This document shows positions 1 to 64,000 of a stretch of DNA of 64,000 nt, one piece after another. Numbering within the stretch: position 1 is the first letter of the stretch; the number at the start of each line of letters is the position of its first letter. Under the pieces are notes generated by a model that had not been told where the DNA came from, did no database searches, and was given only the letters and a program-made list of their open reading frames with translations. Made by a program: the position numbers and the translations under genes. The DNA is from Isurus oxyrinchus (lineage: Eukaryota), in assembly GCA_026770705.1 (NCBI GenBank), contig JANJGN010000016.1, forward strand, positions 86,986,001 to 87,050,000, in the 5' to 3' direction.

Positions 1-3000
1 ACACTTCACAACCCAGTCTGTGTACTCAGGTACATCACACTACACAATCCAGTCTGTGTACTCAGGTACATCACACTTCACAATCGAGTCTGTGTACTCA
101 GGTACATCACACTTCACAATTCAGTCTGTGTACTCAGGTACATCACACTTCACAATCCAGTCTGTGTCCTCAGGTACATCACACTTCACAATCCAGTCTG
201 TGTACTCAGGTACATCACACTTCACAATCCAGTCTGTGTACTCAGGTACATCACACTCCACAATCCAGTCTGTGTACTCAGGTACATCACACTTCACAAT
301 CCAGTCTGTGTACTCAGGTACATCACATTTCATAATCCAGTCTGTGCACTCAGGTACATCACATTTCATAATCCAGTCTGTGTACTCAGGTACATCACAC
401 TTCACAATCCATTCAGTGGACTCAGGTACATCACACTTCACAATCCAGTCTGCGTAATCAGGTACATCACACTAAACAATCCATTCTGTGTACTCAGTTA
501 CATCACTCTTCACAATCCAATCTGTGTACTCAGGTACATCACACTTCACAATATAGTCTGTGTACTCAGGTACATCACATTTCACAATCCAGTCTGTGTA
601 CTCAGGTACATCACACTTCACAATCCAGTCTGTGTACTCAGGTATATCACACTTCAAAATCCAGTCTGTGTACTCAGGTACATCACACTTCACAATCCAG
701 TCTGTGTACTCAGGTACATCACATTTCACAATCCAGTCTGTGTACTCAGGTACATCACATTTCACAATCCAGTCTGAGTACTCAGGCACGTCACACTTCA
801 CAATCCAGTCTGTGTACTCAGGCAATTCACACTTCACAATCCAGTCTGTGTAATTATGTACACCACACTTCACATTCCTGTCTGTGTATTCAGGTACATC
901 ACATTTCACAATCCTGTCTGTGAACTCAGGTACATCACACTTCATAATCCAGTCTGTGTATTCAGGTACATTACACTTCAGAATCAAGTCTGTGTACTCA
1001 GATACACGACACTTCACAACCCAGTCTGTGTACTCAGGTACATCACACTTCACAAACCTGTCTGTGCACTCATGTACATCACACTTCACATTCAAGTCTG
1101 CGTACTCAGGTGCATCGCATTTCACCATCTAGTCTCTGTACTCAGATACATCACACTTCACATTTCAGTCTGTGTACTCAGGTACATCACATTTCACAAT
1201 ACAGTCCGTGTAATCAGGTACATCACACTTCACAATCCTGTCTGTGTACTGAGGTACATCACACTTCACAATCCTGTCTGCGTACTGAGGTACATCACAC
1301 TTCACATTCCAGTCTGTGTACTCAGGTACATCATATTTCACAATCCAGTCTGTGTACTCAGGTCCATCACACTTCACAATCAAGTCTGTGTACTGAGGTA
1401 CAACACACATCACAATCCAGTCTGTGTACTCAGGAGCATCATACTTCACAATCCAGTCTGTGTACTCAGGTACATCACACTTCACAATCCAGTCTGTGTA
1501 CTCAGGTACATCACACATCACAATCCAGTCTGTGTACTCAGGAGCATCATACTTCACAATCCAGTCTGTGTACTCAGGTACATCACACTTCACAATCCAA
1601 TCTGTGTACTCAGGTACATCACACTTCACAATCCAGTCTGTGTACTCAGGTACATCACACTTCACAATCCAGTCTGCGTACTCAGGTACATCACACTTCA
1701 CAATCCAGTCTGTGTCCTCAGGTACATCACATTTCACAATCCAGTCTGTGTACTCAGATACATCACACTTCACAATCCAGTCTGTGTTCTCAGGTACATC
1801 ACACATCACAATCCAGTCTGTGTACTCAGGTACATCACACTTCACAATTCAGTCTGTGTAATCAGGTACATCACACTTCACAATCCAGTCTGTGTACTCA
1901 GGTACATCACACTTCACAATCCAGTCTGCGTACTCAGGTACATCACACATCACAATCCAGTCTGTGTACTCAGGTACATCACACTTCACAATCCAGTCTG
2001 TGTACTCAGGTACATCACATTTCACAATCCAGTCTGTGTACTCAGTTACATCACATTTTATAATCCAGTCTCTGTACACAGGTACATCGCATTTCATAAT
2101 CCAGTCTGTGTACTCAGGTACATCACATTTCACAATCCAGTCTGAGTACTCAGGCACGTCACACTTCACAATCCAGTCTGTGTACTCAGGCACGTCACAC
2201 TTCACAATGCAGTCTGTGTACTTATGTACACCACACTTCACAATCCTGTCTGTGTATTCTGGTACATGACACTTCACAATCCTGTCTGTGAACTCAGGTA
2301 CATCACACTTCACAATCCAGTCTGTGTATTCAGGTATATTACACTTCAGAATCAAGTCTGTGAACTCAGGTACACGACACTTCACAGCCCTGTCTGTGTA
2401 CTCAGGTACATCACACTTCACAATCCTGTCAGTGCACTCATGTACATCGCACTTCACATTCAAGTCTGCGTACTTAGGTGCATCGCATTTCACCATCTAG
2501 TCTCTGTACTCAGATACATCACACTTCACATTTCAGTCTGTGTACTCAGGTACATCACATTTCACAATCCAGTCTGTGTACTCAGGTACATCACACTTCA
2601 CAATCCAATCTGTGTACTCAGGTACATCACACTTCACAATCCAGTCTGTGTACTCAGGTACATCACACTTCACAATCCAGTCTGCGTACTCAGGTACATC
2701 ACACTTCACAATCCAGTCTGTGTACTCAGGTACATCACATTTCACAATCCAGTCTGTGTACTCAGATACATCACACTTCACAATCCAGTCTGTGTTCTCA
2801 GGTACATCACACATCCCAATCCAGTCTGTGTAATCAGGTACATCACACTTCACAATTCAGTCTGTGTAATCAGGTGCATCACACTTCACAATCCAGTCTG
2901 TGTACTCAGGTACATCACACTTCACAATCCAGTCTGTGTACTCAGGTACAGCACACATCACAATCCAGTCTGTGTACTCAGGTACATCACACTTCACAAT

Positions 3001-6000
3001 CCAGTCTGTGTACTCAGGTACATCACATTTCACAATCCAGTCTGTGTACTCAGTTACATCACATTTTATAATCCAGTCTCTGTACACAGGTACATCGCAT
3101 TTCATAATCCAGTCTGTGTACTCAGGTACATCACATTTCACAATCCAGTCTGAGTACTCAGGCACGTCACACTTCACAATCCAGTCTGTGTACTCAGGCA
3201 CGTCACACTTCACAATGCAGTCTGTGTACTTATGTACACCACACTTCACAATCCTGTCTGTGTATTCTGGTACATGACACTTCACAATCCTGTCTGTGAA
3301 CTCAGGTACATCACACTTCACAATCCAGTCTGTGTATTCAGGTATATTACACTTCAGAATCAAGTCTGTGAACTCAGGTACACGACACTTCACAGCCCTG
3401 TCTGTGTACTCAGGTACATCACACTTCACAATCCTGTCTGTGCACTCATGTACATCGCACTTCACATTCAAGTCTGCGTACTTAGGTGCATCGCATTTCA
3501 CCATCTAGTCTCTGTACTCAGATACATCACACTTCACATTTCAGTCTGTGTACTCAGGTACATCACATTTCACATTACAGTCCGTGTACTCAGGTACATC
3601 ACACTTCACAATCCTGTCTGTGTACTGAGGTACATCACACTTCACAATCCTGTCTGCGTACTGAGGTACATCACACTTCACATTCCAGTCTGTGTACTCA
3701 GGTACATCACATTTCACAATCCAGTCTGTGTACTCAGGTCCATCACACTTCACAATCAAGTCTGTATACTGAGGTACAACAAACATCACAATCCAGTCTG
3801 TGTACTCAGGTACATCACATTTCACAATACAGGCCGTGTACTCAGGTAAATCACACTTCACAATCCTGTCTGTGTACTGAGGTACATCACACTTCACAAT
3901 CCTGTCTGTGTACTCAGGTATATCACACTTCACAATCCAGTCTGTGTACTCAGGTACATCACACGTCACAATCCAGTCTGTGTACTGAGGTACATCACAC
4001 TTCACAATCCTGTCTGCGTACTGAGGTACATCACACTTCACATTCCAGTCTGTGTACTCAGGTACATCACATTTCACAATCCAGTCTGTGTACTCAGGTC
4101 CATCACACTTCACAATCAAGTCTGTGTACTCAGGTACATCACACTTCACAATCCAGTCTGTGTACTCAGGAGCATCAAACTTCACAATCCAGTCTGTGAA
4201 CTCAGGTACATCACACTTCACAATCCAGTCTGTGTACTCAGGTACATCACACTTCACAATCCAGTCTGTGCACTCAGGTACATCACATTTCATAATCCAG
4301 TCTGTGTACTCAGGTACATCACACTTCACAATCCAGTCAGTGTGCTCAGGTACATCACACTTCACAATCCAGTCTGTGTACTCAGGTACATCACACTAAA
4401 CAATCCATTCTGTGTACTCAGTTACATCACACTTCACAATCCAATCTGTGTACTCAGGTACATCACACTTCACAATATATTCTGTGTACTCAGGTACATC
4501 ACACTTCACAATCCAGTCTGTGTACTCAGGTACATCACACTTCACAATCCAGTCTGTGTACTCAGGTATATCAAACTACACAATCCAGTCTGTGTACTCA
4601 GGTACATCACACTTCACAATCCAATCTGTGTACTCAGGTACATCACACTTCACAATATAGTCTGTGTACTCAGGTACATCACACTTCACAATCCAGTCTG
4701 TGTACTCAGGTACATCACAATTCACAATCCAGTCTGTGTACTCAGGTACATCACATTTCACAATCCAGTCTGAGTACTCAGGCACGTCACACTTCACAAT
4801 CCTGTCTGTGTACTCAGGCACGTCACACTTCACAATCCAGTCTGTGTACTTATGTACACCACACTTCACATTCCAGTCTGTGTATTCAGGTACATCACAT
4901 TTCACAATCCTGTCTGTGAACTCAGGTACATCACTCTTCACAATCCAGTCTGTGTATTCAGGTACATTACAGTTCAGAATCAAGTCTGTGTACTCAGGTA
5001 CACGACACTTCACAACCCAGTCTGTGTACTCAGGTACATCACACTTCACAATCCTGTCTGTGCACTCATGTACATCAAACTTCACATTCAAGTCTGCGTA
5101 CTCAGGTGCATCGCATTTCACCATCTAGTCTCTGTACTCAGATACATCACACTTCACATTTCAGTCAGTGTACTCAGGTAAATCACATTTCACAATACAG
5201 TCCGTGTACTCAGGTACATCACACTTCACAATCCTGTCTGTGTACTGAGGTACATCACACTTCACAATCCTGTCTGGGTACTGAGGTACATCACACTTCA
5301 CATTCCAGTCTGTGTCCTCAGGTACATCACATTTCACAATCCAGTCTGTGTACTCAGGTCCATCACACTTCACAATCAAGTCTGTGTACTGAGGTACAAC
5401 ACACATCACAATCCAGTCTTTGTACTCAGGTACATCACACTTCACAATCCAGTCTGTGTACTCAGGTACATCACACTTCACTATCGAGTCTGTGTACTCA
5501 GGTACATCACACTTCACAATCCTGTCTGTGTACTCAGGTACAGCACATTTCACAATCCAGTCTGTGTACTCAGGTACATCACATTTCATAATCCAGTCTC
5601 TGTACTCAGGTACATCACACTTCACAATCCAGTCTGTTTACTCAGGTACATCACACTTCACAATCCTGTCTGTGAACTCAGGTGCATCACACTTCACAAT
5701 CCAGTCTGTGTATTCTGGTACATTACACTTCAGAATCAAGTCTGTGTACTCAGGTACACGACACTTCACAACCCAGTCTGTGTACTCAGGTACATCACAC
5801 TTCACAATCCTGTCTTTGCACTCATGTACATCACACTTCACATTCAAGTCTGCGTACTCAGGTGCATCGCATTTCACCATCTAGTCTCTGTACTCAGATA
5901 CATCACACTTCACATTTCAGTCTGTGTACTCAGGTACATCACATTTCACAATACAGTCCGTGTACTCAGGTACATCACACTTCACAATCCAGTCTGTGCA

Positions 6001-8924
6001 CTGAGGTACATCACACTTCACAATCCTGTCTGCGTACTGAGGTACATCACACTTCACATTCCAGTCTGTGTACTCAGGTACATCACCTTTCACAATCCAG
6101 TCTGTGTACTCAGGTCCATCACACTTCACAATCAAGTCTGAGTACTGAGGTACAACACACATCACAATCCAGTCTGTGTACTCAGCAGCATCATACTTCA
6201 CAATCCAGTCTGTGTACTCAGGTACATCACACTTCACAATCCAGTCCGTGTACTCAGGTACATCACACTTCACAATCCAGTCTGTGTACTCAGGTACATC
6301 ACATTTCATAATCCAGTCTGTGTACTCAGGTACATCACACTTCACAATCCAGTCTGTGTACTCAGGTACATCACACTTCACAATCCAGTCTGTGTACTCA
6401 GGTACATCACACTACACAATCCAGTCTGTGTACTCAGGTACATCACACTTCACAATCGAGTCTGTGTACTCAGGTACATCACACTTCACAATTCAGTCTG
6501 TGTACTCAGGTACATCACACTTCACAATCTAGTCTGTGTACTCAGGTACATCACACTTCACAATCCAGTCTGTGTACTCACGTACATCACACTTCACAAT
6601 CCAGTCTGTGTACTCAGGTACATCACACTTCACAATCCAGTCTGTGTACTCAGGTACATCACACTTCACAATCCAGTCTGCGTACTCAGGTACATCACAT
6701 TTCATAACCCAGTCTTTCTACTCATGTACATCACACTTCACAATGCAGTCTGTGTACTCAGGTACATCACATTTCCTAATCAAGTCTCTGTACTCAGGTA
6801 CATCACATTTCACAATCCAGTCTGTGTACTCAGGTACATCACATTTCACAATCCAGTCTGTGTACTCAGGTACATCACACTTCACAATCCAGTCTGTGTA
6901 CTCAGGTATATCACACTGCACAATCCAGTCTGTGTACTCAGGTATATCACACTGCACAATTCAGTCTGTGTACTCAGGTATATCACACTGCACAATCTAG
7001 TCTGTGTTCTCAGGAACGTCACGCTTCACAATCCAGTCTGTGTACTCAGCTACGTCACACTTCACAATGCAGTCTGTGTACTCAGGTACATCACACTTCA
7101 CAATCCAGTCTGTGTACTCAGATACATCACACATCACAATCCAGTCTGTGTACTCAGGTACATCACACTTCACAATTCAGTCTGTGTACTCAGGTACATC
7201 ACACTTCACAATCCAGTCTGTGTACTCAGGTACATCACACTTCACAATCCAGTCTGTGTACTCAGGTACATCACACTTCACAATCCAGTCTGTGTACTCA
7301 GGTACACCACACTTCACAATCCAGTCTGTGTACTCAGGTACATCACACTTCACAATCCAGTTTGTGTGCTCAGGTACATCACACTTCACAATCCAGTCTG
7401 TGTACTCAGATACATCACACTTCACAATCCAGTCTGTGTGCTCAGGTACATCACATTTCACAATCCAGTCTGTGTACTCAGGTACATCACATTTCATAAT
7501 CCAGTCTCTGTACTCAGGTACATCACATTTCACAATCCAGTCGGTGTACTCAGGCACGTCACACTTCACAATCCAGTCTGTGTACTCAGGCACGTCACAC
7601 TTCACAATCCAGTCTGTGTACTTATGTACACCACACTTCACATTCCTGTCTGTGTATTCAGGTACATCACACTTCACAATCCTGTTTGTGAACTCAGGTA
7701 CATCACACTTCACAATCCAGTCCGTGTATTCAGGTACATTACACTTCAGAATCAAGTCTGTGTACTCAGGTACATCACACTTCACAATCCTGTCTGTGCA
7801 CTCATGTACATCACACTTCACATTCAATCTGCGTACTCAGGTGCATCGCATTTCACCATCTAGTCTCTGTACTCAGATACATCACACTTCACATTTCAGT
7901 CTGTGTACTCAGGTACATCACATTTCACAATATAGTCCGTGTACTCAGGTACATCACACTTCACAATCCTGTCTGTGTACTGAGGTACATCACACTTCAC
8001 ATTCCAGTCTGTGTACTCAGGTACATCACACTTCACATTCCAGTCTGTGTACTCAGGTACATCACATTTCACAATCCAGTCTGTGTACTCAGGTCCATCA
8101 CTCTTCACAATCAAGTCTGTTTACTGAGGTACAACACACATCATAATCCAGTCTGTGTACTCAGGAGCATCATACTTCACAATCCAGTCTGTGTACTCAG
8201 GTACATCACACTTCACAATCCAGTCTGTGTACTCAGGTACATCACACTTCACAATCCAGTCTGTGTACTCAGGTACATCACACTTCACAATCCAGTCTGT
8301 GTACTCAGGTACATCACACTTCACAATCCAGTATGTGTACTCAGGCACGTCACACTTCACAATCCAGTATGTGTACTCAGGCACGTCACACTTCACAATC
8401 CAGTCTGTGTACTCAGGTACATCACACTTCACAATCCAGTCTGTGTACTCAGGTACATCACACTTCACAATCCAGTCTGTGTACTCAGGTACATCACACT
8501 TCACAATCCAGTCTGTTGTCTCAGGTACATCACACTTCACAATCCAGTCTGTGTACTCAGGTACATCACACTTCACAATCCTGTCTGTGAACTCAGGTAC
8601 ATCACACTTCACAATCCAGTCTGTGTACTCAGGTACATCACACTTCACAATCCAGTCTGTGTACTCAGGTACATCACACTTCACAATCCTGTCTGTGTAC
8701 TCAGGTACATCATACTTCACAATCCAGTCTGTGTACTCAGGTACATCATACTTCACAATCCAGTCTGTGTACTCAGGTACATCACACTTCACAATCCAGT
8801 CTGTGTACTCAGGTACATCACGCTTCAGAATCCAGTCTGTGTACTCAGGTACATCATACTTCACAATCCAGTCTGTGTACTCAGGTACATCACACTTCAC
8901 AATCCAGTCTGTGTACTCAGGTAC
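1..8924 (+). repeat. 36-bp tandem satellite array (about 248 units; runs off the window start)
   Basis: Consensus CACTTCACAATCCAGTCTGTGTACTCAGGTACATCA repeated head-to-tail with no spacers; the 12-aa periodic ORFs follow from unit length 36. Confidence 0.98.
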
Positions 8925-11172
8925 ACCACCGCCGTCCTCACACGGATCTGAAGCTCCAGTTCCGGTTCCTCGAGGGACCAGAGTTTTGTGAGCACCTCAT
9001 TCGTGAGTCACACCCCCATATACTCTGCTCCTGCCTTAGGTGTTGGTGAAAATTGCTACCGGAAGGTTCTGTGTAGACACGGCCTCCTGCTGAGTTCCCG
9101 TCTCACCCTCCTCGGTACAATGGACTGGGAACATGTGGTGTACCCTGAGAACTTGCAGCTAAAAACAATGTCTTCCCCACATGCAGCATCTCTTCCTGTA
9201 TCTTCACCAACTTGAAACAACTCCTCCAAACACCCAGTCCTTCCACAAACTCAATCAGAACCAGGAGAAAGTCAGCAGGAACTCAGCTGCAGGTTGTTGA
9301 TGGTCCCTTTAAATCTCACTGGTCTCTGGATCCCTCACACTGCTGAACCTGTACCAAATCTGCTTTACAATCTGACTGAGCTCACCATCTGCTGACTCTG
9401 TATCCTTCTGGAACACGCCTGTAACACGCGTGTTAATGCCCCTTCACCACGATGGGGTCCACTGTGGCCCAGACTGGAAGTGGGAAGAAACCTGCAGCCG
9501 CCATTTTGTTTCCATCGGGTTCCTGTCGTGTCGAAATTCCCGGGGTTATGGGAGCAAAATTTGTGGTCATCGTATTCACTGAACGTATAATCTTGTTTTA
9601 TAGATTTTAAAGTCATTACTTGGTCGGGTTTAGCTGATAGGAGGATTCACTGAACTGTTTCTGGGTAAACTTACCCCTGCCGCTTCTCCTTGTGCGGTGA
9701 TCGTCTCTTTGTGATTTTTTTCTCCTGTTCCAGTCGCCTCTCTCAGCAGCTGCTCTGTCACGTTTCAGTTTAAACCCTGAGGGTGTCTCCCATACTCTCC
9801 TCTCTCTCTCTCTCTCTCTCGAATATCTGAACCTGTTTATATCCCTTTGCAGTCTCTTTGTATCCTCCTCACAGCTTACTTTCCCAACCAGCTTTTTATT
9901 GTCAGTAGCCCTGACTGTGGGTGGAATTTTCTGTGCCGTGAGTGAACAATATGGCGAGAAGGCCAGAAATAGGCTTCACCCCACCTTGAAACCAATTTGC
10001 GATCGTCCGCTCAGCTGGTCAGTGGCGGGCTGCGTCTCCCACCATCGGACGTTGGGAGCCTCATTGTAACACATCTGCTATCAGAATAAGGCCAGCCCAC
10101 CGGAATCATCCCCCCCGCACCCTCCCCTGGGCTGGATCGTCCACCCCCCTTGGCGTGATTGTGAGCTGCCGTCTTTCACAACAGCTTGTGCTTGGCGGGC
10201 TGCTCTCTGAGGGGGACGGGGAGGGGAGTTCCCAGTAACATTGTGCAGCACTCGCCAGGGGGGCCTGTTGGGCTTCAAGGGTGAGGCAGGTTGATGGGGG
10301 GTCAAGGGCGGCCCTGAAGCTGAGGCGACTTTGCAGGAGACAAAGGTTTGCCTCGTGACTGCGGCAGTTTGTGTGGCCAGGGGGCGGGGCCGTGGGGCGG
10401 GGCTGTGGGGCGGGGCTGGGGCCAGAGGGGGCGGGGCTCTGGGGCGGGGCTGGGGCCAGAGGGGCGGGCCCAGAGGGGAAGGGACCAGAGGGGCGGGGCT
10501 TAGATGCAGAGGGGAGGGGCCAGAGCCTGGGGCAGGAAGGGTGGTGCTTGGATGGGCAGCGCAGGGCCTGGGGGTGAAGGACCGGAGTTTTGGGTGGGTC
10601 TTGGAGGGGGCAAGGCCTCGGGGCCAGAGGGGAGGGGCCAGAGGGGGCCGGGCTTGCGGTGGGCCTGCTGATGGAGGTGCGGCCTGGAATGGGGGTGTGG
10701 CCTGTGTCAAGGCCAGGGGTGGGGGCGGGGAGGCAGGAGGGAGGGGAGGGGCAAAAGGGTGCGGGGCCTGCGGATGGGGGGGCGGTACCTGCAGTGGGGT
10801 GGGGGCGGGGCCTGGGAGCGGCGCCGGTTGTGAGGGGCAGCCTCTTTCAATGTTTGGGCCAGTCTCTCCCATGGTCCAAGCTAACAGAGCAGCCTTGCCG
10901 TGCGGGTTAGGTGAATGTCTGTGTCTGAGCTGAGAGCACAGCCTGCAGTCCAATGGGCAAAGCTGCCGCCAATCGGTCAGGTGGGGTGGGGCGGAGGAGG
11001 GTTGGGTTTCGGGCAGCCAATCAGGACACTAATCTCTGGCCACCCAAGTGGTGGACAGCACTCACCGGGATGTGTTAAGGGGCCTTCAGACTTAACCAGG
11101 ACAGGTTCTTAGTGCACCCATGTTAACCACGTCTCTCTCTCTCTCATCCTGCAGGAGGAGTACAACAGGAAC

Positions 11173-11857
11173 ATGGACCTTGGTGACCTAGCTGTATTAT
11201 TCATGGCTGACAGGGAGCAGAGACAAAGGAGAAGAGAGAGACGGAGGCTCCTGGAATTGCAGAGGGAGGAGCAGCACCCTCAGGAGAAGGGGCGGCTGGA
11301 GCTCCCACACAAGGTGCTGAAGAGCCACAGCCATCGCTGGTTGATGCCTAGTGACACCCAGGGTCTATAGACACCGCCTGTTATTCCTGTAGATGACTGA
11401 GAACCAGGGTCACTGAAGACAGCGCATGTCCAGGGAACTGGTCGCTCACATCTGCCACCTGCTGCAGGATTTGGTGCCACGGGGACATGGAGGGCATCCA
11501 CTGCCAGTGGCTGTGAAAGTGACAGCGGTGCTCAGTTTTTACACTAGTGGCTCCATTCAGGGCTCCACAGGTGACCTCTGTGGGATCTCACAATCCACCA
11601 CCCACAACTGCAACCATGTGGTCGCAGACGCCATCTTCTCGAGGACAATAACTTTGTGCATTTCGCCCGGGACCAGGACAGCCAGGATACAAAGGCCATT
11701 GGATTTTCCCAGATCTCAGGTTTCCCATACGTGCCAGGTGTGATCGACTTCATGCATGTGGTGCTCAGATCTCCCTCATAACACGGGGTCAACTACTTCA
11801 ACCGCAAGGGCTTCCACTCGCTGAATGTGCAGCTGGTGTGTGACCACCACAAACACA
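11173..11857 (+). pseudogene. Harbinger (HARBI1-like DDE) transposase fragment, frameshifted
   Basis: Motifs PLPVAVKVTAVLSFYTSGSIQGSTGDLCGISQS, GVIDFMHV and NRKGFHSLNVQLVCDH across frames; stops and frameshifts present. Confidence 0.85.
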
Positions 11858-12620
11858 TAGAGTCATAGAGTCATAGAGATTTAGAGCCCAGAAAAAGGCC
11901 CTTTGGCCCATCGAGTATGCGCCAGTCAAACAAGTACCTAACTATTCTAATCCCATTTTCTAGCACTAGGCCCATAGCCTTGTCTGCCATGGCATCGCAA
12001 ATGTACATCCAAATATTTCTTCACTTTATGAGGGTTTCTGCCTCTACCACCCTTTCAGGCAGTGAGTTCCACATTCCCACCACCCTCTGGGTGAAAAAAT
12101 TCTTCCTCACATCCCCTCTAAACCTCCTGGCCCTTACCTTAAATCTATGGCCCCTGGTTATTGATCCCTCCACCAAGGGGAAAAGTTCCTTCCTGTCTAT
12201 CCTATCTATGCCCCTCATAATGTTATACACCTCAATCATGTCCCCCCTCAATCTCCTCTGCTCCAGGGAAAATAACCCCAGTCAATCCAATCTCTCCTCA
12301 TAACTAAAATTCTCCAGCCCAGGCAACATCCTGGTAAATCTCCTCTGCACTCTCTCTAGTGCAATCACATCCTTCCTATAATGCGGATTCCAGAACTGCA
12401 CGCAATACTCTAGCTGTGGCCTAACCAGGGTTTTATACAGTTCCTGCATAACCTCCCTGCTCTTATATTCTATGTCTCGGCTAATAAAGGCAAGTATCCC
12501 ACATGCCTTCTTACCCACCTTATCGACCTGTGCTGCTGCCTTAAGGAACTAGTGGACATGCACACCAAGGTCCCTCTGATACTCCCAGGGCCCCACCATT
12601 CATCGTGTATTCCTGTGCCT
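11856..12620 (-). mobile_element. CR1 LINE 3' fragment
   Basis: LYKTLVRPQLEYCVQFWNPHYRKDVIALERVQRRFTRMLPGL and FFTQRVVGMWNSLPERVVEAETL; (ACTCTATG)n tail. Confidence 0.9.
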
Positions 12621-13371
12621 TGAATCTTTGCACGGTCACTGAGGGTTTAAGCTGACACTGTCCTTTCACGAGGTCGACTAGTTTGGTGAAGGATCTGGAA
12701 TTTAGTGCGATCGGAGATGTTAAGCTACAGATTAGGTTATAGGTTTTACTTCCGTAGACACTCAGGAGAATTGCCTTCTGTATCTCCTGCGCTGTTATTT
12801 GGTTAGTTACAAAGGAGAACGCTAATCGCTCAATTTACTGACTCCAGTCGATGGATGAGTCGTACAGGTCAATTCCACCAAAGAGAGGCGTTGCTGGTGA
12901 GTCTCCCCTTAAAGTATCGGAACACTCACAGTCACGAGGCAGGGACCTGCACTGGGGCTTCTTTATCCTCATTGCCAATTATAATAAACTTGGAGAGTGC
13001 AGGACAGGATTGTGGTAAGAAACAGTAACATTTATTAACAGACTTCAGAGGAGAAGTCATATTTTAATAATGTTAATAAGCAATACTTTAAAATGTGCAA
13101 TCCCGCCCATCTCTCTGGATGATCCAGCGCGGGCGGATGATTCCGGCGGGCAGGCGAGATGATGAGGTGTAAATACATTAAAATGAGGTTCCCAACACTG
13201 GGCGGTGGGAAAGGCAGCCCGCCATTGACAGGCAGGGTGGACAATCGCAAACTGGCTTCACCATGGCCAAAAAAAAATTTGATGCCTCCTCACCGTATTG
13301 TCCTCTAACAGCCGCCATGATGCCAAACGCCAACGGGAACGGGAATTTCCAGCTGCAGACTTTCAGTTGTC

Positions 13372-14760
13372 CCTTAAAGGATGGAAGTGATGTGGAGAAG
13401 GGGAGAGTTTGAGGGAGAGAATTCCAGAGTGAGGGGCCGAGGGAACTGAAGTACGGCCATGAATGGGGGATGGACGATGATTAGGAATGTACAAGAGAGC
13501 AGAATTAGAGATGCACAGATCTCTCGGAGGGTTGTAGGGCTGGTGGAGATTACAGAGATAGGGAGGGGCGAGGCAATGGAGTGATTGGAAAATATGAATG
13601 TGAATTTTAAAATCAGAATGTTGCTTGACCAGGAAACAATGTCGGTCAGTGAGCACAGGGGTGACAGGGGAACGGGACTCTCTGTGAGTTAGGACACGGG
13701 CAGCAGAGTTTTGGATGACCCCACGATTGTGGAGGGTAGAATGTGGGAGAGCAGCCAGGAGTGTATTGGAATAGTCACATCCAGAGGTAACCAAGGCATG
13801 GGTGAGGGCTTCAGCAGCTGATGAGCTGAGACTGGGGTGAAGTCGAGCGATGTTATGGAGGTGGAAATAGGCTGTCTTAGTGATGACACGAATATGAGGT
13901 CGGAAGCTCATCTCAGGGTCAGATGTGACCCCAAGGTTGTGAACAGACGGGTTTAATCTCAGACTGTTACCGGGGAGAGGGATGGAGTCAGGAGTTAGAG
14001 AACAGAGTTTGGAGTGGGGACTGAAAACAATGGCTTCAGCCTTCCCAATATTTAATTGGAGGAATTCCTGTTCACACAGTACAGGATGTGGGATAAGCAG
14101 TCTGATAATTTAGCAACAGTGGAGGAGTTGAGAGAGGTGGTGGTGAGGTCGAGCTGGGGGTCTTCAGCGTACATGTGAAAACTAACGCTATGCTTTCAGA
14201 TGATGTGTCTGAGGGGCAGCATGTAGGTGAGAAATAGGAGGGGCCAAGGATCGATCCTTGGGGGACACCAGAGGGAACGGAGCAGGGACAGTTTTAGCAG
14301 ATGAGAGGAGGAGCCGGGAGTGTTTGGAGCGTCCAGCCAGATCTGGCGGTGATGGATAAACCGGTTTCAAGTCTGCCTCCCTTGGATTGAGTGAGTGGAG
14401 ATGAGGGTGGTAGCAGGGGGAAGGGCCAGGGTGAGGGAGAGGAATGGTTTTATTGGGGACTAGGATATGAAAGGTGGAGGTGAGGGTGAGGTTGTGTAAA
14501 TCAGTAGCTGCAGAAATGTTGTGGTGATCGGAGGGCCAGAGACCAGATCGTTGGGATTGTGAAAGTGCAGTTGGAAGTGAATTGGGGAATAGGTTTTTCC
14601 AGGGATGGATACAGAAGGGGGTAGGGTTGGGCTGTGGAAGGGGGATGTGGGTGGGGAGTGATACAAGGAAGTGATCAGAGATGGTCTTATCTGTGATTGA
14701 AACTATGGGAGTAGCGAGACCACGTGAGATGGGAAGGTCACGGGGAGGTCGTGAATATGG
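13372..14760 (-). mobile_element. L2-clade LINE fragment (RT C-terminal region plus upstream remnants)
   Basis: ORF 13363..13911 MSFRPHIRVITKTAYFHLHNIARLHPSLSSSAAEALTHALVTSGCDYSN, typical of the L2 ORF2 C-terminus. Confidence 0.75.
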
Positions 14761-15032
14761 TTTGGGGAATTGTGGTTGTGATGACTTTTTCCCAGCAATT
14801 ACCAGATTCTTTTCTGTTTTTAATCTTGTAAATTCAAGAGATTCAGGATAAAACTGATCATTTTAAAATGATTAATAATTGTCTTTGAATCAAATCTTCT
14901 GTTGATGTGTCATTGATTGACAGGCCAACCAGCCAATCAGGACAATCACTTGCTGAAATGCAGCCAATCAGCTGATGGGGAGGTGGGACATTTCCAAAGC
15001 ACTCACCAGACAGAGACTGAATATTCTTAATG

Positions 15033-15133
15033 TTTATTACCTTTTACACATTGACCTTTACAGAAAAAAGACTTGAATAAACAGCCCAGCCAGAGGGAGC
15101 TGGAGAAATTCACAGGGAGAATGGAGGTTTATT
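15033..15133 (-). terminator. Two AATAAA polyadenylation signals of cluster 1
   Basis: TTTATT on + at 15128-15133 and 15033-15038; both conserved in cluster 2. Confidence 0.7.
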
Positions 15134-15341
15134 AAAACGCTTGTGGAGATTTTCTCCAGAACATGAGAATCCTGTCCCTTTAAACAGTGACTAAACCTTA
15201 AATTGTAACTGCAGGGTGAGCAGGAAGGGGTCTGGTTTACTGAAGCAGACACTTCGGAGGGTCACATTATTTTTGTACAGCTGACAGTCTTCAGCATCTT
15301 AGAGAGGTTTAACTTAGCATCACGAGATTAAACTGACCCAT

Positions 15342-15592
15342 CAAACACTCCCAGGACAGGTGCTGCAGGGGGCTAGATACAGAGTAAAGGTCCCTCTACA
15401 CTGTCCCCATCAAACACTCCCAGGACAGGTACTGCACGGGGTTAGATACAGAATAAAGGTCCCTCTACACAGTCCCCATCAAACACTCCCAGCACAGGTA
15501 CAGCACGGGGTTAGATACAGAGTAAAGCTCCCTCTACACTGCCCCATCAAAAACTCCCAGGACAGGTACAGCACAGTGTTAGATACAGAATG
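15342..15592. repeat. About 69-bp minisatellite (about 3.6 units) in the predicted 3' UTR of cluster 1
   Basis: CAAACACTCCCAGGACAGGTACAGCACGGGGTTAGATACAGAGTAAAG... recurs at 15342, 15411, 15480 and 15548. Confidence 0.9.
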
Positions 15593-15769
15593 AACCTCAC
15601 TGTACACTGCACCAATAACGTGCGTTAACCCCTGACCCTCAGAAGTGTCTCAGAGCCGGTCCTGAGAAGGAAGAGAATTGTAATTTGGTGCTGACAATGA
15701 CCTTTGCCCTCCCAGCTCACCCCTGTTCTATTTAAAGTTGTGTCTCCTCTGTGGACTGTCTCTAACACT

Positions 15770-16098
15770 CTACGCACATTCTGATCTCCTGATGCTCTTG
15801 CTGAGGGGAGAGGAAAGACTCTCGTGGGTGACGACACAGGAGAAGCTGGCGTTGGACTCCCAGCCGGAGCCAGAGAGGGTCAGCAGGCTGCTGACGCTGT
15901 AGGTGCTGTCTGAAGCTCGCAGGTAGTTGCTGGTCTGAACCCCGTCCGAAATGGCTGCACCGTCCTTCTTCCACTCCACCTTCACCTCATCGGGATAGAA
16001 GTGATTGGCAAGGCACACCAGGGTGGCAGTGCCCTTGGTCTTGACCTCCTCTGGGGAGGGGGGCAGCAGGGTCACTGTGGGTGGTGACTTCTCTCTGC
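15770..16098 (-). CDS. IGKC: Ig light chain constant exon, kappa (NS4/type III-like), cluster 1
   Basis: Acceptor TTTCAG, then (S)REKSPPTVTLLPPSPEEVKTKGTATLVCLANHFYPDEVKVEWKKDG...DSTYSVSSLLTLS...FSCVVTHESLSSPLSKSIRRSECA*; C1-set Cys/Trp/Cys and penultimate interchain Cys. Confidence 0.96.
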
Positions 16099-16459
16099 CT
16101 GAAATGGAAGAGAAGGAAGTTTATTTCCCGTGTGCAGCCATTATGGTTTTATTTAGTGTTCGTTGTATCTTTAAGATTAATACCTGTTAGGTGAGATCAC
16201 ATGATCTGTAGTAACCAATAGGAGAGCAGCATGGGCTCCCTCAGCAGTCAGTGCAGAGATAGAGTTGGAGTTGAAAGCAGGCGGGTAGTTGCTGCTGAGC
16301 ATATTGTGAATAAACTTAATGTTCCCACCCAGTAAGTGTCTGTATATCAACTCTATCAATAATAGCAGCCACTCGGCCACCCTTACAACACTGTGTATTT
16401 ATCTTTTGTGTGTGTATATTTGTGTGTTCTGTGTATATTCCTGTGGTTCTGTGTCTTTC

Positions 16460-17050
16460 AGAATGAAGAGTCAGCATGGATTTTAAAAGGGAAAATTTTA
16501 CTTGAACGACCTTCTTGAATTTTTGAGGAGGTAACAGAGAGAGTAGACACTGGTAATGTCATAGATGTCATTTATCTGGATTTGCAAAAGGCCTTTGATT
16601 AGATGCCCCAGAATAGACGAATGAATAAGGTCAGAGAATGTGGATTCAGGGGACAAGTGACAGAATGGATTGTTCCAAGACAGAAGGCAGAGACTGGGGG
16701 TAGAGGGTTGTTATTCAGAGTGGCAGAAGGTGGGAAGTGGAGTTCCACAAGGATCAGCGCTGGGATCACTGCTGTTCACAATTTACATTAAACATTTATC
16801 GTTTGGAATCCAAATTCCAATGTCTAACTTTGAGGATGAGATGAAATTGGGTGTGTGGGGTCAGTCAATACCGAGGAGAGCTGTATCAAAGAGCAGGTGG
16901 GCATTAATACACTTGCAGAATGGGGAAATAATTGGTGAATGAAGTTCAATCCAGATAAATGTGAGGTAGTCCGATTGATAGGAGGAATTGTGAGGTTCCT
17001 CATCATTTGGAAAGTGCAAGTCCAGACAAGATGATCAACTCTTGGGGAAT
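16460..17050 (+). mobile_element. Decayed CR1 RT fragment in the J-C intron of cluster 1
   Basis: SGVPQGSALGSLLFTIYI motif, IYLDLQKAFD-like upstream sequence and KFNPDKCEV. Confidence 0.75.
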
Positions 17051-17497
17051 AAGTCAGGAACACATTGGCATGGGGGTCTGTATGACCGGGGGGGAGGTGG
17101 GACACTGGGAAGACTGTGAAAACAAGCAGTGGGTAGGATGTGAATACTGCACATGCACAAAAACGTTAGTTCAGAAAAATGGGAGTAAGGCCAGGCCGAC
17201 AGCTCCAATCCGGGATACGGAAAGTCTGCCTCACTTGTGGGACTGTCCCATAAAATCCGGGACATCTCATCACCCAGAGTCTGGGGGGGATAGAGGAAAA
17301 AAGGCATCTCGGAAAACAAATATATATCACCCGGAGTCTGGGCTGGAAAGAGGAACAAAGGGATTTTGGAATACAAATACATCAATAACCCAGACCCTGG
17401 GTGGAATAGTGATCTGGGAATACAAATACTTCAACCACCCAGAGTCCCGGGATATAAATATAACAATCAGTAAGGGCAGGATTTTTACCTTGTGTAG

Positions 17498-17800
17498 GTG
17501 CACAAATACAAATACAAATACACACACAAATATACACTGAGCACACAAATATACACAGAATGCACAAATATACACACAGCACACAAATATACACAGAACT
17601 CACAAAGATACACAGATACACAAATATATACAGTGCACTCAAATATATACAGTCAGATATACATAGAGCAAACAAATATAGACAGTCACAAAAATATACA
17701 CTGGTACACAAATAAACACAGAGCACTCAAATACACACGGAGCACAAAAATACACAGACAGAAAACACAAATATAAACAGAACACACAAATACACAAATG
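17498..17800. repeat. Low-complexity (CACAAATATA-like) repeat
   Basis: Degenerate A/C-rich tandem repeats. Confidence 0.8.
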
Positions 17801-17914
17801 TACAGAGGCGATTGGAGAACAGGATTGGGTGGGAGTTAGGACAGGGGCAGTTTGGGATGTGAACAATGGGTGAGGGTCAGAGTCAGGAATCTCCAATCTC
17901 AATGGAAGAATTAC

Positions 17915-18162
17915 ATTGCTATAGCCACTGTCATCACTTCAGTGTGTCCCTAACTGCATGATAGCCATGCACAGCAAGATCCCAGACAGAAGAATGATAA
18001 TGAGATAATCAGATGTACAATGATGTTGATTGAGGGATAAATATTGACCAGGACACTGGGGAGAAATCCCCTGCTTGTCTTCCAAGAGTATCATAAGACC
18101 TTTTACATCCCTCTGAGATGTCAGACCTCAGTTTGTCTCATCTGAAAGACGGCTCCTCTGAC
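17915..18162 (-). mobile_element. Truncated Deu-domain SINE (SacSINE1-like) in the J-C intron of cluster 1
   Basis: Minus strand GTCTTTCAGATGAGACAAACTGAGGTC...GCAGGGGATTTCTCCCCAGTGTCCTGGTCAATATTTATCCCTCAA resembles the Deu-SINE core (from recall); paralogous copy at about 60005-60330. Confidence 0.6.
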
Positions 18163-18607
18163 AAATAACCAGGGAGTGGAGAGAGCAGAGTTCAAGCTGG
18201 GGGAGGTGGGACCTCGGTGTCTCACTGTGCTGGTGCTGTGATCAGTTATATCAGAGACTGTGAGAGGGAGCCGGAGCTCATATCAAACTCTGCCCGTGTC
18301 TGTCACACTGAGACTGACAGGAGTCTAGTGAGTGATTTCAGTCCATGGTGCAGCAATGTCAGCACAGTCTGCAAACATCCAGATCTCCTCTAGACGGTGG
18401 GTAAAAGTTGGTTATTTCTATCTTGCTGCTTAAAGGGGGGAATGTAATGAAAGAAATACAGCTGGGCACCCTGTTATACACAGTGTTGTTCACTGAACCA
18501 TTTCATTCACTGCAGCTCCTCACTAACACCTTCAACTATTCAGCATTAGTGTTTGAGAAAGTTTCAGTATTGAAAGGGTTAATAAGGGAGGATTGGGGTT
18601 TACTTAC

Positions 18608-18642
18608 TCAGTCTGAGTTTGGTTCCTTTACCGAACGTAACC
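18608..18642 (-). CDS. IGKJ: Ig light chain J segment, cluster 1 (VTFGKGTKLRL)
   Basis: FGxG motif; phase-1 donor A|GTAAGT at 18607-18602; splices in frame to C (A+GC=Ser). Confidence 0.95.
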
Positions 18643-18681
18643 CACACTGAGATCTTCCAGTGCAGGGGCTGTACAAAAACC
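18643..18681 (+). other. 23-RSS of J, cluster 1
   Basis: Heptamer CACACTG 18643-18649, 23-nt spacer, nonamer ACAAAAACC 18673-18681. Confidence 0.96.
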
Positions 18682-18696
18682 TCAGCTCTCTGCTTC

Positions 18697-19690
18697 ACTC
18701 AGTCACTCTCACCCTCTCTCTGTATCCCACTCACACTCACCTTTAACTCACTCTCACCCTCTCTCTGTCTCTCACTCACACTCACCTTTAACTCACTCTC
18801 ACCCTCTCTCTGTCCCTCACTCACACTCAACTTTAACTCACTCTCACCCTCTCTCTGTCTCTCACTCACACTCACCTTTAACTCACTCTCACCCTCTCTC
18901 TGTCTCTCACTCACACTCACCTTTAACTCACTCTCACCCTCTCTCTGTCTCTCACTCACACTCACCTTTAACTCACTCTCACCCTCTCTCTGTCTCTCAC
19001 TCACACTCACCTTTAACTCACTCTCACCCTCTCTCTGTCCCTCACTCACACTCAACTTTAACTCACTCTCACCCTCTCTCTGTCTCTCACTCACACTCAC
19101 CTTTAACTCACTCTCACCCTCTCTGTCTCTCACTCACACTCACCTTTAACTCACTCTCACCCTCTGTCTCTCACTCACACTCACCTTTAACTCACTCTCA
19201 TCCTCTGTCTCTCACTCACACTCACCTTTAACTCACTCTCACCCTCTCTCTGTCTCTCACTCACACTCACCTTTAACTCACTCTCACCCTCTCTCTGTCT
19301 CTCACTCACACTCACCTTTAACTCACTCACACCCTCTCTCTGTCTCTCACTCACACTCACCTTTAACTCACTCGCACCCTCTGTCTCTCACTCACACTCA
19401 CCTTTAACTCACTCTCACCCTCTGTCTCTCACTCACACTCACCTTTAACTCACTCTCACCCTCTGTCTCTCACTCACACTCACCTTTAACTCACTCTCAC
19501 CCTCTCTCTGTCTCTCACTCACACTCACCTTTAACTCACTCTCACCCTCTCTCTGTCTCTCACTCACACTCACCTTTAACTCACTCTCACCCTCTCTCTG
19601 TCTCTCACTCACACTCACCTTTAACTCACTCTCACCCTCTCTCTGTCTCTCACTCACACTCACCTTTAACTCACTCTCACCCTCTCTTTG
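18697..19690. repeat. 45-bp pyrimidine-rich minisatellite (about 22 units) next to the J RSS
   Basis: Unit CTCACTCTCACCCTCTCTCTGTCTCTCACTCACACTCACCTTTAA. Confidence 0.95.
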
Positions 19691-19944
19691 TCTCTGTGCC
19701 TCTCTCACTCACTCAAATCTTTCTTTTTCTCTCTCTCTGTCTCTCAAAGTCCCTGTGTTTTGTTGGGAGAGTTGAGATTTCCAATTTTACATGCTAGATC
19801 TTCCAGCTGTACTTCAAATGTGCACAGGTAGAATTGAGGCCGTCAGTGAGTGGTGGACACCACAGGGACTGGAGTGTGTAGTGGACAGTGAAAATAATTT
19901 GTTCAGTTTCCTTTCTTGTGTTTATTATATATTCTGTCTAACCG

Positions 19945-21312
19945 TGTCAATGCAGCAGATGGGACTATGTGTCCATTATAATATATTCCATGTAACTGTG
20001 GGATGTGTCAGTACAGGAGGTGGTGCTGTGTGTCCATTATTATATATTCTATATAACTGTCGGGTGTGTCAGTACAGGAGGTGGGACTGTGTGTCCATTA
20101 TCATATATTCTATATAACTGTGGGATGTGTCAGTACAGGAGGTGGGACTGTGTGTCCATTATTTTATATTCTATATAACAGTGGGATGTGTCAGTACAGG
20201 AGGTGGGACTGAGTGTCCATTATTATATATTCTATATAACTGTGGGATGTGTCAGGACAGGAGGTGGGACTGTGTGTCCAGTTTATATATTATATCTAAC
20301 TGTGGGATGTGTCAGCACAGGAGGTGGTGCTGTGTATCCATTATTATATATTATATATAACTGTGGGATGTGTCAGTACAGGAGGTGGGACTGAGTGTCC
20401 ATTATTATATATTCTATATAACTGTGGGATGTGTCAGGACAGGAGGTGGGACTGTGTGTCCAGTTTATATATTATATCTAACTGTGGGATGTGTCAGTAC
20501 AGGAGGTGGTGCTGTGTGTCCATTATTATATATTCTATATAACTGTGGGATGTGTCAGTACAGGAGGTGGGACTGTGTATCCATTATTATATATTATATA
20601 TAACTGTGGGATGTGTCAGTACAGGAGATGGTACTGCCTGTCCTTTATTATATATTATATATAACTGTGGGATGTGTCAGTACAGGAGGTGATGCTGTGT
20701 GTCCATTATTATATATTCTATATAACTGTCGGGTGTGTCAGTACAGGAGGTGGGACTGTGCGTCCATTATTATATATTCTATATAACTGTGGGATGTGTC
20801 AGTACAGGAGGTGGATCTGTGTGTTCATTATTATATATTATATATAACTGTGGGATGTGTCAGTACAGGAGGTGGGACTGTGTGTCCATTATTATATATT
20901 ATATATAACTGTGGGATGTGTCAGTACCGGAGGTGGGACTGTGTGTCCATTATTATATATTCTATATAACTGTGGGATGTGTCAGTACAGGAGGTGGTGC
21001 TCTGTGTCCATTATTATATATTCTATATAACTGTGGGATGTGTCAGTACAGGAGGTGGGACTGTGTGTCCATTATTATATATTCTATATAACTGTGGGAT
21101 GTGTCAGTACAGGAGGTGGTGCTGTGTGTCCATTATTATATATTCTATATAACTGTGGGAAGTGTCAGTACCGGAGGTGGGACTGTGTGTCCATTATTAT
21201 ATATTCTATATAACTGTGGGATGTGTCAGTACCGGAGGTGGGACTGTGTGTCCATTATTATATATTCTATATAACTGTGGGATGTGTCAGTACAGGAGGT
21301 GGTGCTGTGTGT
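19945..21312. repeat. 61-bp minisatellite (about 22 units) next to the V RSS
   Basis: Unit ATATAACTGTGGGATGTGTCAGTACAGGAGGTGGGACTGTGTGTCCATTATTATATATTCT. Confidence 0.95.
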
Positions 21313-21317
21313 ATTGA

Positions 21318-21345
21318 GGTTTTTGTCAGGCTCTGTATCACTGTG
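21318..21345 (-). other. 12-RSS of V, cluster 1 (canonical)
   Basis: Minus strand CACAGTG-ATACAGAGCCTG-ACAAAAACC; the V12/J23 configuration is kappa-like. Confidence 0.97.
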
Positions 21346-21640
21346 TAGGGGGAGCTTTGCCACTGCTGACAGTAATAATCAGCGACATCCTCATTCTGTA
21401 CATTGCTGATTGTCAGGGTGAATTGAGTGCCAGATCCACTGCCGGTGAATCGCTCGGATGTTCCTGTGAATCGGTTTTTAGCCCAATAGATCAGGAGAGT
21501 AGGTTTCTGTCCTTCTCGCTGCTGGTACCAACTCAGTTCATTACTAACAGACTGACTGGCCGTACAGGTGATGGTGGCGGTCTGGCCCAGGCTCACTGAC
21601 ACCGGGGGAGACTGGGTCATGGTGATGTCCCCACTGATAC
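21346..21640 (-). CDS. IGKV: Ig kappa-type V exon, cluster 1 (unrearranged)
   Basis: CAG acceptor, then (G)[97 protein letters not shown]; open frame ending at the RSS. Confidence 0.97.
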
Positions 21641-21826
21641 CTGAGGGGTAATAGAGAAACAGAGTGAAGTAAGAACTGTCACACAAAGAGCCTGTAAAAT
21701 GAGATATTGTTAGAGACAGTGACCGTTCCTCTGCTTTCAGCATTTTCCCGTTAATCACAAATCAGTCGAATTGGCTGGAAATGGAGAGCAGGAAAATATT
21801 CACGGTGGAAGGAGAGAGATTTGTAC

Positions 21827-21875
21827 CTGCGATGCAGAATGCCAGAGGCCAGATCAGCTGGATGGCTGAAATCAT
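21827..21875 (-). CDS. Leader exon, cluster 1 (MISAIQLIWPLAFCIA-G)
   Basis: ACCATG start, hydrophobic signal peptide, phase-1 GT donor, 186-nt intron to V. Confidence 0.92.
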
Positions 21876-21935
21876 GGTGTCTGCTCCTGTCCCTGTGCCT
21901 GGTCACTGATAAACTCTCCCTTCACTGGGCTCAGC

Positions 21936-22015
21936 TTTATACAGCTGCAGCCTGTCAGAGTCTCACTGGCTGTTCCTCAGTATGTAAATGGTATCACCCA
22001 GAGAGAACCACGTCA
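21936..22015 (-). promoter_or_regulatory. V promoter, cluster 1: TATAAA, variant octamer ATTTACAT, TGACGTGG
   Basis: Minus-strand TATAAA 21941-21936, ATTTACAT 21989-21982, TGACGTGG 22015-22008; same motifs and spacing in cluster 2. Confidence 0.75.
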
Positions 22016-22234
22016 GCACCTCTCACTTCCTCTCCATCTTTCTCTCTCCCTCTATTTGCCTCTGTTTCACAGTCTCTCTCTCTCCTCTCTCCCTCTCTCT
22101 GTATGCCTACTTATCTCTCTCTCCCTTTCTCTCCCTCCCTTTCTCTCCTCTCTCAATCTCTGTCTCTGCCCCCCATACTCCATCGTTATGGAATTTTCTA
22201 AGTGATCTCTATAAGAGGCGTAATTCCTGGATGT

Positions 22235-25200
22235 GGAGGTGATGGTGTAGTAATAGTGTTGCTGGAGTCGTAATCCAGAGACCGAGGGTAATGTTCTGGG
22301 GACCCAGGGTAATGTTCTGGGGACCCAGGGTAATGTTCTGGGGACCCAGGGTAATGTTCTGGGGACCCAGGGTAATGTTCTGGGGACCCAGGGTAATGTT
22401 CTGGGGACCCAGGGTAATGTTCTGGGGACCCAGGTTTGAATCCTGCCAGATGGTGCAATTTGAATTCATTAAGAACCTGTAATTAAAACTCTTTTGATGA
22501 CCAGGAAACCATTGTCAATTGTTGTAAAAACCCATCTGGTTCACTAATGTCCTTCATGGAAGGAAATCTGCTGGTCTGGCCTACATGTGAGTCCAGACCT
22601 ACAGCAATGTGGTGCACTCTGAAATGGCCCAGCAATCCACTCAGTTGTAATGACCCCCTTCAAGCCACAAAAACGGGATGAAACTGGACGGACTGTTCAG
22701 CATCAGCCTGGGCACCGGAAACGACAATGGCAATCTCAACCCTGCTAAGTCCTCCTCGTTAACATCTGGGGGCTAGTGCCAAAAGTGGGAGAGACATCTC
22801 ACAGATTAGTCAAGCACATAGTCATCCTCACAGAATCATACCTTACATAAAATGTCCCAGACTCCACCGTCACCATCCCTGGGAAATCCTGTCCCACCAG
22901 CAGGACAGGCCCAGCAGAGGTGGTGACACAGTGGTATACAGTCAGGAGGGAATTGCCCTGGGAGTCCTCAACATTGACTCCAGACTCCATGAAGTCTCAT
23001 GGCATCAGGTCAAACAGGGGCAAGGAGACCTCCTGCTGATTACCACGTACCGCCCTCCCTCAGCTGATGAATCAGTGCTCCTCCATGTTGAACACCACTT
23101 GGAGGAAGCACTAAGGGTGGCAAGGGCACAGAATGTACTCTGGGTGGGGGACTTCAATGTCCATCACCGAGAGTGGCTCGGTAGCACCACTACTGACCGA
23201 GCTGGCTGAGTTCTAAAGGACATAGCTGCTAGACTGGGTCTGCAGCAGGTGATGAGGGAACCAACAAGAGGGAAAAACATATTTATCCTCACCAACCTGC
23301 CTGCTACAGATGCATCTGTCCATCACCTTATGGGAAGGAGTCACCACCGCACAGTCCTTGTGGAGGTGAAGTCCCGCCTTCATGTTGAGGATACCCTCCA
23401 TCATGATGTGTGGCGCTACCATTGTGCTAAATGGAATAGCTTGTGAACAGGCCTAGCAACTCAATGAGGATCCATGAGTCACTGTGGGCCATCAGCAGCA
23501 GCAGATTTGCACTCGAACACAATCTGTAACCTCATAGCCCAGCATACCCCCCACTCTACCATTATCATCAAGCCAGGGGATCAACCCTGGTTCCATGAAG
23601 AGTGCAGGAGGACATGCCAGGAGCAGCACCAGGCATACCTAAAACTGAGATGCCAACCTGGTGAAGCTATAACAAAGGACTACTTGCAAGCCAAACAGCA
23701 TAAGCAGCAAGTGATAGACAGAGCTAAGCGATCCCACAACCAACAGATCAGATCTAAGCTCTGCAGTCCTGCCACATCCAGTTGTGAATGGTGGTGGACA
23801 ATTAAACAACTCACTGGAGGAGGAGGCTCCACAAATATCCTCATCCTCAATGATGGGGGAGCCCAGCACATCAGTGCAAAAGATAAGGCTGAAGTATTCA
23901 CATTAATCTTCAGCCAGAAGGGCCGAGTGGATGATCCAATTCGGCCTCCTCTGGAGGTCCCGAGCATCACAGATGCCAGTCTTCAGCCAATTCGATTCAC
24001 TCCACGTGATATCAAGAAGCGGCTGAAGGCACTGGATACTGCACAGGCTATGGGCCCTGATAATATTCCGGCAATAGTACTGAAGACTTGTGTTCCAGAA
24101 CTTGCTGTGCACCTAGCCAAGCTGTTCTAGTACAGCTACAACACTGGCATCTACCCGGCTATGTGGAAAATTGCCCAGGTATGTCCTGTACACAAAAAGC
24201 AGGACAAATTCAACCCGGCCAATTACCGCCCCATCAGTCTACTCTCCATCATCAGTAAAGCAATGGAAGGGGTCATCAACAGTGCTATCAAGCAGCACTT
24301 GCTCAACAATAACCTGCTCACAGATAACCAGTTTGGGTTCCACCAAGGCCACTCAGCTCCTGACCTTAATGCAGCCTTGGTTCAAACATGGACAAAAGAG
24401 CTGAACTCCCGAGATGAGTTGAGAGTGACTGCCTTGACAGCATTTGACTGAGCATGGCATCAAGGAGCCCTAGCAAAACTGGAGTCAATGAGAATCAGGG
24501 GGAAAGTTCTTTGCTGGTTGGAGTCATACCTAGCAGAAAGGAAGATGGTTGTGGTTGTTGGAGGTCAGTCATCTCAGCTCCAGGACATCACTGCAGGAGT
24601 TCCTCAGGATAGTGTCCTCGGCCCAACCATCTACAGCTGCTTCATCAATGACCTTCCTTCCATCATAAGGTCAGAAGTGGGGATGTTCGCTCATGATTGC
24701 ACAATGTTCAGCACCATTCGCAACTCCTCAGATACTGAAGCATTCCATGTCCATATGCAGCAAGACATGGACAATATCCAGGCTTGGGCTGACAAGTGAC
24801 AAGTAACATTCGTGCCACAAAAGTGCTGGCAATGACTATCTCCAACAAGAGAAAATCTAACCATTGCCCCTTGATGTTTAATGGCATTATCATCACTGAA
24901 TCCCCCACTATCAACATCCTGGGGGTTACCATTAACCAGAAACTGAACTGGACTAGCCATACAAATATCCTGGCTACAATAGCAGGTCGGGGGATAGGAA
25001 TTGTGCGATGAGTAACCCACCTCCTGACTCCCCAAAGCCTGTCCACCATCTACAAGACACAAGTCAGGAGTGTGGTGGAATACTTTCCACTTGCCTGGAT
25101 GAGTGCATCTCCCACAACACTCAAGAAGATCAAAACCAGGATAAAGCAGCCAGCTTGATTGGCACCCCTTCCACAAACATTCACTCCCTCCACCACCGAT

Positions 25201-25585
25201 GTACAATAGCAGCAGTGTGTACCATCTACAAGATGCACTGCAGGAATTCACCTCAGCTCCTTAGACAGAACCTGCCAAACCAACGGTCCCTACCATCTAG
25301 AAGGACAAGGGGAGCAGATAGATGGGAACACCACCACCTGGAAGTTCTCCTACAAGCCACACATAATGTCCTGACTTGGAAATATATCACCATTCCTTCA
25401 CTGCCGCTTGGTCGAAATCCTGGAACTCCCTCCCTAACAGCACTGTGGGTGTACCTATACCACATGAACTACAGCAGTTCAAGAAGATAGCTCACCACCA
25501 TCTTCTCAAGTGCAACTAGGGATGGGCAATAAATGCTGGCTCAGCCAGCGAAGCCCACATCCCATGAATGAATAATAAAAAATAA
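22235..25585 (+). mobile_element. Near full-length decayed CR1-group LINE (APE endonuclease plus RT) with a tRNA-SINE-like 5' head
   Basis: APE: YRPPS...VLWVGDFNVHH; RT: NYRPISLLSIISKAME, GVPQDSVLGPTIYSCFINDL...GMFAHDC; A-rich 3' tail at about 25570; multiple stops; absent from the other arm. Confidence 0.85.
22282..22432 (+). repeat. 21-bp tandem repeat (about 7 units)
   Basis: CCCAGGGTAATGTTCTGGGGA repeated. Confidence 0.95.
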
Positions 25586-26839
25586 ATATTGGAACACTTT
25601 GAGTCCTGGTGCAGCAGTTAAATGCTTCCGTCTCTCTCTCACTCAGTCTCACAGACTCGACAACATTGTCCGTCTCTACACTACATCAGACCCTTGACCA
25701 CAGAAACCCTTATCCCTGTTTGTCTTGCCTCCTGACTCCATTATTCCAATATCCTCTCCAAGCTCCATAAACCCCAAATGATCCGAAATGCAGTGTTCCA
25801 AACCCTGTCCTACACAAAGTGTTGTTCCTACACTACCCCTGACCTCACTGACCTGTTACTCCTGACCTCACTGACCTCCAATTCCCTCCATGGCATCACT
25901 CTTCCTTACCTCTGCATCCTGCTGCAGACTCACATTCCCTCCCTCACCCATCCACCTTCTGACTCTGCTCTCCTGCCCATCGCTGCTTCTTTCATCCCAA
26001 CATTGACAGCAGAGCCTTCAGATGCCTAGGCCCAGCTCCCTGAACTCCTGTTCTCTGGGTATCTCCCTCCTGAAAACTCTATCCTTTCACTCAAATATTC
26101 AATTGCTTTCCTTAAGTTCCTCCACCCCCTCCCCCATTCCTATTATTGCTGCTCTGTGAAACATCTTGGGATGTTTGAATGTTAAGGCACTATATAAATT
26201 CAAGCTATATGTTTTTCAGGTGGGGACAGAATTAGATACAGTGGTGATGGCTCCTGCAGTCAAATATCCTGCTGACAGGGTCCAGGCTTCCACACAGTGA
26301 ATGGGGAAGTGATTGAGGCAGGAATGTGCTGACAGGGTCCATGGAAATGTTTCCCAGCCTGAAATGTCCCTCAGGAGTGGAGAGGTAATGTTTGGAGATC
26401 TGAGCTCCATTTCCCACCCCGGGCATTTTGTCTTCCAATGAATGAATGAGATGCCAATTTCGAGCCCAGGTTCGGGACAGTCTCGAAAGATTTGCTGGGT
26501 TATGGGGACAGAGAGTGGGAGTGGGACTCACTGGGTAACTCACAGGCAGGATGGGCTGAATGGCCTCCTTCTGTGCTGTAAGATCTAGGTAGTGGACACG
26601 GTTCACAGTTTTCTCCCGTGTCAGTAACAAACATCCAGCTGCTCTGAGCTCCTTCTTTCACTTCCTCTCTTGGTTACGTTTCAATCTTGCGATCGGACAA
26701 TCTTTGCAGTTATTTTTTACACTGGGGGTTTCTGCTGTGGTCTGAATCTGTAATAATAACTGTCCGATCAGTGAAAAGCACAGCAGCTAAGAGCAGTCAG
26801 GACTGAGGAGGCAGGCTCACTGGGAAACACATTGGGAAG

Positions 26840-27990
26840 ATCAAAGCCATCGTCTTCAGCTCCCGATACAAACTCCATCCCTCTCCCTGAGCACTGTCTG
26901 CTGCTGAACCAGACTCCTTACAACCTTGGCCTCATCTTTCTGCTCCTCCACAGCTGCCAGCATCTCACCATTTACAAATTACTCTGATCCATCTTTCTTT
27001 GGTCCAAAGTGGATGATTTCACACTCCCCACGTTGAGCTCCATCTGCCATTGTCTTCAGTCCCCATCACAAACTCTGTTCCCTCATCACCGATTCCATCC
27101 CTCTCCCTGGGTCTGTCTGACACTGAACCACACAGTTCACAGCCATGGTGTCCAGTTTGACCCTGAGATGAGCTTCTGACCACATCATCCGCTCCATCAC
27201 TAAGAGAGCCTATTTCCACCTCGGTAACATCGCCCGAGTCTGGCCTGCCTCAGACCATCTGCTGCTGAGAATCTCCTCCATGTCTTTGTTCCCTGAAACG
27301 TGACGATTCCAATGCTGCCCTGGCCGGAGTCACACCTTCCACACTCCGTAAACATGAGCTCATCCCAAACTCTGCTGCCCGGATCTGAACTCACACCAAG
27401 TCCCGTTCACCCATCACCCCCTTGTGCTCACTGACCTCCCAGCCCAGCAATGTCTCGATTTTAAAATTCTCATCCTTGTTCTCAAATCCCTCTCGGTCCT
27501 CGACACTCCCCATCTCTGTAACCTCCTCCAAGCCGCCTAACTTAGTGTCATCAGCAATCTTGGATATATGGCTCTCTATTTCTTCATCCAAATCATTGAT
27601 AAATATTGTGGAAAGCTGAGTCTCCAGCACAGATCCCTGGGGACATCACTATTCACATCTTGCTCATTGGAGCACATACACATTATCCCTTCTCTCTGTC
27701 TCCTGCCTCCTAACCAGTTCCTTATCCATGGCAACAGGTTTCCTCAAATTCCATCTGCTTCCATTTTTATTCACAGTCTCTCATGTTGAATTTTCTCGAA
27801 TGTCTTCTGGAAATCCATATCAATCACTTCCATATACATTCCCGAATCTACCACATTAGTGACCTCCTTAAAAAACGTAACCAGGTTAGTTAAAGATGTC
27901 TGACCCTTTTTAAATCCATGCTGACTCTCTCTGATCAGTTCATATTTATCACTCATTCTGTCTCTAATAACAGGTTCCAGTCACTTCCCC
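26840..27990. mobile_element. Nested L2 (+) and CR1 (-) fragments, duplicated at about 54550-55690
   Basis: FDPEMSF.PH/AYFHLGNIAR-type L2 remnant; ELIRESQHGFKKGQTSLTNL and [26 protein letters not shown]1 RT remnants. Confidence 0.75.
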
Positions 27991-28630
27991 ATTACAGACA
28001 TTAAACTGAGAGGTTAGTTCTGAATGATCCGAGTGCACAGCTAGCACAGACACAAGGGGCTGAATGGCCTCCTCCTGTGCTATAGGCTTATCAGGCTCCT
28101 TGACTGAAACATATGGATGGGAACAGGAGGTGGGCTGGAGCTTAAACAATGAGTTAAATGTAGACAGAGTGTCATTAGTGGGTAATGTACAGTGTACATT
28201 GTGTCCATGAGCCTCTCGAAAAGATGTCTTTCTCTTTTTCCCTTTTCAGCTCCAGGCCTCTCATTAAGGAGCTGAAAGAATATTTAGTGAAGAAGTTTGC
28301 GGAGTGTGCGGGCTGTGTGAAGGATTTCGGCAGTGACTGATGATTGCAGCTCCTTGTTCAGTCTGCTCCTCCCTCACCACTGAACAAGACATGTAACCTC
28401 GTGTCACACTGAGTGAGATTACAATCAATATCATAGCGTCAGTCACAGAAAACAACAGCATCACAGTCTGAGACACTGGGACAGATATCACTGCGTCACG
28501 TCAAAGAACAGAGCCCTGATCCCCTCCCACCATGCTCAGAAACCATAGAGCATCGAAAATATACTGACAAACACCCCCTTATATTCAACACTCACACCCA
28601 GAGAACATCTACAGAGGGACAAGGCAGGAT

Positions 28631-28771
28631 NNNNNNNNNNNNNNNNNNNNNNNNNNNNNNNNNNNNNNNNNNNNNNNNNNNNNNNNNNNNNNNNNNNNNN
28701 NNNNNNNNNNNNNNNNNNNNNNNNNNNNNNNNNNNNNNNNNNNNNNNNNNNNNNNNNNNNNNNNNNNNNNN
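28631..28771. other. Assembly gap (N run)
   Basis: 141 N. Confidence 1.
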
Positions 28772-29079
28772 GAGATAGGGCAAGGGAGAGCGACAGAGAG
28801 TGTGAGAGAGAGATAGAGAGAAAGAGACAGAGTGAGGGAGAGACAGGGAGATGGAAAGAGAGACAGAGCGAGAGAGAGGGACAGTGAGGTGGATAGATAG
28901 GTATAGAGGGAGAGCGACAGAGAGTGTGAGAAAGAGAGAGATAAAGTGAGAGATAGTGAGAGAGAGGGATTGGTTAGTGTGAGTGAGAGAGAGAGAGAGG
29001 GAGAGAGAGAGTGAGAGAGAGGGATGTGTTTGTGTGAGTGAGAGAGACTCTGTGTCAGCTCCTGTACCTGTCAGAGTGA

Positions 29080-29335
29080 AGAAGTCTTATTATAATTCTA
29101 TCGGACATCGGTGAGACCACAGCTAGATTACTGTGTACAGATTCGGTCTCTTTACCTAAGGAAGGATATACCAGCCTTGGAAGAGATTCCCCAGAGTGAT
29201 TCCTGGGATGAGGGGATTGTCCGATGAGGAGAGATTGAGTAGACTGGGACATTATTCCCTGGAGTTTAGAAGAATGAGAGGAGATCCCATTGAAACATAT
29301 AAAATTCTTAAAGTGATTGACAGGGTAGAGAGTGA
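29080..29335 (+). mobile_element. CR1 3' RT fragment (inverted paralog at about 53515-53780)
   Basis: IPGMRGLSDEERLSRLGHYSLEFRRMRGDPIETYKILK. Confidence 0.8.
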
Positions 29336-29664
29336 GAGGGTGAGACCGGCAGCTTCCCTCACTGAGTCCCTTGTGTTTTACAGCAATCCAGCAGGATTTA
29401 TGGACAATTTCTGCAGCCAGAACACAAATGATCAGATTGATCCAATTCCATTTCACTATTTCCCATCCTGGGATTTGAATACATCCCCTCTGGGTTACTG
29501 GCTCAATCCCATTCCCTACAGGGAAGAAGTGGTGGTGTGGATTAAGAGAGGCTGAAAGGCAGGGAGCAAGGGGATTGCATTAACCGGGGATCCACAGAGC
29601 AACAGGTTAGTCTGCACCAAACTGCAGCACAGGTGGAGAGAATGGACAGTAACCTCGTTCCACC

Positions 29665-30070
29665 TGATCTCCATCCCTCCCTCTGAGTGTCCGACCTTCC
29701 TCTCAGATACACACCTCCCTGATCTCCATCCCTCCCTCTGATTGTCTGAGCTTCCTCTCAGATACACACCTCCCTGATCTCCATCCCTCCCTCTGAGTGT
29801 CACACCTTCCTCTCAGATACACACCTCCCTGATCTCCATCCCTCCCTGAGTGTCTGACCTTCCTCTCAGATACACACTTCATTGACCCCCATTTCTCTCT
29901 GTATCTGAATTCCATCCTTCTCTCTATCTGACCTCCATCCCTCTCTCTATCTGACCACTATCCCTCTCTCTACCTGACCTACATGTCTCTCTCTCTCTCT
30001 ACCTGACTACCATCCCTTTCTCTATTTGACCTCCACCCCTCCCTCTATCTGACCTCCATCCCTCTCTCTG
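29665..30070. repeat. Short arrays of 55-bp and about 23-bp repeats (expanded paralogs at 50190-53180)
   Basis: Reverse complements of the GATCAGGGAGGTGTGTATCTGAGAGG... and GAGAGAGGGATGGAGGTCAGATA units. Confidence 0.85.
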
Positions 30071-30597
30071 TTTTAGCTGCTGACGCTCAGATCTGACTCA
30101 ATTACTGTTAATCCCATTACGAACAGTGTCGGCCTATTTGGAAGGTCAGTTTGATGGAGTCAGTTTGATGAAGTCAGTTTGAGCCATTACTCCAAGGACA
30201 TCACAGATGGTTTGTACATAGGGTAACCCACGAAACAGAGAATTGTGTCAGTAAACACAGAGAGAATGAAAGATACAATTAAAACTTTATTAATATGGTT
30301 ATCAGAGCTGTGGCACTACATAGTTAAAACGTTAGTGAAGATATAACCTGCCGAGTAATATATAGAGAAGCCTGAGTGATAAGTAATAGATACCATATCA
30401 TATTACATTACACCTTAAAATAATACATTATATTACAAATATACATTGTCTAGAGACAGAAATATATGCAGACAAGATTATTGTGCCAATGTATAAAGTT
30501 CTATGAAAAGCTACAATAAAAACTTTATTAATATGATGTTCTGCAAAATGACATTATTATCATTTAACAATGGCTCCTTACATTTGAAGTTACAATT

Positions 30598-32297
30598 AAC
30601 AATCCAGTCTGTGTACTCAGGTACATCACACTTCACAACCCAGTCTGTGTACTCAGGTACATCACACTTCACAATCCAGTCTGTGTATTCAGGTACATCA
30701 CACTTCACAACCCAGTCTGTGTACTCAGGTACATCACACTTCACAACCCAGTCTGTGTACTCAGGTACATCACACTTCACAATCCAGTCTGTGTACTCAG
30801 GTACATCACACTTCACAATCCAGTCTGTGTATTCAGGTACATCACACTTCACAACCCAGTCTGTGTACTCAGGTACATCACACTGCACAATCCAGTCTGT
30901 GTACTCAGGTACATCACACTTCACAATCCAGTCTGTGTACTCTGGTAAATCACACTTCACAATCCAGTCTGTGTACTCTGGTAAATCACACTTCACAATC
31001 CAGTCTGTGTACTCAGGTACATCATATTTCACAATCCAGTCTGAGTACTCAGGTACATCACACTTCACAATCCAGTCTGTGTGCTCAGGTACATCACACT
31101 TCACAATCCAGTCTGAGTACTCAGGTACATCATATTTCACAATCCAGTCTGAGTACTCAGGTACATCACAATTCACAATCCAGTCTGTGTACTCAGGTAC
31201 ATCACATTTCACAATCCAGTCTGTGTACTCAGGCACATCACAATTCACAATCCAGTCTGAGTACTCAGGTACATCACATTTCACAATCCAGTCTGTGTAC
31301 TCAGGTACATCACACTTCACAATCCAGTCTGTGTACTCAGGTACATCACACTTCACAATCCAGTCTGAGTACTCAGGTACATCATATTTCACAATCCAGT
31401 CTGAGTAGTCAAATACATCAGACTTCACATTCCAGTCTGAGTACTCAGGTACATCACACTTCACAATCCAGTCTGAGAACTCAGGTACATCACACATCAC
31501 AATCCTGTCTGAGTACTCAGGTACATCATATTTCACAATCCAGTCTGTGTACTCAGGTGCATCACACTTCACAATCCTGTCTGTGTACTCAGGCACATCA
31601 CACTTCACAATCCAGTCTGAGTACTCAGGTACATCACACTTCACAATCCAGTCTGTGTACTCAGGTACATCACACTTCACAATCCAGTCTGTGTACTCAG
31701 GTACATCACATTTCACAATCCAGTCTTTGTAATCAGGTACATCACACTTCACAATCCAGTCTGTGTACTCAGGTACATCATATTTCACAATCCAGTCTGT
31801 GTACTCAGGTACATCATATTTCACAATCCAGTCTGTGTACTCAGGTACATCACACTTCACAATCCAGTCTGAGTACTCAGGTACATCATATTTCACAATC
31901 CAGTCTGTGTACTCAGGTGCATCACACTTCACAATCCTGTCTGTGTACTCAGGCACATCACACTTCACAATCCAGTCTGAGTACTCAGGTACATCACACT
32001 TCACAATCCAGTCTGTGTACTCAGGTACATCACACTTCACAATCCAGTCTGTGTACTCAGGTACATCACATTTCACAATCCAGTCTTTGTAATCAGGTAC
32101 ATCACACTTCACAATCCTGTCTGAGTACTCAGGTACATCATATTTCACAATCCAGTCTGTGTACTCAGTTACATCACACATCACAATCCAGTCTGTGTAC
32201 TCAGGTACATCACACTTCACAATCCAGTCTGTGTACTCAGGTACATCACACTTCACAATACAGTCTGTGTACTCAGGTACATCACACTTTACAATCT
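30598..32297 (+). repeat. 36-bp satellite array 2 (about 47 units)
   Basis: Same consensus and orientation as 1-8924. Confidence 0.98.
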
Positions 32298-32339
32298 GAG
32301 GCTGCAGATGGTGGCTGGTCCAGGGAGGCAGGTGATCTT

Positions 32340-33087
32340 TATTGTGCATATCACCCGGAACCGGGACAGCCAGGATACAAAGGCCATTGGATTCTACCAG
32401 ATCTCAGCTTTCCCATACGTGCCGGGTGCGATCGACTTCATGCATGTGGTGCTCAGATCTCCCTCATAACACGGGGTCAACTACTTCAACTGCAAGGGCT
32501 TCCACTCGCTGAATGTGCAGCTGCTGTGTGACCACCACAAACACATCCTGCGCACGGTTTCCAGGGAGTGTCCATGACTCCTACATCCTGAGTCGCTCAC
32601 AGATCCCTGACATCTTCCAGGGTCCACAGAGTCTGCAGGATTGGCTCCTCGGGGACAAGGGCCACCCACAGAGGCCGTGGCTGATGACACCCGTGCAGCG
32701 GCCTCAGACTGAAGCAGAGCGACGCTACAATGAGGCTCATGCTGCAACTCACAACCTGGTAGAGCAGACCATCTGAAGATGAGGTTCCAGTGCCTGGACC
32801 GGTCTGGTGGAGCCCTGCATTACAGCCCACAGAGGGTGTCACACATCATCGTCATCTGCTGCACCCTTTACAACCTGGCACTCCAACAGGGAGTGGAGAT
32901 GCCTGAGGAGGAGGTGGAGGAGCTGGAGGTCTCCTCCGATGAGGAGGATGTGGACGGGGATGAGGGTGAGGAGGTCCTTGAAGGTGAGAATGATGGGGAT
33001 GAGGCCCTCATACTGGCCAGACGAGGCAGGAACACTCAGGAGTCCCTCATAGCTGCTCGATTTGTGGAGGGTGATGACGACATGTAG
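32340..33087 (+). pseudogene. Harbinger transposase, C-terminal portion, disrupted
   Basis: CARFPGSVHDSYIL...WLLGDKGHPQRPWLMTP...YNEAHAATHNLVEQTI; RFQCLDRSGGALHYSPQRVSHIIVICCTLYNLA; acidic tail. Confidence 0.9.
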
Positions 33088-33537
33088 TGAGGAGACTCCA
33101 CAGATCCTCTTATCACATCTGTGAATGTCTGACTCCTGTCTGGCTGATGGCAGTGCACATACCCTCTGTGATAAGGGTCTTTTCATGGAGACACAGTGGA
33201 TGCCAATATTCCCGACCTTCCAGGAGAATGATGATGACATGCAGTGAGGAGGCTCCACAGATCCTCATATCACATCTGTGAATGTTTGACTCCAGTCTGG
33301 CTAAAGGCATTGCCAATAACCACTGTGAGAATTCTCCTGTTTGGAGACGCAGTGGAGGCCCCTATTAGTCGCTCGATCGCAGGAGGATGATGACAACATG
33401 CAGTGAGGAGACTCCATGGATTTTCACACAGCCCCTGTGAATGTCTGACTCCTGTCTGGCCGAGGGCAGCTTGCTTGCGCTCCGTGATCAGGGTCATCTC
33501 ATAGAGACGCAGCCATGAAACTTTAAATGTACCTGGT

Positions 33538-34722
33538 CATAGAGTCATAGAGTTATAGAGGTTTACAGCACAGAAAAAGGCCCTTTGGCCCATCGAGTAT
33601 GCGCCAGTCAAACAAGTACCTAACTATTCTAATCCCGTTTTCCAGCACTAGGCCCATAGCCTTGTCTGTCATGGCATCACAAGTGTACATTCAAATACTT
33701 CTTAAAAGTTATGAGAGTTTCTGCCTCTAACACCCTTTCAGGCAGTGAGTTCCACATTCCCACCACCCTCTGGGTGAAAAAATTCTTCCTCACATCCCCT
33801 CTAAACCTCCTGGCCCTTACCTTAAATCTATGGCCCCTGGTTATTGATCCCTCCACCAAGGGGAAAAGTTCCTTCCTGTCTACCCTGTCTATGCCCCTCA
33901 TAATGTTATACACATCAATCATGTCCCCCTCAATCTCCTCTGCTCCAGGGAAATTAACCCCAGTCTTTCCAATCTCTCCTCATAACTAAAACTCTCCAGC
34001 CCAGGCAACATCCTGGTAAATCTCCTCTGCACTCTCTCTAGTGCAATCACATCCTTCCTATAATGCGGATTCCAGAACTGCACGCAATACTCTAGCTGTG
34101 GCCTAACCAGGGTTTTATACAGTTCCAGCATAACCTCCCTGCTCTTATATTCTATGTCTCGGCTAATAAAGGCAAGTATCCCATATTCCTTCTTACCCAC
34201 GTTATCTACCTGTCCCGCTACTTTAATGGACCGATGGACATGCGCACCCAGGTCCCTCTGATCCCTGGTACTTCCCAGGGTCCTACCCTTCATCGTGTAT
34301 TCCTGTGCCTTGTTTGTCCTGCCCAAGTGCATCACCTCACACTTATCAGGATTAAATTCCATTTGTCACTGACCAGCCCATCTGACCAGCCCGTCTATAT
34401 CCTCCTGGAATCTAAGGCTATCCTCCTCACTATTTACCACCCCACCAATTTTCATGTCATCTGCAAATTACTGATCAACATCCTACATTCAAGTCTAAAT
34501 CGTTTATATATATCACAAACAGCAAAGGACCCAACACCGATCCCTGTGGAAACCCACTGGCATCCAGTCACTAAAACACCCCTCGACCATCACCCTCTGC
34601 TTCCTGTCTCTCAGCCAATCCTCGATCCAAACTGCCAAACTGCCTTTGTTATCAGTCTCCCATGCGGGACCTTATCAAAAGCCTTGCTGAAATCCAGGTA
34701 GATTATTTCAAATGCATTGTCC
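33538..34722 (-). mobile_element. CR1 LINE fragment inserted in the Harbinger element
   Basis: IYLDFSKAFDKVPHGRL, MEFNPDKCEVMHLG and LVRPQLEYCVQFWNPHYRKD; (ACTCTATG)n tail. Confidence 0.9.
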
Positions 34723-34724
34723 AC

Positions 34725-36080
34725 CTTCAGTTGCCTCGCATCTCTCTCGCATTGACACTGTTGGAGGTCAACTATGGCGTCAGTGATGGAGTTGAGCCTG
34801 TGCAGCAGTGCAGGACCAATGTCCTGGACCAAGGTCTCCATGGCAGCCGCCATCCTACCAGTGTTGATCTCGGTGCGTTGCAATGCTGGCGCTATCACCT
34901 CAGCCTGAAGACGGATGGACTCCTCCACCTTGCCTTGCAATCTGAGGGGTGCAGCGGACATCCCTTCCTGATGTTCCCGAGTTTGCCTTTGCAGCTCCAG
35001 CAACTGTGACATGACCGAGTCCAGAGGCTCCTCATCTGACTCGGACTCAGCAGATTTCTGGCCTCCAGCTGCCCTCCGAGTGCCGGGGACCTGGGAAGTC
35101 CCTGTCTCCGCCTGCTGTGGATCAGACAGTGGGATGTGCTCCCCAGATTGTGATCCCGAGGATACTCAAAATCTATGTCCCACCGAAGCCTGTGTCTCTG
35201 CGCTGGTGGAGGGAGTGGGTGAGGCTGTGACAGGTCTTCAATGAAGGTGCCTTCAGATTCCTCTTCAGAGGTTTCTTCAGAGCTTGTTTGGAGGCCCTGA
35301 TTCATGGACTCTGTCGGCTGCTTTCCAGATGTGCCTGTGGAAGCGAGGAGAGATAATTAGTGTGTGGCAGTGGCCTGTGAAAGAGGACACATCACTCACA
35401 GCATGGCTGTCTGATGGATGTTTCACTGCTGGATCCTCACTTGTTAGAGCAGCGCCGACCTCACTGTCAGCACAGCAACAGTCCTGGTCATCACCGGCCA
35501 GCTGGATAGCTCTGTTTTCATGGTCCATGAGGACCTTGATTTCAGACATTCCTCCACCAGTCTGTGTCCTCTCCCTGTTGTTGTATCCCAGTTTGTCCTG
35601 CATGGATAGAGATAGAGAGAGTGTAAGCAGGATGCCTGCCAGGCCAGATGATAAGTGTGCCTGGTCTGTGTGGGTGGTGAGTGGTGCCATGGACAGGATG
35701 AGGACAATGATGGTGAGTGTGAGAGAGTGAATGGTGATGTCCCCTGAACTGGCAGTGAGGTTGGGCCCTGTGGGTGTGTGATGGGTTTGTGAGTGTGTGA
35801 GTTGAGAGTGATGAGAAGAGTGACTTACCCTGGCGGAACGGAAGAGATTATTCATCCTCTTTCGGCACTGGGTGGCTATTCTCTTTTGCAGGGCATTGGC
35901 ACTGACCACCGCTGCCACCAGCTCCCAAGCCAGATTGGTGATGTCACTGCCCCTCCTGTGGTCAGAGCGAGGATAGAGGACATCACGGCGAACCTCCATG
36001 GCATCCAAAAGGCACTCGAGGGAGGCCTCATTAAACCTGGGGGCTGCCATCTTCTTGCCTTTCGGGGCCATGTCTTCCAT
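34725..36080 (-). pseudogene. Harbinger accessory Myb/SANT-like DNA-binding gene, spliced and decayed
   Basis: Exon 36080-35829 MEDMAPKGKKMAAPRFNEASLECLLDAMEVRRDVLYP...AWELVAAVVSANALQKRIATQCRKRMNNL ending at GTAAGT; further exons at about 35597-35441 and from 35334; convergent with the transposase. Confidence 0.8.
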
Positions 36081-36335
36081 GCAGCAGCCCTGGGCTGGAA
36101 GCGTTGAGAGGTCTGCGCACGGCTGCTCTTTAATTATGGCGCCCGTAAGCAATGAGCCCTAATCTTGTGTCACAATCTCCCGTGTGGAATCTTATCCAGT
36201 GTCTCCGGAAAATCCAAATATACCGACTCGATGGTTCCTCCGTATCGACCCTGCCAGTTACACACTGAAAAATCTACAATCCTTCAGTCAGACATGATTC
36301 CCTTTCATAAATCCCTGTTGACCGAGTCTAATCAA

Positions 36336-38000
36336 GGCCGGGATTCTCCCTGAAATGTGCAAACTCGGTTCATGGGCAGGAAAAATTGCGTCTCACATGG
36401 CGGCCGCAATGACATCATCTTGGAATGAATTGTCCGCATCACAGCTGATTAATTATTCATGCACAGGGCCGTTCCGCTGGTGCGCAGCATCTGATTCGCC
36501 CATCCCGCCGTGACATCAGCGCTCCCTAACTCCAGGTGCCATATTTAACCGGTGCCCCCTCACAGCGCTCGCACTCTCTGCAGCAACTCCAGTGAAGACA
36601 TGGCTCCCAAAGGGAGAAGGCACTCAGTGTCACCTCACTAGAGCACAGCTGAGGCCCACCGCAATCTCCTCAACCCCCACTCTGGCCGCAGGCCTTCCAC
36701 CAAGGTAACCAATCCGGCTTGGGGGTTTGTTTGCAGCAGTGGTCAGTGCAAACGCCCTGCAGAAGAGGTCAGCTGCTCAGTGCAGGAAGAGGATGAACGA
36801 TCTAACCCTTTCCGCCAGGGTAAGTCAACAACCTCTTCACTCTCAAATCTCACACACTCCAGCCCATCACACACTCACAAGGATCTCACTCGCTGCCACC
36901 TCGAGGGGCATCACCAGATCGAAGGCTTGTAGGCACTAGTTCACTGAGGGTGGTGCAAGTGCCCCTTCATCTTGTCGGGTGCTGGTGTGACTGGGCTGCT
37001 GGGTGGACATGTGAAGAGGCAGCACTTTCTGGTGTCTGATTCCGAGATGCCCTCCTCCAGGTGGCACCTCATCTCAGCACGGGCACATGCCCTCGAGGCT
37101 TTCCCATCCTTCACAGCATCAGGGTTACGTGACCATTCTGTGTGGCGATGCGCTGTCACCTGGAAGTTCATGGGTGAATTCGAGGAGGAGCTGGTGGCCA
37201 TGCTGGCCCATGATGGAGGACAGTTGTCCATGAGGACCCTCGGGGCATCTTGTCATCCTCCTCCTGAAATCTGCTGGCAGTGAGAGCCTCACGAGCACGC
37301 CTGCCTCGTCTGGCCCCTACAATGGCCTCTCCGCCTGCATCCTCGAATTCCAAGACCTCATCATCCTCATCCCCTTCGAGGTCCTCCTCATCGGAGGAGA
37401 CGAACAGTTCCTCCATCTTGTCATCTGCCAAGTCCTCCCCACTTTGTAGCGCCAGATCATGTACTGGGAAAAAAAGCCACAATGATGTGTGAGCCCCTCT
37501 GGGGGGGTTTAATGGAGTGCTCCGTCAGATCTGCCCAGGCATCGGGACCACATTTTCAGGATCCCTACGGTGTGCTGCAGCAATGCCCGGGATGCAGCCT
37601 GGGCCTTGTTGTACCTTCTCTCTGCAGGAGTCCGAGGCTGCAACACGGGCATCATCAGTCATGTCCTTTGTGGGTAATCCTTAACCCCGAGGTACCAGCT
37701 CTGCATCGTGTGTGGTCCCTCGAAGATGCCAAGGACCTGAGGCCTACTCAGGATGTACGAGTGTGGACACCAACTGGGAACTTGGTGCACACCCGCACGG
37801 TCAGTTTGTTATGGTTACACACCAGCTGCACATTGAGCGAGTGGCAGCCTCTCCATTGGATGGACTGGACTGCCTGTTGCCAGGCAGATTTTACAGCCAC
37901 ATGAGTGCAACTGATGGCACCCTGCACCTGTGGGAACCCGGAAAGCTCTGTAAAGCCCAGTGCTCTGGCGTCCTGTCTCGCTTGGTGTTAACCGGGGGTC
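36336..38000. mobile_element. Second decayed Harbinger element: Myb/SANT remnant (+, about 36600-36830) converging on a transposase remnant (-, about 37200-38000)
   Basis: AAVVSANALQKRSAAQCRKRMNDL followed by GTAAGT; minus strand LNVQLVC, HDLALQSGEDL and acidic tail. Confidence 0.75.
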
Positions 38001-38149
38001 ATCAGTAACGGTTATTGGTTTAGTACAAAGAGGTGAAGAGTCAATTCTCTCTTAATTCTCAATTTGCTTTATTCACGTCATTAGATCATATACATATAGC
38101 TTATATGTCTCCCCCCTTAACCCTGCTGTCGTACCTGCTTTGAGACAGA

Positions 38150-39205
38150 GAAACATAGAAAATAGGAGCAGGAGCAGGTCATTCAGTCCTTCCACCCTGC
38201 TCCACCATTCAATATGACCATAACTGACCCTTTATCTCAACACCATTCTCCCGCTCTCTCCATACCCCTTGATACCTTTAGAGTCCAGAAATCTATCTAT
38301 TTCCTTCTTAAATATATTCAGTGACTTGGCCCCCACAGCCTCTGTGGTGGAGAATTCCACAGGTTCACCAGCCTCTGAGTGAAGCAGTTTCTCCTCATCT
38401 CAGTCCTAAATGGTCTACCCTGTATCCTGAGATTGTGACCCCTTGTTCTAGACTCCCCTCCCCAGCCAGAGGAAACATCATCCCTGCGCCCAGTCTGTCC
38501 AGCCCTGTCAGAATTTTATACGTTTCAATGAAATCTCCTCTCATTCTTCTAAACTCCAGTGAATACAGGCCTAGTCGGCCCAATCTCTCCTCATACAACA
38601 ATCCTGCCATCCCAGGAATCAGTCTGGTGAACCTTTGCTGCACTCCCTTTGTGGCAAGTATATCCTTTCTTAGTTAAGGAGACCAAAACTGCACACAATA
38701 CTCCAGGTGTGGTCTCACCAAGGCCCTGTACAGCTGCAGTAAGACATCCTTGCTCCTGTACTCTTGTCCTCTCACAAGGAAGGCCAACACACTATTTGCC
38801 TTTTCACCTGCTTGCTGCACCTGCATGCTTGCTTTCAGTGATTGGTGTACAAGGACACCCAGGTCCCTTTGTACATCAACATTTCCCAATCTATCACCAT
38901 TTAAATAATACTCTGCCATTCTGTTTGTCCTGCTGAAGTGGATAACTTCACACTTACCCACGTTACACTGCACCTGCCATGTATTTGTCCACTCACTCAA
39001 CCCGTCCAAATCACCTTGAAGCCTCTTAACACCCTCCTCATCGCTCACAATCCCATCAAGTTTCATGTTGTCAGCAAACTTGGGAATATTACATTTGGGT
39101 TCCCTCATCCAAAGCATTGATATATATAGTGAATAGCTGGGGCCCAAGCACTGATCCCTGCCAAACCCCACTAGTCACCGCCTGCCACTCCGAAAAAGAC
39201 CCAGA
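38150..39205 (-). mobile_element. CR1 LINE 3' fragment
   Basis: KFADNMKL, LQLYRALVRPHLEYCVQFWSP, RLGLYSLEFRRMRGDFIETYKIL. Confidence 0.9.
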
Positions 39206-39339
39206 AGAGACCCTCCTGAAGCTGATGTGGTGCAGCCTGTGAAGTCTGGCACTGACCCTGGTGAGCTCACCTCGGGGTCAGGAATGAAGTGCAGCTTTCC
39301 AGCTCCACCTGGTTTCAATCCTGTTGTGAAACACGTGGT

Positions 39340-39990
39340 TCTAACCGCACGCCTTTCAGGTGGTTTCCTGATCCGTGTGGAACATCACAGCTCCACGCCT
39401 TCAGATTCTTTTGCAGGAACCACGTCCTCTGGAACCGCATTAATATCAGGTACCTCATTAGACACATGCAGTTCAGTGTCTCCCACTCCGACAGAGACAT
39501 CGGCCATGTCTGCCCTAGGTTGAGCAAATTCAACAAGAACCAGTGGTTCGGTAATGACTATCGGTGGAACAATGTCCTATCGTTTTATTTCTCCTATTAC
39601 AGTGGTAAATTGCAGGTTTTTTCTCCTACAAGTGCTCAGGAGGATCGCTCTCCTCTTCTCTTCCTCTGTGATTTTGTTTGCTTGAAAGAAGAACTCAAGA
39701 CATTATAAATATTGTGACCAATCATCAGTGGCTGGCTCAAAGGGATCGATTCTGAAAAACTGGCATTTTGAATGCGTATACCTGCTGTTATTTCAAACAA
39801 ACATAGAGATTCACAATCGCTGGGTGAGGTACAGAACCAATTCTGATTTATCCTCATCGCCAGTTTGTTATAGAGTTGATCTTCAGGCAACTTTCCTTCG
39901 TGGAAACATTTGACTTTGCTTACGGGACAGAGCAGCAGCAAATACCTGTGAGCATCCAACAGCACGAATACAGAAGTACTCTCTCTGTAC
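39340..39990 (-). mobile_element. Possible highly decayed Gypsy integrase 3' remnant
   Basis: Minus strand EL*CSTRIRKPPERR resembles the RRSTRxRKPP motif at the end of Gypsy pol; otherwise weak. Confidence 0.35.
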
Positions 39991-40374
39991 ACGTTCCCAT
40001 GCTGCTAGCACACTGGTTTAGAGAGATCAGGTGATCTTATAGCATGGGATTATTCTTATAGCTGCAGTCCAACAGTCACCAAATTTATCATCACCAAAGC
40101 ATGAGTGTAAATTCACAACTTTTATTACTGTTTATTTGGATGGAAAAAAATGCAAAACAAAGTTAATTATTGTTTAGTCAATCCCGTCTGTTTTTAATTG
40201 TACAATATTTAAGAACAACTCACTCCCTGGAGAGCTCATGTAAATACTGAGCCCCTCCTGGAGCCTAATGTTATGGGAGGGAAACAGAGGAAATTCAGAA
40301 CGAGTGGTTCAAGAGTGAAACTCGGCAGCTTTAATTCAGAGGGGCATGATCTCACAATATTGTTAGATGCTGAA

Positions 40375-42675
40375 CACAAAAATACTGCTCCCTGTACCCT
40401 CCAATACTGCCAGATCGCTACTCTATCCAACTCTACCAGCTCCCTGCACACTCCAATAATGCCAACTCCCTGTTCCCTCCAAAACTACCAGCTCCCTGCA
40501 CCCTCCAATAATGCCAACTCCCTGTTCCAAAACTACCAGCTCTCTTTACCCTCCAATAATGCCAACTCCCTGTTCCCTCCAACACTACCAACCCAATGCA
40601 GTCCCCAATAATGACAGCTCCCTGCTCTCCCCAATACCGTCAGCTCCCTGCTCCCTCCACAACTGCCTCCTTACTGCTTCCTCTAATACTGCCGACTCTC
40701 TAGCCCCTCCCTGCTCTCTCCAACAAGACCAGCTACCTGCTCTCTCCAACAAGACCAGCTCCCTGCTCTCTCCAACAAGACCAGCTCCCTGCTCTCTCCA
40801 ACAAGACCAGCTCCTTGCTCTCTCCAATTCTGCCAGCTCCCTGCTCTCTCCAACAAGACCAGCTCCTTGCTCTCTCCAACAAGACCAGCTCCCTGCTCTC
40901 TCCAACAAGACCAGCACCCTGCTCTCTCCAACAAGACCAGCTCCCTGCTCTCTCCAACAAGACCAGCTCCCTGCTCTCTCCAATTCTGCCAGCTCCCTGC
41001 TCTCTCCAACAAGACCAGCTCCCTGCTCTCTCCAACAAGACCAGCATCCTGCTCTCTCCAATTCTGCCAGCTCCCTGCTCTCTCCAATTCTGCCAGCTCC
41101 CTGCTCTCTCCAACAAGACCAGCTCCCTGCTCCATCTCCACTGCCAGCTCCCTGCTCTCTCCAATTCTGCCAGCTCCCTGCTCTCTCCAAAAAGACCAGC
41201 TCCCTGCTCTCTCCAACAAGACCAGCTCCCTGCTCTCTCCAACAAGACCAGCTCCCTGCTCTCTCCAACAAGACCAGCTCCCTGCTCTCTCCAACAAGAC
41301 CAGCTCCCTGCTCTTCCAACAAGACCAGCTCCCTACTCTCTCCAATTCTGCCAGCACCCTGCTCTCTCCAACAAGACCAGCTCCCTGCTCTCTCCAATTC
41401 TGCCAGCTCCCTGCTCTCTCCAACAAGACCAGCTCCCTGCTCCATCTACCACTGCCAGCTCCCACAAATAATGCCAGTTACCTGCTTTTTCCAATACTGC
41501 CAGCTCCTTGCCCCCTCAACTGTTGCTAGCTCTCTGCTCCCTCCACTACTGCCAGTTCCCTGCTCCCTCCAATATTACCAGCTCCCTGAACTACACAATA
41601 CTGCCAGCTCCTTGCCCTCTTCAATAATCCCGACTCCCTGTTCCCTCAAACACTACCAGCTCCCTGCAGTCTCCAATAATGCATATTCCCTGCTCTCTCC
41701 AAAACTGCCAGTTCCCTGCACCCTCCAATACTGCCAGCTCCCTGCACCTTCCAATAATGCCAGCTCCCTGCTCCGTCCAATACTGCCAGCACCCTGCACC
41801 CTCCAATACTGCCAGCTCCCTGCACCTTCCAATAATGACAACTCCCTGCACCTTCCAATAATGCCAGCTCCCTGCACCTTCCAATAATGCCAGCTCTCTT
41901 CTCCCTCCAAAACTGCCAACTGCCCGCTCCATCTAATACTGCCAGATCGCTATTCTCTCTGACAATTCCAGCTCCATTCGCACTCCAATATTGTCCGATC
42001 GCTACTCTCTCCAAGAATGCCAGCACCCCGCTCCCTCCAATACTGCCAGCTCTCTGTTTCCAATACTGTCAGGTCCCTGCTCTCTCCAATAATGCCAGCT
42101 CCCTGTTCCCTCAAAAACTATCAGCTCCCTGTGGCCTCCAATAAAGCATGCTGCCCACTCTTTCCAATACTGTCAGCACCCAGTACCCACCAGTACCGCC
42201 ATCTCCCTGCTCTCTCGAATACTGCCAGTTCCCAGCTCCCGCCAATACTGCCAGCTACCTGCTCCCTCTAAACTGCCACCTCTCTGCTCCCTCCAGTATC
42301 TCCACCTCCCAGCTCCCTCCAACACTGCCATCTCCCTGCTCCCTCCAACACTGCCATCTCCCTGCTACCTCCAATAATGCCAGTTCCCTGATCCCTCCAT
42401 TACTGCCAGCTCTCTCCTCCCTCCAATACTGCCAGCTGCTTGCTCTCTCCAATACTGCCAGCTCCCTCCAATACTGCCACCTCTCTACTCCCTCCAATAC
42501 TGCCAGCTGCTTGCTCTCTCCAATACTGCCAGCTCCCTCCAATACTGCCACCTCTCTACTCCCTCCAATACTGCCAACATCCCTGCACTCTCCAATACGC
42601 CCAGATCCTTACTCCCTCTAATACTGCCACCTCCCTGCTCCCTCCAATACTGCCAGCTCCCTCCTCCCTCTGAAA
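40375..42675. repeat. 26-bp C-rich minisatellite (about 85-90 units, homogeneous core 40710-41440)
   Basis: Unit CTCCCTGCTCTCTCCAACAAGACCAG with variant ...CCAATACTGCCAG. Confidence 0.95.
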
Positions 42676-43419
42676 CTGCCCATTTCCTGTGGTCAGAGGT
42701 TGTCCTCAATGCCAATTATGCCCCCAAGTATGTGAATTGGTTCAGCCTCAAGTAGTTCCCTGCTTTCATTAAACACTGTTTCCCATTGCTGGAACCTCGA
42801 TTTAATCGGAATTATTTTTCTATTGATAGTTCCTGGGAGTGAACAATGTCTCTGGAAGGTGGAGGGAGGGAAGTTGAATCATCGCCACACTAACTGGCAC
42901 TGGGAAAATGTCACTGGCTTCACGGGGCAGATCTGGTGGCTCGTGACTCCCAGGGGGTTATTTTAGGGACAGGGTGAAAACAGACAGTCAGGGGGGCTGC
43001 GTTAGTCAGAAACTCCTGTTTGAAAGTCTGGATTTCACACCCAATTGTGGAGCTTACTGAGGATTCCCATGATGTAAACCTGCCTCCGGCTGCTAAAAGG
43101 GACACCTGCACCTTTAACACTCAAACACTGATTGGAAGCGATGTTTCTGGAGATGGATATGTAACCGGCACTAACCCACTTCCACTGAAGATGTGGAGTG
43201 TGCTGACTGGGAGGGAAGTGAGAGTTACAGGATGTCTCAGTGACCCAGTGAGAGGGTCCACAGCTTCTCAGATGTGACTCTGGAGGCCCTGGTGTGGGAG
43301 GTCCAGAGGAGAAGGGATGTCCCTCACCCACAGGGAGTGGGGAAGGAGGTTACAGAGGCAGCTCATGCAGTGAATATGGAGGGAGATCACCCAGGAGGTG
43401 ACAGCCCAGAGCACTGTCC

Positions 43420-45425
43420 CCAGGACATGGATATAGAGGATTGGATGAGGAAAAAAAGGAGGCTTATGGCAGATACAGAGGGCTGAAAACAGCAGAAGCC
43501 CTCGAGGAGTATAGAAAGTGGAGGGGGGTACTTAAAAAAATAATTAGGAAAGCAAAGAGGGGCATGAGAAAACACTGGCAGGCAAGGTAAAGGAAAATCC
43601 TGAGGCATTTTATAAATATATTAAGGGCAAGAGGATAACCAGGGAAAGAGTAGGGCCTATTCGGGACCAAAGTGGCAATCTGTGTGTGGAGCTGGAGGAC
43701 GTGGGTGAGGTTTTAAATGATTACTTTTCATCTGTGTTCACTATGGAGAAGGACAATGTAGCTGTAGAAATCAGGGAGGGGGACTGTGATACACTTGAAC
43801 AAATGAGCATTGAAAGGGAGGAGTATTAGTGCTTTTAGCTGGCTTAAAAATGGATAAATCCCCAGTCTGAGATGAGATGTACTCCAGGCTGCTGTGTGAG
43901 GCAAAGAGAGGAGATTGTAGGGGCTCTGACACTAATTTTCAAATCCTCTCTGGCCACAGGAGAGGTGCCAGGGGACTGGAGGACTGTGAATGTGGCACCG
44001 TTATTCAAGCAGGGTAGTAGGGATAAACCAGGTAACCACAGGCCAGTGAGTCTAACATCAGTGGGAGGGAAATTATTGGGAAAAGTTCTGAGGGACAGGA
44101 TTAATCTCCACTTGGAGAGGCAGGGATTAATCTGGGATAACCAGCATGGCTTTGTCAGGGGGACATCATGTCTAACACATCTGATTGAATTTTTTGAGGA
44201 GTTAACTAGTTGTGTAGATGAGGGTGCTGCAGCTGATGTAGTTTACATGGACTTCAGTAAGGCTTTTGACAAGGTCCCACATGGGAGAATGGTCAAGAAG
44301 GTCAGAGCTCAAGGGATCCAGGGCAATTTGGCAAATTGGATCCAAAATTGGCTGAGTGGCAGGAGGCAAAGGGTCATGTTCGAAGGTTGTTTTTGTGACT
44401 GGAAGCCTATGGCGAGTGGTGTACCGCAGGGATCGGTGCTGGGACCCTTGCTGTTTGTAGTGTACATTAATGATTTAGATGTGAATATAGGAGGTATGAT
44501 AGGAAGCTCGACGGTGACAGAAAAATTGATGGTGTAAATAGTGAGGAGGAAGGCCTTAGATTACAGGATGATATAGATGGACTGGTCAGATGGGCAGGGC
44601 AGTGACAAATGGAATTTAATCCTGGGAAGTGTGAGATGATACATTTTTGGAGGACTAACATGACAAGGGAACACATGATGAATGGTAGGACCCCAGGAAG
44701 TACAGAGGATCAGAGGGACCTCGGTGTACATGTCCATAGATCCCTGAAGGCAGCAGCACAGGTAGATAAGGTGGTTAAGAAGGCATATGGGATACTTGCC
44801 TTTATTAGCCGAGGCATAGAATATTAGAGCAGGGAGGTTATGTTTGGAGCTGTATAAAATGCTAGTTAGGCCACAGCTGGAGCACTGTGTGCAGTTCTGG
44901 TCATCACATTATAGGAAGGATGTGCCTGCACTGAAGAGGGTGCAGAGGAGATTCACCAGGATGTAGCCTGAGCTGGAGTGTTTCAGCTATGAAGAGAGGC
45001 TGGATACGTTAGGGTTGTTTTCCTTAGAGCAGAGAAGGTTGAGGGGGGAGCTGATAGAGGTGTACAAATTATGAGGGTCGTAGATAGGGTAGGTAGGAAG
45101 AAACTTTCCACTTAGCAGAGGTGTGAATAACCAGGGGACATAGATTTAAGGTGAGGGGCAGGAGGTTTAGAGGGGATGTAAGGAAAGATGTTTTCACCCA
45201 GAGGATGGCTGGAATCTGGAACTCACTGCCTGAGGGGGTGGTAGAGACAGGAACCCTCACAACACTTAAGAAGTATTTAGATGAGCACTTGAAATGCCAG
45301 AACATACAGTGCTATGGGACAAGTGCTGGCAAATGGGATTAGAATAGACAGGTGTTTGATGGCTGGCATGGACACGATGGGCCGAAGGGCCTGTTTCTGT
45401 GCTGTATAATTCTATGTCTCTATGA
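43420..45425 (+). mobile_element. CR1 LINE ORF2 (RT) 3' portion, decayed
   Basis: DWRTVNVAPLFK, QHGFVRGTSCLTHLIEFFEE, VVYMDFSKAFDKVPH, GVPQGSVLGPLLFVVYINDLD; TTCTATG tail. Confidence 0.93.
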
Positions 45426-45688
45426 CCCAATGGCTCCAGTGTCAATAAACTACAACAACCAGAATATCTTGTGTTTATATAGTGCGTGGAACTGAATATA
45501 ATGTCTGAATGCACTTTACAGGAATGTTATCAACTAAAAACTGATGCTGTATTAACAAAGGAGATATTAAGACAGACGAGCAACAGCTTCGAAAGAGGCA
45601 GGTTTGAGGAATGTGTTAAAGGGGACAAAGAGGGGTTGGGAATTGGAGAGGTTTAGGGAAGGAATTCCGGAGTTTAGAGATTTGGGAG

Positions 45689-46945
45689 TTAAATTTTCTG
45701 TGGAGTGGTGAAGTTCCTCACAGAAGTTGCAGTCGTCTTGTACAGCAGAAGGGGCTCCGCTCCGGTGTGTGGTCCAGCCAGTTTGCACAACCTGCTGCAG
45801 TTTCTCAGGACGACATCCTTCTTGGTCACTTCCCTGATCTCAGTCAGTTTGGTTCCAGCCACAGGAAAGTTCTTTGTCAGCGTGTGAACCTGTGCTGCCC
45901 TTTCTTTATTCTCTTGCTCCGTGATGGGTGGGTATGCACGTGACAGAGAGTCTGCGATGTACATTTCCATGTCTGGTTTCTATTTAACTCTGGCCTGGTA
46001 CTTCTGCAGACACATTAATAATCTTTGGATTCTTGGTGGTGCACAGTTTAAGGATTTTTAAGTGCAGCTTCCAAAGGCTTATGATCAGACTCTGCCTCCA
46101 TGTCTTTGCCAAACTGATGGAAACATTCTAGGTCAAACACAATTGCTAACATTTCTTTCTCTATTTGGACACCCCGCTGCTGTGTTTCAGTCGTTGCCTT
46201 TGAAGCCGATGCCACTGGGGCCTCATTTTGCAAGAGGACAGTTCCCAGGCCAGTCTTTGAAGCATCCACTGAGATCTTGACCGGGTGACTGACATCGTAA
46301 CACTTTAACCCTGGTGCATGGGTCAGTGTTCTGTGCAGACTGGTCAAAGCTTCCTGGTGACTTTGTTCCCAGTGCAATTCCACATCATTTTGTGGAAGTT
46401 CTCTGAGAGGTGCTGTCAGGTCTGATACGTTTGAAATGAATTTCCCAGGATAGCTCACCATTCCCTAATACCTCTCCAAGTCTTTCTTACATCCTGGGAG
46501 TGGCATGTTCACAACTGCTTCGATTTTACTCGGGTCCGGTTTCAGTCCCTCACTTGTTGGCACATGTCCCAAGTACTTGATTTCATGAAGACCTATTTTG
46601 TACTTTTCCTTCCTCAACTTGAGGCTCCTTTCTCCAGCTCTGGCCAGTACCTGCCTCAGTCTGTGGTCGTACTCTTCTCGTGAGTCTCCCCAGACCAGCA
46701 CATCATCGATATAGGTTTCACTGCCCTCTAACCCTTCAAACAGCCCCTTCACTGCTCTGTGGAAAACCTCCGGAGCCGAATTAATACCAAAAGGTCAGCG
46801 TAGAAACCTGTTTGACCCGTATGGTGTGTTCAAGGTACAGAGACAGGAGCAGCGTTCATCCAGCTTGACCTGCCAGAAGCACAAACTCACATCTGAGACT
46901 GAATAGTATTTAGCATCAGCAACTATACACGCGATCTCTTCTACA
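45689..46945 (-). mobile_element. Ty3/Gypsy pol fragment (RT and RNase H), decayed
   Basis: FWQVKLDE...NTPYG...PFGINSAPEVF...TYIDDVLVWG; ISVDASKTGLGTVLLQ...IEKEMLAIVF...SDHKPL. Confidence 0.9.
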
Positions 46946-47634
46946 CATGATCTCTGAATAGTATTCAGCATCAGGTACTTTACACATGATCTCTTCTACA
47001 CGTGATCTCTGAATTGTATTTAGCATCAGCTAGTTTACACGTGATCTCTTCTACACGTGATCTCTGAATAGTATTCAGCATCAGGTACTTTACATGTGAT
47101 CTCTTCTGCATGTGATCTCTGAACATTATTTAGCATCAGCTAGTTTACACGTGATCTCTTCTATACGTGATCTCTGAATATTATTTTGTATCAGCTGGTT
47201 TCACACGTGATCTCTTCTACATGTGATCTCTGAATAGTATTTAGCATCAGCTTGTTTACACATGATCACTTCTAAATGTGATCTCTGAATAGTATTTAGC
47301 ATCAGATAGTTTACACGTGATCTCTTCTACACCTGATCTCTGAATAGTATTTAGCATCAGCTACTTTACACAAGATCTCTTCTACACGTGATCTCTGAAT
47401 AGTATTTAGCATTATATAGTTTATACGTGATCTCTTCTACACGAGATCTATGAATAGTATTTAGCATCAGCTTTTTTACACGTGATCTCTTCTACACCTG
47501 ATCTCTGAATAGTATTTAGCATCAGCTTGTTTACACGTGATCTCTTCTACACCTGATCTCTGAATAGTATTTAGCATCAGCTTGTTTACATGTGATCTCT
47601 TCTATACCTGATCTCTGAATAGTATTTAGCATCA
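46895..47634. repeat. 55-bp minisatellite (about 13 units) derived from Gypsy RT sequence
   Basis: Unit TGATCTCTTCTACACGTGATCTCTGAATAGTATTTAGCATCAGCTAGTTTACACG; period 55 (46901, 46956, 47011, 47066...). Confidence 0.93.
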
Positions 47635-47635
47635 T

Positions 47636-49052
47636 ATAGATAAGCCAAGGAACTATAGGCCAGTGAGTCTCACATCAGTGGTAGGGAAACTATTGGAGAA
47701 AGTTCTGAAGGAGAGTATCTATCTCCACTTGGAGAGGCAAGGTTTGATCAGGGATTGTCAGCATGGCTTTGTCAGAGGGAGGTCATCCCTAACAAATTTG
47801 ATTGAATGTTTTGAGGAGGTGACCAGGTGTGTAGATAAGGGTAGAGCAGATGATGTAGTTTATATGGATTTCAGCAAAGCCTTTGACAAGTTCCCACATG
47901 GGAGAATTATAAAGAAGGCAAATGGACATGGGATACAGGGTAATTTGATAAGATGGATTCAAAATTGGTTTAGTTGTAGGAGACAGAAGGTGATGACAGA
48001 AGGATACTTTAGTGACTGGAAGCCAGTGTCCAGTGGCGAACCACAGGGATCTGTGCTGGGTCCCCTATTATTCGTCATTTATATAAACAACATAGATGAC
48101 TATGTGGGGGTAGGATTAGTAAGTTTGCGGATGACACAAAGATTGGCCGAGTGGTTAACAGTGAGGCTGAGAGTCTTGGGCTACAGGAAGATATAGACAG
48201 GATGGTCAAATGGGCAGATAAGTGGCAGATGGAATTTAACCCTGAAAAGTGTGAGGTGATACATTTTGGAAGGAGTAATTTGACAAGGAAGTATTCAATG
48301 AATGGCATGACACTAGGAAGTTCTAAGGAACAAAGGGACATTGGCGTGAGTGTCCATAGATCTCTGAAGGCGGAGGGGCATGTTAGTGGGGTGGTGAAAA
48401 AGACATATGGGACACCTGCCTTTATCAATTGAGGCACAGATTACAAAATTTGGGAGGTCATGTTGGAGTGTATAGAACCTTGGTGAGGTCACTGCTGGAG
48501 TACTTTGTGCAGTTCTGGTCGCCACAATATAGGAAGGATGTGATAGCGCTGGAGGGGGTGCAGAGGAGATTCAACAGGATGTTGCCTGGGATGAAACATT
48601 TAAGATATGAAGAGAGGTTGGATAGACTTGGGTCGTTTTTGTTGGAGCAGAGAAGACTGAGTGGTGACCTGATCGAGGTGTACAAGATTATGAGGGGCAT
48701 GGACAGGGTGGATAGGGGGCAGCTGTTCCCCTTAGTTGAAGGGTCAGTTATGAGGGGACATAAGTTCAAGGTGAGGGGCAGGAGGTTTAGGGGGGATGTG
48801 AGGGGAACATTTTTTACCCAGAGGGTGGTGACAGTCTGGAATGCATTGCCTGGGAGGGTGGTGCAGGCGGGTTGCCTCACATCATTTAAAAAGTACCTGG
48901 ATGAGCCCTTGGCATGTCATAACATTCAAGGCTATGGGCCAAGTGCAGGTAAATGGGATTAGGTAGGAAGGTCAGGTGTTTCTCACATGTCAGTGTAGAC
49001 TCGATGGGCTGAAGGGCCTCTTCCCCACTGTGTGATTCTGTGATTCTCTGAT
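47636..49052 (+). mobile_element. CR1 LINE RT 3' portion, decayed
   Basis: NYRPVSLTSVVGKLLE, VVYMDFSKAFDK, FADDTKIG and FFTQRVVTVWNALP; ATTCTGTG tail. Confidence 0.93.
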
Positions 49053-49128
49053 TGTGTGAATAGTCTTGTTATAAACGAACCGTTCCGATGAGTGACCATA
49101 ATGTGATAGAATTTACATTATGTTTGGA

Positions 49129-49692
49129 AATGTACAGACTGGATTGTGAAGTGTGATGTACCTGAGTACACAGACTGGATTGTGAAGTGTGATGTACCTG
49201 AGTATACAGACTGGATTGTGAAGTGTGATGTACCTGAGTACACAGACTGGATTGTGAAGTGTGATGTACCTGAGTATATAGACTGGATTGTGAAGTGTGA
49301 AGTACCTGGGTACACAGACTGGATTGTGAAGTGTGATAAACCTGAGTACACAGACTGGCTTGTGAAGTGTGATGTACCTGAGTACACAGACTGGATTGTG
49401 ATGTGTGTTGTACCTGAGAACACAGACTGGATTGTGAATTGTGATGTACCTGAGTACACAGACTGGATTGTGAAGTGTGATGTACCTGAGTACACAGACT
49501 GGATTGTGAAGTGTGATGTACCTGAGTACACAGACAGGATTGTGAATTGTGATATACCTGAGTACATGGACAGGATTGTGAATTGTGATGTACCTGAGTT
49601 CACGGACTGGATTGTGAAGTGTGATGTACCTGAGTACACAGACTGGATTGTGAAGTGTGTTGTACCTGAGTACACAGACTGGACTGTGAAAT
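49129..49692 (-). repeat. 36-bp satellite array 3 (about 15 units), inverted
   Basis: Reverse complement of the same consensus. Confidence 0.97.
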
Positions 49693-50189
49693 GTAACATC
49701 ACCAATAAGTAGCCATTGTTAAACAATATTAATGACATTTTGCTGAGCTTCATATTAATAAAATTTTATTGTAGCTTTTTGCAGATCTTTATATATTGGC
49801 ACAATAATCTGGTCTGCATATATTACTGTATATTGATAACATATGTTTGTAATACATATTTTATTTCATATAATATGATACATATGACTTATTACTCAGG
49901 TTTCTCTATATATTACTCAGCAGGATATATCATCACTAACATTTTAACTATGTAGTGACACAGCTCTGATAACCATATTAATCAAGATTTAATTGTATCT
50001 TTCATTCTCTCTGTGTTTACTGACACAATTCTCTGGTTCGTGGGTTACCCTATGTACAAACCATCTGTGATGTCCTTGGAGTAATGGCTCAAACTGACTT
50101 CATCAAACTGACATTCCAAATAGGCCGACATTGTTCATAACGGGATTAACTGTAATTGGCTCAGATCTGAGCATCAGCAACTAAAATAG

Positions 50190-52250
50190 AGAGAGGGATG
50201 GAGGTCAATTAGGGGGAGAGGTGAAAGTCAAATAGAGAAGGGTTGGAGGTCAGATAGACAGAGAGGTGGAGGTTAGGTAGAGAAAGGGATAGAGTTCAGA
50301 TAGAGGGTTGGAGGTCAGATAGAGAGAGTGATGGAGGTCAGATAGAGACAGGAATGAGGTGCTGAAACGCAGAGTGATGGAGGTCAGATAGAGACAGGAA
50401 TGAAGGGCTGAAACGTAGAGTGATGGAGGTCAGATGGAGCGAGGGATGGCTGGAGCTCAGGTAGAGAGAGGAGTGGAGGTCAGATAGAGAGAGATATGGA
50501 GGTCAGATTGGGATAGGTGTGGAGGACAGGTAGAAAGAGGGATGGAGCTCAGATAGAGAGAATGATGAAGGTCAGTTAGAGAGAGGGATGGAGCTCAGAT
50601 AGAGAGAGAAATGAAGGTCTGAAATACAGAGTGATGGAGGTAAGATGGACCGAGGAATGGAGGTCAGGTGGAGAGATGGCTGAAGGTCAGATAGCGAGAG
50701 GGATGAATGTCTGAAATGCAGAGTGAGGGAGGTCAGATGGAGCGAGGGATGGATGCCAAATGGGGAGAGGGATGGAGGTCAGATAGAGAGAGGGATGGAG
50801 GTCAGAAAGAGAGAGGGATGGAGTCAGATAGAGAGAGGGATGGAGGTCAGAAAGAGAGAGGGATGGAGATCAGATAGAGAGAGGGATAGAGGTCAGATAG
50901 AGAGAGGGATGGAGTCAGATAGAGAGAGAGATGGAGTCAGATAGAGAGAGGGATGGAGGTCAGATAGAGAGAGGGATGGAGTCAGATAGAGAGAGGGATG
51001 GAGGTCAGAAAGAGAGAGGGATGGAGATCAGATAGAGAGAGGGATAGAGGTCAGATAGAGAGAGGGATGGAGTCAGATAGAGAGAGAGATGGAGTCAGAT
51101 AGAGAGAGGGATGGAGTCCGACAGAGAAAGGGATGGAGTCACATAGAGAGAGGGATGGAGTCAGATAGAGAGAGGGATGGAGTCAGATAGAGAGAGGGAT
51201 GAAGGTCAGATAGAGAGAGGGATGGAGGTCAGATAGAGAGAGGGATGAAAGTCGGAAATGCAGAGTGGGGGAGGTCAGATGGAGCGAGGGATGGAGGCCA
51301 AATGGGGAGAGGGATGGAGGTCAGATAGAGAGAGGGATGGAGGTCAGATAGAGAGAGGGATGGAGGTCAGATAGAGAGAAGGATGAAGGTCAGATAGAGA
51401 GAGGGATGGAGTCCGATAGAGAAAGGGATGGAGTCACATAGAGAGAGGGATGGAGTCAGATAGAGAGAGAAATGAAGGTCAGATAGAGAGAGGGATGGAG
51501 TCAGATAGAGAGAGAGATGAAGGTCAGATAGAGAGAGGGATGGAGGTCAGATAGAGAGAGGGATGAAAGTTGGAAATGCAGAGTGAGGGAGCTCAGATGG
51601 AGCGAGGGATGGAGGCCAAATGGGGAGAGGGATGGAGGTCAGATAGAGAGAGGGATGGAGGTCAGATAGAGAGAGGGATGGAGGTCAGATAGAGAGAGGG
51701 ATGGAGGTCAGATAGAGAGAGGGATGGAGTCAGATCGAGAGAGGGATGGAGGTCTGAAACGCAGAGTGATGGAGGTCAGATGGAGCGAGAGATAGAGGTC
51801 AGGTGGAGAGATGGCTGGAGCTCAGGTAGAGAGAGGGATGGAGGTCAGATAGGGAGAGGGGTGGAGGACAGGTAGAGAGAGAGATGGAGGTCAGCTAGAG
51901 GGATGGCTGGAGTCCAGATAGAGAGTAGGCTGGAGATCAGAAAGAGAAGAGTAGAGGTCAGATGGAGAGAGGGATGGAGGTTGGAGAGAAAGACGGATGG
52001 AGGTTGGAGAGAAAGACGGATGGAGATCAGACAGAGAGAGGGATGGAGGCCACATAGAGAGAGGGATGGAGGTCAGATAGAGAGAGGGATGGAGGTCAGA
52101 GCGAGAGGGATGGAGGTTGGATATAGAGTGGAATAGAGGTCAGATAACTACAGGGATGGAGGTCAGAGAGAGAGAGATGGAGGTCAGATAGAGAGAAGGT
52201 GGAAGTCAGATAGAGAGAGATGGAGGTCAGATAGAGAGAGGGATGGAGGC
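50190..52250. repeat. Purine-rich about 23-bp degenerate repeat
   Basis: GAGAGAGGGATGGAGGTCAGATA and variants. Confidence 0.92.
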
Positions 52251-52299
52251 CTGTTCAGGAGAGGCATGGAGCTCGGATACACCGAAGGGTGAAGCTCAG

Positions 52300-53180
52300 T
52301 GAGGTGTGTATCTGAGAGGAAGTTCGGTCCCTCAGGGAGAGGGATGGTGATCAGGGAGGTGTATATCTGAGAGGAGGGTCGGACACTCAGAGGGAGGGAT
52401 AGAGATCAGGGAGGTGTGTATCTCAGAGGAAGGTCGGACACTCAGAGGGAGGGATGGAGATCAGGGAGGTGTGTATCTGAGAGGAAGGTCGGACACTCAG
52501 AGGGAGGGATAGAGATCAGGGAGGTGTGTATCTCAGAGGAAGGTCGGACACTCAGAGGGAGGGATGGAGATCAGGGAGGTGTGTATCTGAGAGGAAGGTC
52601 GGACACTCAGAGGGAGGGATAGAGATCAGGGAGGTGTGTATCTGAGAGGATGGTCGGACATTCAGAGGGAAGGATGGTGATCAGGGAGGTGTGTAACTGA
52701 GAGGAAGGTGGGACACTCAGAGGGAGGGATGGAGATCATGGAGGTGTGTTACTGAGAGGAAGGTGGGACACTCAGAGGGAGGGATGGAGATCAGGGAGGT
52801 GTGTTTCTGAGAGGAAGGTCGGACACTCAGAGGGAGGGATGGAGATCAGGGAGGTGTGTATCTGAGAGGAAGGTCGGACACTCAGAGGGAGGGATGGAGA
52901 TCAGGGAGGTGTGTATCTGAGAGGAAGGTCGGACACTCAGAGGGAGGGATGGAGATCAGGGAGGTGTGTATCTGAGAGGAATTTCGGACACTCAGAGGGA
53001 GGGATGGAGATCAGGGAGGTGTGTATCTGAGAGGAAGGTCGGACACTCAGATGGAGGCTTGCAGATCAGGGAGGTGTGTATCTGAGAGGAAGGTCGGACA
53101 CTCAGAGGGAGGGATGGAGATCAGGGAGGTGTGTATCTGAGAGGAAGGTCAGACAATCAGAGGGAGGGATGGAGATCAGG
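52300..53180. repeat. 55-bp minisatellite (about 16 units)
   Basis: GATCAGGGAGGTGTGTATCTGAGAGGAAGGTCGGACACTCAGAGGGAGGGATGGA. Confidence 0.95.
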
Positions 53181-53971
53181 TGGAACGAGGTTACTGTCCA
53201 TTCTCACCACCTGTGCTGCAGTTTGTTGCAGACTAACCTGTTGCTCTGTGGTTCCCCACTTAATGCAATCCCCTTGCTCCCTCCCTTTCAGCCTCTCTCA
53301 ATCCACACCACCACTTCTTCCCTGTAGGGAATGGGATTGAGCCAGTAACCCAGAGGGGATGAGTTCAAATCCCAGGATGGGAATTAGTGAAATGGAATTG
53401 GATCAATCTGATCATTTGTGTTCTGGCTGCAGAAATTGTCCTTAAATCCTGCTGGATTGCTGTAAAACACAAGGGACTCAGTGAGGGAAGCTGCCGGTCT
53501 CACCCTCTCACTCTCTACCCTGTCAATCACTTTAAGAATTTTATATATTTCAATGGGATCACCTCTCATTCTTCTAAACTCCAGGGAATAATGTCCCAGT
53601 CTACTCAATCTCGCCTCATCGGACAATCCCCTCATCCCAGGAATCACTCTGGGGAATCTCTGCTGCACTCCTTCCAAGGCTGGTATATCCTTCCTTAGGT
53701 AAGGAGACCGAATCTGTACACAGTAATCCATGTGTGGTCTCACCGAGGTTCGATAGAATTATAATAAGACTTCTTCACTCTGACAGGTACAGGAGCTGAC
53801 ACAGAGTCTCTCTCTCTCACGCGAACCCATCCCTCTCTCTCACTCTCTCTCTCGCTCTCTCCCTCTCTCTCAATCTCTGTCGATCTCTCCATCTCCCTCC
53901 CTATCACTCACACTAACTCATTCATCTCATCCCTCTCTCTCACTCTCTGTCTCTCACTCTCTCTCTCTCTC

Positions 53972-54003
<32 letters not shown>

Positions 54004-54137
54004 AATCTCTGTCGCTCTCTCCATCTCCCTCTCTCTCACTCACACTAACCCATCCCTCTTTCCAGCTCTCTCGCTCTCAATCTCTGTCGATCTCTCCATC
54101 TCCCTCCCTATCACTCACACTAACTCATTCATCTCCT

Positions 54138-54286
54138 NNNNNNNNNNNNNNNNNNNNNNNNNNNNNNNNNNNNNNNNNNNNNNNNNNNNNNNNNNNNNNN
54201 NNNNNNNNNNNNNNNNNNNNNNNNNNNNNNNNNNNNNNNNNNNNNNNNNNNNNNNNNNNNNNNNNNNNNNNNNNNNNNNNNNNNNN
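54138..54286. other. Assembly gap (N run)
   Basis: 149 N. Confidence 1.
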
Positions 54287-56261
54287 TGTCCCTCTGTAGA
54301 TGTTCTCTGGGTGTGAGTGTTTAATATAAGGGGGTGTTTGTCAGTATATTTTCGATGCTCTATGGTTTCTGAGCATGGTGGGAGGGGATCAGGGCTCTGT
54401 TCTTTGACGTGACGCAGTGATATCTGTCCCAGTCTCTCAGACTGTGATGCTGTTGTTTTCTGTGACTGACGCTATGATATTGATTGTAATCTCACTCAGT
54501 GTGACACGAGGTTACATGTCTTGATCAGTGGTGAGGGAGGAGCAGACTGGAACCTGTTATTAGAGACAGAGTGAGTGATAAATATGAATTGATCAGAGAG
54601 AGTCAGCATGGATTTAAAAAGGTTCAGACATCTTTAACTCACCTGGTTACATTTTTTAAGGAGGTCACTAATGTGGTAGATCAGGGAAAGTCTATTCTAT
54701 TGATATGGATTTCCAGAAGGCATTTGAGAAAATTCAACATGAGAGACTGTGAATAAAAATGGAAGCAGATGGAATTTGAGGAAACCTGTTGCCATGGATA
54801 AGGAACTGGTTAGGAGGCAGGAGACAGAGAGTAGGGATAATGTGTATGTGCTCCAATTAGCAAGATGTGAATAGTGATGTCCCCAGGGATCTGTGCTGGA
54901 GCCTCAGCTTTCCACAATATTTATCAATGATTTGGATGAAGAAATACAGAGCCATATATCCAAGATTGCTGACGACACTAAGTTAGGCGGCTTGGAGGAG
55001 GTTACAGAGATGGGGAGTGTCGAGGACTGAGAGGGATTTGAGAACAAGGATGAGAATTTTAAAATCGAGACATTGCTGGGCTGGGAGGTCAGTGAGTACA
55101 GGGGGTGATGGGTGAACGGGACTTGGTGTGAGTTCAGATCCGGGCAGCAGAGTTTGGGATAAGCTCATGTTTACGGAGTGTGGAAGGTGTGACTCCGGCC
55201 AGGGCAGCATTGGAATCGTCACGTTTCAGGGAACAAAGACATGGAGGAGATTCTCAGCAGCAGATGGTCTGAGGCAGGCCGGACTCGGGCGATGTTACCG
55301 AGGTGGAAATAGGCTCTCTTAGTGATGGAGCGGATGATGTGGTCGGAAGCTCATCTCAGGGTCAAACTGGACACCATGGCTGTGAACTGTGTGGTTCAGT
55401 GTCAGACAGACCCAGGGAGAGGGATGGAATCGGTGATGAGGGAACAGAGTTTGTGATGGGGACTGAAGACAATGGCAGATGGAGCTCAACGTGGGGAGTG
55501 TGAAATCATCCACTTTGGACCGAAGAAAGATGGATCAGAGTAATTTGTAAATGGTGAGATGCTGGCAGCTGTGGAGGAGCAGAAAGATGAGGCCAAGGTT
55601 GTGAAGAGTCTGGTTCAGCAGCAGACAGTGCTCAGGGAGAGGGATGGAGTTTGTATCGGGAGCTGAAGACGATGGCTTTGATCTTCCCAATGTGTTTCCC
55701 AGTGAGCCTGCCTCCTCAGTCCTGACTGCTCTTAGCTGCTGTTCTTTTCACTGATCGGACAGTTATTATTACAGATTCAGACCACAGCAGAAACCCCCAG
55801 TGTAAAAAATAACTGCAAAGATTGTCCGATCGCAAGACTGAAACGTAACCAAGAGAGGAAGTGAAAGAAGGAGCTCAGAGCAGCTGGATGTTTGTTACTG
55901 ACACGGGAGAAAACTGTGAACCGTGTCCACTACCTAGAATCTTACAGCACAGAAGGAGGCCATTCAGCCCATCCTGCCTGTGAGTTACCCAGTGAGTCCC
56001 ACTCCCCCTCTCTGTCCCCATAACCCAGCAAATCTTTCCTTTTCAGGGAGATTTCCAATTCCCTCTTGTAGACCTGGGTCCACAGCTCGAGACTGTCCCG
56101 AACCTGGGCTCGAAATTGGCATCTCATTCATTCATTGGAAGACAAAATGCCCGGGGTGGGAAATGGAGCTCAGATCTCCAAACATTACCTCTCCCCTCCT
56201 GAGGGACACGTCATGCTGGGATACATTTCGATGGAACCCGGGAGCACAACACGGGGGAGGC

Positions 56262-56400
56262 TGTGGGGTAGCAGCAATGTTACTGGACCAGTAATCCAGA
56301 GGTCCAGGGTAACGCTCTGGGGTCACACCTTCAAATCCCACCCCGGCAGCTGGTGGAATTTAAATTGAATTAATAAATCCAGAATTAAAAGTTAGTCTCC
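56262..56400 (+). mobile_element. 5' fragment of a tRNA-derived SINE
   Basis: GTAATCCAGAGGTCCAGGGTAACGCTCTGGGG...TTCAAATCCC, similar to the head at 22240-22470. Confidence 0.55.
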
Positions 56401-56742
56401 GTCTGCAGCAGAACACAGAGGTAGGGAGGAGCGAGGCCATGGAGGGAATTGGAGGGCCATGAGGTCAGGGGTTACAGATCAGTGAGGTCAGGGATAATCT
56501 GGGAACAACACTTCATGTGGCACAGGGTATGGAACGCTGCATTTCGGACAATTGGGATTTATGGAGCGTGGATGAAGGAAGGCGGGAGAGGACATCGGAA
56601 TAATGGAGTCCGGGGACGAGACAAACAGGGCTAAGGGTTTCCGTGGTCAAGGGGCTGATGTAGTGTAGAGACGGACAATGTTGTGGAGATGGAAATGAGA
56701 GGCTTACGGGTTGGAGAGATGTGGAGTTTGAAGCTCAGATAC

Positions 56743-57028
56743 TGGAGGCCCAATGGGAAGGAGGCCCATGTTTACTGGTCCCTATTGGAGGCTCCAGTGG
56801 GAAGGAGGCCCATGTTTACTGGTCCCTATTGGAGGGTCCAGTGGGAAGGAGGCCCATGTTTACTGGTCTCTATTGGAGGCTCCAGTGGGAAGGAGGCCCA
56901 TGTTTACTGGTCCCTATTGGAGGGTCCAGTGGGAAGGAGGCCCATGTTTACTGGTCCCTATTGGAGGGTCCAGTGGGAAGGAGGCCCATGTTTACTGGTC
57001 CCTATTGGAGGTTCCAGTGGGAAGGAGG
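56743..57028. repeat. 44-bp minisatellite (about 6.5 units) upstream of the cluster 2 promoter
   Basis: TGGAGGGTCCAGTGGGAAGGAGGCCCATGTTTACTGGTCCCTAT. Confidence 0.93.
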
Positions 57029-57288
57029 CAGAGAGAGGGAGAGAAAGATAGAGAGCGATGGACAGAGGGAGGGAGATAAAGACAGCGTGACGGACAGACA
57101 TTGAGAGAGACAGTGACTGACAGACTGGTACTGAGAGAGGGAGAGAGTGACAGAGAGTGATGGCAGATTCTGAGAGAGAGAGAGACAGAGAGTGATGGAC
57201 AGACACTGGGACAGGGAGAGAGAGACAGAGTGTGATGGACAGATACTGAGAGAGGGAGGGAGAGAGTTGAAGAGGAAGTGAAAGGTGC

Positions 57289-57368
57289 TGACGTGGTTCT
57301 CTCTGGGTGATACCATTTACATACTGAGGAACAGCCAGTGAGACTCTGACAGGCTGCAGCATTATAAA
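57289..57368 (+). promoter_or_regulatory. V promoter, cluster 2: TGACGTGG, variant octamer ATTTACAT, TATAAA
   Basis: TGACGTGG 57289-57296, ATTTACAT 57315-57322, TATAAA 57363-57368, ATG at 57429. Confidence 0.75.
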
Positions 57369-57428
57369 GCTGAGCCCAGTGAAGGGAGAGTTTATCAGTG
57401 ACCAGGCACAGGGACAGGAGCAGACACC

Positions 57429-57477
57429 ATGATTTCAGCCATCCAGCTGATCTGGCCTCTGGCATTCTGCATCGCAG
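57429..57477 (+). CDS. Leader exon, cluster 2 (MISAIQLIWPLAFCIA-G)
   Basis: ACCATG, G|GTAC donor, 186-nt intron. Confidence 0.92.
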
Positions 57478-57663
57478 GTACAAATCTCTCTCCTTCCACC
57501 GTGAATATTTTCCTGCTCTCCATTTCCATCCAATTCGACTGACTTGTGATTGAAGGGAAAATGCTGAAAGCAGAGGAACGGTCATTGTCTCTAACAATAT
57601 CTCATTTTACAGGCTCTTTGTGTGACAGTTCTTACTTCACTCTGTTTCTCTATTACCCCTCAG

Positions 57664-57958
57664 GTATCAGTGGGGACATCACCATGACCCAGTCTCCCCT
57701 GGTGTCAGTGAGCCTGGGCCAGACCGCCACCATCACCTGTACGGCCAGTCAGTCTGTTAGTAATGAACTGAGTTGGTACCAGCAGCGAGAAGGACAGAAA
57801 CCGACTCTCCTGATCTATGATGCAACAACTCGATTCACAGGAACATCCGAGCGATTCACCGGCAGTGGATCTGGCACTCAATTCATCCTGACAATCAGCA
57901 ATGTACAGAATGAGGATGTCGCTGATTATTACTGTCAGCAAACTGACAGCTTCCCCTA
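57664..57958 (+). CDS. IGKV: Ig kappa-type V exon, cluster 2 (unrearranged)
   Basis: [94 protein letters not shown]. Confidence 0.97.
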
Positions 57959-57986
57959 CACTGTGATACAGAGCCTGACAAAAACC
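57959..57986 (+). other. 12-RSS of V, cluster 2 (heptamer variant CACTGTG)
   Basis: CACTGTG-ATACAGAGCCTG-ACAAAAACC. Confidence 0.95.
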
Positions 57987-57991
57987 TCAAT

Positions 57992-58905
57992 ACACACAGC
58001 ACCACCTCCTGTACTGACACATCCCACAGTTATATAGAATAAATAATAATGGACACACTGTCCCACCTCCTGTACTGACACATCCCACAGTTATATAGAA
58101 TATATAATAATGGACACACTGTCCCACCTCCTGTATTGACACATCCCACAGTTATATAGAATATATAATAATGGACACACAGTCCCACCTCCTGTACTGA
58201 CACATCCCACAGTTATATAGAATATATAATAATGGACACACAGTCCCACCTCCTGTACTGACACATCCCACAGTTATATAGAATATATAATAGTGGACAC
58301 ACAGTCCCAGATCATGTACTGACACATCCCACAGTTATATTTAATATATAATAAAAGACACACAGTCCAACCTCCTGTACTGACACATCCCACAGTTATA
58401 TAGAATATATAATAATGGACACACATTCCCACCTCCTGTACTGATACATCCCATAGTTATATAGAATATATAATAATGGACACACAGTCCCACCTCATGT
58501 ACTGACACATCCCACAGTTATATAGAATATATAATATGGACACACAGTCCCACCTCCTGTACTGACACATCCCACAGTTATATAGAATATATAATAAAGG
58601 ACACACAGCATCAAATCCTGTACTGACACATCCCACAGTTATATAGAATATATAATAACGGACACACAGTCCCACCTCCTGTACTGACACATCCCACAGT
58701 TATATAGAATATATAATAATGGTCACACAGTCCCACCTCCTGTACTGACACATTCCCCAGTTATATATCGTATATAATAATGGACACACAGTCTCACCTC
58801 CTGTACTGACACATTCCACAGTTATATAGAATATATAATAATGGACACACAGTCCCACCTCCTGTACTGACACATCCCACAGTTATATAGAATTTATAAT
58901 AATGG
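57992..58905. repeat. 61-bp minisatellite (about 15 units)
   Basis: Inverted paralog of 19945-21312. Confidence 0.95.
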
Positions 58906-59029
58906 TCACTTTACCTCTTACCCTACATGTCCACATATGAAGAGCAGCTGAAAGATTTATCATATAAAATTGGGATTCTCAATTCTCCCAACAAAAAAAA
59001 GACATTGAGAGGAAGAGAGAGGGAAAGAG

Positions 59030-59265
59030 AGAGTGTTAAAGGTGAGTGTGAGTGAGAGACAGAGAGAGGGTGAGAGTGAGTTAAAGATGAGTGTGAGTGA
59101 GAGACAGAGAGAGGGTGAGAGTGAGTTAAAGGTGAGTATGAGTGAGAGACAGAGAGAGGGTGAGAGTGAGTTAAACTAGAGTGTGAGTGAGAGACAGAGA
59201 GAGGGTGTGAGTGAGTTAAAGGTGAGTGTGAGTGAGAGACAGAGTGAGGGTGAGAGTGACTGAGT
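59030..59265. repeat. 45-bp minisatellite (about 5 units)
   Basis: Inverted paralog of 18697-19690. Confidence 0.9.
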
Positions 59266-59280
59266 GAAGCAGAGAGCTGA

Positions 59281-59319
59281 GGTTTTTGTACAGCCCCTGC
59301 ACTGGAAGCTCTCAGTGTG
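59281..59319 (-). other. 23-RSS of J, cluster 2
   Basis: GGTTTTTGT 59281-59289, 23-nt spacer, CAGTGTG 59313-59319. Confidence 0.96.
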
Positions 59320-59354
59320 GGGTTCGTTCGGTAAAGGAACCAAACTCAGACTGA
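59320..59354 (+). CDS. IGKJ: Ig light chain J segment, cluster 2 (GSFGKGTKLRL)
   Basis: FGKGTKL motif and A|GTAAGT donor. Confidence 0.95.
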
Positions 59355-60004
59355 GTAAGTAAACCCCTATCCTCCCTTATTAACCCTTTCAATACTGAAA
59401 CTTTCTCAAACACTAATGCTGAATAGTTGAAGGTGTTAGTGAGGAGCTGCAGTGAATGAAATGGTTCAGTGAACAACACTGTGTATAACAGGGTGCCCAG
59501 CTGTATTTCTTTCATTACATTCCCCCCTTTAAGCAGCAAGATAGAAATAACCAACTTTTACCCACCGTCTAGAGGAGATCTGGATGTTTGCAGACTGTGC
59601 TGACATTGCTGCACCATGGACTGAAATCACTCACTAGACTCCTGTCAGTCTCAGTGTGACAGACACGGGCAGAGTTTGATATGAGCTCCGGCTCCCTCTC
59701 ACAGTCTCTGATATAACTGATCACAGCACCAGCACAGTGAGACACCGAGGTCCCACCTCCCCCAGCTTGAACTCTGCTCTCTCCACTCCCTGGTTATCTC
59801 TTGGCAAATTTCTGATGACAAACAGGTAGAGCAGGGCCCACAATCCAGTGGCTTCAGTGTTCCAGGGTATTGGGGAGACTCTCCGTTTCCCCCGAATGTT
59901 TAAATGTCACCCTCTAGACTCCAGGCCTCCCGGAATCTGCTCTCCATCTCTCTCCTGAAGACACTGTCTCTGACTGGGGAACAGCTCCACCCTCCCCAAG
60001 TGGG

Positions 60005-60330
60005 CTCATTCCTCCAAGTGACTTGAGCACATAATCCAGGCTGAGACTCCAGTGCAGTATTGAAGGAGGGCAGCACTGTCAGAGGAGCCGTCTTTCAGAT
60101 GAGACAAACTGAGGTCTGCCCTCTCAGGGGGATGTAAAAGTTCCCATGGCGCTGTGAGAAGAAGAGCAGGGGAGTTCTTGCGCATTTTCTGTTTAGTATT
60201 TATCACGCAAACAACATCACAAAAAAACCTGACTTTCTGGCCATCATCACTCTACTGACTGGGATCTTACTGTGTACAGTTAGCTGTAAAAATCCTGAGA
60301 TGATGACTGGTGCTATAGAAATGCAAGTAT
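60005..60330 (+). mobile_element. Deu-domain SINE (SacSINE1-like) in the J-C intron of cluster 2
   Basis: GACTTGAGCACATAATCCAGGCTGA...GTCTTTCAGATGAGAC...GCTATAGAAATGCAAG; family assigned from recall. Confidence 0.6.
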
Positions 60331-60799
60331 TGAGACTGAAGGTTCCTAATCCTGACCCTCGCACTCTCACTTTCCATGGTTCATGGGGTCATTCGGAGTC
60401 GTGACCTTGTCTGACCCCCAGACTCTGAGACTAATTGTAGCCTCACCCTTGACCTCTCTCCAGTGCTGGGTGGCAAGGTTTGAAATGAAATCTAGAACCT
60501 TCTATACTGAGACCCAATCTGAATCCTTTCTGAAGTGGGTTGATCCAAGTGTGCTCCAACATTCTGGGATAAAGTTCTCTCGATGTGTGTGTGATCTGAG
60601 GATTGTTAATGTGAACCTGTTTCCCCCGGACAGGCTGATCAATAGTCAGAGCTTCCTGACAGCTTAACAGTGTCTTAGAGGGACACTGAGTCTTTAAACA
60701 CTCTTACTATTAACCATTTCAGTGCTGAATTTGTGGTAACCCTCTTTACAAATGTCTAAATAACAGCCCAATATGATTTAACCAGCTTAACATCAAACC

Positions 60800-62235
60800 T
60801 TTACCTCCTGCCACTCAACCAATTTGAAACACAACTTGCTCCTTTCCCTGGCATCCAATGAGTTTTAACTTTCTGACCAGTCTGTCCATGTCAGAAGTCT
60901 TGCTAAAATCCACATCGATTACATCAAACTCGCTATCGTTGTCAACCCTTCTTGTTACCTCCTCATGATGATGAGAATTTCTCTTAGAAAGATTTCTGAC
61001 ATTTGCCCACCACTGAGGTTAGAGTGACTGGTCTGTAATTTCTCAGTCTATCCCTTCCTCCCTTTTTAAACAACATTATCAGTCCTCCAGCCCTCTGACA
61101 CCACACCCCTATCCAGAGAGGATTGGGAAATAATGGTCAGAGCCTCTGCTATTTCTTCCCTTGTTTCCTTTCTTGCCTGGGATACAATTCATCCGGGTCT
61201 GGGGATTTATCCACTTTCCAAGATGCTGAACACATTAATATCTCCTCTCTCACCATGTTTATCCCATCCAATATTTCACAATTCTGCTCCTCCTCAACTA
61301 GAATGTCCGCATTGTCCCTCTCTTGTGTGAAAACAGATGTAAATTATTCATTCAGAACCATCTATGTGCTTCCAACCCCACCCCCTCCCCCCAATNNNNN
61401 NNNNNNNNNNNNNNNNNNNNNNNNNNNNNNNNNNNNNNNNNNNNNNNNNNNNNNNNNNNNNNNNNNNNNNNNNNNNNNNNNNNNNNNNNNNNNNNNNNNN
61501 NNNNNNNNNNNNNNNNNNNNNNNNNNNNNNNNNNNNNNNNNNNNNNNNNNNNNNNNNNNNNNNNNNNNNNNNNNNNNNNNNNNNNNNNNNNNNNNNNNNN
61601 NNNNNNNNNNNNNNNNNNNNNNNNNNNNNNNNNNNNNNNNNNNNNGGAGAGAGAAGGAGGGAAAGAGGGGGAGAGGGAGGGAGAGAGAGGGAGAGTGTGA
61701 CAGAGTGACAGAGAGAGAGAGTGGGTGAGAAAGAGATACAGGGGGAGTCAGGAAGAGTGACAGAGAGTGAGTGAGAGAGATCTGCTTTTTTGGTCTCCAA
61801 TTGGCCTTACTCAATCTTTAGTTATCCTCTTGCAATGTCCCACGCTATTTCTTTGTGTGAAGATATTTGTTCTGAGCCCATTTTATATCTTTCCTGAATG
61901 TTTCCCATTGCTCTGACACTGATTTATCTTCAGGTTTCTGTTTCCTGTCCATTTTGGCAAATTGGCCTTTCCCTAATGTACAAATTTTACACTTGGTCTA
62001 TCTTTATCCTTTTCCATAACTGCTCTAAATCTAACTGAATTATGATCACTATTAGCCAAATACTCTCCCACTGATACACCTTCCACCTGGCCAGATTCAT
62101 TCCCTGAAATTGTCCAAAACTGTCCCTTCTCTTGCTGAGTTTGTTATGTTCTGCCGAAAAAAAATCACCTGGATGGATTATAAGAATTTTACATCATCTA
62201 AACATTTACACAGATTTGATCCCAGTTAATATTCG
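60800..62235 (-). mobile_element. Old CR1 fragments in the J-C intron of cluster 2 (interrupted by gap 61396-61645)
   Basis: Minus-strand DVIDVDFSKTSD-like and DKSPDPDELYPK-like CR1 ORF2 remnants. Confidence 0.55.
61396..61645. other. Assembly gap (N run)
   Basis: 250 N. Confidence 1.
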
Positions 62236-62291
62236 GGAAGTTGAAATACATTATAATGACAGTGATTAAAATTCCTTCTCTTCCATTTCAG

Positions 62292-62620
62292 GCAGAGAGA
62301 AGTCACCACCCACAGTGACCCTGCTGCCCCCCTCCCCAGAGGAGGTCAAGACCAAGGGCACTGCCACCCTGGTGTGCCTTGCCAATCACTTCTATCCCGA
62401 TGAGGTGAAGGTGGAGTGGAAGAAGGACGGTGCAGCCATTTCGGACGGGGTTCAGACCAGCAACTACCTGCGAGCTTCAGACAGCACCTACAGCGTCAGC
62501 AGCCTGCTGACCCTCTCTGGCTCCGGCTGGGAGTCCAACGCCAGCTTCTCCTGTGTCGTCACCCACGAGAGTCTTTCCTCTCCCCTCAGCAAGAGCATCA
62601 GGAGATCAGAATGTGCGTAG
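62292..62620 (+). CDS. IGKC: Ig light chain constant exon, kappa type, cluster 2
   Basis: TTTCAG acceptor; protein identical to cluster 1 C; TAG at 62618-62620. Confidence 0.96.
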
Positions 62621-62799
62621 AGTGTTAGAGACAGTCCACAGAGGAGATACAACTTTAAATAGAACAGGGGTGAGCTGGGAGGGCAAAGGTCATTGTCAGC
62701 ACCAAATTACAACTCTCTTCCTTCTCAGGACTGGCTCTGAGACACTTTTGAGGGTCAGGGGTTAACGCACGTTATTGGTGCAGTGTACAGTGAGGTTCA

Positions 62800-62985
62800 T
62801 TCTGTATCTAACACTGTGCTGTACCTGTCCTGGGAGTTTTTGATGGGGACAGTGTAGAGGGAGCTTTACTCTGTATCTAACCCCGTGTTGTACCTGTCCT
62901 GGGAGTGTTTGATGGGGACAGTGTAGAGGGACCTTTACTCTGTATCTAGCCCCCTGCAGCACCTGTCCTGGGAGTGTTTGATGGG
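62800..62985. repeat. About 69-bp minisatellite (about 2.6 units) in the predicted 3' UTR of cluster 2
   Basis: TCTGTATCTA recurs at 62801, 62870 and 62939. Confidence 0.88.
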
Positions 62986-63188
62986 TCAGTTTAATCTCGT
63001 GATGCTAAGTAAAACCTCTCTAAGATGCTGAAGACTGTCAGCTGTACAAAAATAATGTGACCCTCCGAAGTGTCTGCTTCAGTAAACCAGACCCCTTCCT
63101 GCTCACCCTGCAGTTACAATTTAAGGTTTAGTCACTGTTTAAAGGGACAGGATTCTCATGTTCTGGAGAAAATCTCCACAAGCGTTTT

Positions 63189-63289
63189 AATAAACCTCCA
63201 TTCTCCCTATGAATTTCTCCAGCTTCCTCTGGCTGGGCTGTTTATTCAAGTCTTTTTTCTGTAAATGTCAATGTGTAAAAGGTAATAAA
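63189..63289 (+). terminator. Two AATAAA polyadenylation signals of cluster 2
   Basis: AATAAA at 63189-63194 and 63284-63289. Confidence 0.7.
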
Positions 63290-63589
63290 CATTAAGAATA
63301 TTCAGTCTCTGTCTGGTGAGTGCTTTGGAAATGTCCCACCTCCCCATCAGCTGATTGGCTGCATTTCAGCAAGTGATTGTCCTGATTGGCTGGTTGGCCT
63401 GTCAATCAATGACACCAACAGAAGATTTGTTTTAAAGCCAATTATCAATCATTTTAAAATGATCAGTTTTATCCTGAATCTCTTGAATTTACAAGATTAA
63501 AAACAGAAAAGAAACTGGAAGTTGCTGGGATTAAATCATCACAACCACAATTAAGTCAGGAGTGCAAACTGTAGCCAGTCCAGGAGATG

Positions 63590-63930
63590 TGCTCTCAGGC
63601 CCTGTGCTACTTTTACACTCGATCCTGTTGCAATAACCACCAACATTCCATCTACCTTCCGAATCACTTGCTGCATCTGCAAACCGACTTTTTGTGATTC
63701 ATGCACCAGGACACCCAGATCCCTCTGGATCGCAGAGTTCTGCAGCCTCGTTCCATTCAAATAATTTACTGCTTTTCTATTCTTCCTACCAAACGGACAA
63801 TACACATTCTCCCACATTATTCCCCACCTGCCAAATATTTCCCCACTCGCTTAACCGCTCTAAATCCCTTTATTGGCCCATTCTGTCCTCTTGACAACTT
63901 ACTTTCCAAGCAATATTTCTGTCATCAACA
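63590..63930 (-). mobile_element. CR1 RT fragment
   Basis: YLNGTRLQNSAIQRDLGVLVHESQKVGLQMQQVIRK. Confidence 0.7.
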
Positions 63931-64000
63931 AGTCTATTTATTTTTTATTCATTTATGGCTTGTGGGTGTCGCTGACTAGGTCAGCATCTATTGCCCATCC

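Follow-up and report, generated by a model that had tools for sequence, protein, structure and literature searches.

An inverted pair of kappa-type V-J-C miniclusters in the shark Isurus oxyrinchus and its geometry for inversional joining

Examination of a 64-kb stretch of Isurus oxyrinchus DNA (hereafter the window: GCA_026770705.1, contig JANJGN010000016.1, positions 86,986,001-87,050,000, forward strand) reveals a diverged inverted segmental duplication, each arm of which carries one kappa-type V-J-C minicluster that is unjoined in the germline. The two complete clusters are in divergent orientation, with 35.55 kb from the ATG of V1 to that of V2, and span 6.1 kb (cluster 1) and 5.2 kb (cluster 2). 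This close inverted pair is a variant on the known shark minicluster layout. The two units are probably functional germline genes that mostly join within their own cluster, with any joins across the pair expected as a minor product.

Two unjoined miniclusters and their kappa-type affinity

Each cluster comprises a leader exon, one V-set exon, one J and one C1-set exon, all in the same orientation within a few kilobases (Table 1; the acceptor of C1 was positioned via the reading frame from the J donor). Each V exon is open and has its leader, splice sites, Cys/Trp/Cys landmarks and V-set domain, and in both clusters V is followed by a 12-RSS and J is preceded by a 23-RSS. The spacers of the two J signals differ by a single base (A at 18653, C at 59309). 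The whole window was scanned for a CAC-heptamer plus a nonamer (at most two mismatches) spaced by 11-13 or 22-24 nt, and a perfect nonamer was seen at only four RSS sites, those of V1, V2, J1 and J2. Searches with tblastn using V1 and C found no third V or C in the 64 kb, and neither a third J nor a lone RSS of the kappa-deleting type was found across the window. The 69-nt unit of the 3' UTR is present in 4.1 copies in cluster 1 and 3.0 in cluster 2. These results bear out the preliminary description of two intact, head-to-head kappa clusters about 35 kb apart, including its placement of the V1 12-RSS and the J2 23-RSS to the left of their coding ends and of the V2 and J1 signals to the right, and its choice of cluster tags (CDR2 of V1, the first residues GSF of J2, and about one 69-nt unit fewer in cluster 2).

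Table 1. Features of the inverted pair, in positions of the window
Feature	Positions	Strand	Details
V1 leader exon	21827-21875	-	ATG at 21875
V1 exon 2	21346-21640	-	CDR2 WAKN, CDR3 QQWQSSPY; V-set E 1e-17
V1 12-RSS	21318-21345	-	CACAGTG, 12-nt spacer, ACAAAAACC; full consensus
V1-J1 interval arrays	18703-21312		45-nt array (22.6 copies) and 61-nt array (22.5 copies)
J1 23-RSS	18643-18681	-	Nonamer GGTTTTTGT, 23-nt spacer, heptamer CAGTGTG; right of J1
J1 coding	18608-18642	-	VTFGKGTKLRL, then GTAAGT donor
C1 exon	15770-16098	-	C1-set PF07654 E 8e-26; ends ...SECA, stop
V2 leader exon	57429-57477	+	Identical to V1 leader
V2 exon 2	57664-57958	+	CDR2 DATT, CDR3 QQTDSFPY; V-set E 1e-16
V2 12-RSS	57959-57986	+	CACTGTG, 12-nt spacer, ACAAAAACC; right of V2 coding
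V2-J2 interval arrays	57992-59259		61-nt array (15.1 copies) and 45-nt array (5.6 copies)
J2 23-RSS	59281-59319	+	GGTTTTTGT, 23-nt spacer, CAGTGTG; left of J2 coding
J2 coding	59320-59354	+	GSFGKGTKLRL
C2 exon	62292-62620	+	C1-set E 8e-26
Arm 1 (cluster 1)	14768-32296	-	Antiparallel collinear matches to 63552-49134
Arm 2 (cluster 2)	49134-63552	+	Counterpart of arm 1
Central spacer	32297-49133		16.8 kb: tandem arrays, LINE reverse-transcriptase pieces, Myb/SANT-like ORF
N run, arm 1	28631-28771		Same homologous place as 54138-54286
N run, arm 2	54138-54286		Same homologous place as 28631-28771
N run, J2-C2 intron	61396-61645		

A word search with the V1-exon protein recovered unnamed bamboo shark and catshark V sequences as the best matches (74-83% identity); the best named tetrapod matches were kappa V (KV401, Ig kappa chain V-IV; 59-65% identity), and mammalian kappa V as a whole matched at 59-67%. 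This search, whose length window left out full light chains, returned no same-species or lamniform match. The grouping with kappa V is judged from the best matches of V. Sigma light chains have the same layout of a 12-RSS at V and a 23-RSS at J, so the layout by itself does not set them apart. A solved-structure search with the C domain matched mostly multi-domain heavy chains.

Joining within and across the pair

Under the 12/23 rule a 12-RSS pairs with a 23-RSS. Because of this rule, and because the two clusters are of opposite polarity, the signals of V1 and J2, and likewise those of V2 and J1, constitute legal pairs in inversional orientation, about 38-39 kb apart, which would also allow RAG to join across the pair. 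By geometry, cuts at 21345/21346 and 59319/59320 followed by inversion of the intervening segment (21346-59319; 37,974 nt) would yield a V1-J2-C2 coding joint and a retained signal joint, and would leave V2 about 4.0 kb (2.7 + 1.3 kb) from J1 in deletional orientation. The preliminary description had proposed this very order of an inversional V1-J2 join and a subsequent deletional V2-J1 join, and its geometry is correct. The setting in which such joining occurs in teleosts, namely opposite-polarity clusters close to each other on one chromosome with compatible signals, is also present here, with adjacency judged from homology.

Most likely, each V would join its own J by deletion, of 2.7 kb in cluster 1 or 1.3 kb in cluster 2, which is the usual shark mode, and such intra-cluster joining would dominate. 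Inversion across the pair would be expected as a minor by-product and not as a selected device, because the own J, 14 to 30 times nearer than the cross-cluster partner, should compete strongly and because the product would differ by at most two CDR3 residues. In keeping with this, mammalian studies find that a scan starting at a J centre prefers nearby signals in convergent orientation, and that joins by inversion depend on both diffusional capture and strong signals (PMC11153149, PMC13190342); the signals here are near consensus. In the mammalian Tcrb and Tcrd loci inverted segments 10-40 kb away are readily used, so cross joins might not be minor. The possibility that inversional joins of V1 to J2, followed by V2 to J1, arise in shark B cells often enough to be detected is one that we regard as somewhat doubtful.

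A stronger version, in which the clusters would often join to one another by inversion, to useful effect, and the four V-J pairs and the deletional V2-J1 step make the pair a small combinatorial or editing locus, appears unlikely. The legal 12/23 pairs, their orientation, the near-consensus signals and the short distance would all permit it, and a motif scan recovered the same candidate enhancer-like site upstream of V in each arm, so both clusters may open together. Furthermore, zebrafish IgL joins in this way (PMC3014032), and inversion in mouse Igk proceeds via diffusional capture with strong signals (PMC11153149). Against such a locus, C1 and C2 show no difference in the 325 nt compared and J1 and J2 differ at two bases, both at the 5' end that is often trimmed; therefore four V-J pairs would encode almost the same proteins as two, and the gain in antibody diversity from cross joining would be negligible. 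Each route, whether within or across clusters, provides two joining attempts per chromosome and thus no added chance of editing, and the proximity of the own partner also speaks against frequent cross joins. Hence the earlier suggestion of four V-J combinations acting as a miniature combinatorial locus finds little support, and neither does a position intermediate between cluster and translocon organisation, in that the pair does not have several V segments upstream of a shared J and C.

It is less probable still that one or both clusters are silent despite intact reading frames, with joining of any kind absent. Features that could point in this direction are the variant heptamer of V2, the heptamers of both J segments, which are off consensus at one position, and a promoter-proximal EICE-like site that reads GAGA in cluster 1 and GAAA in cluster 2. 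However, exons, splice sites and signals are all intact in both clusters, only two of the promoter-proximal 140 nt differ between them, and V1 and V2 differ mainly in CDR2 and CDR3, the pattern that selection for binding diversity would give. An octamer-like site (ATTTACAT) and TATAAA are found upstream of the V1 leader. In a search with the V1 block, which returned 24 runs, all as Logan contigs, the runs guessed to be RNA (none is on record as such) contained 0.2-0.3 of the words of this block, of which about 0.6 is exonic; this indication of expression is weak and not cluster-specific. Judging from the sequence, we take both genes to be probably functional.

The inverted duplication and its N runs

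The arms match in antiparallel, collinear blocks that are 87-99% identical and interrupted by unrelated inserts. The inner parts of the arms are 87-92% identical, the leader exons are 100% identical, and the first 443 nt of the J-C intron agree at 442 of 443 positions; the middle of this intron is largely unalignable between clusters, apart from a weak match of 73% across about 290 nt. The arms also differ in repeat copy numbers. Exchange between the arms probably keeps parts of both genes alike. No Ig segments are present in the central spacer (32297-49133), which contains only one CTCF-like core match.

All three N runs adjoin GA-rich low-complexity DNA, and none of the three falls in a coding part. 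On one side the N runs of the arms are anchored by 28359-28621, which corresponds to 54549-54287 (260/263), and on the other by 28777-29343, which corresponds to 54105-53500 (507/606 aligned columns, gaps counted). Since these flanks are collinear between the arms, the adjacency and orientation of the clusters across the N runs are likely to be real, and continuity through them appears probable.

The least probable of the alternatives is that the head-to-head layout is an assembly artefact, arising either from a contig misoriented at an N run or from a second haplotype kept as a false duplicate: the N runs do part the outer arms from the middle piece, the exons are nearly identical between the copies and the best DNA runs (Logan contigs) hold only 0.54 of the sampled V1-block words, but the piece 28772-54137, which is free of N runs, by itself carries the inner end of each arm, the two in inverted order, both arm N runs link the same two homologous flanks in the same order, the strands of V2-J2 and C2 agree across the third N run, and the homology stops at 14768 and 63552, beyond which lie 448 nt of unrelated flank on the right. 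Moreover, the copies differ in kilobase inserts, array copy numbers, the mid J-C intron and CDR-focused V changes, and are therefore unlike alleles or a chimeric palindromic read. A palindromic chimeric read is rejected, given that the arms are 87-99% alike and not identical, and that 16.8 kb of unique spacer separates them.

Relation to known immunoglobulin loci

In textbooks, shark immunoglobulin genes exemplify self-contained miniclusters among which no mixing occurs. According to reviews, their V(D)J joining takes place within clusters (also PMC12227049) whose segments share one polarity, and inversional joining between IgL clusters was first shown in zebrafish (PMC3014032, PMC5192425); the preliminary description had represented this literature fairly. 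The present clusters resemble the kappa (type III/NS4) miniclusters of cartilaginous fish in having a 12-RSS at V, a 23-RSS at J and segments unjoined in the germline, and their V matches shark V best and mammalian kappa V next. They differ in that the two form an inverted pair 35 kb apart, whereas the clusters of the reviews are of one polarity (PMC5192425, PMC3014032), and in that two tandem arrays expand the V-J intervals to 1.3 and 2.7 kb. The one nurse shark IgH pair that was measured is 120 kb apart (PMC2435157), as against 35 kb here, and the shark literature searched yielded no inverted kappa pair at so short a distance.

Zebrafish IgL (Zimmerman et al. 2008, PMC3014032) likewise has opposite-polarity V-J-C clusters near each other on the same chromosome, with a 12-RSS at V and a 23-RSS at J, and in both systems inversion would retain the intervening DNA for a later join. 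There, however, joining was demonstrated with cDNA matched to sequenced BACs, and each cluster has several V and a differing C, whereas the shark geometry comes from the genome and each unit has a single V and an identical C. Mouse Igk also has near-consensus kappa-type signals, and its opposite V segments join only by inversion with the signal joint retained (PMC11153149, PMC13190342); yet its translocon comprises over 100 V, four J and one C along with the dedicated CTCF elements Cer and Sis, in contrast to two self-contained units with a single CTCF-like core match between them. Mouse lambda, as summarised in PMC3014032, is similar in having few small V-J-C units on one chromosome that join mostly within the unit with rare leaps, but its units share one polarity and the leaps are deletional, destroying the unit between.

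The rule that shark genes join within clusters only was drawn from clusters that are far apart and of one polarity, and is thus silent on a close inverted pair. Reviews credit the rule to wide spacing and shared polarity, and since both barriers are lifted in the present pair, it offers a natural test of this account. If V1-J2 or V2-J1 joining were detectable, cartilaginous fish would have a first case of RAG-mediated Ig joining that is both inter-cluster and inversional, and the rule would reflect distance and polarity and not a dedicated restriction. If cross joins were absent, an active per-cluster restriction would have to exist, which would bear on light-chain exclusion in sharks. The pair carries built-in markers by which the clusters can be told apart, namely one base of the V heptamer, one base of the J spacer and the largely unalignable middle of the J-C introns.

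Two divergent kappa-type light-chain units

The window contains two immunoglobulin light-chain gene units that point apart, cluster 1 (segments V1, J1 and C1) on the minus strand and cluster 2 (V2, J2 and C2) on the plus strand. This two-cluster observation, made in the preliminary description with a spacing of about 35 kb, is confirmed, the ATG-to-ATG distance being 35.55 kb. With V and C exons used as separate queries, the open frames of V1 and V2 hit the V-set family at E 1e-17 and 1e-16, respectively, and the C1 and C2 exons hit the C1-set family (E 8e-26); tblastn searches with V1 and C recovered no further segment of either kind across the 64 kb. Against V segments of the bamboo shark and the cloudy catshark, the V1 exon shows 74-83% identity. 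Given that its best named tetrapod matches are kappa V regions, and in light of the 12/23 layout of the recombination signals, a kappa label is favored for the units. The tags proposed earlier for the two clusters also hold: CDR2 reads WAKN in V1 and DATT in V2, J reads VTF in J1 and GSF in J2, and the 3' UTR is shorter in cluster 2, with 3.0 copies of a 69-nt unit as against 4.1 in cluster 1.

A word search of proteins with V1 returned none from this or closely related species. An 89-aa protein (P0012) from a 299-nt contig assigned to Salmonella enterica shares 86% identity with V1; it is almost certainly vertebrate contamination in a bacterial assembly.

Segments of the two units and agreement between the arms of the inverted duplication
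Feature	Cluster 1 (minus)	Cluster 2 (plus)	Between arms
Leader exon	21827-21875	57429-57477	100%
V exon 2	21346-21640	57664-57958	
V 12-RSS	21318-21345	57959-57986	
J 23-RSS	18643-18681	59281-59319	
J coding	18608-18642	59320-59354	
C exon	15770-16098	62292-62620	325/325 nt compared
J-C intron, first 443 nt			442/443
Mid J-C intron			largely unalignable; single weak 73% match, about 290 nt
Promoter-proximal 140 nt			two bases differ, rest identical
3' UTR and flank			98%
Upstream block	26485-27982		97.7%
Inner arm parts			87-92%

Each V is followed by a 12-RSS and each J preceded by a 23-RSS, that is, recombination signals with a 12- or 23-nt spacer between heptamer and nonamer. The V1 signal matches the consensus fully (CACAGTG, 12 nt, ACAAAAACC), the V2 heptamer is CACTGTG, and the two J signals are alike when read in RSS orientation (CACACTG, 23 nt, ACAAAAACC). 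In a scan of both strands of the window, a perfect nonamer correctly spaced from a CAC heptamer was found only at these four sites. The V-J intervals (18703-21312 in cluster 1 and 57992-59259 in cluster 2) are occupied by two tandem arrays that the clusters share, of a 61-nt unit (22.5 copies in cluster 1 and 15.1 in cluster 2) and a 45-nt unit (22.6 and 5.6 copies), which stretch the V-J spacing to 2.7 kb and 1.3 kb, respectively.

The inverted duplication and probable continuity of the assembly

Self-comparison of the window reveals that 14768-32296 (arm 1) and 63552-49134 (arm 2) are collinear antiparallel matches on either side of a spacer of 16.8 kb (32297-49133). The arms resemble each other in a mosaic fashion (see table), and the differences between the V1 and V2 exons fall almost entirely in CDR2 and CDR3. 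This pattern fits an older duplication followed by later exchange between the arms over the gene parts.

It is very improbable that the inverted pair is an assembly artefact, because the copies differ by kilobase inserts, tandem-array copy numbers and CDR-focused changes. Retention of a second haplotype should have carried the matching past the unit, but homology ends at 14768 and 63552; a chimeric palindromic read would predict identical arms and no spacer, and here the arms differ and a spacer is present.

Two runs of N (28631-28771 in arm 1 and 54138-54286 in arm 2) occupy homologous arm positions. On one side their flanks match at 260 of 263 positions (28359-28621 with 54549-54287), and on the other at 507 of 606 aligned columns, gaps counted (28777-29343 with 54105-53500); therefore, the same pair of flanks was joined in one order on both occasions. 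The stretch between these runs (28772-54137) is free of N and contains the inner ends of the two arms, inverted relative to each other. A third run (61396-61645) lies within the J2-C2 intron, with V2-J2 and C2 on the same strand to either side. Since all three runs adjoin GA-rich low-complexity DNA on one side, and two of them sit at homologous arm sites, local sequence-specific dropout or deliberate masking appears to fit better than joins of unrelated contigs or scaffolds, and we infer that the sequence is continuous across them. None of the three touches a coding part, and hence reading-frame continuity is not at stake.

No Ig segment was found in the spacer, which contains tandem arrays, pieces of LINE reverse transcriptase and an open frame of 291 aa (35277-36152, minus). 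This frame has a Myb/SANT-like DNA-binding domain (Pfam E of about 1e-4, at or below cut-offs; Atlas score of 0.91 to Myb_DNA-bind_5 clusters) and may be either transposon-related or a gene of the host. The LINE-type RVT_1 pieces lie on the plus strand at 43872-44537 (E 3e-22) and 47663-48196 (E 2e-17), and a related repeat occurs at 11856-12613 and 33538-34716. A 36-nt satellite that opens the window (1-8929, 248 copies) recurs at the inner ends of the arms (30592-32296 and 49134-49694) in inverted orientation.

Geometry and likelihood of cross-cluster joining

V1 lies on the strand opposite to J2, and in both the signal is to the left of the coding end. Cuts between 21345 and 21346 and between 59319 and 59320, followed by rejoining, would invert 21346-59319 (37,974 nt), yielding a plus-strand V1-J2-C2 coding joint and a signal joint retained on the chromosome. 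V2 would thereby end up on the minus strand at a distance of about 4.0 kb from J1, the sum of both V-J intervals, poised for a deletional join; the mirror order, with V2-J1 first, would be equally legal. Thus, the proposal of an inversional V1-J2 join followed by a deletional V2-J1 join is correct as geometry, judged from strand and signal placement, and a cross-joining function remains putative at this pair.

In mouse, a J-based recombination centre scans chromatin and uses convergent signals, and inversional kappa joining relies on short-range diffusional capture and strong signals (PMC11153149, PMC13190342). At the present locus the V and J signals of both clusters are near consensus, and each J faces its own V, convergently oriented, at only 1.3 or 2.7 kb, as against the inversional V of the other cluster at about 38-39 kb. 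In light of the mouse mechanism and these distances, deletion within clusters is expected to dominate, with cross joins possible at a lower level if both units were open in one cell. Such joint opening is plausible from a site common to the arms: an EICE-like site (GAGGAAGTGAAAG) with a CAGCTG E-box 17 nt after it occurs at homologous places (26656-26665, minus, and 55857-55866, plus) in the 97.7% identical block, 4.8 kb upstream of the ATG in V1 and 1.6 kb upstream in V2. A third EICE-like copy precedes the V2 ATG by 150 nt (57274-57283, plus), where the cluster 1 counterpart is GAGA. A search of sequencing runs with a V1 block returned only Logan contig sets from three organisms, none recorded as RNA; among the DNA sets, the highest share of V1-block words was 0.54.

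The sole match to a CTCF-like core (CCTCCAGGTGGCA) is at 37054 (plus) in the GC-rich mid-spacer, where shuffling predicts 0.27 matches; binding at this site, if it occurs, could put the two units in separate loops.

Repertoire consequences and comparison with other sharks

The pay-off of cross joining for antibodies would be small, because the C exons of the two clusters are identical and J1 and J2 differ by two bases at the 5' end, a part often trimmed during joining. The four V-J combinations envisaged for a miniature combinatorial locus would hold at the DNA level and be nearly empty at the protein level. With two joining attempts per chromosome by either route, within or across clusters, the benefit claimed for cross joining was overstated.

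Shark segments are described as sharing one polarity, with joining confined within clusters that are spaced wider than those of teleosts (PMC3014032, PMC5192425); the nurse shark IgH loci are spaced at 120 kb or more (PMC2435157), and a 2025 paper calls the genomic distribution of shark miniclusters "not well known" (PMC12227049). The searchable, mostly non-subscription, literature yielded no inverted kappa pair from any cartilaginous fish, so its novelty is not proven. Position 4 of the V heptamer (A at 21342 in V1, T at 57962 in V2), one base of the J spacer (A at 18653 in J1, C at 59309 in J2) and the largely unalignable J-C intron DNA (about 16.1-17.9 kb in cluster 1 and 60.1-62.2 kb in cluster 2) tell the two clusters apart. 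With these built-in markers, the locus offers a natural test of what keeps shark clusters from mixing.
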